Below are positions 1 through 64,000 of a DNA stretch of 64,000 nucleotides, piece by piece. Every line of letters starts with the position of its first letter. The stretch's first letter is position 1. The stretch covers positions 12,028,001 through 12,092,000 of the forward strand of contig OZ024744.1 in assembly GCA_964016885.1 (NCBI GenBank), written 5' to 3'. The notes below the pieces were generated by a model. That model was not told the DNA's origin. It worked only from the letters and a program-made list of their open reading frames with translations, and made no database searches. Source of the stretch: Eledone cirrhosa (taxonomy: Eukaryota). Position numbers and translations under genes: made by a program.

Positions 1-885
1 GGGATGCCGTGGCTACAGATGCGTAAACACGCATTAAGGCTACGGCAACTCCAGGTATTCCTCACCGGTCAACCGGTGTGGGCCCCGTTTGTGAGGCGAG
101 CCTTTCCCAGACTCGTCTCGCTCACCGAGCTGCAATCCTGGGTCAAGCAAAGACCGAGAAAAGTGGGCGACTGGCACATTGAATGTGCCCAGGCGCTCAC
201 GGTCCTCTGGAAAGCGGACCCGGCAATCAGTGGAGACTCCACCTCGACATTCTATAGAGGGTTGGTACGCAGCAAGTGCGACGATGCTCTCGGAGAAGCT
301 CTAGGCATGGAGGAAGATGAACTGGCCAGTCTGTTCGGTAGGACATTTGGCCCTGGACCGATGGACAACTTCCAAAAGTCACCGGCTTGGCAGTGCTACC
401 GAGGGGCTCTACCCGTTCGAGACAAGCTCCACAGGCATTGGAGCCTGGGTAGGGATCCTTTGAATAAGATCTGTCCGAGATGCGTGCATGACGACGAAAC
501 CATTGCACACGCATTCGTACACTGCCCAGGCATTGCTAACCTGTGGGGCTATGTGGAACTACTGTCGAGGGTGGGACCAATCTGGTTGACCACCGAGTCC
601 ATTGTAACGATCAAACCGCCTCCCCCTTTCAAAAACGAAGGAGAGGCGGTTTTTCTCTGTGTGATAGCTATGGCTAAAGAAGTTGTATGGTGGACGAGGC
701 TGAAAGGGCTGAGGTCAGACACCTTTCTCTCCGGCCAACAACTGGTCCCCTTTTTCAAATACCATTTTAAAAGAAGGATCAGAATGGAGAGAGAGGTGCT
801 CTACCCCAGCAAGTTTTATGAAAGGTGGGTGAAAGTAGGGAGAATGGCCAGAGTGAATGGGTCTTCTCTCTATATCAGCCTGTAG
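1..885 (+). CDS. C-terminal part of L1/Tx1 ORF2 (zf-RVT-like region), partial
   Basis: Open frame from the window edge to TAG at 883-885. It begins GMPW and contains the C-x2-C-x8-H-x4-C motif. Confidence 0.7.
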   Translation, partial: GMPWLQMRKHALRLRQLQVFLTGQPVWAPFVRRAFPRLVSLTELQSWVKQRPRKVGDWHIECAQALTVLWKADPAISGDSTSTFYRGLVRSKCDDALGEALGMEEDELASLFGRTFGPGPMDNFQKSPAWQCYRGALPVRDKLHRHWSLGRDPLNKICPRCVHDDETIAHAFVHCPGIANLWGYVELLSRVGPIWLTTESIVTIKPPPPFKNEGEAVFLCVIAMAKEVVWWTRLKGLRSDTFLSGQQLVPFFKYHFKRRIRMEREVLYPSKFYERWVKVGRMARVNGSSLYISL

Positions 886-1124
886 GTGAAAGAAGAGGAA
901 AAAGAGGAGACGAGGGAAGCACCTACTCTTTGTGCTCCTGAGGAGAAGGGTTGCACATTTTTTCCGGGGTGTGTGTGCGACCCATGTTAATGCCCCCTCC
1001 CTATTGAGGACTTCGTTTGTTGTTGTTATTTCATTGTTATATTTTTGTACTCGTTAATTATATGTAAACTTCCCCCCTTGTATCTGTCCCTACCTTTTGT
1101 GCCCTAGTGGCAAATAAAGAAATC
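1..1124 (+). mobile_element. L1/Tx1-like non-LTR retrotransposon, 3' portion (continues left of window)
   Basis: ORF to 885 contains the post-RT CCHC zinc-binding motif CPRC...ETIAHAFVHC typical of L1/Tx1 ORF2. The T-rich 3'UTR ends in AATAAAGAAATC at 1113-1124. A homologous copy lies at 39130-40260 (-). Confidence 0.85.
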
Positions 1125-1568
1125 ACTCTATATATACTATTGTATTTTCATGGTAAAGGCTTTACCTCACATAATATCTCACATAACATTTACATTACTC
1201 TATATATACTATTGTATTTTCACAGTAAAGGCTTTACCTCACATAATATCTCACATAACATTTACATTACTCTATATATACTATTGTATTTTCACAGTAA
1301 AGGCTTTACCTCACATAATATCTCACATAACATTTACATTACTCTATATATACTATTGTATTTTCACAGTAAAGGCTTTACCTCACATAATATCTCACAT
1401 GACATTTACATTACTCTACATATACTATTGTATTTTCACAGTAAAGGCTTTACCTCACATAATATCTCACATGACATTTACATTACTCTACATATACTAT
1501 TGTATTTTCACAGTAAATGCTTTACCTCACATAATATCTCACATAACATTTACATTACTCTATATATA
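1125..1568. repeat. 72-bp minisatellite, left part (~6 units)
   Basis: Unit ACTCTATATATACTATTGTATTTTCACAGTAAAGGCTTTACCTCACATAATATCTCACATAACATTTACATT starts at 1125, 1197, 1269, 1341, 1413, 1485 and 1557 (partial). Confidence 0.95.
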
Positions 1569-1642
1569 TTAATTGTTAAATACGAAAGTTTTTGGTCGTA
1601 TTGAACAGAACAAATTTTGTATTTTTGTTAATCGCTTGTTAA

Positions 1643-1798
1643 ATGCAAGGACCCCATTCAATCATTACCTTCTATCTAGCTATGCAAGGACCCCATTCAA
1701 TCATTACCTTCTATCTAGCTATGCAAGGACCCCATTCAATCATTACCTTCTATCTAGCTATGCAAGGACCCCATTCAATCATTACCTTCTATCTAGCT
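1643..1798 (+). repeat. 4 x 39-bp tandem repeat in RTE 5'UTR
   Basis: ATGCAAGGACCCCATTCAATCATTACCTTCTATCTAGCT repeated four times identically. Confidence 0.95.
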
Positions 1799-2106
1799 AC
1801 CCAACACCCCTCCCTCCCACCCCCACGCACCACCATTGCTATTACGTGGACCAATCATAAAACAGAGCCCCCACGCATCACCAGTATTATTACGCGGACC
1901 AATCAGAAGCCAGAGGCCTATACTATCGCTTGCCTGGTTGCCTTTCGATATATGATGGATGGATGGACTGCGGAATCCTGGAGAGTGGAGGAGAGAGAGA
2001 GAAAAATCTGGACGCTCAGCGACAATGCCAAAGATAAAGACAAATTCACCTCGTGGACGAGAATGCGAGCACTCCTCTTTGTTTCGACCGCGGACGGCTA
2101 ACATAA

Positions 2107-5100
2107 CCCCATCGCCCCCCACCGCCCCCACCCCCAAACGCAATCCAAAACTTCAGAGTTGGTACCATAAATGTAGGCACCCTAAAGGGTCGCGCTAACG
2201 AGGTTGTAGAAATGCTTGAACGTAAGGAGGTCGATGTTTGTTGTATTCAAGAGACCAGGTGGAGGGGTGCGTCTGCTAGGTTCATTGAGGGTAAAAAACG
2301 ATGTTATAAGCTTTTCTGGGTGGGAAACGACGATGGGCTGGGTGGAGTAGGAATCATGGTAGCAGAAAAGTGGGCAGATAAGATAATAGACGTAAATAGA
2401 GTGAACGACAGAATAATTAAAATACGACTTGTCCTCAATAGAACTACGGTGACAGTAATATCTGCGTACGCACCCCAATCCGGACTGCCCGGCACTATAA
2501 AAGACAGATTCTATGAGACACTGATGCTAACTACCTCCCAAATATCCGACAGTGACTATATAATTATCGCAGGCGACCTAAATGGTCACGTTGGACAACA
2601 TTGTGACGGCTACGACGAAATCCATGGAGGCTATGGGTTTGGTACTAGAAATGAGGAAGGCTCCAGAATCCTGGAATTCTGTGATGCAAATAACCTAACT
2701 ATCTGTAACACTAACTTCAAAAAACGTGACAATCACCTGATCACCTATAGATCCGGGGAACACACAAGCCAGGTAGATTATATCCTTACCAGAAGACGTG
2801 ACAGAGTGTCTGTTGTAAACACTAAATCCCTCCCCCATGAAGAATGCACCTCCCAACATAGACTGATAATTAGCGACCTCATAGTCAGGACGAGATGTAC
2901 TCGACAGCAGAAGAGGACTATCCTCAGGAGAAAAATATGGAAGCTAAAGGACCCCAGAGCCAGGAATAAATTTCAAAGCATATTACTTGATGCTTTCGAC
3001 AGTAAGGAAGAACATTTAGAGTCGGACAATATAGAGGGAGAGTGGGAATTTCTGAAAGCAAACCTGCTGTTGGCGACAGACGAAGTCTGTGGCTGGAGCA
3101 GGCCTGTAGGCAGGAGGAGAGTAACATGGTGGTGGAACAGTAAGGTGGAGGGGTCAATTAAGGCCAAAAAGCAGGCTTGGAAAGTATGGCGGGATGGGGG
3201 AAGTAGAGAAGACTATCAAGTGGCCAGGAGGGAAGCTAGGAGACAAGTGTACTTAGCAAGAAGGGAAGCTGAGGAAAGAAAGTTCAAGCATGTTCTACAA
3301 CGCGATGACCAAAAACGTGAGGTGTTCAGGATTACTAGGCAATGCGTCAAGGAAAACCGTGATATTGTCGGGGAGAAGTGTGTACTAAACGACGATGGCA
3401 CACTTGCCATCACCGACGCTGATAAGAAGGTAGCTTGGAAGTGTCACTATGAAAGGCTACTAAATGAGGAGAATAAATGGGAGAAAGACAGTCTCCCCCA
3501 TATCGACCCAATAGAGGGACCAGCAGTGTTAGTCGAGGGGAGTATAATAAGTAAGGCAATCAAGGATATGAAGACGGGTAAGGCGGCTGGGCCTTCGGAA
3601 ATAGTTGCTGAGATGCTGAAGGCATCTGGCACGGTGGGACACACCATGGTCACCCGCATAGTTAACCAAGTCATACAGAATGGGGTTGTTCCGAAGGACT
3701 GGCATAGCAGCATCATCGTTAACTGTTATAAGGGTAAAGGAGACGCCCTAGATAGGAGTAACTATAGAGGCATTAAATTAATCGACCAGGTCATGAAGGT
3801 CACGGAAAAAGTAATAGCGCAACTAATCAGAGAGAGAATTGACCTAGATGAAATGCAGTTCGGGTTTGTGTCAGGCAAAAGTACCACAGACGCTCTTTTC
3901 ATAGTACGACAACTACAGGAGAAGTACCTAGCTAAAGGTAAACCCCTCTACTTAGCTTTTGTCGACTTGGAGAAAGCCTTCGACAGAGTCCCCCGCTCCA
4001 TTATCTGGTGGGCTCTTAGAAAACTAGGCGTTGACGAATGGCTTGTGAGGGCTATACAAGCCATGTATAAAGAAACAGTCAGCAAGGTTAGAATTAACAA
4101 CGAATATAGTGAAGAGTTTAGCGTAAAAGTTGGCGTCCATCAGGGCTCTGTTCTCAGCCCACTACTATTTATTATTGCCCTTCAGGCTATAACAGAGGAG
4201 TTCAAGACAGGCTGCCCATGGGAACTCCTATACGCAGACGACCTGACACTCATAGCGGAATCAATGGCCGAGCTAGAGAAGAAATTCCAAACATGGAAGC
4301 ACGGCCTAGAGTCAAAAGGACTTAAAATTAACCTGGCTAAGACCAAAGTACTAGTTTGTAGGAAAGAAAACAAGGCGGCGGTCCCTTCTGGGAAATGGTA
4401 GTGCTCGGTGTGTAGGAAAGGCGTAGGTAGAAACTCCATTTTATGTCCTAAATGCAAAGTATGGGTGCATAAAAGATGTAGTGGGATCACAGGTAAGCTA
4501 ACTAAGAACATAGATTTTACATGTGGCCGGTGCTCTGGTGCAATAAGTAGCAGCAAGTGCCCACAAAATACTAGCTCTTTCAATTGCGCAGAGGGTTCTA
4601 TAGAAATAGTGGACAGCTTCCGTTACCTGGGCGATAAAATCAGCAGTGGGGGAGGGTGCTCTGAAAGTACTGTAGCTAGAGTCAGAACTGGTTGGAAAAA
4701 GTTCAGAGAGCTTATACCACTATTAGCTGCTAAAGGGTTCTCCCTAAAAATGAAAGGCAGGTTGTACGATGCCTGCATACGAACAGCAATGCTGCATGGC
4801 AGTGAGACCTGGGCATTGTGTGCAGAGGATATACGCAGACTAGAGAGGAACGAAGCTTGCATGCTCCGCTGGATGTGTAACAGTAATATACGTGAACGGC
4901 AAAGCATAAACGAACTAAGGAAAAAATTAGAGATAAGAGGGATCAGATGTTGTTTACTCGAGAGAAGGCTACGTTGGTATGGACACGTGATGCGCATGAA
5001 AGTCGATAGCTGTATAACAAAGTGCAGGGCAATAAAGATAGACGGTAGTCACGGAATAGGCAGACCTAGAAAAACCTGGGACGAGCTGATAAACTCCGAC

Positions 5101-5187
5101 ATCACACACTTACACCTCTCCAAGACAATGTCACTGGACCGAGACCTTTGGCGGTACTCAGTAACAGAGAAGACCCGCCTTACCTAA
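2107..5187 (+). pseudogene. RTE ORF2 (endonuclease-reverse transcriptase with PHD-type finger), one in-frame TAG at 4399-4401
   Basis: ORFs 2212..4401 and 4408..5187 are in the same frame. The frame is open from 2107, upstream of the first ATG at 2212. Confidence 0.9.
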
Positions 5188-5584
5188 ATATATAGTAAAA
5201 CCTACTCCAGCCAGTAGGCATCTCTAACAAAATACACCCCGTCCCACCACCACCACCCCCACCCCATCCACACCACCCCGTTCTATGTAAAGTTATGTTG
5301 GTGCCGCGCCATCCAGGCCGAAACAAATGAGATCGTGTAGGTGTCACGACAAAAAAACACACAGTCCACGCTGTAATGTGGCCGTGTAGGCAACACGGTA
5401 AAAACCTCCCAGACCCACACTGTAAATGTGGTTGGTGTTAGGAAGGGCATCCAACTGTAGAAAACCTGCCAGACAGTCCTATGCGAGCAAGACAATCACT
5501 CTTGCCTCAAGTGGGACTACCCCCGTCCAAACCCATGCAAGCGTGGAACACGGATGTTAAACGTTGATGATGATGATGATGATG

Positions 5585-5845
5585 ATACTATTGTATTTTC
5601 ACAGTAAAGGCTTTACCTCACATAATATCTCACATAACATTTACATTACTCTATATATACTATTGTATTTTCACAGTAAAGGCTTTACCTCACATAATAT
5701 CTCACATGACATTTACATTACTCTACATATACTATTGTATTTTCACAGTAAAGGCTTTACCTCACATAATATCTCACATAACATTTACATTACTCTATAT
5801 ATACTATTGTATTTTCATGGTAAAGGCTTTATCTCACATAATATC
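5585..5845. repeat. 72-bp minisatellite, right part (~3.5 units)
   Basis: Same unit as 1125-1568, resuming at ATACTATTG. Confidence 0.95.
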
Positions 5846-5974
5846 GAATCTATGAGATTTTGAAAGTATTTATTTTGAGAACAATACCTTAACATCAGTT
5901 TGAGTGACCAATTACAGCCAGTTTCAACAGAAAGAGGTAGAGAATTCTGGCCGGTTTGAACATTAAAGGGATAA
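5846..5974. mobile_element. Possible non-autonomous DNA transposon (MITE) right end, TTAA-CCCT-type terminus
   Basis: Ends ...GGCCGGTTTGAACATTAAAGGG-ATAA, one mismatch from AAAGGG-TTAA. It resembles an abundant octopus dispersed repeat as I recall it; not verified. Confidence 0.4.
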
Positions 5975-6512
5975 TGGAAAGAGGAGGTAGCATGGGAGAC
6001 GTTGAATAAAAACAAACCACAAAGACGAGGGTGATAAAAACTGTACAATATAAATGGAAATAATGAAAAGGAACAGAGTTGGGGGAGGGGGTCTGACAGA
6101 TTCTTAGGTGAGAAAAAAAATGGATAATCGCCTCTAGGGGTAATACCAGAAGATTCAAACTGAAGGGTTCAAGGGAGCCATTATGTCTAAAATTGATATT
6201 TATTACCAAATTCCCAAATATGGAATTGGCCAAAAGTGTTGAATATGCCATGAGCAAAACCAAACAGAAAGTGGTGGAGGTTAACCAGAGTGGGGTCACC
6301 CCAACAGGATTGGACTACCAAATTACCAAGTTTTAAGAAAATATTAGTCACAAAAATTGTTCTGCCATGTGCCATAGAAGAGTAATTTGCTGGCTGTGTT
6401 AGAGAGTCCTGGGTTACATCCTTGATTTATTAACAACTATTCTAAATTGATCATGGTTCTTTGCTACAAAAACATACTTTGACATTTCTGTCTGCCAAAG
6501 GCTTCATCAATT

Positions 6513-6632
6513 ATCATCATCATCATCATCATCATCATCACTAGCATGGATTAGACAAGTTGTCCCATTGTCAGCTCAGATGACCATGTCTTGCTCATAC
6601 ATAACTGTTTCTGGATGCCTTTCTTAACATCA
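6513..6632 (-). mobile_element. 3' end of RTE LINE or RTE-tailed SINE
   Basis: (ATC)n at 6513-6540, then CTAGCATGGATTAGAC and CTGGATGCCTTTCTTAACATCAACCAC. These are reverse-complement matches to the RTE 3'UTR at 5428-5586 and direct matches to 8760-8925. Confidence 0.85.
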
Positions 6633-7595
6633 ACCACTTTACAGCATGGACTGGATGCTTTTTATCGTGGCACCAAAGCATCCACTTTACAGCATGGACT
6701 GATTGCTTTTTATCGTGGCACCAAAGCAACCACTTTACAGCATGGACTGGTTGCTTTTTATCGTGGCACCAAAACAACCACTTTACAGCATGGACTGGGT
6801 GCTTTTTATCGTGGCACCAAAACAACCACTTTACAGCATGGACTGGGTGCTTTTTATCGTGGCACCAAAACAACCACTTTACAGCATGGACTGGGTGCTT
6901 TTTGTTGTGATACCAACACAACCACTTTACAGCATGTACTGGGTACTTTTTGTTGTGCACCTACATGACCTCTTTACCGTGTGTACTGGGTACTTTTTGT
7001 TTTGACACCTATACGACCACTTTACAGTGTGGACAGGGTGCTTTTTGTTTTGACACCTACACGACCACTTTACAGTGTGGACTGGGTGCTTTTTGTTGTG
7101 ACACCTACATGACCACTTTACAGTGTGTACTGGGTACTTTTTGTTGTGACATCTACATGACCACTTTACAGTGCGGACTGGGTGCTTTTTGTTGTGACAT
7201 CTACATGACCACTTTACAGTGTGGACTGGGTGCTTTTTGTTGTGACATCTACATGACCACTTTACAGTGTGCACAGGGTGCTTTTTGTTGTGACATCTAC
7301 ATGACCACTTTACAGTGTGGACTGGGTGCTTTTTGTTGTGACATCTACATGACCACTTTACAGTGCGGACTGGGTGCTTTTTGTTGTGACATCTACATGA
7401 CCACTTTACAGTGTGCACAGGGTGCTTTTTGTTGTGACACCTACATGACCACTTTACAGTGTGGACTGGGTACTTTTTGTCATGACTCCTACATGACCAC
7501 TTTACAGTGTGGACTGGGTACTTTTTGTTGTGACACCTACATGACCACTTTACAGTGTGGACTGGATGTTATTGTTGTGACAGCTACATGACCAC
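6633..7595. repeat. 48-bp minisatellite (~20 units) derived from RTE 3'UTR
   Basis: Unit ACCACTTTACAGTGTGGACTGGGTGCTTTTTGTTGTGACATCTACATG, with a second variant in the first ~6 units. The same motif occurs in 2-3 copies in the RTE 3'UTRs at ~5335-5430, ~8925-9030 and ~40261-40400. Confidence 0.92.
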
Positions 7596-7651
7596 AATAG
7601 ACTGTTGTTTATGTTTGTTCTCTTCTTTTTATTTGATTTTTGCTTCCATAG

Positions 7652-7757
7652 TAAAATGTTAAAGGGAGAATGTGACCATCTCACACCAGCCACACATCTT
7701 TTGGAGAAACGTAGGGAACTTGCAGAGGTTGAACAAGTTCTTGCTGTCCAAAAAGAG
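7652..7757 (+). CDS. CCDC42: CCDC42/CFAP73-family coiled-coil protein, exon A (106 nt)
   Basis: Polypyrimidine tract plus TAG acceptor (AG 7650-7651) and GAG|GTAATA donor. Encodes KMLKGECDHLTPATHLLEKRRELAEVEQVLAVQKE, matching the DHLTPATRLLEKRRE motif of CCDC42 homologs. Joins exon B in frame. Confidence 0.88.
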
Positions 7758-7762
7758 GTAAT

Positions 7763-10700
7763 ATAATAATAATAATAATGAAATTATTGTGTAAAGTGCT
7801 CAGGTGCACTACAACTCGTCAAAGGTGTATGTATAGTACATAGAATAATACACAAATGTCAGGGAAGTGAATAGTGTATGAGTCATGGTATACATGTGTG
7901 TATGTGTATGGAGGGGGAACATTAGCTGTAGTGTTGCGGATCTCGGGAAGCATGGAGGCCTTAAAGGATGCAGTGTCTCGACAGCTAACAACTGATGCAG
8001 GAAGTTTGTTCCATGCTTCAGCAACTCTGAGCGTGAAAAAATGTTTCCGAAAGTCATGGGAACTGTGCTGTTTTCTGACTTTGTGGGCATGTCCATGTGT
8101 GTTAGACACATGGAGATCAAAAAGGTGCTCAGGGTTGTTGTTGGCAAGATGGTTAATAATTTTGTGGGTGTTTACCAAGTCAGTTGCCAGGTGTCGGAGC
8201 TTCAATGTATCCATGCCCAGAAAAGCAAGGCGCTCAGAGTATGGTAGATACCTGATGGAGGGTATTCGCTTGGTTTCACGTCTCTGAACAGTTTCCAGGC
8301 GATCAATGTTCTGAGCAAGATAGGGGTTCCAGACTGGTGATGCAAATTCTAAGTGTGGCCGCACCATAGCCATAAATAGATATCTGGAGAGCGGCTGACA
8401 AAGGACTTGCTGAGTGATGCTAGGACACCCTTGGCCCTCTTGACAATTTTAGTGACGTGCTTTGTCCAACGCAAATCGCTGCTGACCGTAATACCCAGGT
8501 CACGTTCACAAGAAGACTTCTTGATATTAGTGCTGTGGAGGGAGTATGTGGACGCTGGGTTTTTACTCCCAAAATGCATGGTGGTGCACTTGTACACAGC
8601 TAGCTTGAGTTTCCAGTCTGAGATCCATTATTGCATTGTGTCCAGGTCAGACTGCAAGCAAGATCTATAGTGTTCAGGATATGTCCTTTTTATCTCAAGG
8701 TACAGCTTGATGTCATCTGCGTACTTTAGTGCCGTGGCATTCTTTAAGTTGGCATCTATCATCATCATCATCCTCACCACTTTACGTCCGTTCTTCCACG
8801 CTAGCATGGGTTAGACGGGTTGTCCTGTTGTGGGCAGTGTCTGTTCGGCTGACCATGCCTTGCTCATACAGGAACTGATTTGGCTTGATTTCTACAGCTT
8901 GATGCCCTTCCTAACACCAACCTCATTTACAGTGAGTGCTGGGTGCTTTTTCGTGGCGCCTACGCATCCACTTTACAGTGGGGGCTGGGGGCTTTTTTGC
9001 CGTGGCACCTCCACGACCACCTTGCAGTGGGAGGGTGTGGCGGCATATTGTCTATATGCTTCAGCTTGTACCCATGGAAGGTTGGGTACTCTGTATTACT
9101 GTGTGACGCCAGAGGTCACGGTCGTGTGTCATCGCCTTGGAGAGGTGTAATTGGGTAAGGTCGGCTTTTATCACCTCATCCCAGGTCATCTTGGGTCTCC
9201 CTACTCCGCGGTTTCCATCGACTTCTAGTGCTCTGCACCTTTTTATGCAGCTGTCATCTTTCATACGCATCACATGTCCATACCAATGCAACCGCCTCTC
9301 CTGCACACAGCATTTGATTCCTCTTATGCTCAGTCTCTCTCTCAATTCATTTATGCTTTGTCAGTCGCGTATATTACTATTACACATCCATCAGAGCATG
9401 CAGGCTTCGTTTCTCTCTAATCTACGTAAGTCACCTTCAGCGCCCAGGTCTCACTACCATGTAACATTGCTGTTCGGATACACGCATCATACAGTCTGCC
9501 TTTCATTTTGAGGGAGAAGCGTTTTGCAGCTAGCAGTGGCAGTAGTTCCCTGAACTTCTTCCATCCCATTCTTACCCTAGTTATTGTACTTTCTGAACAC
9601 CCACCTCCGCTGCTAATTCAGTCACCTAGATAGCAGAAGCTGTCTACTGTCTCTACAGAGCCCTCCCAGAGATTGGTGGTACTTGTTTCCTGTGGCTGTT
9701 TGCTGCTTGCTGTCCCAGTACAGCTGCTGCATGTGAAGCCTACATTCTTAATTAAGCTTCCTGAGATCCCACTACATCTCTTGTGTACCCATTGTTTACA
9801 TTTGGGGCAGAGAATGGAGTTCCTACCTACACCTTTCCTACATACTGAGCAAGGCCATTTCCCTGAGGGGATATGGGTTCTGTTTTCTCGTCTACTTACG
9901 AGGACCTTAGTCTTTGTCATGTTGACTTTGAGACCCTTTCTTTCTAGTCCCTGCTTCCAAGTTTGGAATTTCTTCTATAAGTGCGAGGTCATCAGCATAC
10001 AGGAGTTTCCATGGGCATCCGATCTTAAACTCCTCCGTTATTGCCTACAGGACTATGATGAACAGGAGAGGGCTAAGAACAGAGCCCTGGTGGACACCAA
10101 CCTGTACGCTAAATTCCTCGCTATACTCATTGCTAATCCTAACTTTGCTGACTGCTCCCCTATACATGGCTTGTACAGCTTTCACAAGCCATTCATCTAC
10201 TCCTAGTTTTCTAAGAGCCCACCAGATTACAGCACGTGGAACTGTGTCAAAGGCTTTCTCGAGATCGACAAATGCCAGGTAGAGTGGCTTACTTTTAGCT
10301 AGGTACTTTTCCTGTAACTGCCTCACGAAGAAGAGGGCATCAGTGGTGCCTCTTCCTGGTACAAACCCAAATTGCATCTCATCTAGTTTCACCCAGTCCC
10401 TAATCAACTGTGCTATAACTCTTTCTGTTACTTTCATGATCTGGTCCATCAGCTTTAAACCTCTATAGTTTCCTCTATCGAGTGCATCACCTTTACCTTT
10501 GTAGCAGTTGACAATGATGCTACTGCACCAATCTTTTGTTATGACACCTTCTAGTATTACCTGGTTAACAATACGTGTTGTTATAGTGTGACCTACAGAC
10601 CCAGATGCCTTCAGCATCTTGGCAGCTATACCCGATGGACCGGTTGCCTTCCCCATCTTAATATCTTTGATTGCCTTACTTACTACGCTGCTGCTGACTT

Positions 10701-13386
10701 GTACTGATGGCCCCTCTATAGGGTCTACTTGGGGTAGGGTCTCTTCTTCCCATGCATTCTCCTCATTTAGTAATCTATCATAATGACTCTTCCATGCATC
10801 TTTCTTCTCAGCACTTGTGAGGGCAAACTCACCTTTATCATTCCGGATACACTTCTCTCCAGTGACATCACAATTCTCTCTGACACACTGCCTCGCAATC
10901 TTGAACACCTCCTGTTTCTGGTACTCACGTTGCAAAACATGCTTGAATTTTCTATCCTCTGCTTTCCTCCTAGCTAAGTATACTTGTTGCCTAGCTTCCC
11001 TCTTGGTCTCTATGTAATGTACCATGCTTCCCCCGTTCTTCCATTCTTTCCATGCCTGTCTCTTGGCCTTAACTGCCTCATCTACTTTATTGTTCCACCA
11101 CCAAGTCACTCTCCTCCTGCTTGTGGTCTTACTCCAGCTACAGATCTCATCCGTCACCTCTAGTAAGTTTTTTTTAGGAACTCCCAGTGCTCTTCTACAT
11201 TGAATGTCTCTATCTATGTCATTAATATATGCCACAAACAAAAAGGGGCCAAGAACAGATCCCTGTGGTACACCAGATGACATCTCATATGGTGAGGAAT
11301 GCTGTCCCAGAACCGTGACTACCTCTCTTCGATTGAGAATGAAAGACTTCAACCAGTTAAAAAGACCATCCTTCACACCCATTGCAGAGAGTTTTGCTGT
11401 AAGCCTTTGGTGTGGCACAGAATTGAAGGCTTTAGCAAAGTCAAGGTAAACAACATCCACCCATGAGCCGCCATCAGTGATCCGGGTGATGTCCTCAAGA
11501 AACTCTATAAGTTGATCACAGCAGCTGCAGTTGGGGATAAATCCAAATTGCGAGGGCCGGATAAGACTGTGAGAGCTCCAGAAGTTCCAAAGTGTTTCTC
11601 TGACACAGGATTCCATCAGTTTGGCAATGCAACTAGTAAGACTGACTGGACGATAGTTCACAGGTGATGTGCGGTCACTCTTTTTGAACAGAGGAATGAC
11701 ACTGGCAGTTTTCCACTGTTCTGGAGTAGCACTGTTGTTCAGACAGAATTGGAAGAAGCGTGATAACTGGTGCAGAAGGAAGTACCCACCACATTTAAGA
11801 AGCAGGTACATAACACCATCAAGACCAGGAGAGGCATGGTTGCATTTATTTTTTAGGTGACATCGCAGCATTGCAGGTGTAAATTCCATGGTTGTAATAG
11901 AGTCCGGTGTCATAGGTGGTGGAGATGGTACACTCTGGTCTTCAATAGTGAAAATGCCTGCACAGCATTCAGCAATGAGCTCTGCGCATTCCTTGGGGTC
12001 GTCAGTAACCTGGCTTGTGTGGGGATTGCGAAGAGGACCAACTGGAGAGTGAGGCCTCTGCTTTGAGTGAACATACTTCCAGAAAACTTTACTGTCAGGG
12101 CTAGTTGCTATGCGCTGCTCAAATTGAAGCACTGCCTTTTTTGTCACCTGTTTGAGGTGGTTGGACGATTTATTTTGCCTCTTCCTATTGATGTCTGATT
12201 TGTGAAGTTTGTACTCACGTTCAGCATTGCGCCGTTCTTTTCTGGCAAGACGGACTGCTGCAGTCTCCCAAATTGCACTTTTGGGATGTTTTTTCTGCTT
12301 ACGTGGCACTGATGCTGCACATGCTGTCCATATTGAGCTCAGGATGTTCTGGAGTACAGTGTTGACATCTCCAGAGTCGTAGAACTCAAACAAGTTTGGC
12401 CGTTGCAACTCGGTGCAGTAACAGTTCCAGTCTGCTTTATTCCAGTCAAAGTGAGCAGTTTGGAGATGGTTGTGGTTCTTGTTATTGTCCATGAGGGATA
12501 GATTGACAATGATCATAGCATGATCAGAGTCACCTAAAGGTTCCTCAGCAGTAACACAAATGACCGTTTCAGGAGTAGTGGTGAAGAGTAGGTCCAAAGT
12601 GTTGTCACCTCTTGTCGGGGAGGTGACCACTTGGGACCAACTCAAGTCCAGCACTAGCTCAAGGAAGTCATTTGCACTTGGTGGCCAATGAAAGGTTTCC
12701 TAATCAATCTCAGGGTGATTGAAGTCTCCTGCAATGAAAACATAAGTGGCTGTCTTCCTGGCAGCAGCTCTGAGGATATCACAAAGTTGAGTGTCCTGAT
12801 GGTAATTTGGTGGACGGTAAACGACTCCAAGTAGCAGTGTTGACATGGTCATACGTATATCGCAGAAAAAAAGTTCCTGCTGTGATTGGTTCAAATCAAC
12901 ACAAGGAATTGCCGACAGATTTGACCGAACGTAGACCATTACACCACCACCACCGCGATTAATGCGGTCTTTACGAAACAGGTTGTAGCCAATCATGCTG
13001 AAAACCCCATCACAGAGTAAGGGATGTGCCCAAGTTTCCATGACTGTAATGAAGTCAGGGTTGATACTTTTGACGTAGGAGTCAAAAAGATGAATCTTAT
13101 TGCATAGACTACGTGCATTCAAGGACAACAATTTGTTCCTTGATTCCAGTCTATGATTATGTGCAGGGGATGGCAGGTTGTTCTGATTTAGTTTCCCAGA
13201 GTTTTTTCAGTTTCTTTATTGTCAGTTGTTGAGGGTACAGTGTTTTCAGACCAGCTGGTGTCTCTTTTCCATGTTTCGCCAGCTTTAACAAACTTCCATA
13301 TCTGCCCATCATCTGAAGATTTCATGTTCGGCCGAGTGGCGGTTTAAGGAAGCTGCAGCACGCAACTTTGGGCGGACATCAGGCGA
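7763..13386 (-). mobile_element. CR1-clade LINE, 5'-truncated in ORF1 and interrupted by an RTE insertion
   Basis: Endonuclease (SLNARSL, ETW, GGGVM, YRPP, AGDFN, SDH) and RT (NYRPVSLTS, YLDFAKAF, GVPQGSVLGP, then ANLKNATALKYADD after the insertion). CR1-type C-terminus (VRPHLEFASPVWNP, HFFTLRVAEAWNKLP). (ATT)n tail at 7763-7779. Carries a stop at 12700-12702 and frameshifts in the 3' part. Confidence 0.92.
8760..11211 (-). mobile_element. 5'-truncated, decayed RTE LINE nested in CR1 RT
   Basis: Colinear with the RTE at ~3015-5586 (VTWWWN, FVDLEKAFD, GVHQGSVLSP, YADD, PHD finger, WYGHV). (GAT)n tail at 8760-8772. Flanked by direct repeat ATCTAT at 8754-8759 and 11212-11217. Confidence 0.93.
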
Positions 13387-16300
13387 ACAACAAGGCAGTG
13401 CTAGACATCACCATCATGCTACAACAAGGCAGTGCTAGACATCATCATCATGCTACAACAAGGCAGTGCTAGACATCACCATCATGCTACAACAAGGCAG
13501 TGCTAGACATCACCATCATGCTACAACAAGGCAGTGCTAGACATCATCATCATCATCATGCTACAACAAGACAGTGTTAGACATCATCACCATGCTACAA
13601 CAAGGCAGTGCTAGACATCATCATCACCATCATGCTACAACAAGGCAGTGCTAGACATCATCGCCATCATGCTACAACAAGGCAGTGCTAGACATCATCA
13701 TCATCATCATGCTACAACAAGGCAGTGCTAGACATCACCATCATGCTACAACAAGGCAGTGCTACACATCATCATCATCATCATGCTACAACAAGGCAGT
13801 GTTAGACATCATCATCATCATCATGCTACAACAAGGCAGTGCTAGACATCACCATCATGCTACAACAAGGCAGTGCTAGACATCATCATCATGCTTCAAC
13901 AAGGCAGTGCTAGACATCATCATCATCATCATGCTACAACAAGGCAGTGCTAGACATCATCATCATGTTCATGCTACAACAAGGCAGTGCTAGACATCAC
14001 CATCATGCTACAACAAGGCAGTGCTAGACATCATCATCATGCTACAACAAGGCAGTGCTAGACATCATCACCATCATGCTACAACAAGGCAGTGCTAAAC
14101 ATCATCATCATGCTACAACAAGGCAGTGCTAGACATCATCATCACCATCATGCTACAACAAGGCAGTGCTAGACATCATCATCATGCTACAACAAGGCAG
14201 GGCTAGACATCATCATCATCATCATGCTACAACAAGGCAGTGCTAGACATCATCATCATCATCATGCTACAACAAAGCAGTGCTAGACATCATCATCACC
14301 ATCATGCTACAACATGGCAGTGCTAGACATCACCATCATGCTACAACAAGGCAGTGCTAGACATCATCATCATGCTACAACATGGCAGTGCTAGACATCA
14401 TCACCATCATGCTACAACAAGGCAGTGCTAGACATCATCACCATCATGGTACAACAAGGCAGTGCTAAACATCATCACCAACATTCTACAACAAGGCAGT
14501 GCTAGACATCATCATCACCATCATGCTACAACAAGGCAGTGCTAGACATCACCATCATGCTACAACAAGGCAGTGCCAGACATCATCACCATCATGCTAC
14601 AACATGGCAGTGCTAGACATCACATCATGCTACAACATGGCAGTGCTAGACATCATCATCATCATGCTACAACAAGGCAGTGCTAGACATCACATCATGC
14701 TACAACATGGCAGTGCTAGACATCATCATCATCATGCTACAACAATGCAGTGCTAGACATCATCATCACCATGCTACAACAAGGCAGTGCTAGACATCAT
14801 TACCATCATGCTACAACAAGGCAGTGCTAGACATCATCACCATCATGCTACAACATGGCAGTGCTAGACATCATCATCATCATGCTACAACAAGGCAGTG
14901 CTAGACATCACATCATGCTACAACATGGCAATGCTAGACATCATCATCATCATGCTACAACAATGCAGTGCTAGACATCATCATCACCATGCTACAACAA
15001 GGCAGTTCTAGACATCATTACCATCATGCTACAACAAGGCAGTGCTAGACATCACATCATGCTACAACATGGCAGTGCTAGACATCATCATCATCATGCT
15101 ACAACAATGCAGTGCTAGACATCATCATCACCATGCTACAACAAGCCAGTGCTAGACATCATCATCATGCTACAACAAGGCAGTGCTAGACATCATCATC
15201 ATGCTACAACAAGGCAGTGCTAAACATCATCACCACCATGCTACAACATGGCAGTGCTAGACATCATCACCATCATGCTACAACAACGTAGTGCTAGACA
15301 TCGTCACCATCATGCTACAACAAGGCAGTGCTAGACATCATCATCACCATGCTACAACAAGGCAGTGCTAGACATCATCATCATCATGCAACAACAAGGC
15401 AGTGCTAGACATCACCATCATGCTACAATAGGCAGTGCTAGACATCACATCATGCTACAACATGGCAGTGCTAGACATCATCATCATCATGCTACAACAA
15501 GGCAGTGCTAAACATCATCATCACCATCATGCTACAACAAGGCAGTGCTAAACATCATCATCACCATCATGCTACAACAAGGCAGTGCTAAACATCATCA
15601 TCACCATCATGCTACAACAAGGCAGTGCTAGACATCATCATCACCATCATGCTACAACAAGGCAGTGCTAAACATCATCATCATCATCATGCTACAACAA
15701 GGCAGTGCTAAACATCATCATCACCATCATGCTACAACAAGGCAGTGCTAGACATCATCATCACTATCATGCTACAACAAGGCAGTGCTAGACATCATCA
15801 TCATGCTATAACAAGGCAGTGCTAGACATCATCATCATCATGCTACAACAAGGCAGTGCTAAACATCATCATCACCATCATGCTACAACAAGGCAGTGCT
15901 AGACATCATCACCATCATGCTACAACAAGGTAGTGCTAGACATCAACATCATCATCATGCTACAACAAGGCAGTGCTAGACATCATCATCATGCTACAAC
16001 AAGGCAGTGCTAGACATCATCATCATGCTACAACAAGGCAGTGCTAGACATCATCACCACCATGCTACAACATGGCAGTGCTAGACATCATCACCATCAT
16101 GCTACAACAACGTAGTGCTAGACATCATTACCATCATGCTACAACAAGGCAGTGCTAGACATCATCATCACCATGCTACAACAAGGCAGTGCTAGACATC
16201 ATCATCATCATGCTACAACAAGGCAGTGCTAGACATCACCATCTTGCTACAACATGGCAGTGCTAGACATCATCATCATGCTACTGCAAGGCAGTGCTAA

Positions 16301-19300
16301 ACATCATCATCACCATCATGTTACAACAAGGCAGTGCTAGACATCATCATCACCATCATGCTACAACAAGGCAGTGCTAGACATCACCATCTTGCTACAA
16401 CAAGGCATTGCTAAACATCATCACCATCATGCTACAACAAGGCAGTGCTAAACATCATCATCACCATCATGTTACAACAAGGCAGTGCTAGACATCATCA
16501 TCACCATCATGCTACAACAAGGCAGTGCTAGACATCATCACCATCATGCTACACCATGGCAGTGCTAGACATCATCATCATCATGATACAACAAGGCAGT
16601 TCTAGACATCACATCATGCTACAACATGGCAGTGATAGACATCATCATCATCATCATGCTACAACAAGGCAGTTCTAGACATCACCATCATGCTACAAGG
16701 CAGTGCTAGACATCATCACCATCATGCTACAACAAGGCAGTGCTAGACATCATCATCACCATCATGCTACAACATGGTAGTGCTAGACATCAACATCATG
16801 CTACAACAAGGCAATGCTAGACATCATAACCACCATGCTACAACAAGGCAGTGCTAGACATCATCATCATCATGCTACAACAAGGCAGTGCTAAACATCA
16901 TCATCACCATCATGTTACAACAAGGCAGTGCTAGACATCATCATCACCATCATGCTATAACAAGGCAGTGCTAGACATCATCACCATCATGCTACAACAA
17001 GGCAGTGCTAGACATCATCACCATCATGCTACAACATGGCAGTGCTAGACATCATCATCATCATGATACAACAAGGCATTTCTAGACATCACATCATGCT
17101 ACAACATGGCAGTGATAGACATCATCATCATCATCATGCTACAACAAGGCAGTTCTAGACATCACCATCATGCTACAACAAGGCAGTGCTAGACATCATC
17201 ACCATCATGCTACAACAAGGCAGCGCTAGACATCATCATCACCATCATGCTACAACATGGTAGTGCTAGACATCAACATCATGCTACAACAAGGCAATGC
17301 TAGACATCATAACCACCATGCTACAACAAGGCAGTGCTAGACATCATCATCATCATCATGCTACAACAAGGCAGTGCTAGACATCACCATCATGCTATAA
17401 CAAGGCAGTGCTACATATCATCACCATCATGCTAAGACAAGGCAGTGCTAGACATCATCATCATCATGCTACAACAAGGCAGTGCTAGACATCATCATCA
17501 CCATCATGCTACAACATGGCAGTGCTAGACATCATAATCATGCTACAACAAGGCAGTGCTAGACATCATCACCACCATGCTACAACAAGGCAGTGCTAGA
17601 CATCACCATCATGCTACAACAAGGCAGTGCTAGACATCATCACCATCATGCTACAACAAGGCAGTGCTAGACATCACCATCATGCTATAACAAGGCAGTG
17701 CTAAACATCATCATCACCATCATGCTACAACATGGCAGTGCTAAACATCACCATCACTATCATGCTACAACAAGGCAGTGCTAGACATCATCATCACCAT
17801 CATTCTACAACAAGGCAGTGCTAGACATCATCATCACCATCATGCTACAACAAGGCAGTGCTAGATATCATCATCATCATCATGCTACAACAAGGCAGTG
17901 CTAGACATCATCATCATCATGCTACAACAAGGCAGTGCTAGACATCATCATCACCATCATGCTACAACAAGGCACTGCTAGACATCATCATCACCATCAT
18001 GCTACAACAAGACAGTGTTAGACATCATCATCATGCTACAACAAGGCAATGCTAGACATCATCATCACCATCATGCTACAACAAGGCATTGATAGACATC
18101 ACCATCATGCTACAACAAGGCAGTGCTAGACATCATCATCACCATGCTACAACAAGGCAGTGCTAGACATCATCATCATCATGTTAGAACAAGGCAGTGC
18201 TAGACATCACCATCATGCTACAACATGGCAGTGCTAGACATCACATCATGCTACAACATGGCAGTGCTAGACATCATCATCATCATCATGCTACAACAAG
18301 GCAGTGCTAAACATCATCATCACCATCATGCTACAACAAGGCAGTGCTAAACATCATCATCACCATTATGCTACAACAAGCCAGTGCTAAACATCATCAT
18401 CATCATCAAGCTACAACAAGGCAGTGTTAGACATCATCATCACCATCATGCTGCAACAAGGCAGTGCTAGACATCATCATCATGCTACAACAAGGCAGTG
18501 CTAGACATCATCATCATCATGCTACAACAAGGCATTGCTAAACATCATCACCATCATGCTACAACAAGACAGTGCTAAACATCGTCATCACCATCATGTT
18601 ACAACAAGGCAGTGCTAGACATCATCATCACCATCATGCTATAACAAGGCAGTGCTAGACATCATCACCATCATGCTACAACAAGGCAGTGCTAGACATC
18701 GTCACCATCATGCTACAACATGGCAGTGCTAGACATCATCATCATCATGATACAACAAGGCAGTGCTAGACATCACATCATGCTACAACATGGCAGTGAT
18801 AGACATCATCATCATCATCATGCTACAACAAGGCAGTTCTAGACATCACCATCATGCTACAACAAGGCGGTGCTAGACATCATCACCATCATGCTACAAC
18901 AAGGCAGTGCTAGACATCATCATCATCATCATGCTACAACAAGGTAGTGCTAGACATCAACATCATCATCATGCTACAAGAAGCCAGTGCTAGACATCAT
19001 CATCATGCTACAACAAGGCAGTGCTAGACATCATCATCATGCTACAACAAGGCAGTGCTAGACATCATCACCATCATGCTACAACAAGGCAGTACTAGAC
19101 ATCATCATCACCATCATGCTACAACAAGGCAGTGCTAGACATCATCATCACCATCATGCCACAACATGGTAGTGCTAGACATCAACATCACCATCATGCT
19201 ACAACAAGGCAGTGCTAGACATCATCATCATCATGCTACAACAAGGCAGTGCTAGACATCATCACCATCATGCTAAGACAAGGCAGTGCTAGACATCATC

Positions 19301-22300
19301 ATCATCATGCTACAACAAGGCAGTGCTAGACATCATCATCACCATCATGCTACAACATGGCAGTGCTAGACATCATAATCATGCTACAACAAGGCAGTGC
19401 TAGACATCATCACCACCATGCTACAACAAGGCAGTGCTAGACATCACCATCATGCTACAACAAGGCAGTGCTAGACATCATCACCATCATGCTACAAGGC
19501 AGTGCTAGACATCACCATCATGCTATAACAAGGCAGTGCTAAACATCACCATCACTATCATGCTACAATAAGGCAGTGCTAGACATCATCATCACTATCA
19601 TGCTACAACAAGGCAGTGCTAGACATCATCATCACCATCATTCTACAACAAGGCAGTGCTAGACATCACCATCATGCTACAACAAGGCAGTGCTAGATAT
19701 CATCATCATCATCATGCTACAACAAGGCAGTGCTAGACATCATCATCATCATGATACAACAAGGCAGTGCTAGACATCATCATCACCATCATGCTACAAC
19801 AAGGCAGTGCTAGACATCATCATCACCATCATGTAACAACAAGGCAGTGTTAGACATCATCATCATGCTACAACAAGGCAGTGCTAGACATCATCATCAC
19901 CATCATGCTACAGCAAGGCATTGCTAGACATCACCATCATGCTACAACAAGGCAGTGCTAGACATCATCATCATCATGCTACAACAAGGCAGTGCTAGAC
20001 AACAACATCATCATGCTACAACAAGGCAGTGCTAGTCATCACTATCATGCTACAACAAGGTAGTGCTAGACATCATCACCATCATGCTACAACAAGGCAG
20101 TGCTAGATATCATCACCATCATGCTACAACAAGGCAGTGCTAGACATCATCACCATCATGCTACAACAAGGCAGTGCTAGACATCATCATCATGCTACAA
20201 CATGGCAGTGCTAGACATCACCATCATGCTACAACAAGGCAGTGCGAGACATCATCACCATCATGCTACAACAAAGCAGTGCTAGACATCATCATCACCA
20301 TCATGCTATAACAAGGCAGTGCTAGACATTATCACCATCATGCTACAACAAGGCATTGCTAGACATCACCATCATGCTATAACAAGGCAGTGCTAAACAT
20401 CATCATCACCATCATGCTACAACATGGCAGTGCTAAACATCACCATCACTATCATGCTAAAATAAGGCAGTGTTAGACATCATCATCACTATCATGCTAC
20501 AACAAGGCAGTGCTAGACATCATCATCACCATCATTCTACAACAAGGCAGTGCTAGACATAATCATCACCATCATGCTACAACAAGGCAGTGCTAGATAT
20601 CATCATCATCATCATGCTACAACAAGGCAGTGCTAGACATCATCATCATCATGCTACAACAAGGCAGTGCTAGACATCATCATCACCATCATGCTACAAC
20701 AAGGCAGTGCTAGACATCATCATCACCATCATGCTACAACAAGACAGTGTTAGACATCATCATCATGCTACAACAAGGCAGTGCTAGACATCATCATCAC
20801 CATCATGCTACAACAAAGCATTGCTAGACATCACCATCATGCTACAACAAGGCAGTGCTAGACATCATCATCACCATGCTATAACAAGGCAGTGCTAGAC
20901 ATCATCATCATAATGTTAGAACAAGGCAGAGCTAGACATCACCATCATGCTATAACATGGCAGTGCTAGACATCACATCATGCTACAACATGGCAGTGCT
21001 AGACATCATCATCATCATCATGCTACAACAAGGCAGTGCTCGACATCATCACCATCATGCTACAACATGGCAGTGCTAGACATCATCATCATCATGATAC
21101 AACAAGGCAGTGCTAGACATCACATCATGCTACAACATGGCAGTGATAGACATCATCATCATCATCATGCTACAACAAGGCAGTTCTAGACATCACCATC
21201 ATGCTACAACAAGGCGGTGCTAGACATCATCACCATCATGCTACAACAAGGCAGTGCTAGACATCATCATCATCATCATGCTACAACAAGGTAGTGCTAG
21301 ACATCAACATCATCATCATGCTACAAGAAGCCAGTGCTAGACATCATCATCATGCTACAACAAGGCAGTGCTAGACATCATCATCATGCTACAACAAGGC
21401 AGTGCTAGACATCATCACCATCATGCTACAACAAGGCAGTGCTAGACATCATCATCACCATCATGCTACAACAAGGCAGTGCTAGACATCATCATCACCA
21501 TCATGCCACAACATGGTAGTGCTAGACATCAACATCACCATCATGCTACAACAAGGCAGTGCTAGACATCATCATCATCATGCTACAACAAGGCAGTGCT
21601 AGACATCATCACCATCATGCTAAGACAAGGCAGTGCTAGACATCATCATCATCATGCTACAACAAGGCAGTGCTAGACATCATCATCACCATCATGCTAC
21701 AACATGGCAGTGCTAGACATCATAATCATGCTACAAGAAGGCAGTGTTAGACATCATCACCACCATGCTACAACAAGGCAGTGCTAGACATCACCATCAT
21801 GCTACAACAAGGCAGTGCTAGACATCATCACCATGCTATAACAAGGCAGTGCTAAACATCACCATCACTATCATGCTACAATAAGGCAGTGCTAGACATC
21901 ATCATCACTATCATGCTACAACAAGGCAGTGCTAGACATCATCATCACCCTCATTCTACAACAAGGCAGTGCTAGACATCACCATCATGCTACAACAAGG
22001 CAGTGCTAGATATCATCATCATCATCATGCTACAACAAGGCAGTGCTAGACATCATCATCATCATGATACAACAAGGCAGTGCTAGACATCATCATCACC
22101 ATCATGCTACAACAAGGCAGTGCTAGACATCATCATCACCATCATGTAACAACAAGGCAGTGTTAGACATCATCATCATGCTACAACAAGGCAGTGCTAG
22201 ACATCATCATCACCATCATGCTACAACAAGGCATTGCTAGACATCACCATCATGCTACAACAAGGCAGTGCTAGACATCATCATCATCATGCTACAACAA

Positions 22301-25300
22301 GGCAGTGCTAGACAACAACATCATCATGCTACAACAAGGCAGTGCTAGTCATCACTATCATGCTACAACAAGGTAGTGCTAGACATCATCACCATCATGC
22401 TACAACAAGGCAGTGCTAGATATCATCACCATCATGCTACAACAAGGCAGTGCTAGACATCATCACCATCATGCTACAACAAGGCAGTGCTAGACATCAT
22501 CATCATGCTACAACATGGCAGTGCTAGACATCACCATCATGCTACAACAAAGCAGTGCTAGACATCATCAACACCATCATGCTATAACAAGGCAGTGCTA
22601 AACATCATCATCACCATCATGCTACAACATGGCAGTGCTAAACATCACCATCACTATCATGCTACAACAAGGCAGTGCTAGACATCATCATCACCATCAT
22701 TCTACAACAAGGCAGTGCTAGACATCATCATCACCATCATGCTACAACAAGGCAGTGCTAGATATCATCATCATCATCATGCTACAACAAGGCAGTGCTA
22801 GACATCATCATCATCATGCTACAACAAGGCAGTGTTAGACATCATCATCACCATCATGCTACAACAAGGCACTGCTAGACATCATCATCACCATCATGCT
22901 ACAACAAGACAGTGTTAGACATCATCATCATGCTACAACAAGGCAATGCTAGACATCATCATCACCATCATGCTACAACAAGGCATTGATAGACATCACC
23001 ATCATGCTACAACAAGGCAGTGCTAGACATCATCATCACCATGCTACAACAAGGCAGTGCTAGACATCATCATCATCATGTTAGAACAAGGCAGTGCTAG
23101 ACATCACCATCATGCTACAACATGGCAGTGCTAGACATCACATCATGCTACAACATGGCAGTGCTAGACATCATCATCATCATCATGTTACAACAAGGCA
23201 GTGCTAAACATCATCATCACCATCATGCTACAACAAGGCAGTGCTAAACATCATCATCACCATTATGCTACAACAAGCCAGTGCTAAACATCATCATCAT
23301 CATCAAGCTAAAACAAGGCAGTGTTAGACATCATCATCACCATCATGCTGCAACAAGGCAGTGCTAGACATCATCATCATGCTACAACAAGGCAGTGCTA
23401 GACATCATCATCATCATGCTACAACAAGGCATTGCTAAACATCATCACCATCATGCTACAACAAGACAGTGCTAAACATCGTCATCACCATCATGTTACA
23501 ACAAGGCAGTGCTAGACATCATCATCACCATCATGCTATAACAAGGCTGTGCTAGACATCATCACCATCATGCTACAACAAGGCAGTGCTAGACATCGTC
23601 ACCATCATGCTACAACATGGCAGTGCTAGACATCATCATCATCATGATACAACAAGGCAGTGCTAGACATCACATCATGCTACAACATGGCAGTGATAGA
23701 CATCATCATCATCATCATGCTACAACAAGGCAGTTCTAGACATCACCATCATGCTACAACAAGGCGGTGCTAGACATCATCACCATCATGCTACAACAAG
23801 GCAGTGCTAGACATCATCATCATCATCATGCTACAACAAGGTAGTGCTAGACATCAACATCATCATCATGCTACAAGAAGCCAGTGCTAGACATCATCAT
23901 CATGCTACAACAAGGCAGTGCTAGACATCATCATCATGCTACAACAAGGCAGTGCTAGACATCATCACCATCATGCTACAACAAGGCAGTACTAGACATC
24001 ATCATCACCATCATGCTACAACAAGGCAGTGCTAGACATCATCATCACCATCATGCCACAACATGGTAGTGCTAGACATCAACATCACCATCATGCTACA
24101 ACAAGGCAGTGCTAGACATCATCATCATCATGCTACAACAAGGCAGTGCTAGACATCATCACCATCATGCTAAGACAAGGCAGTGCTAGACATCATCATC
24201 ATCATGCTACAACAAGGCAGTGCTAGACATCATCATCACCATCATGCTACAACATGGCAGTGCTAGACATCATAATCATGCTACAACAAGGCAGTGCTAG
24301 ACATCATCACCACCATGCTACAACAAGGCAGTGCTAGACATCACCATCATGCTACAACAAGGCAGTGCTAGACATCATCACCATCATGCTACAAGGCAGT
24401 GCTAGACATCACCATCATGCTATAACAAGGCAGTGCTAAACATCACCATCACTATCATGCTACAATAAGGCAGTGCTAGACATCATCATCACTATCATGC
24501 TACAACAAGGCAGTGCTAGACATCATCATCACCATCATTCTACAACAAGGCAGTGCTAGACATCACCATCATGCTACAACAAGGCAGTGCTAGATATCAT
24601 CATCATCATCATGCTACAACAAGGCAGTGCTAGACATCATCATCATCATGATACAACAAGGCAGTGCTAGACATCATCATCACCATCATGCTACAACAAG
24701 GCAGTGCTAGACATCATCATCACCATCATGTAACAACAAGGCAGTGTTAGACATCATCATCATGCTACAACAAGGCAGTGCTAGACATCATCATCACCAT
24801 CATGCTACAGCAAGGCATTGCTAGACATCACCATCATGCTACAACAAGGCAGTGCTAGACATCATCATCATCATGCTACAACAAGGCAGTGCTAGACAAC
24901 AACATCATCATGCTACAACAAGGCAGTGCTAGTCATCACTATCATGCTACAACAAGGTAGTGCTAGACATCATCACCATCATGCTACAACAAGGCAGTGC
25001 TAGATATCATCACCATCATGCTACAACAAGGCAGTGCTAGACATCATCACCATCATGCTACAACAAGGCAGTGCTAGACATCATCATCATGCTACAACAT
25101 GGCAGTGCTAGACATCACCATCATGCTACAACAAGGCAGTGCGAGACATCATCACCATCATGCTACAACAAAGCAGTGCTAGACATCATCATCACCATCA
25201 TGCTATAACAAGGCAGTGCTAGACATTATCACCATCATGCTACAACAAGGCATTGCTAGACATCACCATCATGCTATAACAAGGCAGTGCTAAACATCAT

Positions 25301-28300
25301 CATCACCATCATGCTACAACATGGCAGTGCTAAACATCACCATCACTATCATGCTAAAATAAGGCAGTGTTAGACATCATCATCACTATCATGCTACAAC
25401 AAGGCAGTGCTAGACATCATCATCACCATCATTCTACAACAAGGCAGTGCTAGACATAATCATCACCATCATGCTACAACAAGGCAGTGCTAGATATCAT
25501 CATCATCATCATGCTACAACAAGGCAGTGCTAGACATCATCATCATCATGCTACAACAAGGCAGTGCTAGACATCATCATCACCATCATGCTACAACAAG
25601 GCAGTGCTAGACATCATCATCACCATCATGCTACAACAAGACAGTGTTAGACATCATCATCATGCTACAACAAGGCAGTGCTAGACATCATCATCACCAT
25701 CATGCTACAACAAAGCATTGCTAGACATCACCATCATGCTACAACAAGGCAGTGTTAGACATCATCATCACCATCATGCTGCAACAAGGCAGTGCTAGAC
25801 ATCATCATCATGCTACAACAAGGCAGTGCTAGACATCATCATCATCATGCTACAACAAGGCATTGCTAAACATCATCACCATCATGCTACAACAAGACAG
25901 TGCTAAACATCGTCATCACCATCATGTTACAACAAGGCAGTGCTAGACATCATCATCACCATCATGCTATAACAAGGCAGTGCTAGACATCATCACCATC
26001 ATGCTACAACAAGGCAGTGCTAGACATCGTCACCATCATGCTACAACATGGCAGTGCTAGACATCATCATCATCATGATACAACAAGGCAGTGCTAGACA
26101 TCACATCATGCTACAACATGGCAGTGATAGACATCATCATCATCATCATGCTACAACAAGGCAGTTCTAGACATCACCATCATGCTACAACAAGGCGGTG
26201 CTAGACATCATCACCATCATGCTACAACAAGGCAGTGCTAGACATCATCATCATCATCATGCTACAACAAGGTAGTGCTAGACATCAACATCATCATCAT
26301 GCTACAAGAAGCCAGTGCTAGACATCATCATCATGCTACAACAAGGCAGTGCTAGACATCATCATCATGCTACAACAAGGCAGTGCTAGACATCATCACC
26401 ATCATGCTACAACAAGGCAGTACTAGACATCATCATCACCATCATGCTACAACAAGGCAGTGCTAGACATCATCATCACCATCATGCCACAACATGGTAG
26501 TGCTAGACATCAACATCACCATCATGCTACAACAAGGCAGTGCTGGACATCATCATCATCATGCTACAACAAGGCAGTGCTAGACATCATCACCATCATG
26601 CTAAGACAAGGCAGTGCTAGACATCATCATCATCATGCTACAACAAGGCAGTGCTAGACATCATCATCACCATCATGCTACAACATGGCAGTGCTAGACA
26701 TCATAATCATGCTACAACAAGGCAGTGCTAGACATCATCACCACCATGCTACAACAAGGCAGTGCTAGACATCACCATCATGCTACAACAAGGCAGTGCT
26801 AGACATCATCACCATCATGCTACAAGGCAGTGCTAGACATCACCATCATGCTATAACAAGGCAGTGCTAAACATCACCATCACTATCATGCTACAATAAG
26901 GCAGTGCTAGACATCATCATCACTATCATGCTACAACAAGGCAGTGCTAGACATCATCATCACCATCATTCTACAACAAGGCAGTGCTAGACATCACCAT
27001 CATGCTACAACAAGGCAGTGCTAGATATCATCATCATCATCATGCTACAACAAGGCAGTGCTAGACATCATCATCATCATGATACAACAAGGCAGTGCTA
27101 GACATCATCATCACCATCATGCTACAACAAGGCAGTGCTAGACATCATCATCACCATCATGTAACAACAAGGCAGTGTTAGACATCATCATCATGCTACA
27201 ACAAGGCAGTGCTAGACATCATCATCACCATCATGCTACAGCAAGGCATTGCTAGACATCACCATCATGCTACAACAAGGCAGTGCTAGACATCATCATC
27301 ATCATGCTACAACAAGGCAGTGCTAGACAACAACATCATCATGCTACAACAAGGCAGTGCTAGTCATCACTATCATGCTACAACAAGGTAGTGCTAGACA
27401 TCATCACCATCATGCTACAACAAGGCAGTGCTAGATATCATCACCATCATGCTACAACAAGGCAGTGCTAGACATCATCACCATCATGCTACAACAAGGC
27501 AGTGCTAGACATCATCATCATGCTACAACATGGCAGTGCTAGACATCACCATCATGCTACAACAAGGCAGTGCGAGACATCATCACCATCATGCTACAAC
27601 AAAGCAGTGCTAGACATCATCATCACCATCATGCTATAACAAGGCAGTGCTAGACATTATCACCATCATGCTACAACAAGGCATTGCTAGACATCACCAT
27701 CATGCTATAACAAGGCAGTGCTAAACATCATCATCACCATCATGCTACAACATGGCAGTGCTAAACATCACCATCACTATCATGCTAAAATAAGGCAGTG
27801 TTAGACATCATCATCACTATCATGCTACAACAAGGCAGTGCTAGACATCATCATCACCATCATTCTACAACAAGGCAGTGCTAGACATAATCATCACCAT
27901 CATGCTACAACAAGGCAGTGCTAGATATCATCATCATCATCATGCTACAACAAGGCAGTGCTAGACATCATCATCATCATGCTACAACAAGGCAGTGCTA
28001 GACATCATCATCACCATCATGCTACAACAAGGCAGTGCTAGACATCATCATCACCATCATGCTACAACAAGACAGTGTTAGACATCATCATCATGCTACA
28101 ACAAGGCAGTGCTAGACATCATCATCACCATCATGCTACAACAAAGCATTGCTAGACATCACCATCATGCTACAACAAGGCAGTGCTAGACATCATCATC
28201 ACCATGCTATAACAAGGCAGTGCTAGACATCATCATCATAATGTTAGAACAAGGCAGAGCTAGACATCACCATCATGCTACAACATGGCAGTGCTAGACA

Positions 28301-31300
28301 TCACATCATGCTACAACATGGCAGTGCTAGACATCATCATCATCATGCTACAACAAGGCAGTGCTAGACATCATCACCATCATGCTACAACATGGCAGTG
28401 CTAGACATCATCATCATCATGATACAACAAGGCAGTGCTAGACATCACATCATGCTACAACATGGCAGTGATAGACATCAGCATCATCATCATGCTACAA
28501 CAAGGCAGTTCTAGACATCACCATCATACTACAACAAGGCGGTGCTAGACATCATCACCATCATGCTACAACAAGGCAGTGCTAGACATCATCATCATCA
28601 TCATGCTACAACAAGGTAGTGCTAGACATCAACATCATCATCATGCTACAAGAAGCCAGTGCTAGACATCATCATCATGCTACAACAAGGCAGTGCTAGA
28701 CATCATCATCATGCTACAACAAGGCAGTGCTAGACATCATCACCATCATGCTACAACAAGGCAGTGCTAGACATCATCATCACCATCATGCTACAACAAG
28801 GCAGTGCTAGACATCATCACCATCATGCCACAACATGGTAGTGCTAGACATCAACATCACCATCATGCTACAACAAGGCAGTGCTAGACATCATCATCAT
28901 CATGCTACAACAAGGCAGTGCTAGACATCATCACCATCATGCTAAGACAAGGCAGTGCTAGACATCATCATCATCATGCTACAACAAGGCAGTGCTAGAC
29001 ATCATCATCACCATCATGCTACAACATGGCAGTGCTAGACATCATAATCATGCTACAACAAGGCAGTGCTAGACATCATCACCACCATGCTACAACAAGG
29101 CAGTGCTAGACATCACCATCATGCTACAACAAGGCAGTGCTAGACATCATCACCATGCTATAACAAGGCAGTGCTAAACATCACCATCACTATCATGCTA
29201 CAATAAGGCAGTGCTAGACATCATCATCACTATCATGCTACAACAAGGCAGTGCTAGACATCATCATCACCCTCATTCTACAACAAGGCAGTGCTAGACA
29301 TCACCATCATGCTACAACAAGGCAGTGCTAGATATCATCATCATCATCATGCTACAACAAGGCAGTGCTAGACATCATCATCATCATGATACAACAAGGC
29401 AGTGCTAGACATCATCATCACCATCATGCTACAACAAGGCAGTGCTAGACATCATCATCACCATCATGTAACAACAAGGCAGTGTTAGACATCATCATCA
29501 TGCTACAACAAGGCAGTGCTAGACATCATCATCACCATCATGCTACAACAAGGCATTGCTAGACATCACCATCATGCTACAACAAGGCAGTGCTAGACAT
29601 CATCATCATCATGCTACAACAAGGCAGTGCTAGACAACAACATCATCATGCTACAACAAGGCAGTGCTAGTCATCACTATCATGCTACAACAAGGTAGTG
29701 CTAGACATCATCACCATCATGCTACAACAAGGCAGTGCTAGATATCATCACCATCATGCTACAACAAGGCAGTGCTAGACATCATCACCATCATGCTACA
29801 ACAAGGCAGTGCTAGACATCATCATCATGCTACAACATGGCAGTGCTAGACATCACCATCATGCTACAACAAAGCAGTGCTAGACATCATCAACACCATC
29901 ATGCTATAACAAGGCAGTGCTAGACATCATCACCATCATGCTACAACAAGGCATTGCTAGACATCACCATCATGCTATAACAAGGCAGTGCTAAACATCA
30001 TCATCACCATCATGCTACAACATGGCAGTGCTAAACATCACCATCACTATCATGCTAAAATAAGGCAGTGTTAGACATCATCATCACTATCATGCTACAA
30101 CAAGGCAGTGCTAGACATCATCATCACCATCATTCTACAACAAGGCAGTGCTAGACATAATCATCCCCATCATGCTACAACAAGGCAGTGCTAGATATCA
30201 TCATCATCATCATGCTACAACAAGGCAGTGCTAGACATCATCATCATCATGCTACAACAAGGCAGTGCTAGACATCATCATCACCATCATGCTACAACAA
30301 GGCAGTGCTAGACATCATCATCACCATCATGCTACAACAAGACAGTGTTAGACATCATCATCATGCTACAACTAGGCAGTGCTAGACATCATCATCACCA
30401 TCATGCTACAACAAGGCATTGCTAGACATCACCATCATGCTACAACAAGGCAGTGCTAGACATCATCATCACCATGCTATAACAAGGCAGTGCTAGACAT
30501 CATCATCATAATGTTAGAACAAGGCAGAGCTAGACATCACCATCATGCTACAACATGGCAGTGCTAGACATCACATCATGCTACAACATGGCAGTGCTAG
30601 ACATCATCATCATCATCATGCTACAACAAGGCAGTGCTAAACATCATCATCACCATCATGCTACAACAAGGCAGTGCTAAACATCATCATCACCATCATG
30701 CTACAACAAGGCAGTGCTAAACATCGTCATCATCATCATGCTACAACAAGGCAGTGTTAGACATCATCATCACCATCATGCTACAACAAGGCAGTGCTAG
30801 ACATCATCATCATCATGCTACAACAAGGCAGTGCTAAACATCATCATCATCATCATGCTACAACAAGGCAGTGTTAGACATCATCATCACCATCATGCTA
30901 CAACAAGGCAGTGCTAGACATCATCATCATCATGCTACAACAAGGCATTGCTAAACATCATCACCATCATGCTACAACAAGGCAGTGCTAAACATCATCA
31001 TCACCATCATGTTACAACAAGGCAGTGCTAGACATCATCATCACCATCATGCTATAAAAAGGCAGTGCTAGACATCATCACCATCATGCTACAACAAGGC
31101 AGTGCTAGACATCATCACCATCATGCTACAACATGGCAGTGCTAGACATCATCATCATCATGATACAACAAGGCAGTGCTAGACATCACATCATGCTACA
31201 ACATGGCAGTGATAGACATCATCATCATCATCATGCTACAACAAGGCAGTTCTAGACATCATCACCATCATGCTACAACAAGGCAGTGCTAGACATCATC

Positions 31301-34300
31301 ATCATCATCATGCTACAACAAGGTAGTGCTAGACATCATCATCACCATCATGCTACAACAAAGCATTGCTAGACATCACCATCATGCTACAACAAGGCAG
31401 TGCTAGACATCATCATCATCATGCTACAACAAGGCATTGCTAAACATCATCACCATCATGCTACAACAAGGCAGTGCTAAACATCATCATCACCATCATG
31501 TTACAACAAGGCAGTGCTAGACATCATCATCACCATCATGCTATAAAAAGGCAGTGCTAGACATCATCACCATCATGCTACAACAAGGCAGTGCTAGACA
31601 TCATCACCATCATGCTACAACATGGCAGTGCTAGACATCATCATCATGATAATACAACAAGGCAGTGCTAGACATCACATCATGCTACAACATGGCAGTG
31701 ATAGACATCATCATCATCATCATGCTACAACAAGGCAGTGCTAGACATCATCACCATCATGCTACAACAAGGCAGTGCTAGACATCATCATCATCATCAT
31801 GCTACAACAAGGTAGTGCTAGACATCAACATCATCAGCATGCTACAAGAAGCCAGTGCTAGACATCATCATCATGCTACAACAAGGCAGTGCTAGACATC
31901 ATCATCATGCTACAACAAGGCAGTGCTAGACATCATCACCATCATGCTACAACAAGGCAGTGCTAGACATCATCATCACCATCATGCTACAACAAGGCAG
32001 TGCTAGACATCATCATCACCATCATGCTACAACATAGTAGTGCTAGACATCAACATCACCATCATGCTACAACAAGGCAGTGCTAGACATCATCATCATC
32101 ATGCTACAACAAGGCAGTGCTAGACATCATCACCATCATGCTAAGACAAGGCAGTTCTAGACATCATCATCATCATGCTACAACAAGGCAGTGCTAAACA
32201 TCATCATCACCATCATGCTACAACAAGGCAGTGCTAGACATCATCATCATCATGCTACAACAAGGCAGTGCTAAACATCATCATCATCATCATGCTACAA
32301 CAAGGCAGTGCTAGACATCATCATCACCATCATGCTACAACATGGCAGTGCTAGACATCATAATCATGCTACAACAAGGCAGTGCTAGACATCATCACCA
32401 CCATGCTACAACAAGGCAGTGTTAGACATCACCATCATGCTACAACAAGGCAGTGCTAGACATCATCACCATCATGCTACAACAAGGCAGTGCTAGACAT
32501 CACCATCATGCTATACCAAGGCAGTGCTAAACATCATCATCACCATCATGCTACAACAAGGCAGTGCTAGACATCATCATCACCATCATGCTAAAACAAG
32601 GCAGTGCTAGACATCATCACCAACATGCTACAACAAGGCAGTGCTAAACATCACCATCACTATCATGCTACAATAAGGCAGTGCTAGACATCATCATCAC
32701 TATCATGCTACAACAAGACAGTGTTAGACATCATCATCATGCTACAACAAGGCAGTGCTAGACATCATCATCACCATCATGCTACAACAAGGCATTGCTA
32801 GACATCACCATCATGCTACAACAAGGCAGTGCTAGACATCATCATCACCATGCTATAACAAGGCAGTGCTAGACATCATCATCATAATGTTAGAACAAGG
32901 CAGAGCTAGACATCACCATCATGCTACAACATGGCAGTGCTAGACATCACATCATGCTACAACATGGCAGTGCTAGACATCATCATCATCATCATGCTAC
33001 AACAAGGCAGTGCTAAACATCATCATCACCATCATGCTACAACAAGGCAGTGCTAAAGATCATCATCATCATCATGCTACAACAAGGCAGTGTTAGACAT
33101 CATCATCACCATCATGCTACAACAAGTCAGTGCTAGACATCATCATCATCATGCTACAACAAGGCAGTGCTAAACATCATCATCATCATCATGCTACAAC
33201 AAGGCAGTGTTAGACATCATCATCACCATCATGCTACAACAAGGCAGTGCTAGACATCATAATCATCATGCTACAACAAGGCATTGCTAAACATCATCAC
33301 CATCATGCTACAACAAGGCAGTGCTAAACATCATCATCACCATCATGTTACAACAAGGCAGTGCTAGACATCATCATCACCATCATGCTATAACAAGGCA
33401 GTGCTAGACATCATCACCATCATGCTACAACAAGGCAGTGCTAGACATCATCACCATCATGCTACAACATGGCAGTGCTAGACATCATCATCATCATGAT
33501 ACAACAAGGCAGTGCTAGACATCACATCATGCTACAACATGGCAGTGATAGACATCATCATCATCATCATCATGCTACAATAAGGCAGTTCTAGACATCA
33601 CCATCATGCTACAACAAGGCAGTGCTAGACATCATCACCATCATGCTACAACAAGGCAGTGCTAGACATCATCATCATCATCATGCTACAACAAGGTAGT
33701 GCTAGACATCAACATCATCAGCATGCTACAAGAAGCCCGTGCTAGACATCATCATCATGCTACAACAAGGCAGTGCTAGACATCATCATCATGCTACAAC
33801 AAGGCAGTGCTAGACATCATCACCATCATGCTACAACAAGGCAGTGCTAGACATCATCATCACCATCATGCTACAACAAGGCAGTGCTAGACATCATCAT
33901 CACCATCATGCTACAACATAGTAGTGCTAGACATCAACATCACCATCATGCTACAACAAGGCAGTGCTAGACATCATCATCATCATGCTACAACAAGGCA
34001 GTGCTAGACATCATCACCATCATGCTAAGACAAGGCAGTGCTAGACAGCATCATCATCATGCTACAACAAGGCAGTGCTAGACATCATCATCACCATCAT
34101 GCTACAACATGGCAGTGCTAGACATCATAATCATGCTACAACAAGGCAGTGCTAGACATCATCACCACCATGCTACAACAAGGCAGTGCTAGACATCACC
34201 ATCATGCTATAACAAGGCAGTGCTAAACATCATCATCACCATCATGCTACAACAAGGCAGTGCTAGACATCATCACCAACATGCTACAACAAGGCAGTGC

Positions 34301-37124
34301 TAAACATCACCATCACTATCATGCTACAATAAGGCAGTACTAGACATCATCATCACTATCATGCTACAACAAGGCAGTGCTGGACATCATCATCATCATC
34401 ATGCTACAACAAGGCAGTGTTAGACATCATCATCACCATCATTCTACAACAAGGCAGTGCTAGACATAATCATCACCATCATGCTACAACAAGGCAGTGC
34501 TAGATATCATCATCATCATCATGCTACAACAAGGCAGTGCTAGACATCGTCATCATAATGCTACAACAAGGCAGTGCTAGACATCATCATCACCATCATG
34601 CTACAACAAGGCAGTGCTAGACACCATCATCACCATCATGCTACAACAAGACAGTGTTAGACATCATCATCATGCTACAACAAGGCAGTGCTAGACATCA
34701 TCATCACCATCATGCTACAACAAGGCATTGCTAGACATCACCATCATGCTACAACAAGGCAGTGCTAGACATCATCATCACCATGCTATAACAAGGCAGT
34801 GCTAGACATCATCATCATAATATTAGAACAAGGCAGAGCTAGACATCACCATCATGCTACAACATGGCAGTGCTAGACATCACATCATGCTACAACATGG
34901 CAGTGCTAGACATCATCATCATCATCATGCTACAACAAGGCAGTGCTAAACATCATCATCACCATCATGCTACAACAAGGCAGTGCTAAACATCATCATC
35001 ATCATCATGCTACAACAAGGCAGTGTTAGACATCATCATCACCATCATGCTACAACAAGGCAGTGCTAGACATCATCATCATCATGCTACAACAAGGCAG
35101 TGCTAAACATCATCATCATCATCATGCTACAACAAGGCAGTGTTAGACATCATCATCACCATCATGCTACAACAAGGCAGTGCTAGACATCATCATCATC
35201 ATGCTACAACAAGGCAGTGCTAGACACCGACATCACCATCATGTTATAACAAGCCAGTGCTAGACATCATCATCACCATCATGCTACAACATGCAGTGCT
35301 AGACATCACCATCATGCTACAACAAGGCAGTGCTAGACATCACCATCATGCTAGAACAAGGCAGTGCTAGACATCATCATCATCATCATGCTACAACAAG
35401 GCAGTGCTAGACATCATCATCATCATGCTACAACAAGGCAGTGTTAGACATCATCATCACCATCATGCTACAACAAGGCAGTGCTAGACATCATCATCAC
35501 CATCATGCTACAACAAGGCAGTGCTAGACATCATCACCATCATGCTAGAACAAGGCAGTGCTAGACATCATCATCACCATCATGCTACAACAAGGCAGTG
35601 CTAAACATCATCATCATCATGCTACAACAAGGCAGTGCTAGACATCACCATCATGCTACAACATGGCAATGCTAGACATCATAATCACCATCATGCTACA
35701 ACAAGACAGTGCTAAACATCATCACCATCATGCTACAACAAGGCAGTGCTAGACATCATCATCAGCATCATGCTATAACAAGGCAGTGCTAGACATCATC
35801 GACATCATGTTACAACAAGCCAGTGCTAGACATCATCATTACCATCATGCTACAACATGGCACTGCAAGACATCATCACCATCATGCTACAACAAGGCAG
35901 TGCTAGACATCAACATCATCATCATGCTACAACAAGGCAGTGCTAGACATCATCACCATCATGCTACAACAAGGCAATGCTAGACATCATCACCATCATG
36001 CTACAACAAGGCTGTGCTAGACATCACCATCATGCTACAACATGGCAGTGTTAGACATCATCACCATCATGCTACAACAAGGCAGTGCTAGACATCATCA
36101 TCATCATCATCATGCTACAACATGGCAGTGCTAGATATCATCATCATGCTACAACAAGAGAGTGCTAGACATCATCATCATCATGCTACAACATGGCAGT
36201 GCTAGACATCATCATCACCATCATGCTACAACATGGCAGTGCTAGACATCACCATCATGCTACAACAAGGCAGTGCTAGACATCATCACCATCATGCTAC
36301 AACAAGGCAGTGCTAGACATCATCACCATCATGCTACAACAAGGCAGTGCTAGACATCAGCATCATGCTACAACAAGGCAGTGCTAGACATCAGCATCAT
36401 GCTACAACAAGGCAGTGCTAGACATCATCATCACCATCATGCTACAACAAGGCAGTGCTAGACATCATCATCACCATCATGCTACAACAAGGCAGTGCTA
36501 GACATCATCATCTTCATGCTACAACAAGGCATAGCTATACATCATCACCATCATGCTACAACAAGGCAGTGCTAGACATCACCATCATGCTACAACAAGG
36601 CAGTGCTAGACATCATCATCATCATCATGCTACAACAAGGCAGTGCTAGACATCATCATCACCATCATGCTATAACAAGGCAGTGCTAGACATCATCGAC
36701 ATCATGCTACAACAAGGCAGTGCTAGACATCATCACCATCATGCTACAACAAGGTAGTGCTAGACATCATCATCATCATGCTACAACAAGGTAGTGCTAG
36801 ACATCATTATCACCATCATGCTACAACAAGACAGTGCTAGACATCATCATCACCATCATGCTCCAACAAGGCAGTGCTAGACATCATCACCATCATGCTA
36901 CAACATGGCAGTGTTAGACATCATCATCACCATCATGCTACAACAAGGCAGTGCTAGACATCATCACCATCATGCTACAACAAGGCAGTGCTAGACATCA
37001 CCATCATGCTACAACAAGGCATTGCTAGACATCATCACCAGCATGCTACAACAATATAGTGCTAGACATCATCACCATCATGCTACAACAAGGCAGTGCT
37101 AGACATCACCATCATCATCACCAT
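13387..37124. repeat. Satellite A: ~23.7 kb, unit GCTACAACAAGGCAGTGCTAGA + (CAY)4-7 (mostly 34-43 bp, roughly 600-650 units)
   Basis: Uninterrupted head-to-tail array read directly. Rare variant units recur at 1.9-3.2 kb intervals. Confidence 0.98.
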
Positions 37125-37159
37125 TTAACATCCATTTTCCCTCTCTTGCATGGGTTAGA
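37104..37159 (-). mobile_element. Very short RTE-type 3' terminus at the end of satellite A
   Basis: CATCATCACCATTTAACATCCATTTTCC...TTGCATGGGTTAGA matches the RTE tail at 8761-8815 and the reverse complement of 5530-5586. Confidence 0.8.
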
Positions 37160-37239
37160 TATTCTCTAATAATATTTTAGTCAAGCCAATACGTAGCATC
37201 ACCAGAGTTGATAGCGACGCTAACAAAAAACCAATGACC

Positions 37240-37950
37240 CTGACAGTTGATTGACAGTCAATAAGGCAATCTGACATTTGATTGACAGTCAATATGGCAA
37301 TCTGACAGTTGATTGGCAGTCATTTAGGCAATCTGACAGTTGATTGACACTCAATAAAGCAATCTGACATTTGATTGACATTAGATAAGGCAATCTGACA
37401 GTTGATTGACAGTCAATAAGGCAATCTGACAGTTGATTGGCAGTCAATTAGGCAATCTGACAGTTGATTGACAGTCAATAAGGCAATCTGACAGTTGACC
37501 GACAGTCAATTAGGCAATATGACAGTTGATGAACAGTTAATTAGGCAATATGACAGTTGATTGACAGTCAATAAGACAATCTGACAGTTGATTGACAGTC
37601 AATAAGGCAATCTGACAGTTCACCGACAGTCAATTAGGCAATATGACAGTTGATGAACAGTTAATTAGGCAATATGACAGTTGATTGACAGTCAATAAGA
37701 CAATCTGACAGTTGATTGACAGTCAATAAGGCAATCTGACAGTTCACCGACAGTCAATTAGGCAATATGACAGTTGATGAACAGTTAATTAGGCAATATG
37801 ACAGTTGATTGACAGTCAATAAGACAATCTGACAGTTGATTGACAGTCAATAAGGCAATTTGACAGTTCACCGACAGTCAATTAGGCAATATGACAGTTG
37901 ATGAACAGTTAATTAGGCAATATGACAGTTGATTGACAATGAATTAGGCA
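37240..37950. repeat. 31-bp minisatellite (~23 units) with internal palindrome and 124-bp 4-mer higher-order repeat
   Basis: Unit TGACAGTTGATTGACAGTCAATAAGGCAATC contains the ATTGAC-A-GTCAAT dyad. The CCGACAG variant recurs about every 124 bp from ~37498 to ~37871. Confidence 0.95.
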
Positions 37951-38107
37951 AACCTCCAACAATGTCAATGGCACAGCTTCTTTCCAAATGTCTTGAATAC
38001 AACAGCCTAATTTGGCAATAATTCCTGATATTTTACAACTTTATTCCATTGGGTGACAGTACCTATGGTAAGATTTAACAGCTATCAACAATATCTATAA
38101 CCTGCAG

Positions 38108-38212
38108 GAATTCCAGACCAAAATGGAATCACTTCAACAAAGACGGGCTGACCTGGAGAGGAAAGAAATTCAGCTGAAGGAATCACTGGAGAAGTTTGAT
38201 AAGTTTCTCAAG
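38108..38212 (+). CDS. CCDC42: CCDC42/CFAP73-family protein, exon B (105 nt)
   Basis: CTGCAG acceptor and AAG|GTATTC donor. Encodes EFQTKMESLQQRRADLERKEIQLKESLEKFDKFLK. Phase 0 at both ends. Confidence 0.9.
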
Positions 38213-38277
38213 GTATTCAATGGTTCTTGGATTTCTTAAACATTTGTTTCTTATTTCTGAATTTTAGTTTCCTTCTT

Positions 38278-38296
38278 GTAGTAGTAGTAGTAGTAT

Positions 38297-38346
<50 letters not shown>

Positions 38347-38455
38347 ATAGTAGTAGTAGTAGTAATAGTAGTAGTAGTAGTAGTAGGAGGAGTAGTAACT
38401 GGTTGTGGTGGTAGTAGTAGTAGTAGCAGTATCTGTAGTAGTAGCAGTAGTAGTG

Positions 38456-38508
<53 letters not shown>

Positions 38509-38854
38509 TTTAGCAGCAGTAGTAGTAGTAGCAGTATTATTATTATTAGTAGTAGTAGTAGTAGCAGCAGTAGTAGTGGTGGTGGTAGTAGTAATAGTAG
38601 TAGTAGTAGCAGCAGTAGTAGTTGTAGTAGTAGTAGTAGTAATATTAGTAGTGGTAGTAGTAGTAGTAGTGGTAGTAGTAGTAGTAGTAGTGGTAGTATT
38701 AGCAGCAGCAGCAGTAGTAGTAGTAGTGATAGTAGTAGTAGTAGTGGTAGTATTAGCAGTAGTAGTAGTAGTTGTAATAGTAGTAGTAGTAGTAGTAGTA
38801 GTGGTAGTATTGGCAGCAGCAGTAGTAGTAGTAGTGGTAGTAGTAGTAGTAGTT

Positions 38855-38893
<39 letters not shown>

Positions 38894-38913
38894 TTGGCAG
38901 CAGTAGTAGAAGT
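38278..38913. repeat. Imperfect (AGT)n microsatellite filling a 749-bp intron
   Basis: Direct reading. Confidence 0.97.
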
Positions 38914-38961
38914 AGGCAGGATCGCCCTCTACATATCTCCATATATTATTGTATATTGCAG

Positions 38962-39047
38962 GAAAACGATGCCAAAAGACTCCGCGCAATAAAGAAGGCC
39001 AACGACCAACGGGAACTGAAGAAAAGCAAGATGATAGAGATCGCAAA
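38962..39047 (+). CDS. CCDC42: CCDC42/CFAP73-family protein, exon C (86 nt)
   Basis: TTGCAG acceptor and AAA|GTGAGA donor. Encodes ENDAKRLRAIKKANDQRELKKSKMIEIA, completing the family motif KFDKFLKEND across the B/C junction. Confidence 0.88.
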
Positions 39048-39057
39048 GTGAGACCGC

Positions 39058-39129
39058 ACTACTGCTACTACTACTAATAACAATACTAATACTAATAATA
39101 CTAATACTTCCACTACTACTACTAATAAT
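39058..39129. repeat. Imperfect (ACT/AAT)n microsatellite
   Basis: Direct reading. It is the reverse complement type of the upstream (AGT)n tract. Confidence 0.9.
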
Positions 39130-40260
39130 GCTTTCTTTATTAATCACAAGGGTTTACATAAAGTAGACATTAAGGACAGTACAGGACAATACAGGACGGT
39201 ACAAATGGGCATTTCTGCGTGTAAAAAAAACAAGAATGGAGTATGTAACAAAAAAAGGAAACAATGAAAAAATTCCCCAATAGGAGGGAGTCCTCCGAGG
39301 GTCGCTCGTGGAGAAAGCCCACAAGAAAAGCCACAGTTACCCTGACCGCTAGGGAAAATGCCCTCTTCCAGTTTTCCTCCTACGATGCTACAGGCACACC
39401 CTCAGGGTAGGCCCATTCACACAGGCGATTCTTGCCTCTCTTACCCATCTTTTAACATACTCTACCCTGATTTTCCTTTTCTGGTGAAACCTGAAAAAGT
39501 TAAGGAGGGCGTCACAGAAGAGGAAAGTTCCCGTCTTCAACCCTTTCAGACGTGTCCACCATATGATCTCTTTTACCATGGCCACCAGGCAGATAAAAAT
39601 TCCCTACCCTTCTCGGCTAAAGGAAGGCGGCAGGGCAATCTTCACGATGGACTCAGCTGATAGCTGGATCCGTCCTACACGTGACAGCAAGTGTTCGATA
39701 TAAACCCACAAGTCAGCAATGCTCAGATACTGGACGAGTGCATGCAGGACGGTTTCATCCCCTGCACGAATCTCGGACATGCCCGGCTGACGGCACTTCC
39801 ATGCCTGTAGAGTTTATCCCAAACTGGCTAGGCTCCTCGGTAGCACTGCCAAGCCAGGGATTTCTGGAAGTTGTCCATGGGCCCCGGCCCGAAAGTTCTC
39901 CCAAAGAGATTGCCTAGTTGATTTTCGTCGACGCCCAGAGTCTCCCCAAGCATGTTGTCGCTCTTTCCCTCCACTAACCCTCTATAGAATGCCAAGGTGG
40001 AGTTTCCAGCAATTGTATTGCCTAACTGGTCAAGGGCTGTAAGCGCCTGAAGACATTCCAGTCTCCAAGTGCTTCCTCTCGGACTTTGCTTGACCTAGGA
40101 CTGCAGCTCCGCCAAGGAGACAAGCTGGGGAAACATATGTCTAGCAAAGGGCGACCACACATGATCATCATCGAGGAAGAGGTGGAGATGTCGTAGCCTG
40201 AGCATGATGTCTGCGCATCATCAGCCACGGCATGCCCAGCCCTCCATGTAGTGGGTGTTT
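39130..40260 (-). mobile_element. 5'-truncated, decayed L1/Tx1-like LINE, related to 1-1124
   Basis: Minus-strand translation gives HGGLGMPWLMMR...VWSP and AMVKEIIWWTRLKGLKTGTFL, matching ORF 4..885. Contains frameshifts. Ends AATAAAGAAAGC at 39141-39130. Confidence 0.87.
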
Positions 40261-40620
40261 ACACTTTACAGAGTGGACTTGGTGTTTTTGTCATGACACC
40301 TACATGACCACTTTACCATGTGTACAGGGTGCTTTTTGTTGTGACACCTACATGACCACTTTAGAGTGTGGACTGGGGGATTTTGTGATACCAACACAAC
40401 TTTATAGGTAAAGGGTGATGTGCATAGAGGTGAGGGGATGTAAGGATGTGGGGGTGTAAATTGGATTAAAAAGTACCTACTTGGTGTATGTTTGAGTCAG
40501 GTCTTCTGTATTACTGCATAACGCCAAAGATCTTGATACTGTTTCATCATCTTTGTGAAGTGGATGTGTGCAAGGTCAGTATTTATCACCTGATCCCAAG
40601 TGCTCCTAGGTCTTCCTACA
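40261..40620 (-). mobile_element. RTE LINE 3' fragment (ORF2 end plus 3'UTR)
   Basis: Minus strand encodes VGRPRSTWDQVINTDLAHIH...DLWRYAVIQKT, versus IGRPRKTWDELINSDITHLH...DLWRYSVTEKT in the full copy. About three 48-bp motif copies at 40261-40400. Confidence 0.85.
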
Positions 40621-40623
40621 GTG

Positions 40624-40750
40624 ACTTTATTTATCAACCTTAAAGGGATAAAATGCGAAGTCGACCTAGATAGGATTGGAACTCAGAACATTAACATTCA
40701 AAGAGGAAACATAAAACATTCTATGTGACCATCTAATGACGGTCTATAAC
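40624..40750 (-). mobile_element. tRNA-derived SINE remnant whose 5' head runs into satellite C
   Basis: Minus strand has a pol III B-box-like GTTCCAATCC (40682-40673) followed by AGGTCGACTTCGCATTTTATCCCTTTAAGGTTGATAAAT. This resembles the central domain of octopus/Meta-type SINEs as I recall it. Confidence 0.65.
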
Positions 40751-43700
40751 ATAAAACATTCTATTTGACCATCTAATGACGGTCTATAACATAAAATATT
40801 CTATTTGTCCATCTAATGACGGTCTATAACATAAAACATTCTATGTGACCATCTAATGACTGTCTACAACATAAAACATTCTATTTGACCATCTAATGAC
40901 TGTCTATAACATAAAACATTCTATTTGAACATCTAATGACGGTCTATAACATAAAACATTCTATTTGACCATCTAATGACTGTCTATAACATAACATATT
41001 TTACGTGACCATCTAATGACTGTCTATAGCATAAAACATTCTATGTAACCATCTAATGACTGTCTATAGAATAAAACATTCTATGTGACCATCTAATGAC
41101 GGTCTATAGCATAAAACATTCTATGTGACCATCTAATGACTGTCTATAACATAAAACATTCTATTTGACCATCTAATGACGGTCTATGACATAAAACATT
41201 CTATTTGACCATCTAATGACTGTCTATAACATAAAACATTCTATTTGACCATCTAATGACGGTCTATAACATAAAACATTCTATTTGACCATCTAATGAC
41301 TGTCTATAACATAAAACGTTCTATGTGACCATCTAATCACTGTCTATAACATAAAAAATTTTATTTGACCATCTAATGACGGTCAATAACATAAAACATT
41401 CTATGTGACCATCTAATGACTGTTTATAGCATAAAACATTATATTTGTCCATCTAATGACGGTCTAAAATATAAAACATTCTATTTGTCCATCTAATGAC
41501 GATCTATAGCATAAAACATTCTATGTGACCATCTAATGACTGTCTATAACATAAAACATTCTATTTGACCATCTAATGACTGTCTATAACATAAAACACA
41601 CTATTTGACCATGTAATGACTGTCTATAACATAAAACATTCTATTTGTCCATCTAATAACTGTCTATAACATAAAAATTCTATGTGGCCATCTAATGACT
41701 GTCTATAACATAAAACATTCTATTTGACCATCTAATGACGGTCTATAACATAAAACATTCTATTTGACCATCTAATGACTGTCTATAACATAAAAAATTT
41801 TATTTGACCATCTAATGACGGTCAATAACATAAAACATTCTATGTGACCATCTAATGACTGTTTATAGCATAAAACATTATATTTGTCCATCTAATGACG
41901 GTCTAAAATATAAAACATTCTATTTGTCCATCTAATGACGGTCTATAGCATAAAACATTCTATGTGACCATCTAATGACTGTCTATAACATAAAACATTC
42001 TATTTGACCATCTAATGACTGTCTATAACATAAAACACACTATTTGACCATATAATGACTGTCTATAACATAAAACATTCTATTTGTCCATCTAATAACT
42101 GTCTATAACATAAAAATTCTATGTGGCCATCTAATGACGGTTTATAACAGAAAACATTCTATTTGACCATCTAATGACTGTCTATAACATAAAACATTCT
42201 ATTTGACCATCTAATGACGGTCTAAAATATAAAACAGTCTATTTATCCATCTAATGATGGTCTATAGCATAAAACATTCTATGTGACCATCTAATGACTG
42301 TCTATAACATAAACATTCTATTTGACCATCTAATGACTGTCTATAACATAAAACATACTATTTGACCATCTAATGACTGTCTATAACATAAAACATTCTA
42401 TTTGTCCATCTAATGATGGTCTATAGCGTCAAACATTCTATGTTACCATCTAATGACTGTCTATAACATAAAACATTCAATTTGACCATCTAATGACTGT
42501 CTATAATATAAAACATTCTATTTGACCATCTAATGACTGTCTATAACATAAAACATTCTATTTGACCATCTAATGACTATCTATAACATAAACATTCTAT
42601 GTGACTATCTAATGACTGTCTATAACAAAACATTCTATTTGACCATCTAATGACGGTCTATAACAGAAAACATTCTATTTGACAATCTAATGACTGTCTA
42701 TAACATAAAACATTCTATGTGACCATCTAATGACGGTCTATAACATAAGACATTCTATGTGACCATCTAATGACTGTCTATAACATAACACATTCTATTT
42801 GACCATGTAATGACGGTCTATAACATACAACATTCTATTTGACAATCTAATGACGGTCTATAACATAAAACATTCTATGTGACCATCTAATGACGATCTA
42901 TAACATAAATGTTCTACGTGACAATCTAATTACTGTTTATAACATGAAACATTCTATTTGACCATCTAATGACGGTCTATAACATAATACATTCTATTTG
43001 ACCATCTAATGACGGTCTAAAATATAAAACAGTCTATTTATCCATCTAATGATGGTCTATAGCATAAAACATTCTATGTGACCATCTAATGACTGTCTAT
43101 AACATAAACATTCTATTTGACCATCTAATGACTGTCTATAACATAAAACATACTATTTGACCATCTAATGACTGTCTATAACATAAAACATTCTATTTGT
43201 CCATCTAATGATGGTCTATAGCGTCAAACATTCTATGTTACCATCTAATGACTGTCTATAACATAAAACATTCAATTTGACCATCTAATGACTGTCTATA
43301 ATATAAAACATTCTATTTGACCATCTAATGACTGTCTATAACATAAAACATTCTATTTGACCATCTAATGACGGTCTATAACATAAAACATTCTATTTGA
43401 CCATCTAATGACTATCTATAACATAAACATTCTATGTGACTATCTAATGACTGTCTATAACAAAACATTCTATTTGACCATCTAATGACGGTCTATAACA
43501 GAAAACATTCTATTTGACAATCTAATGACTGTCTATAACATAAAACATTCTATGTGACCATCTAATGACGGTCTATAACATAAGACATTCTATGTGACCA
43601 TCTAATGACTGTCTATAACATAACACATTCTATTTGACCATGTAATGACGGTCTATAACATACAACATTCTATTTGACAATCTAATGACGGTCTATAACA

Positions 43701-46700
43701 TAAAACATTCTATGTGACCATCTAATGACGATCTATAACATAAATGTTCTACGTGACAATCTAATTACTGTTTATAACATGAAACATTCTATTTGACCAT
43801 CTAATGACGGTCTATAACATAATACATTCTATTTGACCATCTAATGACTGTCTATAACATAAAACATTCTATGTGACCATCTAATGACTGTCTATAACAT
43901 AAAACATTCTATTTGACCATGTAATGACGGTCTATAACATACAACATTCTATTTGACAATCTAATGACGGTCTATAACATAAAACATTCTATTTGACCAT
44001 CTAATGACTGTCTATAACATAAAACATTTTATTTATACATCTAATGACTGTCTATAACATAAAACATTCTATTTTACCATCTAATGACTGTCTATAACAT
44101 AAAACATTCTATGTGACCATCTAATGACGGTCTATAACATAATACATTCTATTTGACCATCTAATGACTGTCTATAACATAAAACATTCTATGTGACCAT
44201 CTAATGACGGTCTATAACATAACACATTCTATTTGACCATCTAATGACGGTCTATAACATAAAACATTCTATTTGACCATCTAATGACGGTCTATCACAT
44301 AAAACATTATATGTGACCATCTAATGATGGTCTATGACATAAAACATTCTATTTGACCGTCTAATGACTGTCTATAGCATAAAACATTCTATTTGTCCAT
44401 CTAATGACGGTCTATAAAACAAAACATTCTATTTGACCATCTAATGACTCTCTATGACATAAAACATTATTTGTGTCCACCTAATGACTGTCTATAACAT
44501 AAAACATTCTATTTGTCCATCTAATGACTGTCTATAAGATGAAAGATTCTATTTGTACATCTAATGACGGTCTATAACATGAAACATTCTATTTGTCCAC
44601 CTAATGACGGTCTATAACATGAAACATTCTATTTGACCATCTAATGACGGTCTATCACATAAAAAATTCTATTTGACCATCTAATAACTGTCTATAATAT
44701 AAAACATTCTATTTGTCCAGCTAATGACGGTCTACAACATAAAACATTCTATTTGTCCTTTTAATGACTGTCTATAACATAGAACATTCTATTTGTCCAT
44801 CTAATGACTGTCTATAACATAGAACATTCTATTTGTCCATCTAATGACTGTCTATAACATAGAACATTCTATGTGACCATCTAATGACTATCTATAACAT
44901 AATACATTCTATTTGTCCATCTAATGACTGTCTATAACATGAAACATTCTATTTGTCCATCTAATGACGGTCTATAACATTAAACATTCTATTTCACCAT
45001 CTAATGACTGTCTATAGCATAAAACATTCTATTTGACAATCTAATGACTGTCTATAACATAAAACATTCTATTTGACCATCTAACGACTGTCTATAACAT
45101 AAAACATTCTATTTGACCATCTAATGACGATCTATAACATAAAACATTCTATTTGACCATCTAATGACGGTCTATAACATAAAACATTCTAATTGACCAT
45201 CTAATGACTCTCTATAACATAAAACATTCTATTTGACCATTAAATGACTGTCTATAACATAAAACATTCTATTTGACCATCTAATGACTGTCTATAACAT
45301 GAAGGATTCTATGTGACGATCTAATCACTTTCTATAACATGAAACATTCTATTTGTCCATCTAATGACGGTCTATAACATTAAACATTCTATTTCACCAT
45401 CTAATGACTGACTATAACATAACATATTTTACGTGACCATCTAATGACTGTCTATAGCATAAAACATTCTATGTAACCATCTAATGACTGTCTATAGAAT
45501 AAAACATTCTATGTGACCATCTAATGACGGTCTATAGCATAAAACATTCTATGTGACCATCTAATGACTGTCTATAACATAAAACATTCTATTTGACCAT
45601 CTAATGACGGTCTATGACATAAAACATTCTATTTGACCATCTAATGACTGTCTATAACATAAAACATTCTATTTGACCATCTAATGACGGTCTATAACAA
45701 AACATTCTATTTGTCCATCTAATGACGGTCTATAGCATAAAACATTCTATGTGACCATCTAATGACTGGCTATAATATAAAACATTCTATTTGACCATCT
45801 AATGACTGTCTATAACATAAAACATTCTATTTGACCATCTAATGACGGTCTATAACATAAAACATTCTATTTGACCATCTAATGACTGTCTATAACATAA
45901 AACGTTCTATGTGACCATCTAATCACTGTCTATAACATAAAAAAATTTATTTGACCATCTAATGACGGTCAATAACATAAAACATTCTATGTGACCATCT
46001 AATGACTGTTTATAGCATAAAACATTATATTTGTCCATCTAATGACGGTCTAAAATATAAAACATTCTATTTGTCCATCTAATGACGATCTATAGCATAA
46101 AACATTCTATGTGACCATCTAATGACTGACTATAACATAAAACATTCTATTTGACCATCTAATGACTGTCTATAACATAAAACACACTATTTGACCATAT
46201 AATGACTGTCTATAACATAAAACATTCTATTTGTCCATCTAATAACTGTCTATAACATAAAAATTCTATGTGGCCATCTAATGACTGTCTATAACATAAA
46301 ACATTCTATTTGACCAACTAATGACGGTCTATAACATAAAACATTCTATTTGACCATCTAATGACTGTCTATAACATAAAAAATTTTATTTGACCATCTA
46401 ATGACGGTCAATAACATAAAACATTCTATGTGACCATCTAATGACTGTTTATAGCATAAAACATTATATTTGTCCATCTAATGACGGTCTAAAATATAAA
46501 ACATTCTATTTGTCCATCTAATGACGGTCTATAGCATAAAACATTCTATGTGACCATCTAATGACTGTCTATAACATAAAACATTCTATTTGACCATCTA
46601 ATGACTGTCTATAACATAAAACACACTATTTGACCATATAATGACTGTCTATAACATAAAACATTCTATTTGTCCATCTAATAACTGTCTATAACATAAA

Positions 46701-49700
46701 AATTCTATGTGGCCATCTAATGACGGTTTATAACAGAAAACATTCTATTTGACCATCTAATGACTGTCTATAACATAAAACATTCTATTTGACCATCTAA
46801 TGACGGTCTAAAATATAAAACAGTCTATTTATCCATCTAATGATGGTCTATAGCATAAAACATTCTATGTGACCATCTAATGACTGTCTATAACATAAAC
46901 ATTCTATTTGACCATCTAATGACTGTCTATAACATAAAACATACTATTTGACCATCTAATGACTGTCTATAACATAAAACATTCTATTTGTCCATCTAAT
47001 GATGGTCTATAGCGTCAAACATTCTATGTTACCATCTAATGACTGTCTATAACATAAAACATTCAATTTGACCATCTAATGACTGTCTATAATATAAAAC
47101 ATTCTATTTGACCATCTAATGACTGTCTATAACATAAAACATTCTATTTGACCATCTAATGACGGTCTATAACATAAAACATTCTATTTGACCATCTAAT
47201 GACTATCTATAACATAAACATTCTATGTGACTATCTAATGACTGTCTATAACAAAACATTCTATTTGACCATCTAATGACGGTCTATAACAGAAAACATT
47301 CTATTTGACAATCTAATGACTGTCTATAACATAAAACATTCTATGTGACCATCTAATGACGGTCTATAACATAAGACATTCTATGTGACCATCTAATGAC
47401 TGTCTATAACATAACACATTCTATTTGACCATGTAATGACGGTCTATAACATACAACATTCTATTTGACAATCTAATGACGGTCTATAACATAAAACATT
47501 CTATGTGACCATCTAATGACGATCTATAACATAAATGTTCTACGTGACAATCTAATTACTGTTTATAACATGAAACATTCTATTTGACCATCTAATGACG
47601 GTCTATAACATAATACATTCTATTTGACCATCTAATGACTGTCTATAACATAAAACATTCTATGTGACCATCTAATGACTGTCTATAACATAAAACATTC
47701 TATTTGACCATGTAATGACGGTCTATAACATACAACATTCTATTTGACAATCTAATGACGGTCTATAACATAAAACATTCTATTTGAGCATCTAATGACT
47801 GTCTATAACATGAAACATTTTATTTATACATCTAATGACTGTCTATAACATAAAACATTCTATGTTACCATCTAATGACTGTCTATAACATAAAACATTC
47901 TATGTGACCATCTAATGACGGTCTATAACATAATACATTCTATTTGACCATCTAATGACTGTCTATAACATAAAACATTCTATGTGACCATCTAATGACG
48001 GTCTATAACATAACACATTCTATTTGACCATCTAATGACGGTCTATAACATAAAACATTCTATTTGACCATCTAATGACTATCTATAACATAAAACATTC
48101 TATTTGACAATCTAATGACTGTCTATAACATAAAACATTCTATTTGACCATCTAATGACTGTCTATAACATAACACATTCTATTTCACCATCTAATGACT
48201 GTCTAGAACGTAAAACATTCTATTTAACCATCTAATGACGGTATATAACATAAAACATTCTATTTGACCATCTAATGACTGTCTATAACATAAAACATTA
48301 TATGTGACCATCTAATGATGGTCTATGACATAAAACATTTTATTTGACCGTCTAATGACTGTCTATAGCATAAAACATTCTATTTGTCCATCTAATGACG
48401 GTCTATAAAACAAAACATTCTATTTGACCATCTAATGACTCTCTATGACATAAAACATTATTTGTGTCCACCTAATGACTGTCTATAACATAAAACATTC
48501 TATTTGTCCATCTAATGACTGTCTATAAGATGAAAGATTCTATTTGTACATCTAATGACGGTCTATAACATGAAACATTCTATTTGTCCACCTAATGACG
48601 GTCTATAACATGAAACATTCTATTTGACCATCTAATGACGGTCTATCACATAAAAAATTCTATTTGACCATCTAATAACTGTCTATAACATAGAACATTC
48701 TATTTGTCCATCTAATGACTGTCTATAACATAGAACATTCTATTTGTCCATCTAATGACTGTCTATAACATAGAACATTCTATGTGGCCATCTAATGACT
48801 ATCTATAACATAATACATTCTATTTGTCCATCTAATGACTGTCTATAACATGAAACATTCTATTTGTCCATCTAATGACGGTCTATAACATTAAACATTC
48901 TATTTCACCATCTAATGACTGTCTATAACATAAAACATTCTATTTGACCATCTAACGACTGTCTATAACATAAAACATTCTATTTGACCATCTAATGACG
49001 ATCTATAACATAAAACATTCTATTTGACCATTAAATGACTGTCTATAACATAAAACATTCTATTTGACCATCTAATGACTGTCTATAACATGAAGGATTC
49101 TATGTGACGATCTAATCACTTTCTATAACATGAAACATTCTATTTGTCTATCTAATGACTGTCTATAACATGAAACATTCTATTTGTCCATCTAATGACG
49201 GTCTATAACATTAAACATTCTATTTCACCATCTAATGACAGTCTATAACATAAAACATTCTAATTGACCATCGAATGTTGTCTATAACATAAGACATTCT
49301 ATTTGACAATCTAATGACTGTCTATAACATAAAACATTCTATTTGACCATCTAATGACTCTCTATAACATAAAACATTCTATTTGACAATCTAATGACTG
49401 TCTATAACATAAAACATTCTATTTGACCATCTAATGACTGTCTATAACATAACACATTCTATTTCACCATCTAATGACTGTCTAGAACGTAAAACATTCT
49501 ATTTAACGATGTAATGACGGTATATAACATAACACATTCTATTTGTCCATCTAATGACGGTCTATAACATAAAACATTCTATGTGACCATCTAATGACAT
49601 TCTATAACATAAAACATTCTATTTGTCCATCTAATGACTGTCTATAACATAAAACATTCTATTTGTCCATCTAATCTCGGTCTATAACATGAAACATTCA

Positions 49701-52700
49701 ATTTGTCCATCTAATGACGGTCTATAACATAAAACATTCTATTTCACCATCTAATGACTGTCTATAACATAAAACATTCTATTTGACAATCTAATGACTG
49801 TCTATAACATAAAACATTCTAATTGACCATCGAATGACTGTCTATAACATTAAACATTCTATTTCACCATCTAATGACTGTCTATAACATAAAACATTCT
49901 ATTTGTCCATCTAATCTCGGTCTATAACATAAAACATTCTATGTGACCATCTAATGACAGTCTATAACATAAAACATTCTATTTGACCATCTAATGACTC
50001 TCTATAACATAAAACATTCTATTTGACCATCTAATGACTGTCTATAACATAAAACATTCTATGTGACCATCTAATGACAGTCTATAACATAAAACATTCT
50101 ATTTGACCATCAAATGAATGTCTATAACATAAAACATTCTATTTGTCCATCTAATGACTGTCTATAACATGAAACATTCTATTTGTCCATCTAATGACGG
50201 TCTATAACATTAAACATTCTATTTCACCATCTAATGACTGTCTATAACATAAAACATTCTATTTGACAATCTAATGACTGTCTATAACATACAACATTCT
50301 ATTTGACCATCTAATGACTGTCTATAACATAAAACATTCTATTTGACAAGCTAATGACTGTCTATAACATAAAACATTCTATTTGACCATCTAATGACTG
50401 TCTATAACATAAAACATTCTATTTGACCATCTAATGACTATCTATAACATAGAACATTCTATTTGACAATCTAATGACAGTCTATAACATAAAACAACTA
50501 TTTGTCCATCTAATGACGGTCTATAACATAAAACATTCTACGTGACCATCTAATGACTCTCTATAACATAAAACATTCTATGTGACCATCTAATGACTGT
50601 CTATGACATAAGACATTCTATTTGTCCATCTAATGACCGTCTATAACATAACACATTATATTTGTCCATCTAATGACTCTCTATAACATAAAACATTCTA
50701 TTTGTCCATCTAATGACGGTCTATAACATAAAACATTCTATTTGTCCATCTAATGACGGTCTATAACATAAAACATTCTATTTGACCATCTAATGACTGT
50801 CTATAACATAAAACTTTCTATGTGACCATCTAATGACTGTCTATAACATAAAACATTCTATTTGTCCATGTAATGACTGTCTATAACATAAAACATTCTA
50901 TTTGTCCATCTAATGACGGCCTATAACATTAAACATTCTATTTCACCATCTAATGACTGTCTATAGCATAAAACATTCTATTTGACAATCTAATGACTGT
51001 CTATAACATAAAACATTCTATTTGACCATCTAACGACTGTCTATAACATAAAACATTCTATTTGACCATCTAATGACGATCTATAACATAAAACATTCTA
51101 TTTGACCATCTAATGACGGTCTATAACATAAAACATTCTAATTGACCATCTAATGACTCTCTATAACATAAAACATTCTATTTGACCATCTAATGACTGT
51201 CTATAACATAAAACATTCTATGTGACCATCTAATGACAGTCTATAACATAAAACATTCTATTTGACCATCAAATGACTGTCTATAACATAAAACATTCTA
51301 TTTGACCATCTAATGACTGTCTATAACATGAAGGATTCTATGTGACGATCTAATCACTGTCTATAACATGAAACATTCTATTTGTCTATCTAATGACTGT
51401 CTATAACATGAAACATTCTATTTGTCCATCTAATGACGGTCTATAACATTAAACATTCTATTTCACCATCTAATGACAGTCTATAACATAAAACATTCTA
51501 ATTGACCATCGAATGTTGTCTATAACATAAGACATTCTATTTGACAATCTAATGACTGTCTATAACATAAAACATTCTATTTGACCATCTAATGACTGTC
51601 TATAACATAACACATTCTATTTCACCATCTAATGACTGTCTAGAACGTAAAACATTCTATTTAACGATGTAATGACGGTATATAACATAACACATTCTAT
51701 TTGTCCATCTAATGACGGTCTATAACATAAAACATTCTATGTGACCATCTAATGACATTCTATGTGACCATCTAATGACATTCTATAACATAAAACATTC
51801 CATTTGTCCATCTAATGACTGTCTATAACATAAAACATTCTATTTGTCCATCTAATCTCGGTCTATAACATGAAACATTCAATTTGTCCATCTAATGACG
51901 GTCTATAACATAAAACATTCTATTTCACCATCTAATGACTGTCTATAACATAAAACATTCTATTTGACAATCTAATGACTGTCTATAACATAAAACATTC
52001 TAATTGACCATCGAATGACTGTCTATAACATTAAACATTCTATTTCACCATCTAATGACTGTCTATAACATAAAACATTCTATTTGTCCATCTAATCTCG
52101 GTCTATAACATAAAACATTCTATGTGACCATCTAATGACAGTCTATAACATAAAACATTCTATTTGACCATCTAATGACTCTCTATAACATAAAACATTC
52201 TATTTGACCATCTAATGACTGTCTATAACATAAAACATTCTATGTGACCATCTAATGACAGTCTATAACATAAAACATTCTATTTGACCATCAAATGAAT
52301 GTCTATAACATAAAACATTCTATTTGTCCATCTAATGACTGTCTATAACATGAAACATTCTATTTGTCTATCTAATGGCGGTCTATAACATTAAACATTC
52401 TATTTCACCATCTAATGACTGTCTATAACATAAAACATTCTATTTGACAATCTAATGACTGTCTATAACATACAACATTCTATTTGACCATCTAATGACT
52501 GTCTATAACCTAAAACATTCTATTTGACAAGCTAATGACTGTCTATAACATAAAACATTCTATTTGACCATCTAATGACTGTCTATAACATAAAACATTC
52601 TATTTGACCATCTAATGACTATCTATAACATAGAACATTCTATTTGACAATCTAATGACAGTCTATAACATAAAACAACTATTTGTCCATCTAATGACGG

Positions 52701-55700
52701 TCTATAACATAAAACATTCTACGTGACCATCTAATGACTCTCTATAACAGAAAACATTCTATGTGACCATCTAATGACTGTCTATGACATAAGACATTCT
52801 ATTTGTCCATCCAATGACCGTCTATAACATAACACATTCTATTTGTCCATCTAATGACTCTCTATAACATAAAACATTCTATTTGACCATCTAATGACTG
52901 TCTATAACATAAAACATTCTATGTGACCATCTAATGACTGTCTATAACATAAAACATTCTATTTGTCCATGTAATGACTGTCTATAACATAAAACATTCT
53001 ATTTGTCCATCTAATGACGGTCTATAACATGAAACATTCTATTTGACCATATAATGACTGTCTATAACATAAAACATTCTATGTGACTATCTAATGACGG
53101 TCTATAACATAAAACATCTATTTGTCCATCTAATGACTGTCTATAACATAAAACGTTCTATTTGTCCATCTAATCTCGGTCAATAACATAAAACATTCTA
53201 TTTGACCATCTAATGACTCTCTATAACATAAAACATTCTATGTGACCATCTAATGACTGTCTATAACATAAAACATTCTATTTGACCATATAATGACTTT
53301 TATAACATAAACCATTCTATGTGACCATCTAATGACAGTCTATAACATAAAACATTCTATGTGACCATCTAATGACGGTCTATAACATAAAACATTCTAT
53401 TTGTCCATCTAATGACTGTCTATAACATAAAATATACTATTTGTCCATCTAATGACGGTCTATAACATAAAACATTCTATTTGACCATCTAATGACTCTC
53501 TATAACATAAAACATTCTATTTGACCATCTAATGACTGTCTATAACATGAAGGATTCTATGTGACGATCTAATCACTGTCTATAACATGAAACATTCTAT
53601 TTGTCCATCTAATGACTGTCTATAACATGAAACATTCAATTTGTCCATCTAATGACGGTCTATAACATAAAACATTCTATTTCACCATCTAATGACTGTC
53701 TATAACATAAAACATTCTATTTGACAATCTAATGACTGTCTATAACATAAAACATTCTAATTGACCATCGAATGACTGTCTATAACATAAGACATTCTAT
53801 TTGACAATCTAATAACTGTCTATAACATAAAACATTCTATTTGACCATCTAATGACTGTCTATAACATAAAACATTCTATGTGACCATCTAATGACAGTC
53901 TATAACATAAAACATTCTATTTGACCATCAAATGACTCTCTATAACATAAAACGTTCTATTTGACCATCTAATCACTGTCTTTAACATAAAACATTCTAT
54001 TTGTCCATCTAATGACTGTCTATAACATAAAACATTCTATTTGACCATCTAATGACGGTCTATAACATAAAACATTCTATGTGACCATCTAATGACATTC
54101 TATGTGACCATCTAATGACATTCTATAACATAAAACATTCCATTTGTCCATCTAATGACTGTCTATAACATAAAACATTCTATTTGTCCATCTAATCTCG
54201 GTCTATAACATGAAACATTCAATTTGTCCATCTAATGACGGTCTATAACATAAAACATTCTATTTCACCATCTAATGACTGTCTATAACATAAAACATTC
54301 TATTTGACAATCTAATGACTGTCTATAACATAAAACATTCTAATTGACCATCGAATGACTGTCTATAACATTAAACATTCTATTTCACCATCTAATGACT
54401 GTCTATAACATAAAACATTCTATTTGTCCATCTAATCTCGGTCTATAACATAAAACATTCTATGTGACCATCTAATGACAGTCTATAACATAAAACATTC
54501 TATTTGACCATCTAATGACTCTCTATAACATAAAACATTCTATTTGACCATCTAATGACTGTCTATAACATAAAACATTCTATGTGACCATCTAATGACA
54601 GTCTATAACATAAAACATTCTATTTGACCATCAAATGAATGTCTATAACATAAAACATTCTATTTGTCCATCTAATGACTGTCTATAACATGAAACATTC
54701 TATTTGTCTATCTAATGGCGGTCTATAACATTAAACATTCTATTTCACCATCTAATGACTGTCTATAACATAAAACATTCTATTTGACAATCTAATGACT
54801 GTCTATAACATACAACATTCTATTTGACCATCTAATGACTGTCTATAACCTAAAACATTCTATTTGACAAGCTAATGACTGTCTATAACATAAAACATTC
54901 TATTTGACCATCTAATGACTGTCTATAACATAAAACATTCTATTTGACCATCTAATGACTATCTATAACATAGAACATTCTATTTGACAATCTAATGACA
55001 GTCTATAACATAAAACAACTATTTGTCCATCTAATGACGGTCTATAACATAAAACATTCTACGTGACCATCTAATGACTCTCTATAACAGAAAACATTCT
55101 ATGTGACCATCTAATGACTGTCTATGACATAAGACATTCTATTTGTCCATCCAATGACCGTCTATAACATAACACATTCTATTTGTCCATCTAATGACTC
55201 TCTATAACATAAAACATTCTATTTGACCATCTAATGACTGTCTATAACATAAAACATTCTATGTGACCATCTAATGACTGTCTATAACATAAAACATTCT
55301 ATTTGTCCATGTAATGACTGTCTATAACATAAAACATTCTATTTGTCCATCTAATGACGGTCTATAACATGAAACATTCTATTTGACCATATAATGACTG
55401 TCTATAACATAAAACATTCTATGTGACTATCTAATGACGGTCTATAACATAAAACATCTATTTGTCCATCTAATGACTGTCTATAACATAAAACGTTCTA
55501 TTTGTCCATCTAATCTCGGTCAATAACATAAAACATTCTATTTGACCATCTAATGACTCTCTATAACATAAAACATTCTATGTGACCATCTAATGACTGT
55601 CTATAACATAAAACATTCTATTTGACCATATAATGACTTTTATAACATAAACCATTCTATGTGACCATCTAATGACAGTCTATAACATAAAACATTCTAT

Positions 55701-58700
55701 GTGACCATCTAATGACGGTCTATAACATAAAACATTCTATTTGTCCATCTAATGACTGTCTATAACATAAAATATACTATTTGTCCATCTAATGACGGTC
55801 TATAACATAAAACATTCTATTTGACCATCTAATGACTCTCTATAACATAAAACATTCTATTTGACCATCTAATGACTGTCTATAACATGAAGGATTCTAT
55901 GTGACGATCTAATCACTGTCTATAACATGAAACATTCTATTTGTCCATCTAATGACTGTCTATAACATGAAACATTCAATTTGTCCATCTAATGACGGTC
56001 TATAACATAAAACATTCTATTTCACCATCTAATGACTGTCTATAACATAAAACATTCTATTTGACAATCTAATGACTGTCTATAACATAAAACATTCTAA
56101 TTGACCATCGAATGACTGTCTATAACATAAGACATTCTATTTGACAATCTAATAACTGTCTATAACATAAAACATTCTATTTGACCATCTAATGACTGTC
56201 TATAACATAAAACATTCTATGTGACCATCTAATGACAGTCTATAACATAAAACATTCTATTTGACCATCAAATGACTCTCTATAACATAAAACGTTCTAT
56301 TTGACCATCTAATCACTGTCTTTAACATAAAACATTCTATTTGTCCATCTAATGACTGTCTATAACATAAAACATTCTATTTGACCATCTAATGACGGTC
56401 TATAACATAAAACATTCTATGTGACCATCTAATGACAGTCTATAACATAAAACATTCTATGTGACCATCTAATGACAGTCTATAACATAAAACATTCTAT
56501 TTGACAATATAATGACTTTTATAGCATAAAACATTTTATGTGACCATCTAATGACAGTCTATAACATAAAACATTCTATGTGACCATCTAATGACGGTCT
56601 ATAACATAAAACATTCTATTTGTCCATCTAATGACTGTCTATAACATAAAACATACTATTTGTCCATCTAATGACGGTCTATAACATAAAACATTCTATT
56701 TGACCATCTAATGACTCTCTATAACATAAAACATTCTATTTGACCATCTAATGACTGTCTATAACATGAAGGATTCTATGTGACGATCTAATCTCTGTCT
56801 ATAACATGAAACATTCTATTTGTCCATCTAATGACTGTCTATAACATGAAACGTTCAATTTGTCCATCTAATGACGGTCTATAACATAAAACATTCTATT
56901 TCACCATCTAATGACTGTCTATAACATAAAACATTCTATTTGACAATCTAATGACTGTCTATAACATAAAACATTCTAATTGACCATCGAATGACTGTCT
57001 ATAACATAAAACGTTCTATTTGTCCATCTAATCTCGGTCAATAACATAAAACATTCTATTTGACCATCTAATGACTCTCTATAACATAAAACATTCTATG
57101 TGACCATCTAATGACTGTCTATAACATAAAACATTCTATTTGACCATATAATGACTTTTATAACATAAACCATTCTATGTGACCATCTAATGACAGTCTA
57201 TAACATAAAACATTCTATGTGACCATCTAATGACGGTCTATAACATAAAACATTCTATTTGTCCATCTAATGACTGTCTATAACATAAAATATACTATTT
57301 GTCCATCTAATGACGGTCTATAACATAAAACATTCTATTTGACCATCTAATGACTCTCTATAACATAAAACATTCTATTTGACCATCTAATGACTGTCTA
57401 TAACATGAAGGATTCTATGTGACGATCTAATCACTGTCTATAACATGAAACATTCTATTTGTCCATCTAATGACTGTCTATAACATGAAACATTCAATTT
57501 GTCCATCTAATGACGGTCTATAACATAAAACATTCTATTTCACCATCTAATGACTGTCTATAACATAAAACATTCTATTTGACAATCTAATGACTGTCTA
57601 TAACATAAAACATTCTAATTGACCATCGAATGACTGTCTATAACATAAGACATTCTATTTGACAATCTAATAACTGTCTATAACATAAAACATTCTATTT
57701 GACCATCTAATGACTGTCTATAACATAAAACATTCTATGTGACCATCTAATGACAGTCTATAACATAAAACATTCTATTTGACCATCAAATGACTCTCTA
57801 TAACATAAAACGTTCTATTTGACCATCTAATCACTGTCTTTAACATAAAACATTCTATTTGTCCATCTAATGACTGTCTATAACATAAAACATTCTATTT
57901 GACCATCTAATGACGGTCTATAACATAAAACATTCTATGTGACCATCTAATGACATTCTATGTGACCATCTAATGACATTCTATAACATAAAACATTCCA
58001 TTTGTCCATCTAATGACTGTCTATAACATAAAACATTCTATTTGTCCATCTAATCTCGGTCTATAACATGAAACATTCAATTTGTCCATCTAATGACGGT
58101 CTATAACATAAAACATTCTATTTCACCATCTAATGACTGTCTATAACATAAAACATTCTATTTGACAATCTAATGACTGTCTATAACATAAAACATTCTA
58201 ATTGACCATCGAATGACTGTCTATAACATTAAACATTCTATTTCACCATCTAATGACTGTCTATAACATAAAACATTCTATTTGTCCATCTAATCTCGGT
58301 CTATAACATAAAACATTCTATGTGACCATCTAATGACAGTCTATAACATAAAACATTCTATTTGACCATCTAATGACTCTCTATAACATAAAACATTCTA
58401 TTTGACCATCTAATGACTGTCTATAACATAAAACATTCTATGTGACCATCTAATGACAGTCTATAACATAAAACATTCTATTTGACCATCAAATGAATGT
58501 CTATAACATAAAACATTCTATTTGTCCATCTAATGACTGTCTATAACATGAAACATTCTATTTGTCTATCTAATGGCGGTCTATAACATTAAACATTCTA
58601 TTTCACCATCTAATGACTGTCTATAACATAAAACATTCTATTTGACAATCTAATGACTGTCTATAACATACAACATTCTATTTGACCATCTAATGACTGT

Positions 58701-61700
58701 CTATAACCTAAAACATTCTATTTGACAAGCTAATGACTGTCTATAACATAAAACATTCTATTTGACCATCTAATGACTGTCTATAACATAAAACATTCTA
58801 TTTGACCATCTAATGACTATCTATAACATAGAACATTCTATTTGACAATCTAATGACAGTCTATAACATAAAACAACTATTTGTCCATCTAATGACGGTC
58901 TATAACATAAAACATTCTACGTGACCATCTAATGACTCTCTATAACAGAAAACATTCTATGTGACCATCTAATGACTGTCTATGACATAAGACATTCTAT
59001 TTGTCCATCCAATGACCGTCTATAACATAACACATTCTATTTGTCCATCTAATGACTCTCTATAACATAAAACATTCTATTTGACCATCTAATGACTGTC
59101 TATAACATAAAACATTCTATGTGACCATCTAATGACTGTCTATAACATAAAACATTCTATTTGTCCATGTAATGACTGTCTATAACATAAAACATTCTAT
59201 TTGTCCATCTAATGACGGTCTATAACATGAAACATTCTATTTGACCATATAATGACTGTCTATAACATAAAACATTCTATGTGACTATCTAATGACGGTC
59301 TATAACATAAAACATCTATTTGTCCATCTAATGACTGTCTATAACATAAAACGTTCTATTTGTCCATCTAATCTCGGTCAATAACATAAAACATTCTATT
59401 TGACCATCTAATGACTCTCTATAACATAAAACATTCTATGTGACCATCTAATGACTGTCTATAACATAAAACATTCTATTTGACCATATAATGACTTTTA
59501 TAACATAAACCATTCTATGTGACCATCTAATGACAGTCTATAACATAAAACATTCTATGTGACCATCTAATGACGGTCTATAACATAAAACATTCTATTT
59601 GTCCATCTAATGACTGTCTATAACATAAAATATACTATTTGTCCATCTAATGACGGTCTATAACATAAAACATTCTATTTGACCATCTAATGACTCTCTA
59701 TAACATAAAACATTCTATTTGACCATCTAATGACTGTCTATAACATGAAGGATTCTATGTGACGATCTAATCACTGTCTATAACATGAAACATTCTATTT
59801 GTCCATCTAATGACTGTCTATAACATGAAACATTCAATTTGTCCATCTAATGACGGTCTATAACATAAAACATTCTATTTCACCATCTAATGACTGTCTA
59901 TAACATAAAACATTCTATTTGACAATCTAATGACTGTCTATAACATAAAACATTCTAATTGACCATCGAATGACTGTCTATAACATAAGACATTCTATTT
60001 GACAATCTAATAACTGTCTATAACATAAAACATTCTATTTGACCATCTAATGACTGTCTATAACATAAAACATTCTATGTGACCATCTAATGACAGTCTA
60101 TAACATAAAACATTCTATTTGACCATCAAATGACTCTCTATAACATAAAACGTTCTATTTGACCATCTAATCACTGTCTTTAACATAAAACATTCTATTT
60201 GTCCATCTAATGACTGTCTATAACATAAAACATTCTATTTGACCATCTAATGACGGTCTATAACATAAAACATTCTATGTGACCATCTAATGACAGTCTA
60301 TAACATAAAACATTCTATGTGACCATCTAATGACAGTCTATAACATAAAACATTCTATTTGACAATATAATGACTTTTATAGCATAAAACATTTTATGTG
60401 ACCATCTAATGACAGTCTATAACATAAAACATTCTATGTGACCATCTAATGACGGTCTATAACATAAAACATTCTATTTGTCCATCTAATGACTGTCTAT
60501 AACATAAAACATACTATTTGTCCATCTAATGACGGTCTATAACATAAAACATTCTATTTGACCATCTAATGACTCTCTATAACATAAAACATTCTATTTG
60601 ACCATCTAATGACTGTCTATAACATGAAGGATTCTATGTGACGATCTAATCTCTGTCTATAACATGAAACATTCTATTTGTCCATCTAATGACTGTCTAT
60701 AACATGAAACGTTCAATTTGTCCATCTAATGACGGTCTATAACATAAAACATTCTATTTCACCATCTAATGACTGTCTATAACATAAAACATTCTATTTG
60801 ACAATCTAATGACTGTCTATAACATAAAACATTCTAATTGACCATCGAATGACTGTCTATAACATAAAACATTCTATGTGACCATCTAATGACAGTCTAT
60901 AACATAAAACATTCTATTTGACCATCAAATGACTGTCTATAACATAAAACGTTCTATTTGACCATCTAATCACTGTCTTTAACATAAAACATTCTATGTG
61001 ACCATCTAATGACAGTCTATAACATATAACATTCTATGTGACCATCTAATAACAGTCTATAACATAAAACATTCTATTTGACCATCTAATAACCGTCTAT
61101 AACATAAAATATTCTATTTGACCATCTAATGACTGTCTATAACATAGAAATTTCTATGTGACCATCTAATGATAGTCTATAATATAAAACATTCTATTTG
61201 ACCACAAATGAATGTCTATAACATAAAACATTCTATTTGACCATCTAATCGCTGTCTATAACATGAAGCATTCTATGTGACGATCTAATCACTGTCTATA
61301 ACATGAAACATTCTATTTGTCCATCTAATGACTGTCTATAACATGAAATATTCTATTTGTCCATCTAATGACGGTCTATAACATTAAACATTCTATTTCA
61401 CCATGTAATGACTGTCTATAACATAAAACATTCTATTTGACAATCTAATGACTGTCTATAACATAAAACATTCTATTTGAGCATCTAATGACTGTCTATA
61501 ACATAAAACATTCTATTTGACAATCTAATGACTCTCTATAACATAAAACATTCTATTTGACCATCTAATGACTATCTATAACATAAAACATTCTATTTGA
61601 CAATCTAATGACAGTCTATAACATAACACATTCTATTTCACCATCTAATGACTGTCTAGAACGTAAAACATTCTATGTAACCATGTAATGACGGTATATA

Positions 61701-64000
61701 ACATAACACATTCTATTTAACCATCTAATGACGGTCTATAACATAAAGCAACTATTTGTCCATCTAATGACGGTCTATAACATAAAACATTCTACGTGAC
61801 CATCTAATGACTGTCTATGACATAAAACATTCTATTTGTCCATCTAATGATCGTCTATAACATAACACATTATATTTGTCCATCTAATGACGGTCTATAA
61901 CATAAAACATTCTATTTGTCCATCTAATGACTCTCTATAACATAAAACATTCTATTTGTCCATCTAATGACGGTCTATAACATAAAACATGCTATTTGTC
62001 CATCTAATGACGGTCTATAACATAAAACATTCTATTTGACCATCTAATGACTGTCCATAACATAAAACATTCTATGTGACCATCTAATGACTGTCTATAA
62101 CATAAAACATTCTATTTGTCCTTTTAATGACTGTCTATAACATAGAACATTCTATTTGTCCATCTAATGACTGTCTATAACATAGAACATTCTATTTGTC
62201 CATCTAATGACTGTCTATAACATAGAACATTCTATGTGACCATCTAATGACTATCTATAACATAATACATTCTATTTGTCCATCTAATGACTGTCTATAA
62301 CATGAAACATTCTATTTGTCCATCTAATGACGGTCTATAACATTAAACATTCTATTTCACCATCTAATGACTGTCTATAGCATAAAACATTCTATTTGAC
62401 AATCTAATGATTGTCAATAACATAAAACATTCTATTTGACCATCTAACGACTGTCTATAACATAAAACATTCTATTTGACCATCTAATGACGATCTATAA
62501 CATAAAACATTCTATTTGACCATCTAATGACGGTCTATAACATAAAACATTCTAATTGACCATCTAATGACTCTCTATAACATAAAACATTCTATTTGAC
62601 CATCTAATGACTGTCTATAACATAAAACAATCTATGTGACCATCTAATGACAGTCTATAACATAAAACATTCTATTTGACCATCAAATGACTGTCTATAA
62701 CATAAAACATTCTATTTGACCGTCTAATGACTGTCTATAACATGAAGGATTCTATGTGACGATCTAATCACTGTCTATAACATGAAACATTCTATTTGTC
62801 TATCTAATGACTGTCTATAACATGAAACATTCTATTTGTCCATCTAATGACGGTCTATAACATTAAACATTCTATTTCACCATCTAATGACTGTCTATAA
62901 CATAACACATTCTATTTGACCATCTAATGACTGTCTAGAACGTAAAACATTCTATTTAACGATGTAATGACGGTATATAACATAACACATTCTATTTGTC
63001 CATCTAATGACGGTCTATAACATAAAACATTCTATGTGACCATCTAATGACATTCTATAACATAAAACATTCTATTTGTCCATCTAATGACTGTCTATAA
63101 CATAAAACATTCTATTTGTCTATCTAATCTCGGTCTATAACATAAAACATTCTATGTGACCATCTAATGACAGTCTATAACATAAAACATTCTATTTGAC
63201 CATCTAATGACTCTCTATAACATAAAACATTCTATTTGACCATCTAGTGAATGTCTATAACATAAAACATTCTATGTGACCATCTAATGACAGTCTATAA
63301 CATAAAACATTCTATTTGACCATCAAATGAATGTCTATAACATAAAACATTCTATTTGTCCATCTAATGACTGTCTATAACATGAAACATTCTATTTGTC
63401 CATCTAATGACGGTCTATAACATTAAACATTCTATTTCACCATCTAATGACTGTCTATAACATAAAACATTCTATTTGACAATCTAATGACTGTCTATAA
63501 CATACAACATTCTATTTGACCATCTAATGACTGTCTATAACATATAACATTCTATTTGACAAGCTAATGACTGTCTATAACATAAAACATTCTATTTGAC
63601 CATCTAATGACTGTCTATAACATAAAACATTCTATTTGACCATCTAATGACTATCTATAACATAGAACATTCTATCTGACAATCTAATGACAGTCTATAA
63701 CATAAAACAACTATTTGTCCATCTAATGACGGTCTATAACATAAAACATTCTACGTGACCATCTAATGACTCTCTATAACATAAAACATTCTATGTGACC
63801 ATCTAATGACTGTCTATGACATAAGACATTCTATTTGTCCATCTAATGACCGTCTATAACATAACACATTATATTTGTCCATCTAATGACTCTCTATAAC
63901 ATAAAACATTCTATTTGTCCATCTAATGACGGTCTATAACATAAAACATTCTATTTGTCCATCTAATGACGGTCTATAACATAAAACATTCTATTTGTCC
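40707..64000. repeat. Satellite C: >23 kb, 40-bp unit ATAAAACATTCTATTTGACCATCTAATGACTGTCTATAAC (~580 units, runs off window)
   Basis: Uninterrupted array read directly, with block duplications of 2340 and 3858 bp. Confidence 0.98.

Follow-up and report, generated by a model that had tools for sequence, protein, structure and literature searches.

Flagellar genes on the fly Y chromosome carry giant introns filled with satellite DNA; why they do so is an open question, for which the lack of recombination on that chromosome is the usual answer. In the present study, we asked why the gene for a small ciliary protein of an octopod, Eledone cirrhosa, has giant satellite-filled introns, starting from a window of 64,000 nucleotides and extending the analysis on both sides of it. 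A case on a Z chromosome, which recombines in males, would separate sex linkage from loss of recombination.

Gene structure and protein identity

The CFAP73/CCDC42 gene has nine coding exons with an intact frame of 933 nt for 310 aa, and spans 373,967 bp on the + strand, of which 99.75% is intron (Table 1). All eight introns have GT-AG ends. The original prediction had proposed three exons of about 100 nt, and exons A, B and C indeed join in frame with such ends. Likewise, the A-B intron measures 30,350 bp as predicted and holds a single array of 23,734 bp. The claim of more than 23 kb of a different satellite after exon C was true but underestimated, as satellite C occupies 215,285 bp of a 267,588-bp intron. 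This C-D intron (0.27 Mb) is the largest and the only one of the eight above 100 kb; none is megabase-sized.

Table 1. Features of the locus in window coordinates; extended coordinates continue the same numbering beyond the window
Feature	Position	Strand	Remarks
CFAP73/CCDC42 gene, part in window	1..64000	+	window = C28:12028001-12092000
Exon 1	-22505..-22453 (extended)	+	
LINE	2107..5184	+	in intron 1; endonuclease, reverse transcriptase, PHD-like finger; one in-frame stop
48-bp minisatellite	6631..7595	.	stops 56 bp short of exon A acceptor
Exon A (coding exon 2)	7652..7757	+	106 nt; phase 2 to phase 0; 31/35 residues identical to P0007 (Octopus)
LINE remnants	10048..13386	-	reverse transcriptase and endonuclease; abut satellite A directly
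Satellite A	13387..37120	.	34-40-bp unit, ~635 copies; higher-order period ~2.3-2.6 kb
31-bp minisatellite	37240..37951	.	stops 156 bp short of exon B acceptor
Exon B (coding exon 3)	38108..38212	+	105 nt; DUF4200 positions 21-55, E 2.6e-7
(GTA)n array	38278..38915	.	638 of the 749 bp of the B-C intron
Exon C (coding exon 4)	38962..39047	+	86 nt; DUF4200 positions 56-84; donor of the 267,588-bp intron
SINE-like dispersed repeat	40624..40707	+	74-76% to several nearby copies; SINE label inferred
Satellite C	40708..64000, on to 255992 (extended)	.	40-bp unit, 215,285 bp, ~5,390 copies
Exon D	306636-306807 (extended)	+	
Exon E	319622-319696 (extended)	+	
Exon F	329875-330032 (extended)	+	
Exon G	331793-331886 (extended)	+	
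Exon H	351378-351461 (extended)	+	

The DUF4200 domain is present near the N terminus, where exon B matches the profile at 31.4 bits, above the curated cut-off of 29.7, and exon C carries it onward. The protein is 72.9% identical to its Octopus orthologue (P0007) in a gap-free alignment. This orthologue matches the CFAP73 chains of human (1e-44) and of Chlamydomonas (1e-41), and the longer CFAP100 only at 6e-5 or weaker; the full-length likeness (about 300 aa) is to CFAP73. Domain (DUF4200, PF13863), length and sequence all agree with CFAP73/FAP73 of the MIA complex and with its vertebrate paralogue CCDC42, and the predicted identity was thus upheld for a gene that is intact. Since identity to cuttlefish is about the same for the Eledone gene (59.5%) as for Octopus (61%), there is no sign of decay; a pseudogene reading was ruled out by the intact frame and by divergence that is no faster. 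The protein itself is ordinary, and what is unusual is the size of the gene alone. In the family at large, CFAP73 sits in the axoneme with CFAP100, and FAP73 and FAP100 regulate the inner dynein I1 (PMC3628515).

Near-identical higher-order blocks are difficult to assemble. The giant intron might be inflated or misjoined, or the two halves might not form one transcript (silent gene, split gene or trans-splicing). We regard this as highly improbable, since the 464 kb covering the gene contain no N and hence no assembly gap, the exons are ordered and in phase, and 401-mers of satellite C are 74% distinct. In addition, runs X1 and X4 gave the satellite C unit a summed depth of 33,000-76,000, compared with 3-12 for exon D in X1. 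Such a depth agrees in order of magnitude with thousands of copies but is no copy number, and the runs are possibly the assembly's own sample. Run X1 continues across the exon-intron borders, as genomic DNA does. Runs X2 and X5 gave zero cover on the satellite C unit, yet most of exon D was uncovered too, and they are uninformative on satellite age. Dystrophin and like vertebrate giants, with introns above 100 kb, indicate that cis-splicing of an intron of several hundred kilobases is feasible (PMC11207136); unlike these, the octopod giant intron is 98% two tandem arrays and serves a protein of just 310 aa.

Repeats inside the introns

Arrays of at least 5 kb account for 263,254 of the 267,588 bp of the C-D intron, namely satellite C, with higher-order periods of 2.3-8.7 kb, and a second satellite with a 45-bp unit (47,969 bp). 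Satellites A and C are both private to their introns, as all genome-wide exact-word matches lie inside the A-B intron (235/235) and the C-D intron (524/524), respectively. The unit of the 48-bp minisatellite also occurs on other chromosomes and is therefore not private. It had been proposed that each intron has its own dominant repeat; this stands for four of the eight (A-B, B-C, C-D and E-F), while the other four contain 8-16% tandem repeat. The predicted 50-160 bp of unique sequence before each acceptor, counted from where the last tandem repeat stops, was found as 46-161 bp in six of eight introns, the exceptions being exon D (478 bp) and the last exon (1,075 bp).

Satellites A and D appear to have been born in place from retroelement sequence. 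The unit of satellite A is LINE sequence joined to a (CAT)n element tail. Satellite C begins within the SINE-like repeat and takes the place of its 3' part; the comparison of its unit with this SINE was best at 11 of 300 shuffles, and three other SINE copies were no better than chance. Exact repeats within the intronic satellite blocks reach 3.9 kb, and the arrays are young.

Chromosomal context

Contig C28, which bears the gene, is likely the Z chromosome, because genes published as Z-linked in cephalopods have eight matches on it, one for each of the eight families searched: AMN, FHIP1A, DDOST, SMARCB1, SLC5A9-like, SPAG9-type WD40_2, RAB1 and RAB9 (PMC10925132 Table S6; bioRxiv 2024.12.09.627507). 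Orthology was checked for FHIP1A and RAB1. It is an assumption for the matches to WD40_2, SSF and RAB9, which have many paralogues, RAB9 being a single-exon Rab taken as such. The O. vulgaris orthologues of the CFAP73/CCDC42 gene and of FHIP1A are both on contigs 58,760,710 long, and there too the two genes share a chromosome. The cephalopod sex system is ZZ/ZO (PMC10925132).

Published cephalopod Zs are LINE-rich and of about 55-59 Mb (59 Mb in Octopus vulgaris), whereas C28 is 136.5 Mb long and about half satellite. Pure satellite filled 19 of 40 10-kb samples on C28, whereas only 4 of 52 samples taken elsewhere were of this kind (Fisher p 1.8e-5). Our literature searches returned no report of a cephalopod Z in which satellites make up about half of the DNA and the unit changes between most of the places sampled, and such a chromosome may outweigh the gene in importance.

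Arrays lie on both flanks of the gene. Their share of its introns, 79%, is near the 66% of the arm and compares with 41% and 72% in the immediate flanks, and the C-D intron by itself provides 263 of the 296 kb of intronic array. These figures would suit a pure position effect, whereby all genes in the satellite-rich arms of C28 are equally swollen and this gene is one draw, as would the intronic arrays of 6.7 and 7.7 kb in RAB1 and SLC5A9-like, the largest noticed in Z-linked controls. However, RAB1 at 103.9 Mb spans only about 17 kb, and SLC5A9-like spans 49 kb at a distance of 250 kb from a pure-satellite sample. The RAB1 case counts for less, as its surroundings (140 kb) are themselves just 23% large array. 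We consider position by itself a possible but rather unlikely explanation.

Control genes and the preferred explanation

The original prediction had linked the gigantism to the axonemal role of the gene. On other chromosomes, 28 multi-exon ciliary loci, read over the matched domain only (20 dynein heavy-chain loci of the kl-3/kl-5 family, five tektin and three TPH loci), were compact, with at most 42 kb across the matched part and no gap above 32 kb (0/28). Class-wide gigantism of cilia genes is thus not supported, and neither is the axonemal role as its cause. Nor do satellite introns seem equally common in all gene classes, as seven non-ciliary Z genes are compact (1.4-49 kb); these controls all lie outside this gene's arm, four of them at 98.7-104 Mb and the other three in the middle of the chromosome, which is poor in satellite, so that an effect of position and one of gene class cannot be told apart with them. 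In the same arm, searches for a neighbour gene with 196, 110 (of 243) and 242 unique-sequence open frames yielded only retroelement domains or weak sub-threshold matches. No array of at least 5 kb was present in the 100-kb SSF-SSF gap on C1 or in the scanned 40 of 45 kb of a gap on C4. The SSF pair on C1 may be two paralogues.

The explanation that we prefer, with about even chances of being right, is that an intact CFAP73/CCDC42 gene with private satellites lies on a likely Z, and that its arrays likely stem from a chromosome-wide expansion that is better tolerated by a gene of likely narrow expression than by housekeeping genes; the tolerance is read from one gene, and the narrow expression is presumed from what the family is like. 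Short units would arise in place at retroelement junctions and multiply, and the arrays would multiply again as 2-9-kb blocks via unequal exchange or replication slippage. The whole gene would be read as one 374-kb transcript. At usual elongation rates, this would take some 2-4 hours. Splicing would proceed by exon definition, the ordinary intron needed being just the 50-900 bp kept next to each exon. Selection on the arrays would be limited to purging sense-strand processing signals, and the arrays would need no function of their own.

Comparison with Drosophila Y-linked genes

The prediction of a smaller-scale counterpart of fly Y intron gigantism survives in its structural part, with 99.75% intron and giant satellite-filled introns, and not in the axonemal role as cause. 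The parallel is closer than first thought, because the gene is on a likely sex chromosome. Like it, kl-3 and kl-5 are axonemal genes on a sex chromosome, more than 99% intron and satellite-filled, with compact autosomal homologues (PMC6508621, PMC11207136). By contrast, the match of C28 to Z markers (ZZ/ZO) would place the octopod gene in both sexes, with two copies recombining in males, whereas the fly Y is male-limited and non-recombining. The fly genes exceed 4 Mb and have 5-bp satellites that are shared, against 0.37 Mb and units of 34-45 bp private to each intron here; fly gigantism also involves introns of megabase size and expression confined to spermatocytes. The likeness to the giant fly Y fertility genes is likely due to the chromosome and not to gigantism of cilia genes as a class.

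It could be argued that the gigantism is functional, as on the Drosophila Y: satellite transcripts would make up loops in spermatocytes, recruit RNA-binding proteins dedicated to them, and control when or whether a sperm-tail gene is expressed. The sex-chromosome site, the flagellar protein family, the intron content and the satellite filling would all agree with this, and fly gigantism tracks the chromosome rather than the gene in D. pseudoobscura (PMC6508621), which fits the compact dyneins here. A hint of sense-strand selection points the same way and also agrees with the explanation preferred above. In satellite C, the base change creating a sense-strand AATAAA occurs in 0 of 3,202 clean contexts, and of the 24 changes at C sites no other has a count of zero. 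This result is weak, as zero counts are also seen for 7 of 111 changes, AATAAA itself is present twice, and ATTAAA, a weaker signal, is present 177 times. A set of 197 units that apparently carried the AATAAA-making change was rejected as mostly register shifts. Donor-like motifs are absent from the four intronic arrays, but are also absent in 36 of 46 strands of sampled arrays, and therefore their lack is not unusual. Splice-motif strand bias in the arrays was not significant, with an acceptor filter that passes just 5 of 8 true acceptors.

Against a functional role, kl-3 is, at 4.3 Mb (PMC6508621), about 11 times as large as the octopod gene, whose arrays are private and so young that a dedicated binding protein would have had little time to evolve. 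Searches across five families found no second Z-linked cilia gene, that for NYD-SP28 yielding only single exons. Functional gigantism is therefore improbable in our judgement. A broader proposal, which we hold to be doubtful, is that the octopod Z was more than doubled by private satellites bred in place and that its sperm-tail gene became a Y-loop-like giant, with a 215-kb satellite that spermatocytes transcribe, that has been cleared of poly(A) signals and that has a processing programme dedicated to it. If this were true, satellite intron gigantism could arise outside insects and on a sex chromosome that recombines. Since satellites A and C are confined to this gene, a strand-specific probe for either of them reports on a single intron, which is not possible with the shared satellites of the fly.

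Results

In the present study, the observation behind the original prediction, three exons splicing in frame between satellite-filled introns, was found to be real, and the gene proved bigger than reported. The exon and array coordinates held up against Tandem Repeats Finder output and against the raw sequence, and exons A, B and C were translated in the joined phase. Mapping with an Octopus orthologue (P0007) gave nine exons in order, a coding sequence of 933 nt (310 aa) with a single terminal stop, and GT-AG ends at 8/8 introns. The proposed CFAP73/CCDC42 identity was upheld by a DUF4200 profile match, above the cut-off in exon B and continuing in exon C, and by the closest named proteins, "CCDC42 homolog" of Octopus. 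Solved CFAP73 chains match P0007 far better than CFAP100 chains do. P0007 is 72.9% identical to the gene product with 0 gaps, and two cuttlefish-type proteins are 59-59.5% identical to it; since the Octopus protein is 61% identical to both of these, divergence in the Eledone lineage is not accelerated. In the available parts of the sources, the MIA complex, made up of FAP73 and FAP100, regulates inner dynein I1 (PMC3628515), and mouse CCDC42 loss deforms sperm flagella (bioRxiv 2022.01.10.475757).

Coordinates of the gene and of other loci (extended numbering continues that of the window beyond 1 and 64000)
Feature	Position	Length
CFAP73/CCDC42, nine exons	extended -22505 to 351461	373,967 bp
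Exon A	7652-7757	
Exon B	38108-38212	
Exon C	38962-39047	
Intron 1		30,104 bp
Intron 2 (A-B)		30,350 bp
Intron 3		749 bp
Intron 4 (C-D)		267,588 bp
Intron 5		12,814 bp
Intron 6		10,178 bp
Intron 7		1,760 bp
Intron 8		19,491 bp
Closest assembly gap (L175)	extended -114696..-114497	
Intronless DUF4200 gene	C4 ~27.13 Mb (L003:1462-2310)	283 aa
Glutamine-rich open frame	L034:6670-7674, minus strand	335 codons
C3 tektin, N-terminal exons	287.23-287.24 Mb	
C3 tektin, C-terminal exons	287.93 Mb	
C19 dynein heavy-chain pair	6.706-6.710 and 6.807-6.811 Mb	
Single-exon tektins	C5:121702035; C4:9128639	

Arrays of at least 5 kb hold 295,908 of the 373,034 intronic bases (79%); the median O. vulgaris intron is 2,467 bp in the available part of PMC10700109. 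The 464-kb stretch covering the gene contains no N, and the closest gap found lies 92 kb upstream of exon 1. In two runs from a single sample, possibly the assembly's own, the satellite C unit drew a summed depth roughly ten-thousand-fold that on exon D, a ratio which is not a copy number. An artefact of assembly or expression is considered quite improbable.

Exact genome-wide word searches covered satellites A and C: all 235 matches of a 27-base word of satellite A fell in its own A-B intron, and all 524 of a 31-base word of satellite C within the C-D intron. Satellite A starts beside the end of a LINE remnant, its other end falls within the (CAT)n tail of a second dispersed element, and its unit reads as a join of the two. 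Both flanks of satellite D are consecutive parts of one old element, also present on contig C3, and two satellite D units scored above 297/300 shuffles against that copy. Satellite C begins within a SINE-like repeat, and its unit scored better than chance against no more than one of four copies (11/300 shuffles). The higher-order periods (2.3-8.7 kb) and exact repeats of up to 3,881 bp point to recent multiplication of the arrays by block duplication.

Contig C28, which carries the gene and on which the window occupies 12028001-12092000, has 136.5 Mb and follows C1-C27, otherwise ordered by falling size bar one small piece. A C28 match was present for 8/8 families named as Z genes in the available text and Table S6 of PMC10925132 and in bioRxiv 2024.12.09.627507. 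Z linkage of CFAP73/CCDC42 is probably old, because its O. vulgaris orthologue and that of FHIP1A are each located on a contig 58,760,710 bases long. Among 10-kb samples at preset, non-random round positions (denser on the C28 left arm; one sample of unplaced C29 and six gene-targeted stretches excluded), pure satellite made up 19/40 on C28 vs 4/52 elsewhere (p 1.8e-5), and the mean array share was 50% vs 10%. By region, this share was 66% at 1-28 Mb, 19% at 32-96 Mb and 81% at 100-134 Mb, or about 47% when weighted arithmetically by the length of the three parts; C28 minus arrays is about 68-73 Mb, close to Octopus Z size. The repeat unit (15-420 bp) differs among most pure-satellite C28 samples. 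A 48-bp unit is common to the samples at 1 and 4 Mb, and a 16-bp telomere-like unit fills those at 130 (L070) and 134 Mb (L149), which suggests a multi-megabase subterminal array. A 23-bp unit takes up both 11.0 Mb (L133) and 11.77-11.85 Mb (L182-L189), so a single array just upstream of the gene may exceed 800 kb.

Discussion

One candidate explanation of the gigantism is membership of the axonemal class. Control spans, taken between matched exons of one domain and not over whole genes, were 2.5-33 kb for 20 dynein heavy-chain loci (two probably cytoplasmic), 5-42 kb for five multi-exon tektins, 2-35 kb for three TPH loci and 6-31 kb for nine chaperonin loci, with none on C28. Spans of at most 42 kb indicate that giant size is not a general property of axonemal genes, and this explanation is not supported.

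Position on C28 clearly matters, and the 79% intronic array share is near the 66% of the arm. Seven non-ciliary C28 genes spanned 1.4-49 kb, with two arrays above 5 kb in the approximately 127 kb of their DNA that was read, one of 6.7 kb in an SLC5A9-like gene and the other, of 7.7 kb, in the first intron of RAB1; 0/7 lie in the CFAP73 arm, where open frames from unique sequence revealed no neighbouring gene. Filtering of array growth by gene class is suggested, not shown, and a pure position effect on C28 is judged a rather unlikely explanation.

Drosophila Y fertility genes are the closest case, alike in gene anatomy; however, CFAP73/CCDC42 lacks both their megabase size (kl-3 spans at least 4.3 Mb; PMC6508621) and a male-limited Y, and is therefore not classed with them. 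In D. pseudoobscura, loops track Y linkage, not gene identity (PMC6508621; PMC11207136, both as available). A hint of satellite transcription, suggestive only, comes from the satellite C unit, in which a single change would create a sense-strand AATAAA. This change was seen in 0/3,202 clean contexts, whereas each of the remaining 23 at C sites had a count of 6-328, and the one creating AATAAA on the opposite strand was seen 76 times. Overall, 7/111 changes had zero counts, and the copies are related by descent; ranked among the other changes, the depletion is between about 1 in 16 and 1 in 24. AATAAA occurs twice, in altered background, and ATTAAA 177 times. A functional programme like the Drosophila Y loops appears improbable.

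We favour, at about an even chance, passive satellite growth tolerated by CFAP73/CCDC42. Satellites would arise at retroelement junctions and expand all along the arms of the putative Z; the gene, needed by long-lived ciliated cells and spermatocytes, could afford a predicted 374-kb transcript, and only short stretches of clean sequence would be retained beside exons. No cephalopod case of satellite intron gigantism or a satellite-rich Z was found in the mostly open-access literature searched, and "satellite" is absent from the main text, as available, of two recent cephalopod genome papers (bioRxiv 2025.08.29.672809; PMC13669787).

Several other loci were noticed. Autosomal retrocopies are typical of sex-linked testis genes, and the divergent intronless DUF4200 gene on C4, 24% identical to the CFAP73/CCDC42 product, is likely such a retrocopy, derived from CFAP73/CCDC42. 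A DUF4200 match over two exons on unplaced contig C527 (L001, L002) is probably CFAP100, the MIA partner. On C3, the N-terminal tektin exons are 700 kb away from the C-terminal exons and placed on the side not expected of a minus-strand gene, reflecting either a misordered scaffold or two partial copies; the span count for this tektin took the C-terminal 5 kb alone. The inverted C19 dynein matches, 100 kb apart with identical exon pattern, are either a recent duplication or a false duplicate. The single-exon tektins, spanning the whole profile, are likely retrogenes. The open frame 10 kb beyond the CFAP73/CCDC42 end has a long glutamine run and 0 Pfam matches.
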